Below, piece after piece: positions 1 through 16,745 of a stretch of DNA of 16,745 bases. Location of the stretch: the NCBI GenBank assembly GCA_048882385.1, contig JBHLRQ010000071.1, forward strand, positions 1 to 16,745, written 5' to 3'. Position 1 is the stretch's first letter; each line of letters begins with the position of its first letter. The notes beneath the pieces were generated by a model, which did no database searches, had not been told where the DNA came from, and was given only the letters and a program-made list of their open reading frames with translations. The stretch comes from Candidatus Thorarchaeota archaeon (GTDB lineage: Archaea > Asgardarchaeota > Thorarchaeia > Thorarchaeales > Thorarchaeaceae). Made by a program: the position numbers and the translations under genes.

Positions 1-3000
1 TCAGCAGGAAGTTGTGCATACGACATTGTTCTCTTGATGACTGTTACCCTCACAAAGGTAGAATCATCAAAGTAGTAAGGTGCAGAACCATCATCCCAAT
101 CTACGAAGACTGTGACATTATAGTTTGATACTAGTATGCCACCAAATTCTGTTGAGTTGATCAAAACGTCGAATCCTTCTCCAGCGGGAACGATTGTGTA
201 CTGACCTGAAGTAAGTAAGACGCCTCCAGCCCAAATATCGATATTTGTCGTTGTGATTGATGTGATTGCCTGCTCCCGTATAAGATCCATATACATGAAT
301 GAGAATTGGACAATGTCGAGATACTGCGTTTGTTGAGGTGCAGTGGTTATCTCTACATTTGTTTCTCTTCTAATTGTGAACGTATTGAGAATCATATCAG
401 CATTGTCATGATATGGACTCTGCGCAGGATTCCAGGTTGCTTCGACGCGAATCTGAGTTAATCCGATTCCATCTAATGCAGTTGTATTAACAAGAACTAG
501 GAAGAATCCACTGCCCTCATCCACTATCGTGTACTGTGTTCCAAATGTAAGAGGTGTTACTCCCTTGAAAACATTGATTGATTCAGCAGAGATTCCAGCC
601 AAGCTATCAGTATCGAAGTATTGAATTCTGAAAGTCACATTGTCAAGGTACTGAGCGGGATCTGGAGCATCATCCAGAACTACATCTGATGCCCTAGTTC
701 TTAGCTCAAAGAAGAGATACGTATCATCAGCACCGTAGAATGGAGCTTGATTTGCATAGGTCGCTCGTATCTGAAGCGAATACTGTATACCAATTGATAA
801 CTCAGGATGGTTATAAGTTTCAATCGTTAGTGTATAGTATTGGAATGCTGGTTCCCATTGAACGGAGAAATACCAAACTCCTGCTGTTAGAATTTCAAGT
901 GTAACATCGCCAGTTCCGTTTCCAATAACTCCGAGAGTAGCAAGATCCTGGAAGTTGATTGTGTAATCTAGAGAATTGTTGTAGGGAACTTTTCCAATGG
1001 GTTCACCAGATAGGAGAGTGACGCGGTATCTGACCGTGAACGATCGCGTCGAGCTTGCATCAGGTATATAGAACTCAGTCTTAGTGAGTACGACTCTTAG
1101 ACTGTAGGTTCCTGGGTTGGTGTAGTATGTAGTGTTGAGAGTTACATTATATTCTCCCCCTATGATAGGACTTACAGAATAGAATGCACCAGGTATAGCA
1201 ACTAGATCATCATAGATTGTAACCACTGCACCAGAAATACCTGTGGTTGAGCCACCGGTTATATCAGTCCAGTTTAGAATAAACCACACACTATCACCAT
1301 ACGATGTAGGAGCAGGTGCTTGATAGTCAAGAACAGTCTGTCGTGATGTCACTGTGATGAAGATGGTTCGTCCCGTCCTGTTTGTGTAGTAGGGAGCGCC
1401 AGTCCACACAACATTCAGTGTGAATGATTTCTGTCCTAGAGGAGCAGCAAACTGACTGGTATCGAACGACACTGTGAATTGGTGAAGGAGTAGATCATAT
1501 GAAATAGAATAATCAGCCAAACTTACGGTAATATCCAATGAAGGATTATCATCAATTGGATCACTTCCACCTCCTGTAACATCCTCATATGAGAAGATTA
1601 GAGTTGCATTTTCCCCATATGGAGCGGGTGTAGGTGGCACAATTGACACTAAAGTGTCCCTGGGTAAGATTCGCACTGAAATGACATCAAAACGATTGGT
1701 GTAGAATGGAGCTACTCCATCAGTCCAATTGATGTATACATTCATGTATATGAGACCAGTTTCACCAAATATTGTTGTACTGAACGAGATTGAATAATTA
1801 CCAGGTTGAAGCACATCATCAATCTCAAGAATTGTGACTTGCCCTAGATCGACACTTACTCCTTGAAAACTAACATAGATATGCACATTTCCGCCGCCGT
1901 AGCTGCTGTTAGTGATTCCTAGACCACTAGTTTCACTGTAGAAGAAGATGTACTTCATTGAGCCGAGATACGGAGTCGGTTCAGAAGCCTGCAATAACGT
2001 GAGTTGTGAATCGATTCCGATAATGTTTACTGATGTTGTTGCAGTTCGGTTCTCATATTGTTGAGTTGGACCTGTCCAGTTGAAATAGATTAAGAAATTC
2101 TGGATACCTTTGGGGAACTGAGATGCATCAATCTGCAGGGTGTATATGCCACCTGTATTGCTAACGAGAGTGGAAGATATCCAATGGGTTCCATTCCAAA
2201 CATACTGTTGAATATTTGCCAAGTCATCTATTCCAGATTTACTGTCAAAGTCATAGTATCTTAGTGATATGTTTACAATTCCATTGAAAGGTGTTGGCTC
2301 AGGAGCACTTACAACATTGAATATTGTGACGTGTGTTCTGATATTGACCTCAACGTCACACGAAACCTGGAAATAGTTGGGGTCATTTGTGAAAGTGAAG
2401 GTTATTACATAAAGCCCGAGAGGATCGGAACCTGTTGTTGTGAATGTTACCTCATACCTAGACCCATCCCATACAACGGTTACAGCAGTGGAACCAGGCC
2501 ATCCAGAAACTGATGGAGTGATACTTGGGATTGGAACACCGTTGTCGAGATCTGTGTAGTCGATATATATCACGTGTACGTTCCCAACTGGGATATCGAC
2601 TGAAATTGCAGATGGTTGGGCGTCCGTATGTATTCTAGTGACTATGATCGTTATGATGACACTCTTCTCAGCATATCCATCTGCATTGGCAGTAAGGGTT
2701 AGTTGATGAGAACCAACTGATAGCCCAACAACGCCAATCTCAACATCATAGTTTCCATTAGACACGTGGACAAAATCAATCCAACCAGTTGACGCGGTGA
2801 TTGTTGCAGTTGTGATTCCGACTCCTCGATCACGGTCCTCATAATAGAGGGTGACACTAACATTGAAGTTTAGAGGAGTGGAAACGGTGTAGAGGTTTGA
2901 AGTCAGATCACTGTCAGCTGGTTTGTACTCGAAGTTGACTACAAACTGTGTTGACTGATAGAGTGAACTAGACGGGTCAACTTGAACTGTTATCGAATAG

Positions 3001-4440
3001 ACTCCCTCTGAGAAGAAGGAGGCTCCAATTAGGATGTTATATACTCCATTTCCGAAGGGAGTTATAGTGGCAGAAGGATATCCTGCAATTGCTATGTCGG
3101 AGGATAGTCCATCAATGGTATCACCATAGAAAACTCCAGGTTCAGAAACTTCTACAGTGATGTTGACAGTAAAATCATCACCATTCGGAAATAGCAATTT
3201 GCTTGGATTGTTATATGCAAGAATACTAAGACTGCGTATTGATATTGTAAATACATAGATTGAGGGATTTTGATAGTTAGAACTCGACATGGTTAAAATT
3301 ACAGATACTGATCTTCCTCCAACAGGCCAACCGCTTGTGTCTAGGGTGATATCATAGCTTCCAAAGTCAGCGAAACTAACAGTCCAGTCAAGGCGAATGT
3401 TGGACACAGCTCCAATTGGGACAGCACCTCCAGTGTCCAAGTCAATCAGGACCACAGTGAGATCTGTTGAGTTCCCATAGGGAGTTATCATGTCACCAAG
3501 AACATTGATTGATGTATAATGAGCTCGAATCGTAATCGTGAAAGTATACTGCATAGGTGGATAGTAGTCTGAATTAGCCATTACAACGGTCAGATTGACC
3601 TCATGAGCTCCAACAGCCCATGTATCTGTTGTCAAGGTCATCGCGTAGCTAAACAGAGAGCTTCTAACTTGGCTTCCACCCGCATAGTCAAAAATGAACT
3701 GATTTACATTCGAAATATCAGGAATGGTGCCTAAATCAATATCCACAAGAAGAACTGTCAATGGAGTGTTCTCTCCATAAGGCATAACAAAATCCCCTGA
3801 CGCTGAAACAGCTGTATAATGAGGTCTCAATGTAAATGTGATATCGACACTGTCCATCTGCAAGAGAGATGCAGATTTTGATGCATTGATTGTGTAGGTA
3901 TGTAAACCAACTGATAGTGCTGTCGTTGGAATAGAAATGTTGTACCATCCGACTCCTTGAGCGGGTATAGTAACTGGACTACCATCATCAAATGTAATTG
4001 TTGCACCTGAAATTGGAGCACCTGAGAACGAATCGTAATAGAATAGTGTTGCAGTAAATGGCGAGTCCAATGGAGTTGTTTCAATATATGCGTATGAAAG
4101 TTCTGTTGGATGATATAGGTCAAGTAGGAAGTAGTTTGATACGTCATTATAGAATGGATGCTCAGAACTGATTTCTATCCTCCAACGTTTGTTATTCTGT
4201 AAATCAGTCGTATTAACCGCAATTCCATATTCTCCTGCACCTAAATCATTGAGCTGAAGTGTCGTAGGAGTTCCTAAAATAGTCCAGTTCATGGTAATTT
4301 CTGACCCTGTTACTCCAGAGTGTAAAATATCGTCTGTTAGATCCACTTTGATATATATGACATCATTGACAGTCGCATCCGCAATTCCTCCACCAACAGC
4401 ATCCAATGGAGAGAGAATATCAATAGAAACATCATGTTGG
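1..4440 (-). repeat. Array of ~14 Ig-like modules (stalk of protein B, continues off the window)
   Basis: Module-for-module correspondence with A modules 1-14, e.g. RPHYTAVSASGDFVMPYGENTPL vs RSHYTAVTVSGDLATPYGQDTPL, and LPRDTLVSIVPP vs LPRDTLLSITPP. Confidence 0.7.
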
Positions 4441-6365
4441 ACAATGAAGTTACGCTGGTACAAGCCAGTCATGGCACTAACAGAACTACCTGAGTCGTTG
4501 TAATAAGCTGTTACTGTCCATAGACCTGCCATTGCTGACACATCTGCAATCTTCTTGATGGATGAATCAGGTGATTCTCGAACAACTTCAGAGCCTACAG
4601 AATAGAACAGATTAGTATTATACACATTCTGAAATTCTGCGGCAATCCAAGCACCACTTCTAATTCCATTTGAAACTCGAACCTCATCCATCCGACCGTT
4701 AAGGTACGCACGGACTCCTACTACCTGATCAATCCATGAACCTCCAATACCCCAGGTGCCATCATATGCAAGCTGTGCAGTGGCTAATGCTCCATATGAC
4801 CCGGGTGTGTCGTCAACTGCTCGAACATAGATTTTGTTATTTTCAGGAGTAGTGGCATCCATTGTACAAGCATAATAGTACCATGTGTTAGCCTGCCAAG
4901 AGTTTTGAGCTGTATACTTATACTTCTGACCTGCTGCATCATTCTCAACTTTGAAAACCATTGTACCTGCTGGTGCAGTTGAAGTATAGTCTGCCCCCAC
5001 CAAGGCAACGTGCATATCGTTATCACCGTTAAGATACTTCTCAAAGAGAAGTACTGTGTTTGGTGAAAGACTATTGTGAGCTGCGTCGAGTCTAAACCAT
5101 CCAGAGATGGTAACGCTACCTGTTGGTTCAAGATCCTCGGTATTTGAAACACTGATCCAATCGTCTGTCCCATCAAAGTCTTGTCCGTATCCCACAATAC
5201 CGTTGGTAATAACATTGCCAGTCTGTGTACCATCGTAATCGCCAGATGTCGAATCTTGATGAACACCTGTAGACTGCTCATCAATAGTGCTATCATCTAG
5301 ATGCCAGACTGCTGCAAAGCTATTGGTCCAGACATCAGTGGGATTTTCCTGAGATCCAATCGATGGATTTCCATAGTACATATTGATGACTGTATTCACA
5401 GAACCTGTAAGGTTAGTCTTGACCCAAGCAACAAGATGAGCCTGAGTTGGACTATAGCTCTGATCAAAAAGTTCAATCTCATGTGAGAGAACATTTCCTC
5501 CTGATACAAAGATGATGTCATCACCATCACTCTGTACTTTGGTCTTAAGGTCAGTATCATAGACATCAATCAGAACTGGAAAATTCAACAGGTTTTGTCC
5601 AAGATGTCGTGAGCGATCAACTGTGAAGTCTTTCCTGTATGTAAATGACTGAAGAAGGTGAGAGGTGGCTCCAACTGTTGTATTCGTTGTCGAATACCAG
5701 GTTGATCCTGAGGGGTCTGTTAGCGTGAATGTTGTGGCCGCTCCAGTTATCCAAGTACTTGTAGTTCTAAACATCATCTCATTAGTCAAATCGAATATTG
5801 CTGACGTAGAAAGTGTACCACCAGAAATTCCTAGGTTGAGATCACTGATAGTATTTATACTACTAAACTCAATCTTCCATAAACCAAAGGTGTCTACAGC
5901 CGAGCTGAAGACAGCAAGACTGCCACCCAGATAAGACCAATCAGTAGAAATTGTCTTTTCAACACCTACGGGATTTGTGACTGAAATGGGTGTCCAATCA
6001 GTAGATTGGTAGTCGATACTGAAGCTCAAGCTCTCAACCTCAGCTGGAGGTGAAACAAGAACATATGCAGTCCAAGTCACAGAACTGGCATTAGATACCG
6101 AGAAAGATGTTCCAGATACGAAATCCAATGAGAGTGTAGTTCCACTGTCTATCCATGAAGAGCTATTGGTAAAAGTGCCAGAGAATGATACAGCTAGAGG
6201 AGCCCCAGTACCCACATAAGTGCCTGAATCAGCAATCTGGTTCCTATGTGCTAGTGGATCTAAAAGTCCAGAATCTGTAAAGGGGATTCCAGAACCGGAG
6301 AGATCAACAAGAGTGAATACGAATATCGTGACTAATACTAAGGAAAGGAATCTACTGCTTCTCAT
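1..6365 (-). CDS. Giant surface protein / adhesin B, paralog of A (signal peptide + DUF2341-LamG + Ig-like modules); 3'-partial, >=2121 aa
   Basis: Manual translation from ATG 6365: MRSSRFLSLVLVTIFVFTLVDLSG...VSPPA...LTDPSGSTWY...FTYRKD...MYYGNP...AVWHLDD...DFDGTDD...GRMDEVRVS. The same frame at the window start reads DWDDGSAPYYFDDSTFVRVTVIKRTMS, matching A's DWNAASIPYYVDDSTTVKVTITRRTML. Absence from the ORF track is consistent with no in-frame stop before position 1. An alternative in-frame ATG lies at 6377, and an in-frame TGA at 6389-6387 bounds the 5' end. Confidence 0.92.
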   Translation of the reverse strand, partial: MRSSRFLSLVLVTIFVFTLVDLSGSGIPFTDSGLLDPLAHRNQIADSGTYVGTGAPLAVSFSGTFTNSSSWIDSGTTLSLDFVSGTSFSVSNASSVTWTAYVLVSPPAEVESLSFSIDYQSTDWTPISVTNPVGVEKTISTDWSYLGGSLAVFSSAVDTFGLWKIEFSSINTISDLNLGISGGTLSTSAIFDLTNEMMFRTTSTWITGAATTFTLTDPSGSTWYSTTNTTVGATSHLLQSFTYRKDFTVDRSRHLGQNLLNFPVLIDVYDTDLKTKVQSDGDDIIFVSGGNVLSHEIELFDQSYSPTQAHLVAWVKTNLTGSVNTVINMYYGNPSIGSQENPTDVWTNSFAAVWHLDDSTIDEQSTGVHQDSTSGDYDGTQTGNVITNGIVGYGQDFDGTDDWISVSNTEDLEPTGSVTISGWFRLDAAHNSLSPNTVLLFEKYLNGDNDMHVALVGADYTSTAPAGTMVFKVENDAAGQKYKYTAQNSWQANTWYYYACTMDATTPENNKIYVRAVDDTPGSYGALATAQLAYDGTWGIGGSWIDQVVGVRAYLNGRMDEVRVSNGIRSGAWIAAEFQNVYNTNLFYSVGSEVVRESPDSSIKKIADVSAMAGLWTVTAYYNDSGSSVSAMTGLYQRNFIVQHDVSIDILSPLDAVGGGIADATVNDVIYIKVDLTDDILHSGVTGSEITMNWTILGTPTTLQLNDLGAGEYGIAVNTTDLQNNKRWRIEISSEHPFYNDVSNYFLLDLYHPTELSYAYIETTPLDSPFTATLFYYDSFSGAPISGATITFDDGSPVTIPAQGVGWYNISIPTTALSVGLHTYTINASKSASLLQMDSVDITFTLRPHYTAVSASGDFVMPYGENTPLTVLLVDIDLGTIPDISNVNQFIFDYAGGSQVRSSLFSYAMTLTTDTWAVGAHEVNLTVVMANSDYYPPMQYTFTITIRAHYTSINVLGDMITPYGNSTDLTVVLIDLDTGGAVPIGAVSNIRLDWTVSFADFGSYDITLDTSGWPVGGRSVSVILTMSSSNYQNPSIYVFTISIRSLSILAYNNPSKLLFPNGDDFTVNITVEVSEPGVFYGDTIDGLSSDIAIAGYPSATITPFGNGVYNILIGASFFSEGVYSITVQVDPSSSLYQSTQFVVNFEYKPADSDLTSNLYTVSTPLNFNVSVTLYYEDRDRGVGITTATITASTGWIDFVHVSNGNYDVEIGVVGLSVGSHQLTLTANADGYAEKSVIITIIVTRIHTDAQPSAISVDIPVGNVHVIYIDYTDLDNGVPIPSITPSVSGWPGSTAVTVVWDGSRYEVTFTTTGSDPLGLYVITFTFTNDPNYFQVSCDVEVNIRTHVTIFNVVSAPEPTPFNGIVNISLRYYDFDSKSGIDDLANIQQYVWNGTHWISSTLVSNTGGIYTLQIDASQFPKGIQNFLIYFNWTGPTQQYENRTATTSVNIIGIDSQLTLLQASEPTPYLGSMKYIFFYSETSGLGITNSSYGGGNVHIYVSFQGVSVDLGQVTILEIDDVLQPGNYSISFSTTIFGETGLIYMNVYINWTDGVAPFYTNRFDVISVRILPRDTLVSIVPPTPAPYGENATLIFSYEDVTGGGSDPIDDNPSLDITVSLADYSISYDLLLHQFTVSFDTSQFAAPLGQKSFTLNVVWTGAPYYTNRTGRTIFITVTSRQTVLDYQAPAPTSYGDSVWFILNWTDITGGSTTGISGAVVTIYDDLVAIPGAFYSVSPIIGGEYNVTLNTTYYTNPGTYSLRVVLTKTEFYIPDASSTRSFTVRYRVTLLSGEPIGKVPYNNSLDYTINFQDLATLGVIGNGTGDVTLEILTAGVWYFSVQWEPAFQYYTLTIETYNHPELSIGIQYSLQIRATYANQAPFYGADDTYLFFELRTRASDVVLDDAPDPAQYLDNVTFRIQYFDTDSLAGISAESINVFKGVTPLTFGTQYTIVDEGSGFFLVLVNTTALDGIGLTQIRVEATWNPAQSPYHDNADMILNTFTIRRETNVEITTAPQQTQYLDIVQFSFMYMDLIREQAITSITTTNIDIWAGGVLLTSGQYTIVPAGEGFDVLINSTEFGGILVSNYNVTVFVDWDDGSAPYYFDDSTFVRVTVIKRTMSYAQLPA
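4626..5645 (-). other. DUF2341 + LamG cassette of protein B
   Basis: FTYRKDF...NFPVLI...DGDDIIFV...LSHEIELF...AWVK...INMYYG (5645-5370), then AVWHL...DFDGTDDW...SGWF...WYYY...LNGRMDEVRVS...WIAAEFQN. Confidence 0.82.
6297..6365 (-). other. N-terminal Sec signal peptide or signal anchor of protein B
   Basis: Basic n-region MRSSR followed by hydrophobic FLSLVLVTIFVFTLV. There is no clear AxA site, lipobox or twin-Arg motif, so cleavage is uncertain. Confidence 0.75.
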
Positions 6366-6371
6366 GATCGG

Positions 6372-6375
6372 CACC
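6372..6375 (-). promoter_or_regulatory. Possible Shine-Dalgarno core (GGTG) for ATG 6365
   Basis: Minus strand reads GGTG-CCGATC-ATG, an archaeal-type GGTG(A) core 6 nt before the ATG. Confidence 0.3.
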
Positions 6376-6444
6376 ATCTTGATATTTCATTGCCCACCTG
6401 CGCGGCATGACAACTAACGTATCATTACACCAGAATTGATTGCA

Positions 6445-6455
6445 CTATATTTCAA
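6445..6455 (-). promoter_or_regulatory. Weak TATA-like element upstream of gene B
   Basis: Minus strand reads TTGAAATATAG about 80 nt upstream of ATG 6365. It is an imperfect match to the archaeal TTTA(A/T)A box. Confidence 0.2.
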
Positions 6456-6478
6456 TGAATTTCGTGGATAATGTCAGC

Positions 6479-6494
6479 TATTTTTCGAAAAATA
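6479..6494. promoter_or_regulatory. Perfect 16-bp palindrome in the A-B spacer (possible dimeric regulator site or hairpin)
   Basis: TATTTTTCGAAAAATA is its own reverse complement. The palindrome is seen directly; its function is inferred. Confidence 0.35.
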
Positions 6495-6533
6495 AAGAGA
6501 ATGAGGAAGGAGAAGCTTTCCCTACTCCTTCCT
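6488..6533 (-). terminator. Putative terminator of gene A: hairpin over the stop codon followed by a U-rich tract
   Basis: A 9-bp inverted repeat AGGAAGGAG (6504-6512) / CTCCTTCCT (6525-6533) has a 12-nt spacer containing the TAG. On the minus strand it is followed by CATTCTCTTTATTTTT. Confidence 0.45.
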
Positions 6534-9500
6534 TCCTTCTAGACTCTTAACAAGCTCATCAACCAGTTCTCTGGGCAGTTCCTTCGCCTGTTCAATGATA
6601 GTATCGATTTCATACGGAGGTACACCCTTCTGCTGAAGTTCCTTTCGAAGTTCCTCGATTTCATGCACACTCATTCTTTCAGATTTGGTGTCTTTGACTT
6701 CCTCAAAGACCTCCTCTTCAGGTTCCTCCTCTTCTTCAGGTATGACTGCTTCTTTCTCTTCTTCTTCTTCAAGGAACACAGTTTCTAGTGAATCTTTTTC
6801 TATATGATCTATGGGTTTGACTTCCTCCTCAGCACCAAGTCGTCGAAGAGCTTCAGTTTCGATAGCAGCGAGGGTTTCTTCGATGGTTTTACCCTCGCGA
6901 CGAGCAGCACGAATGGCTTCCTGCATAATGACTTCTTTCACGAAAGCTGCTTGCTCACTCATTTTCATCTTGACAATATCAGCTTGGAACTCATCAAGTT
7001 CTGCAGGACTCAGATTGGTGAGGATGGCAAGTTGCATCAAGAGTTCACCCATCTCTGGTACTTCAATTGGTATGGCTTCCTCAGGCATCTGGGTTGCTGT
7101 ACGAGTGATTTTCAACTTCTCATATGTATCATTGAATAGTTCAGCCACAAGTTGCTGTCTACTCTTGACATCACTGACTGGTTTGGGCACCTTGCCCTTT
7201 CTTAGTGTCTTAATCTGACCATTGATTTGACGGATTCTCTTTGGAACACTCCAGACTCTTACGTACAAACCAAGCAATGTTATGATTATAAAAGCAGTCG
7301 GCAATCCAAATGTGTAAATCTGTTCAAATAGTATGTCAAAATCATTTGGTTCTGTACTGATTCTGAAATTAAGCTCAACATCATCATGAAATTCCCTACT
7401 CATAGTTATTTGCATTATTGCAGGATTATCGCTGTATCCTACAGCCAGAATCACTACACGGTAGTATCCGCCACCAAGAGATGCATTGTCATAAATATTT
7501 GCAGTTGCTCCTTGAGTGATTGTGAATATGAACCCTTCACCACCGGAATTATGCCAAGTGTCATTAACAAAAAAGTCGAATGTAATTTCGTTTCCGTTTA
7601 TTATAGTGTATTCGATATTTACCTCGGGATCATATGATTCTCCATTTATCAGAATTTCAGTAGGTGTAGAAATTATTCGGATTCTGATCTCGATTGCTTG
7701 AAAAGATCGATGTTCATCAAATATTTCGATTGTAAATCGGAAGTACTGGTTTTCGAGAATCACTGGTCCTCCATATTCAAATCCGTAGAGCGACAAGTCA
7801 TTTGTATCAAATGTGAAATTATAGAAGCCAGAACCAGTCCTGAACAGAATTGCCTTTGCACCTGAGAAATATGAAGGAGCACGTAGTTCCGTGAATTCGG
7901 TGAAGTTGGCATTAATTATTCCTCCTGATAGTCCTCCAACAGGACTCATGTCATTGTAAAACAGCGAAATATCAATGGAATCATACATAGTTAGTTCCAG
8001 AATTATAGCACCAGCTTCGGTGGAAACATAGTTTTGTTGTGGATATTCAATTATCAATTCAGTAGGTCTCTCTATAACATTGATGAAGAAGCTGAATGTG
8101 CGTTCTTCATAGTTTGCTAGTATAAAGGACGTAGTAATTTTCTCTCGGATGCCTGAATCCAGAATCGTTGTGTCGATGTACAATACATACGTTCCATTTC
8201 CGAGGTCTGAAGCGTTAAAGTCAAGGTTGCCATAGTTGTATGTAACTTCTGCTCCGGATACAGTCCTGAGATTATAGTCATCAATGAAATCTAGTGGTAT
8301 GAATCCAGTGTATCCCCAAACCATCTCCTGTGTTTCTGTTGGACCATCAATACTTGTAGGTATCTTCTTGACTGTAAGTGTGATACTCGTGATTGTTGAA
8401 GCAAGAGTTGTATTAGTTGGCTCCGCACGGAAGCTGACTCCAATTGTCCCAAATCCGATAGAAGAAGTATTGAATGTGAGTGTCCATAGACCACTTCCCA
8501 GTGAAGTAAAGTTGTAGTATATTCCTCGCGTAATATCAATCCAAGACACTTCTCCATCATTGATTTCCATAAAGAATGCAGCTGTACTTGATGTTGTGAA
8601 ATTAAGCTGCAATGTGACATTTTGCAGATAGTAGACTTCGATATTTGTAGTTCCTCCAAGAACAGCCAATTGGGTAGCTGTTTGTTCTACAAATATCTTG
8701 AACTGATCAATAGCGGGGTCGTAGTTTCGAAAACTGGCAAATATTTGAATATTGTATGATTGCAATGCTTCAAGAATAGTGGCAGTCCCTGGTATTGTAA
8801 CATTCCACTGAAATGTGAATGAGCTGTAGTTCATGTAGTATTTGGTCCCATTCAATTCTGCATAGACTTGTAAAGTTCCTGATACGTTTCGCACCTGCGA
8901 ATCGTCTATTATACTCCCACTTCCGACCTCACGAAGTTCAATCGCAATATCAAGAGGATCACCCCTATTGACTTGAGCCACAATATCCGTAGGCTCGATG
9001 ATTACAACCTCGCTTGGGATTGTCATCACTATCAGTGTGATAGTTGCGATGGCATCCGTGTATTTGTCTTTACTAGCAGTTATTGTAACGACAAAAGTTC
9101 CGGCACCAAGAGGTGTAGTGTCAATAGAATCAGTGTATGTTCCAGTAGATCCAATTTCTGACAAAGTTCCAATAAATACATCATTCAAAATGGACCATGT
9201 AATACTATCCGCATTTGGTATTGTAATTCCATTTAGAAGATCGTTGTAATTCAGCACTATATCTGTTGAATTCTTCCAGTAAAGACTAATTGAGGTGTCT
9301 CCAAGAGGAACTTCTAATTCTGTATTTATTGGAATCAAAGTGAATTGTGGTGTGACTTGAACAGAAGCATACGGTGTGCCAGCAGAAATAATTCTCAATG
9401 TATATGTCCCAAGAGTTGGTAAGTCTGAAGTCGTGAAGCTGATATTGTATTTTCCAGATGTGATATATTCGAAAACATTCAAGTTTTGAGGACGAACTCC

Positions 9501-12500
9501 ATTGAAGACATAGGTAATACTATAATTAAGAATACCTTCTCGACCAGTGATAGGCGTTCCATGGTCCAAATCAGTCAATGTTATGTTCAATGAAACAGTA
9601 TCAGTATATTCAACTCCCGAGGAGGGTGCAATTGCATCAACTGAAAGAGAAGTTCTTATAAGATCAACAAGTCCGGTCAAAGTGACAGTTGAGCGATTGG
9701 TATAGAAAGGCACCAATGTGGGGTCCCATTGTACTGCAATGTCAAAGTAGAAGGTTCCTGTTCCTGTGAGTTTTGTCGTGTAGACGTGGAAATTGTAAAC
9801 ACCTCCACTTCCAGATGTATAGTAGTCGGAGACCAGGACCAGATTATGGTCTTGGCAACTGAATTGAATGATTGCACCAGTGATTGGAACTCCACTGTCA
9901 ATATCAGTCACAGTGATTGAGATATTCAGGATGTCACCTTTTGGAGTTCGTTCAATCTGGTCAGTTTCAACCAACATTGTTCGCCTTGTTATTGTGACCT
10001 TAACAGTAGTTGAGTCATCAACATAGTATGGAATAGATGCTGCATTCCAGTCAACTTTAACAATTATGGAAAGACCGCTTATGGGTGCTGCAGACAAATC
10101 AGAGGATGCAATTGTGAGTTCAAAGGATGAACCTGTTGGGGTGACTGTATATAGTAGCGGATTAATCTCTGTCATGTTGCTCCAGTAAAGGTGGATATTG
10201 GTTCCAGTTATCGATGTGATGGGCACAGATGCATCCAAGTCTATGTATTGGAAAGTAAAAGTCACATCGTCAAGATAGAGTGTCTGTGCGGGTGGTATTG
10301 TGATATCGATATTTGTTTCTCTCTCTCTAACTGAAACTGTCACAACTCGAGTCCTATTATTGTGATAAGGAGCTCCGGACCAGTTGGCGTGAACTGATAG
10401 AGGATAAGATGATGGACTTCCTAGGGCTGAAGTATCAACCATGAGTGTATAGAATCCTGCAGCACCGGGGGTCACTGTATAATCAGAGATTGGAGTCAGA
10501 GATGGAATTGTAATGGTAGCACCAGCTATTCCAGCACCTCCAGCATCAACATCACCAAAGAAGACAGCGAATATCGCATTCTCACCATAGGGAGTCGTCT
10601 CAGGTTCTGTAGTTAGACTCAACGAAGATACTCGATTTCTCAGCTGGAATGAAACTATCAACTCATCAGAAGAGAAGAATGGTGCCTGGTACGTATAGCT
10701 CATTCTGAGAGTCAGATAATATGTAATTCCAGTTTCCAATCCTAGATTATATGTTTCAACCTCGAGGAGATAGTTTCCAAAACCAGCCTGCCAATTCACA
10801 GTGAAGTACCAAGGACCAGAGCCAGGACCACTTAGAATCTCCAGCGTAACTTCTGCAGAGTCATTTGCTATGATTCCAGTGGTGAACAGGTCTTGGTAGT
10901 AGAGTAACGCGGAAATCGAAGAGTTATAGGGAACTGTAGATATTGGTTCACTAGCAAGGAGCGCGAGGCGTTCTCGAACATTAAAAGTCCTGGTTGTGAA
11001 AGCATCGGATATTCCAGTAGAGCCAATAGATATACCGACACGCAGACTGTAGTCGCCAGGTGTTGCGGCGAATGTTGTGTTTAGAGTGATTCGATAGATC
11101 CCCAGTGTTGGGTATTCAAATAGACTGTATTTTCCAATATCAATAGGTGTTACACCTTGGTAAAGTGTTACAGTTGCACCTGTGATTGGATCCGATGCTC
11201 CTCCAGTTATATCAGTCCAAGTGACATTGAAGATGACCTCATCGAGATACTGAGTTGGAGCAGGTGCAAGATACTCTAGGAATGTCACCCTATTGCTGAT
11301 AGTTAAGTAGACTATCCTTCCTGTACGATTGGAATAGAACGGTACTCCATCCCATGTCACACTAAGTTGAATCACGTGAAGCCCAACATCTCCGAACTGT
11401 GTAGTATCGAAAGTGATGGTATATGTTCCTCCAACCTCAACATATCCAAATGTGATATTGGATGTGATGCTGAGTTTCGGATCGTCAAATATGTAAGAAC
11501 TCGACCCTCCTGTAGTATCTTCGAAAGTGAATGTGAATGACCCTTGTTCTCCATAGCTTGTTGGAGAAGGAGGAGTTATCGATAGTAGAGTATCTCTGGG
11601 TAAGACTCGTACTGAGATGACATCAGTTCTGTTTGAATAGAATGGAGATACCCCCTTTGACCAATTCACAAAGACATTCATGTAGATAAGTCCGGTCCGA
11701 CTAAAGATATTTGTATCAAAGGATATGGAGTAGTTGCCAGGTTCTGTGGATGAGAGGTCAGTGATGGTGATATCAGCAGGATTGATGGATTCTCCTTGGA
11801 ACATCACATAGATGAAGACATTCGATCCTCCAGTTATGTTATCGATACCGATTCCACTGAACAAATCACTATAGAAGAAGATGTAGCCCATGTTCTCATC
11901 ATATGGTGTTGGCTCTGACCCTACTAGAAGTGTAAGGGCGGAGTCTCTTCCAACAACATTTGCTGTCGTTACAAAAGACTTGTCTTGATACTTTGGTACA
12001 GCTCCAGTCCAGTCTGCATAAACAGTAAATGTCTGTAATCCCAATCCAAACTGTGAAGCTGATACTTGGATGATGTAGTATCCAGGAAGAATATCATAAC
12101 CATAGCTCGAGATGACAACTCCAGTTGTATTCTCAACCCAGAAATCAACATCAGGTGACTGTATTCCAACAGTACTGTCAAGGTCACCATAATAGACTGA
12201 AATATTGAATATACCAATCGTGCTTGTTGGTTCAATTGAGCTTACAATTCTGAAATCAGTGTTATGAGTTCGTATTGAAATAGTGATATTGAAAGTTGCA
12301 GCTTGATAGTTGACACCTTTTGAGAATGTGAAGTATTTAACTTGGTTTTGAAATGTTCCATCAGAGTCTGAAGTATGGAATGTAATCTTATACCTCTGTG
12401 TTCCAGGTTCATATACTACGGAGAAGTTACCCCAGTTTGATATGACCTGCGTAAATGGACTAGTGAGGTTGTCTATAGCAACAAGTCGGTCAATATCTGT

Positions 12501-15500
12501 ATAATCAACATAGAAGAAGGGCGAATTACCAATCGGAATGTCCAGTGAACCAACGGATGGAACAATAGAAGTGAAAGCAGCACGGATTACAACTCTGAAT
12601 TGCAGCGTTTTGGCATCAAATCCAGATTTATCAGCTGTAAGATCAATAGTATGGGTACCAAGAGCCAGGGATGACACATCAATCCAAACCTCATAGAGTC
12701 CGCCTCCAATATCTGTCCAATTACCAGTTCCAGGGGGTCCTATCCAAGTCGGATGGTCGGGGGATGAGATTGTAGCACCATCAATACCAGTTCCAAAATC
12801 AGCATCAGTATAGTTGAGCAAAATCTTGACATTAAGCTGATATGGTGTTGTGACTTGCGGATAGTTTGGTGATGTCAAGTAACTAACAATCTCACGGTAC
12901 TCAAATTGAATCACTAGGAATGTGTTTGCAAACCTATTGTCAGCTGATGTGAAATAGACAGTTATCTGATAGATTCCACCACTGAATGCAGATTGATCAA
13001 TTGTGAGCTGATATCTTCCAATTGCTTGTTCCGAAGTATCAATGGCAATCGTATACCCAGGAACTGAAAACTCGCCAGCGAGTCGACCTGTGACTGGATC
13101 GCCAAAGTAGGGTCCTTGCTCGCTTGTATTTAGTCGGAGGTAGACCTGAAAGTCAGTACCTATGGGGAAGTTTAGTGTAGATGGATCATGATACATGAGA
13201 GTGGTCATTCTTCTTATTGTGACAGTGAACTGATAGTTTGTTGGAGCGCTATAGATCGTTCCACTCATTGTAACAACTACTGTTACCGTCCATGTACCAA
13301 CACCCCAATTACTCGTGTCCAATGTGATACTATAACTGCTGAAATCGGTGAAGGTTGGAGCTGGGGCATATTGTAGTCTGATATTTGATACAGAACCAAT
13401 CGGAACAGTACCACCAGTATCCAAATCAGTCAGACTAATTGTGAGCGGAGTCTGATTACCATAAGGTTGTGTTGTGACTCCAGTTACACTCAGTGAAGTT
13501 CGATGAGCACGAATTGTCACATCAAAAGTGTATGGTAGTGGAATTCCAATATCAGTGTTTGACATAGTCACAGTCAGCGTTACTGAAACAGTTCCTACAG
13601 ACCATGAATTTGTATCTAGAGTCATGTCGAAGCTGAATAACGAGCTTAGAATTTGTTGACCATAACTGGACGTGAAATTGAAGTTGTCAACATCACCGAT
13701 TAACACCGATGTTCCTGTGTCCAAGTCAAGTAGGAAGACAGTGAGAGGTGTATCCTGACCATAGGGAGTGGCAAGGTCACCAGAAACAGTTACTGCAGTA
13801 TAGTGGCTCCGTAGAGTAAATGTCACACTTACACTTGCCATATAGACATAAGACCCAGCTTTTGTGGCATTGAAGATGTATGGATGATTACCCAAGCTTA
13901 GCGCTCCAGTCGGAATTGAAATGTCATATGTCCCGTCGGTATTGTCGATAAAAGCCACTCCAGAACCATCAAGCGTTATTGTGGCTCCGACTATAGGTGC
14001 ACCGGAATATGTGTCAGTGAATGTGAGTGTGGCTGTGAAGTCGTATCCTGCAGGAGTTGTTGTGACACCATCAGCATCTAACTCTGTTGTATGATAGAGG
14101 TCCAGAGTAAAGGAGTCGGTATCATTGTTGTAGAATTGATGATATGATTCGACATCAAATCTCCATTGTTTCGCGTCTCCCAAATCGGATGTTTCAAGGA
14201 CTTTCCCATACATTCCATTACCATAATCATCGAAGGTGATTGTTGAAGGACTTGTCCAGTTCATCGTCACTATTGCACCTGAAACACCTTGGGTGGTTAT
14301 GGTGTCTGTAAGCTGATACTCTACAATCAGTGAGTCTCCAGCTGTCTTAATGGAAACTGTGGGTTTTTGCTTTGACAGAGCTGTTGGGTGTCGAACAATG
14401 AATGTCTTTTCAAAAAGACCTGTTTTGTCTGTGACCGTGGCGCCAGTATCATTGTAGTATGCTTCTGCAGTCCAGACACCTGCTGGTGCTGAGGAATCAA
14501 TTGTCTTTGTGATAGTGTGTTCAGGAGATGTTCTTTGTTGTTCAGGTAAACGTCTCCCAAAAGTATTCGGACCTGACAATGCACTGATAAGATTACGATA
14601 CTCATTCTGCAACCAACCGGTTGTCCTCACAGTACTGCTCACTCGAAATTCATCGAGTTGACCACTAAACCAGCTTGTAAATGAACCGCTAGTTTCCCAG
14701 TTGCCACCTCCAAGTCGCCATTCCTCAGTATAAGACATGTTTGCTTGCGTGGGACTGCCAACCTGACCAGCATTTGTGTCCCAAGCTGCATTCACCCAGA
14801 TTGCGTTATTTGAGGGATTATCCTCATCCGCATAGCATCCAATGAAGTACCAACCGGGATTCCATGTAGTTCTTTGTGTCCATTTGTAAATCGGACTGTT
14901 CGGTGAACTCTCAACCTTGAAGACAAGCGATCCGTTTGGCACAGTTCCTTGTCCATAGTCCTGTCCAACGAGGGCTATAACCATGTCATGGTCAATGTCA
15001 ATATACTTCTCCATGATGACTTGTGTGTTGGGTGATAGATCATTATGAGTCGTTGAGATTCTGAACCAGCCTGTAATGAAGACATCTCCATCAGGAGTCA
15101 ATTGATTGGAAATTGAGATATAGTCATCAATACCATCAAAGTCCTGAGCATAACCTGCTCGACCAGATAGATATTCAACATTTCCATTCTGAACACCATT
15201 GTATCCATTGCCCGTTGAATCTGCATGGATTGCTCCTGATGCTTCATTCACAACATCTTCTCCAAGATGCCAAACAGCATCAAAGTCAGAAGACCATACT
15301 CCCATTGGATTCTCTAAGTTGTCAACTACTGGACTTCCATAGTACATCGAGATTGTCTTGTCTAAGGAGGAGGTGATATTCATCTTGACCCATGCCACTA
15401 ACTTCGCTTCCGAAAATGTATAGTCCTGATTGAAATACTCAATTTCATGGTCTAATATTATATCTCCATCAGCAAACAGAATGTCCGAACCATCTGCTCG

Positions 15501-16745
15501 AACCTTGGCCGTATTATGCAAATCGGTATCATCATTGAATTGGATACGAACTGGAAAGTCCGTGACATCACCATAGGTGTTGTTTGCAAAGATTACAATA
15601 TCCTTTCTATACCTAAAGGATGGGAATTTGTGGTTAGGATCGGTTGTTGTCTGATTATATGATGAATACCAAGTGTTACCATTAGGGTCGATCAGGTTCA
15701 AACCAGCGCGTGCACCAAGAATAGTGGGTGTTGTGATTGTGAATTTCGCGAGATCATTAATATCATAAGCTGGGGATGTGAGTTGAACGTCCTGTAAAAA
15801 GTTCCAGCTAATGAATTTGAGTGTCCAAACACCCCAAAAGTCGATTGATGCTGGGTTGAGAGTGAGAGTTCCTCCTTGATACCACCAATCTGAATCCACT
15901 GTTTTTGGCTGGTTTATTGGATTGAGCACAGCTGTGGGTTTCCATTCAGCACGGGGATATTCCACAGTGAATCCCATTGAAGTTGCACCTGCAGGAGGTG
16001 ATACCATGACCTTTGCAGTCCAGTTAACGATGCTTGCTCCACTCTCAATGAAGTAACTTACTCCTTCATTGAAATCAGTGTCCATAGTCTGTGCTTCGCC
16101 ACCAATATCCATTGTGATGGTCACATCCATAGACACAATTGTTGGAGAGGCTGTTGTAAAGATGACCTCTGTACTTCCGGCATCATTCCAAGTAGCAGTG
16201 ATGGCGCTCTCTGTCCCAACCGAATAGAATCCAGACGGATTGTTTTGGTTTGAGTATTCCGTGTCAATCCATGCCTCGGAACGTACGAGTGTTGTCAGAC
16301 GCGCTTCATCAATAATGCCAGCCCAGTATCTGCTATTCAGAAGGTCATTATTACCAATAACGAACATGGCATCTGAATCATAGATTGAAGTTCCTGTATA
16401 TGATCTATCAATTATGAGAACACCATCAAGATATGCCAATATCTCGTGCCCTGTTCGTGATGGATCCCAGGACCAAGATACGTAGTGCCAAGTGAAGTTA
16501 GAAGCTGTTGCTGAGCTGCTATAACTTACACCAGCACCTTGAGGATCTGCCCAAACTCTGGTTGTGATGTGATTGGTGGGATCAAGTCTTAGTGTCATGA
16601 TGTGTTGGGTGGACGTTGTGGTTGTTGATTTTGAGAATATCCTTGCATCCTTGTCTAAGGTTCGATAGAACCATGCACTCATTGTGAACTGAGTCCATTC
16701 ATCAGTGTCGATTTGTCCAATAGATAGTATATCATCAGTCCCATC
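6522..16745 (-). CDS. Giant single-pass membrane surface protein / adhesin A (LamG + DUF2341-LamG + ~22 Ig-like modules + TM + cytoplasmic tail); 5'-partial, >=3407 aa
   Basis: The 3386-aa ORF in the track stays open upstream of 16682 to the window edge (DGTDDILSIGQIDTDEWTQFT-MSAWFY, the DGxDD start of a LamG domain), so the true start lies outside the window. It ends at TAG 6524-6522. Domain calls are by manual motif recognition, not by HMM. Confidence 0.93.
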   Translation of the reverse strand, partial: DGTDDILSIGQIDTDEWTQFTMSAWFYRTLDKDARIFSKSTTTTSTQHIMTLRLDPTNHITTRVWADPQGAGVSYSSSATASNFTWHYVSWSWDPSRTGHEILAYLDGVLIIDRSYTGTSIYDSDAMFVIGNNDLLNSRYWAGIIDEARLTTLVRSEAWIDTEYSNQNNPSGFYSVGTESAITATWNDAGSTEVIFTTASPTIVSMDVTITMDIGGEAQTMDTDFNEGVSYFIESGASIVNWTAKVMVSPPAGATSMGFTVEYPRAEWKPTAVLNPINQPKTVDSDWWYQGGTLTLNPASIDFWGVWTLKFISWNFLQDVQLTSPAYDINDLAKFTITTPTILGARAGLNLIDPNGNTWYSSYNQTTTDPNHKFPSFRYRKDIVIFANNTYGDVTDFPVRIQFNDDTDLHNTAKVRADGSDILFADGDIILDHEIEYFNQDYTFSEAKLVAWVKMNITSSLDKTISMYYGSPVVDNLENPMGVWSSDFDAVWHLGEDVVNEASGAIHADSTGNGYNGVQNGNVEYLSGRAGYAQDFDGIDDYISISNQLTPDGDVFITGWFRISTTHNDLSPNTQVIMEKYIDIDHDMVIALVGQDYGQGTVPNGSLVFKVESSPNSPIYKWTQRTTWNPGWYFIGCYADEDNPSNNAIWVNAAWDTNAGQVGSPTQANMSYTEEWRLGGGNWETSGSFTSWFSGQLDEFRVSSTVRTTGWLQNEYRNLISALSGPNTFGRRLPEQQRTSPEHTITKTIDSSAPAGVWTAEAYYNDTGATVTDKTGLFEKTFIVRHPTALSKQKPTVSIKTAGDSLIVEYQLTDTITTQGVSGAIVTMNWTSPSTITFDDYGNGMYGKVLETSDLGDAKQWRFDVESYHQFYNNDTDSFTLDLYHTTELDADGVTTTPAGYDFTATLTFTDTYSGAPIVGATITLDGSGVAFIDNTDGTYDISIPTGALSLGNHPYIFNATKAGSYVYMASVSVTFTLRSHYTAVTVSGDLATPYGQDTPLTVFLLDLDTGTSVLIGDVDNFNFTSSYGQQILSSLFSFDMTLDTNSWSVGTVSVTLTVTMSNTDIGIPLPYTFDVTIRAHRTSLSVTGVTTQPYGNQTPLTISLTDLDTGGTVPIGSVSNIRLQYAPAPTFTDFSSYSITLDTSNWGVGTWTVTVVVTMSGTIYSAPTNYQFTVTIRRMTTLMYHDPSTLNFPIGTDFQVYLRLNTSEQGPYFGDPVTGRLAGEFSVPGYTIAIDTSEQAIGRYQLTIDQSAFSGGIYQITVYFTSADNRFANTFLVIQFEYREIVSYLTSPNYPQVTTPYQLNVKILLNYTDADFGTGIDGATISSPDHPTWIGPPGTGNWTDIGGGLYEVWIDVSSLALGTHTIDLTADKSGFDAKTLQFRVVIRAAFTSIVPSVGSLDIPIGNSPFFYVDYTDIDRLVAIDNLTSPFTQVISNWGNFSVVYEPGTQRYKITFHTSDSDGTFQNQVKYFTFSKGVNYQAATFNITISIRTHNTDFRIVSSIEPTSTIGIFNISVYYGDLDSTVGIQSPDVDFWVENTTGVVISSYGYDILPGYYIIQVSASQFGLGLQTFTVYADWTGAVPKYQDKSFVTTANVVGRDSALTLLVGSEPTPYDENMGYIFFYSDLFSGIGIDNITGGSNVFIYVMFQGESINPADITITDLSSTEPGNYSISFDTNIFSRTGLIYMNVFVNWSKGVSPFYSNRTDVISVRVLPRDTLLSITPPSPTSYGEQGSFTFTFEDTTGGSSSYIFDDPKLSITSNITFGYVEVGGTYTITFDTTQFGDVGLHVIQLSVTWDGVPFYSNRTGRIVYLTISNRVTFLEYLAPAPTQYLDEVIFNVTWTDITGGASDPITGATVTLYQGVTPIDIGKYSLFEYPTLGIYRITLNTTFAATPGDYSLRVGISIGSTGISDAFTTRTFNVRERLALLASEPISTVPYNSSISALLYYQDLFTTGIIANDSAEVTLEILSGPGSGPWYFTVNWQAGFGNYLLEVETYNLGLETGITYYLTLRMSYTYQAPFFSSDELIVSFQLRNRVSSLSLTTEPETTPYGENAIFAVFFGDVDAGGAGIAGATITIPSLTPISDYTVTPGAAGFYTLMVDTSALGSPSSYPLSVHANWSGAPYHNNRTRVVTVSVRERETNIDITIPPAQTLYLDDVTFTFQYIDLDASVPITSITGTNIHLYWSNMTEINPLLYTVTPTGSSFELTIASSDLSAAPISGLSIIVKVDWNAASIPYYVDDSTTVKVTITRRTMLVETDQIERTPKGDILNISITVTDIDSGVPITGAIIQFSCQDHNLVLVSDYYTSGSGGVYNFHVYTTKLTGTGTFYFDIAVQWDPTLVPFYTNRSTVTLTGLVDLIRTSLSVDAIAPSSGVEYTDTVSLNITLTDLDHGTPITGREGILNYSITYVFNGVRPQNLNVFEYITSGKYNISFTTSDLPTLGTYTLRIISAGTPYASVQVTPQFTLIPINTELEVPLGDTSISLYWKNSTDIVLNYNDLLNGITIPNADSITWSILNDVFIGTLSEIGSTGTYTDSIDTTPLGAGTFVVTITASKDKYTDAIATITLIVMTIPSEVVIIEPTDIVAQVNRGDPLDIAIELREVGSGSIIDDSQVRNVSGTLQVYAELNGTKYYMNYSSFTFQWNVTIPGTATILEALQSYNIQIFASFRNYDPAIDQFKIFVEQTATQLAVLGGTTNIEVYYLQNVTLQLNFTTSSTAAFFMEINDGEVSWIDITRGIYYNFTSLGSGLWTLTFNTSSIGFGTIGVSFRAEPTNTTLASTITSITLTVKKIPTSIDGPTETQEMVWGYTGFIPLDFIDDYNLRTVSGAEVTYNYGNLDFNASDLGNGTYVLYIDTTILDSGIREKITTSFILANYEERTFSFFINVIERPTELIIEYPQQNYVSTEAGAIILELTMYDSIDISLFYNDMSPVGGLSGGIINANFTEFTELRAPSYFSGAKAILFRTGSGFYNFTFDTNDLSLYGFEYGGPVILENQYFRFTIEIFDEHRSFQAIEIRIRIISTPTEILINGESYDPEVNIEYTIINGNEITFDFFVNDTWHNSGGEGFIFTITQGATANIYDNASLGGGYYRVVILAVGYSDNPAIMQITMSREFHDDVELNFRISTEPNDFDILFEQIYTFGLPTAFIIITLLGLYVRVWSVPKRIRQINGQIKTLRKGKVPKPVSDVKSRQQLVAELFNDTYEKLKITRTATQMPEEAIPIEVPEMGELLMQLAILTNLSPAELDEFQADIVKMKMSEQAAFVKEVIMQEAIRAARREGKTIEETLAAIETEALRRLGAEEEVKPIDHIEKDSLETVFLEEEEEKEAVIPEEEEEPEEEVFEEVKDTKSERMSVHEIEELRKELQQKGVPPYEIDTIIEQAKELPRELVDELVKSLEGRKE
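6525..7259 (-). other. 245-aa cytoplasmic tail of protein A (basic juxtamembrane segment, helical unit 1, Glu-rich linker, helical unit 2)
   Basis: After the TM, composition switches from Thr/Ser/Tyr-rich beta sequence to E/K/L/Q-rich helical sequence. A low-complexity stretch EEEEEKEAVIPEEEEEPEEEVFEE lies at about 6700-6770. Confidence 0.8.
7260..7319 (-). other. Single transmembrane helix of protein A
   Basis: IYTFGLPTAFIIITLLGLYV is followed immediately by basic RVWSVPKRIRQINGQIKTLRKGK (positive-inside rule), giving type I topology. Confidence 0.85.
7330..14395 (-). repeat. Array of ~22 divergent ~95-135 aa Ig-like beta-sandwich modules (stalk of protein A)
   Basis: A recurring module start R-x-T-x-hydrophobic...P-x-(P)-Y-(G/L), an internal DxD-x-G-x-x-I-x-GA and G-x-Y-x-hydrophobic strands occur about every 300-340 nt. 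Repetition is at the protein level only. The Ig-like fold is inferred from size and alternating Thr/hydrophobic pattern. Confidence 0.7.
14592..15617 (-). other. DUF2341 + LamG cassette of protein A
   Basis: DUF2341-like FRYRKDI...TDFPVRI...DGSDILFAD...LDHEIEYF...AWVK...ISMYYG (15617-15336), then AVWHL...DFDGIDDY...TGWF...WYFI...FSGQLDEFRVS...WLQNEYRN. Confidence 0.82.
16210..16745 (-). other. LamG-like / ConA-like lectin jellyroll domain 1 of protein A (partial)
   Basis: Motifs DGTDD...FTMSAWF...WHYVSWSWD...YLDGV...FVIGN...WAGIIDEARL...RSEAWIDTEYSNQNNP are typical of Laminin_G_3-type domains. Confidence 0.85.

Follow-up and report, generated by a model that had tools for sequence, protein, structure and literature searches.

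The window analysed here, 16,745 nt in length, is the entire contig JBHLRQ010000071.1 (C71) of a Thorarchaeota MAG and holds two giant minus-strand paralogs, A and B. We propose, with moderate confidence, that the two belong as tandem paralogs to a family of giant type I membrane glycoproteins specific to Thorarchaeia, and that they act as separate, long, lectin-tipped adhesion fibres sharing one cytoplasmic docking tail. Both are members of a Thorarchaeia family of giant proteins with a tail in which a transmembrane (TM) helix is joined by a basic motif and a helical core with invariant columns. All family members are annotated merely as hypothetical, DUF2341 or LamG proteins. Our literature search found no paper describing the family; supplementary tables of Asgard comparative-genomics papers, which lay outside the search, may list its orthologous groups.

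Gene organization and assembly

Each gene is open at one end of the window (Table 1). The start of A, comprising its first ~707 codons, was placed on another contig of the same genome, C95, by synteny and end overlap. C95 shares a 77-nt overlap (100% identical) with the window end, and it carries the syntenic upstream genes together with an N-terminus 65% identical to that of the G011 orthologue of A. The end of B was placed on C102, a contig of the same genome, by synteny with relatives. The 524-aa C-terminal piece of B on C102 matches residues 2672-3187 of the G011 orthologue of B at 73% identity, and next to it come the same downstream genes as in relatives. Past the window, B has ~1,060 further codons, the last 524 of them on C102. 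From these placements, the full lengths are estimated at about 4,100 aa for A and about 3,170-3,190 aa for B. The first-pass annotation had predicted that B would run ~3.4 kb beyond the edge and end in a TM helix and a tail, and B indeed ends in this way, ~3.2 kb beyond the edge.

Misassembly or a chimera as the source of the A-B arrangement was ruled out by contigs of independent runs, by synteny and by the same order in relatives. The A-B junction (5790-6921) is bridged by a contig of an independent run with 0 differences, as much as 1,325 nt beyond the left edge (position 1) is covered by contigs of other runs, and the gene order A-B was also found in 12 other genomes. The stop codon of A lies at 6522-6524, and directly after it the spacer contains an inverted repeat and a T-tract, the latter seen by eye. 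An AT-rich, TATA-like stretch is located ~70 nt ahead of the ATG of B. A simple-pattern scan of the spacer found no terminator. The neighbouring genes (ThiI, DUF2334, RadB-like, AAA, FAD/FeS oxidase and malic enzyme) gave no lead on function.

Table 1. Features of genes A and B in the window
Feature	Position	Residues	Strand	Basis and remarks
Gene A	6522..16745		-	ORF list; 3,407 codons + stop; 5' end open; 3' 83% of the gene
A head unit 1, LamG-type half	16209..16745	window residues 1-179	-	unit HMM match
A N-beta region, beta-rich	15618..16154	198-376	-	homology to B starts here (BLASTP)
A head unit 2, DUF2341 + LamG-like jelly roll	14553..15617	377-731	-	Pfam DUF2341, unit HMM
A stalk, 22 tandem ~100-aa beta-sandwich modules	7353..14390	786-3131	-	iterated module HMM, 22 domains
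A TM helix	7251..7310	3146-3165	-	sequence; K/R-rich stretch then on the cytoplasmic side
A juxtamembrane basic motif + conserved helical tail core	6831..7253	3165-3305	-	alignment; helices pLDDT 70-92
A acidic linker, variable, predicted disordered	6687..6830		-	pLDDT <50 at fragment residues 217-264; Glu-rich, poorly aligned
A C-terminal three-helix bundle, conserved	6531..6668		-	helices 271-283, 288-300 and 303-316 (tail fragment), pLDDT ~90
A-B spacer	6378..6521		-	read from sequence; 144 nt
Gene B	3..6377		-	ORF list; ATG at 6377; 2,125 codons; 3' end open; 5' two thirds of the gene
B signal peptide	6288..6377	1-30	-	sequence; helix 10-23 in AF2 model; kept in orthologues
B N-terminal beta-sandwich region, tip of B	5679..6221	53-233	-	AF2, all beta, pLDDT mostly 66-90
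B sole DUF2341 + LamG/ConA-like unit	4587..5645	245-597 (jelly roll 352-589)	-	Pfam DUF2341 22.6 bits, fold match
B stalk, modules 1-14 of 21	39..4397	661-2113	-	module HMM

Head, stalk and tail

A and B are type I single-pass membrane proteins, having signal peptides (that of A on C95), one C-terminal TM helix and a positive-inside tail. The first-pass annotation had described a LamG-containing lectin head, a long Ig-like stalk, a single TM helix and a structured cytoplasmic tail, and the present analysis supports a ConA/LamG-like jelly-roll head, a stalk of beta-sandwich modules, type I topology and a structured tail.

The head of A contains two units and a ~530-aa N-terminal region, and that of B one unit. 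An additional LamG-type unit upstream in A had been suggested earlier, and it was found at the very start of the window part of A, where the sequence is 31% identical to B 402-598; the DUF2341 half of this unit lies on C95 (ORF residues 596-652). The second unit of A is a homologue of the B unit with the fold match described below, and the N-beta region of A is homologous to the tip of B, which is all beta-strand in the AF2 model. The Pfam scores for DUF2341 (PF10102) were 22.7 bits in A, 22.6 in B and 20.5 in the N-terminus on C95, just under the 23.4-bit gathering cut-off, and a precomputed PF10102 match is present in many orthologues. PF13385 (Laminin_G_3) had no match in the window parts of A and B at E <= 0.1; precomputed matches to PF13385 or PF02210 occur in several orthologues. 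The N-terminal 716 aa of A had no PDB relative by sequence and no Pfam family save the sub-threshold DUF2341.

In VIA-align, residues 352-583 of the B model matched AbnA domain 4 (5hon_A), a carbohydrate-binding jelly roll, at the fold level, with a Z of 18.9 and an rmsd of 2.6 A over 194 aligned residues. For the binding domains of clostridial toxins, the lectin-like N-subdomain gave Z values of 16-17.7. As modelled, the head of B is therefore a jelly-roll beta-sandwich of ~200 residues belonging, at the fold level, to the ConA-like lectin/LamG superfamily. This predicted fold indicates a lectin-type scaffold rather than sugar binding itself. The number of lectin-type units per protein ranges from 0 to 8 among the paralogs.

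The stalk modules of A and B are individually distinct. They were counted with a custom-built HMM to which the membrane-proximal modules score weakly (15-26 bits in A), so that the counts may be off by +/-1. Foldseek gave multi-beta-sandwich matches with E values from 3e-11 to 5e-10, namely to the MG domains of alpha-2-macroglobulin, to titin Ig and to an S-layer protein of archaea. No curated repeat family (cadherin, integrin, FN3, Big, PKD) matched the modules in Pfam at E <= 0.1 or in NCBIfam. Pfam at this threshold listed only DUF2341 and a sub-threshold hemicentin GBD on A and B, and NCBIfam gave zero matches. Ser and Thr together make up 21-22% of the ectodomain and Cys 0.1%. A has 55 N-x-S/T sequons and B has 31, where shuffled sequences have 35.4 +/- 4.7 and 23.7 +/- 4.2, respectively.

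The tail is ~240 aa long and lies at the C-terminus in every case. In the AF2 model of the A tail fragment, a continuous helix that supports the TM assignment spans fragment residues 46-93 (pLDDT 83-96). An alignment of 40 tails of the A to D types, C and D being a further tandem pair, contains 19 invariant columns, all of which are present in the B tail on C102, and the C-terminal three-helix bundle is conserved in all four types. Tail identity is 55% between A and B and 36-42% between A and the C and D types, compared with 43% in the shared ectodomain of A and B. Searches with the tail fold gave no match in the PDB by Foldseek at E <= 0.001, a best Z of 5.9 in wide VIA-align, which is inside the noise for helical models, and no usable match in the ESM Atlas. 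The PDB profile search reached a best E of 0.24, and a Pfam search with each of the 40 tails at E <= 10 found only scattered weak families, e.g., RecX_HTH and Bap31 coiled coil. A likeness of the C-terminal three-helix motif to SAP/HeH motifs was considered and dropped because no such family was among the Pfam families listed.

Comparison of A and B

BLASTP gave one colinear alignment of A and B, starting from A 198 and B 57, with 910/2,103 identities (43%), 4% gaps and E = 0. The five anchor motif offsets noted previously were exact (VSPPA 9948, YRKD 9972, MYYG 9966, PRDT 9936 and RTM 9951 nt). It had also been stated that whole modules were neither gained nor lost, and this holds for the part within the window. 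In the module-by-module identity matrix, for which the complete G011 orthologues were used, A01-A15 against B01-B15 showed 30-63% identity on the diagonal and ~19% off it. In the membrane-proximal stalk, A-B identity is <30%. Near the start of the shared region (~B residue 57), B opens with a predicted signal peptide, a basic n-region followed by the hydrophobic helix, as previously proposed. On the other hand, the supposition that both proteins must reach the same height failed as a rule, since A has 22 modules versus 21 in B plus an N-terminal extension of ~850 aa.

Distribution of the family

Among 1.84 billion representatives, only 190 proteins matched the tail profile at E <= 1e-3. The tail is present in 77 of the 81 genomes of the class sample, including 24/24 of high quality, with 1-9 tail matches each. 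Full-length profile matches were found only in f1/f2 genomes (f1 32/32, f2 1/1; together 33/33). By profile search, the full tail occurs only in Thorarchaeia.

Module number is constant within the orthogroups. Full-length B orthologues have 21 modules in 38/43 cases (3,115-3,185 aa), the short form of A has 22 modules in 16/18, and the long form has 31 in 10/11; 48 of 120 proteins (fragments and other paralogs) were excluded from these classes. Each of the counts 21, 22, 23, 31 and 17 is maintained from genus to genus.

The family might be mainly structural, with six or more giant glycoproteins in each genome building a glycocalyx or canopy of set thickness in place of an S-layer, with tiers of 17 and 21-23 modules and heads that make lateral or self contacts instead of binding foreign ligands. 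The near-universal, multi-copy presence in the class, the module number fixed within orthogroups over deep divergence, the sequon enrichment and the Foldseek match to the archaeal S-layer protein 7ptp_A (E 5e-10) are consistent with such a coat, as is an excerpt of PMC9834061 in which the Asgard cells imaged to date are without an ordered S-layer. We consider this explanation unlikely. Against it, stalk length in some genera shifts abruptly to 31 or 36 modules with the gene retained, the range of lectin-type units among paralogs suggests ligand diversification more than it does a uniform coat, and the conserved cytoplasmic tail would be superfluous for a passive coat.

Recurrence of the pair and descent

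It was proposed in the first-pass annotation that A and B may be partners, and that pairs with equal module counts would recur in relatives. Adjacent A and B genes do recur, in 13 genomes of 5 genera, but equal counts do not, as the 21-module B has a 31- or 36-module A partner in other genera. The recurrence itself is only partial. Among 31 informative genomes, the syntenic locus carries 13 A/B pairs versus 18 singletons lacking B, including one from the same genus; most singletons are the long A form. Within the own genus, the pair is kept in 8/9 informative genomes. The A/B pair is lineage-restricted, and A probably works without B, because more than half of the informative genomes (18/31) have a singleton at this locus.

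Two other tandem pairs, C/D and E/F, show the same layout as A/B, with a large-head gene upstream, a small-head gene downstream and stalks of equal or near-equal module number (A/B 22/21, C/D 23/23, E/F 17/17). In C/D and E/F, the stop and start codons overlap (ATGA, TAATG, GTGA) with GGAGG ahead of each, an arrangement that is common for subunits made in a fixed ratio. In 20/34 f1/f2 genomes, E/F-type matches share a contig at a distance of 7.6-8.1 kb.

The tree built on the shared head region places B in a single clade (support 92) beside short A, within a clade with support of 98, and the long-A lineages are basal. B thus has its nearest relative in the 22-module A, and the near-equal module count of the two follows from descent. 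In the tail tree, A groups with B, and C and D stand apart, which suggests that the pairs arose by separate duplications and that equal counts are expected by descent. Duplication of a whole pair as the origin of A/B and C/D was rejected on the tail grouping, in which A goes with B instead of A with C and B with D, a pattern that gene conversion between neighbouring genes could also produce.

These data bear on whether A/B, and likewise C/D and E/F, are obligate side-by-side partners, as a heterodimer or co-assembled fibre in which matched counts hold the register and two heads are presented. We regard this as quite unlikely. The three pair types of one layout with matched stalks and the stop/start overlap in two of them, which also speak against separate fibres, argue for it together with the linkage of E/F on one contig and the retention of A/B in the own genus. 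The unequal partners of B in other genera, the extra module and N-terminal residues of A, the singletons and the separate duplications all argue against it, and the A-B gap, with its T-tract and TATA-like stretch, is unlike the overlapping C/D and E/F genes.

Discussion

Our preferred explanation remains that A and B are separate adhesion fibres with a common tail. Each has a Sec-type signal peptide, a distal head of DUF2341 and ConA/LamG-like units, a rod of 22 (A) or 21 (B) modules, the TM helix and the ~240-aa tail. With the general value of ~4 nm rise per module, the rods, if extended, would protrude ~90 nm from a cell lacking an S-layer; separate action of the fibres is assumed. The heads, which would differ in valency and specificity, may be directed at glycans of partner cells, of particles or of matrix, and the common tail may anchor all family members to one putative cytoplasmic partner. 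The tandem arrangement presumably originated by duplication, and the near-equal stalks would reflect common descent and, for each gene, strong purifying selection on its length, and not a need for A/B register. Judged from the alignments and trees, common descent plus length conservation best explains the matched stalks.

By architecture, A and B can be compared with the giant adhesion receptors of eukaryotes, whose tail could dock adaptors. Like FAT-type and other protocadherins, with integrins as the heterodimer model, they are type I proteins with tandem beta-sandwiches, LamG-type domains, one TM helix and a conserved tail. However, there is no sequence relation: Pfam at E <= 0.1 shows no cadherin, integrin, EGF or FN3 family. 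A and B have their LamG units in a distal position, the receptors in a membrane-proximal one, and the tail of A and B has no known fold match.

The bacterial giant adhesins of the RTX/Bap type (SiiE, LapA), and SraP as an example of lectin plus Ig, likewise have thousands of residues of Ig-like modules forming a rod that distances the ligand-binding domains from the cell. The ligand-binding region of SraP was among the Foldseek matches (4m00_A, E 8.8e-9). In contrast to A and B, these adhesins are secreted proteins retained at the outer membrane or wall, without a TM helix or cytoplasmic tail, and the RTX, Big and Bap families were not found in A and B in Pfam or NCBIfam. The S-layer glycoproteins of archaea, e.g., the pentameric 7ptp (Foldseek E 5.2e-10), share with A and B several Ig-like domains and a C-terminal anchor, and the sequons of A and B are enriched. 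Nevertheless, A and B are four to five times longer and have lectin-type heads and a large conserved cytoplasmic domain; the likeness to 7ptp is at the fold level only.

DUF2341 is also found in the large surface proteins that act as tip adhesins linked to type IV pili (PilY-type; arCOG03508, methanococcal pilus loci). An excerpt of Makarova et al. 2016 (PMC4858521) places DUF2341 in large surface proteins with a supposed role in adhesion. In A and B, by contrast, the locus is without pilus genes, the anchor is their own TM helix, and DUF2341 scores just below the Pfam cut-off.

The tandem pairs A/B, C/D and E/F could also be two-chain Asgard adhesion receptors, in which a long-head and a short-head chain stand side by side with stalks matched by module and the shared tail couples ligand binding outside to the cytoskeleton or membrane-remodelling machinery, a reading that we hold to be very unlikely; if true, archaea would have an equivalent of the outside-in linkage of integrin or cadherin type that evolved either independently or prior to eukaryotes.

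An excerpt of PMC9834061 describes a cultured Lokiarchaeon without an ordered S-layer and with complex protruding surface proteins. Because they would be long lectin-tipped rods with a conserved, structured cytoplasmic domain, near-universal and multi-copy, the members of this family are concrete candidates for the densities that cryo-ET shows protruding from the surface of a cultured relative, and equally for a connection of the cell exterior with its interior. In addition, the family is well suited to the study of how repeat number becomes frozen, and it provides a testable case of paired giant genes.

Two Colinear Giant Genes and Their Completion

C71 is a complete contig of 16,745 nt in a genome of 3.7 Mb and 256 contigs with a completeness estimate of 95%, and it carries two tandem giant paralogs, A upstream and B downstream. 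The first-pass annotation had described two same-strand colinear giant genes, and this observation was confirmed by the open reading frames, by BLASTP and by the motif spacing. A (from residue 198) and B (from residue 57) aligned as a single block with 910 identities in 2,103 positions (43%) and 4% gaps, and the five reported anchor-motif offsets (9948, 9972, 9966, 9936 and 9951 nt) were all exact. Short ORFs of 106–170 aa also lie within or antisense to the giant genes; these are most likely chance frames, without support.

Coordinates of the features in the window (contig C71), in other contigs of the same genome and in relatives
Feature	Position	Strand	Description
A	6522..16745	minus	giant ORF, 3,407 codons, 5' end open
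B	3..6377	minus	giant ORF, ATG at 6377, 2,125 codons, 3' end open
A stalk	residues 786-3131		22 tandem modules (module HMM)
A TM helix	residues 3146-3165		followed by a K/R-rich juxtamembrane stretch and ~240 cytoplasmic residues
Short ORFs	3827-4147, 4784-5296, 8291-8659	minus	inside or antisense to giant genes
Short ORF	6804-7218	plus	inside or antisense to giant genes
Overlap with contig C95 (locus L023)	16669-16745; L023:11386-11462		final 77 nt of C71, exact identity
Candidate terminator	6490-6530	minus	GGAAGGAG ... CTCCTTCC, then T-rich run
Differences in run X6	12522-12750; 3377-3513		single-base clusters in two stalk modules
DUF2334 / GH57-like gene	L023:8456-9148	plus	231 aa
C124 fragment	C124:3-9287	minus	3,095 aa, open
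C/D and E/F stop/start overlaps	L098:13011-13014; L100:9125-9129; L101:8861-8864
D-type second three-helix copy	own genome C44:3791-3961; G024:C6:35044-35211; G011:C28:32468-32638; others

The end of C71 is shared with the end of contig C95, an overlap such as a k-mer assembler leaves at breaks, and the break lies inside a repeated LamG-type unit of A. The last 25 residues of the terminal open frame of C95 are identical to the first 25 of A; this frame opens with a signal peptide and shows 65% identity to the N-terminal part of the orthologue in the relative G011 (4,086 aa), and the upstream genes of C95 (ThiI and a DUF2334 protein) match the gene order of relatives. Taken together, these data put the length of A at about 4,100 aa. 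At its left end, C71 shares no overlap with any other contig of this genome. Contig C102 starts with a 524-aa C-terminal frame with 73% identity to the B orthologue of G011 (residues 2672-3187), followed, as in relatives, by RadB-like, AAA, FAD/FeS oxidase subunit and malic enzyme genes. The unassembled part of B is thus estimated at ~540 aa (1.6 kb), and the complete protein should measure 3,170-3,190 aa. The prediction that B would end in a TM helix and tail past the left edge was borne out by this frame, the orthologue and the synteny.

Contigs from independent sequencing runs support the assembly of C71: one spans the A-B junction with zero differences, and others reach up to 1,325 nt beyond window position 1. 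One run, X6, differs in clusters of single bases in two stalk modules where the other runs equal the window, which is strain-level variation inside the repeat rod.

The DUF2334 / GH57-like protein, of a deacetylase/hydrolase-type fold family, is encoded on the strand of A immediately upstream of its start. It directly precedes A, and ThiI precedes it, in every relative examined; it may serve the giant proteins in glycan handling.

Heads and Stalk

The ectodomains are Thr/Ser-rich and nearly free of Cys, and N-x-S/T sequons exceed those of shuffled sequences (55 against 35.4 ± 4.7 in A; 31 against 23.7 ± 4.2 in B); they have an extracellular character. With an HMM of 99 positions iterated from one A module, 22 modules were counted in A, 14 in the visible part of B and 21 in complete B orthologues, counts that may be off by one as the final five or six modules score weakly. 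A second HMM, built for the DUF2341 + LamG head unit, matched twice in A and once in B. Pfam recognized DUF2341 alone in the window proteins, slightly below the cut-off, NCBIfam gave no match in A or B, and the stalk module matched no curated repeat family in either collection. An AlphaFold2 model of B 1-860 (17-row alignment, mean pLDDT 80.1) is all-beta once past the signal helix. Its residues 352-583 superpose on the carbohydrate-binding jelly roll of AbnA domain 4 (5hon_A; Z 18.9, rmsd 2.6 Å, 194 aligned) and on the lectin-like subdomain of clostridial toxin binding domains (Z 16-17.7), and the whole model matched multi-beta-sandwich proteins, namely alpha-2-macroglobulins, titin, an archaeal S-layer protein and SraP.

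Transmembrane Helix and Cytoplasmic Tail

The tail alignment, comprising 40 sequences from four paralog types, contains 19 invariant columns. The AlphaFold2 model of the A tail (mean pLDDT 78.2) has four parts: a single long helix across the membrane and beyond, a five-helix core, a disordered acidic linker and a C-terminal three-helix bundle. In D-type proteins, this three-helix motif is repeated once, further downstream in the same frame. Foldseek, VIA-align, Pfam, PDB profile search and ESM Atlas returned no meaningful relative of the tail, and among 1.84 billion representative proteins its profile matched only 190 at E <= 1e-3, C-terminally in all.

The homologues are nearly always named Candidatus Thorarchaeota, and the few labelled as other Asgard phyla belong to the same GTDB family. 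The tail is present in 77 of the 81 genomes of the class sample and in all 24 high-quality ones. Among 151 genomes sampled across the phylum, families f1 (32/32) and f2 (1/1) gave full-length matches; those in other Asgard families were weak and partial (best E 3.8e-15, model positions 1 to ~182). Six such loci (L182-L187; families f12, f3 and f9) were read. Here, the ends of giant ORFs of up to 7,129 aa show, after the last beta module, a TM helix, then a basic juxtamembrane motif of similar type (S-[IV]-P...R-K...K-G-K-x-P) and acidic helical repeats. It suggested that the membrane-proximal design may be phylum-wide in Asgard archaea.

Module Number and Descent

The module count within each orthogroup is remarkably fixed: 21 in 38 of 43 full-length B proteins (3,115-3,185 aa), 22 in 16 of 18 short A (4,050-4,128 aa) and 31 in 10 of 11 long A (5,007-5,058 aa), fragments and other paralogs (48 of 120 proteins) being left out of these classes. 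Long A carries a mid-stalk block duplication of ~970 aa, and one A protein has 36 modules. The earlier observation that no whole module appears gained or lost between A and B over about 2,050 aa fits modules 1-15, which correspond one to one. Over the full stalks the correspondence is close yet inexact, as the register is off by one further on (A17 with B16, A20 with B19, A21 with B20). This shift fits the rise of the alignment offset from ~826 to ~901 residues in three complete pairs.

In the tree of the shared head region, B forms one clade (support 92) adjoining short A within a clade supported at 98, and the long A lineages are basal. The likeness of 22 to 21 modules is therefore what descent would lead one to expect. 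Moreover, several genomes have a 21-module B beside a long A (G032, together with pairs on the same contig or with adjacent tags); equal length of the partners, proposed earlier as a possible requirement, was not borne out.

Pairing in the Family

Recurrence as adjacent pairs was found in part. A is followed by B at the syntenic locus in 13 genomes of five genera: the own genus (own genome, G011, G014, G024, G062, G064, G066, G067), g12 (G053, G033), g5 (G005), g15 (G032) and g4 (G004). On the other hand, a single gene directly precedes the RadB-like or AAA genes in 18 genomes of 12 genera, including G061 of the own genus; G020 was called from the ORF map alone, G003 and G013 by AAA match alone, and two further, uninformative loci stand outside both counts.

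At least six family members are represented by fragments in the own genome, and the tail tree resolves the D type, the C type and a group uniting A with B (support 93). C-type proteins have eight head units and 23 stalk modules (6,208 aa in G024), D type one and 23 (~4,000 aa), and E and F types none and 17 (~2,600 and 2,600-2,915 aa). The fragment on contig C124, with seven tandem DUF2341 + LamG units and then five stalk modules, is the N-terminal part of the C-type paralog. Eight genomes have C and then D on a single contig, and E/F-type matches lie 7.6-8.1 kb apart on the same contig in 20 of the 34 f1/f2 genomes. In genome G022 (C22), four tandem E/F-type genes are spaced by ~7.7-8.1 kb; the pair is re-duplicated there.

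The genes of the C/D and E/F pairs overlap where the first stops and the second starts (ATGA, TAATG, GTGA), and GGAGG lies ~8-12 nt upstream. This sequence arrangement suggests that these archaea use coupled translation of the Shine-Dalgarno type. In contrast, A and B are separated by a 144-nt spacer containing an inverted repeat, a T-tract and a TATA-like stretch. The stop codon of A falls within the inverted repeat, which together with the T-rich run may be a terminator between the genes.

The view that A/B, C/D and E/F act as pairs keeps some weight, given three pair types with a parallel layout and the overlapping C/D and E/F genes. In the case of A and B themselves, obligate pairing is on balance disfavoured by the evidence. 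A coat with a structural role, which would be compatible with adhesion, is a third possibility.

Relation to Known Systems and Biological Meaning

Judged by its architecture, the family would work like giant adhesion receptors, and it has the rod-and-tip logic of bacterial repeat adhesins. However, it stands outside those families because it shows no family match, a different anchoring and a new tail. Literature searches, which covered main texts, found no description of it. A giant-genes preprint mentions that, among archaea, the Asgard group has the most proteins of >10,000 aa. The Lokiarchaeum cryo-ET paper (PMC9834061) describes protruding surface proteins that it leaves unnamed.

In the best-supported picture, these proteins are long, glycosylated, lectin-tipped fibres, each with its own TM anchor and all with one common cytoplasmic docking domain. 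The heads of A and B have different valencies and their tips are not alike, and each gene's length is under strong constraint.
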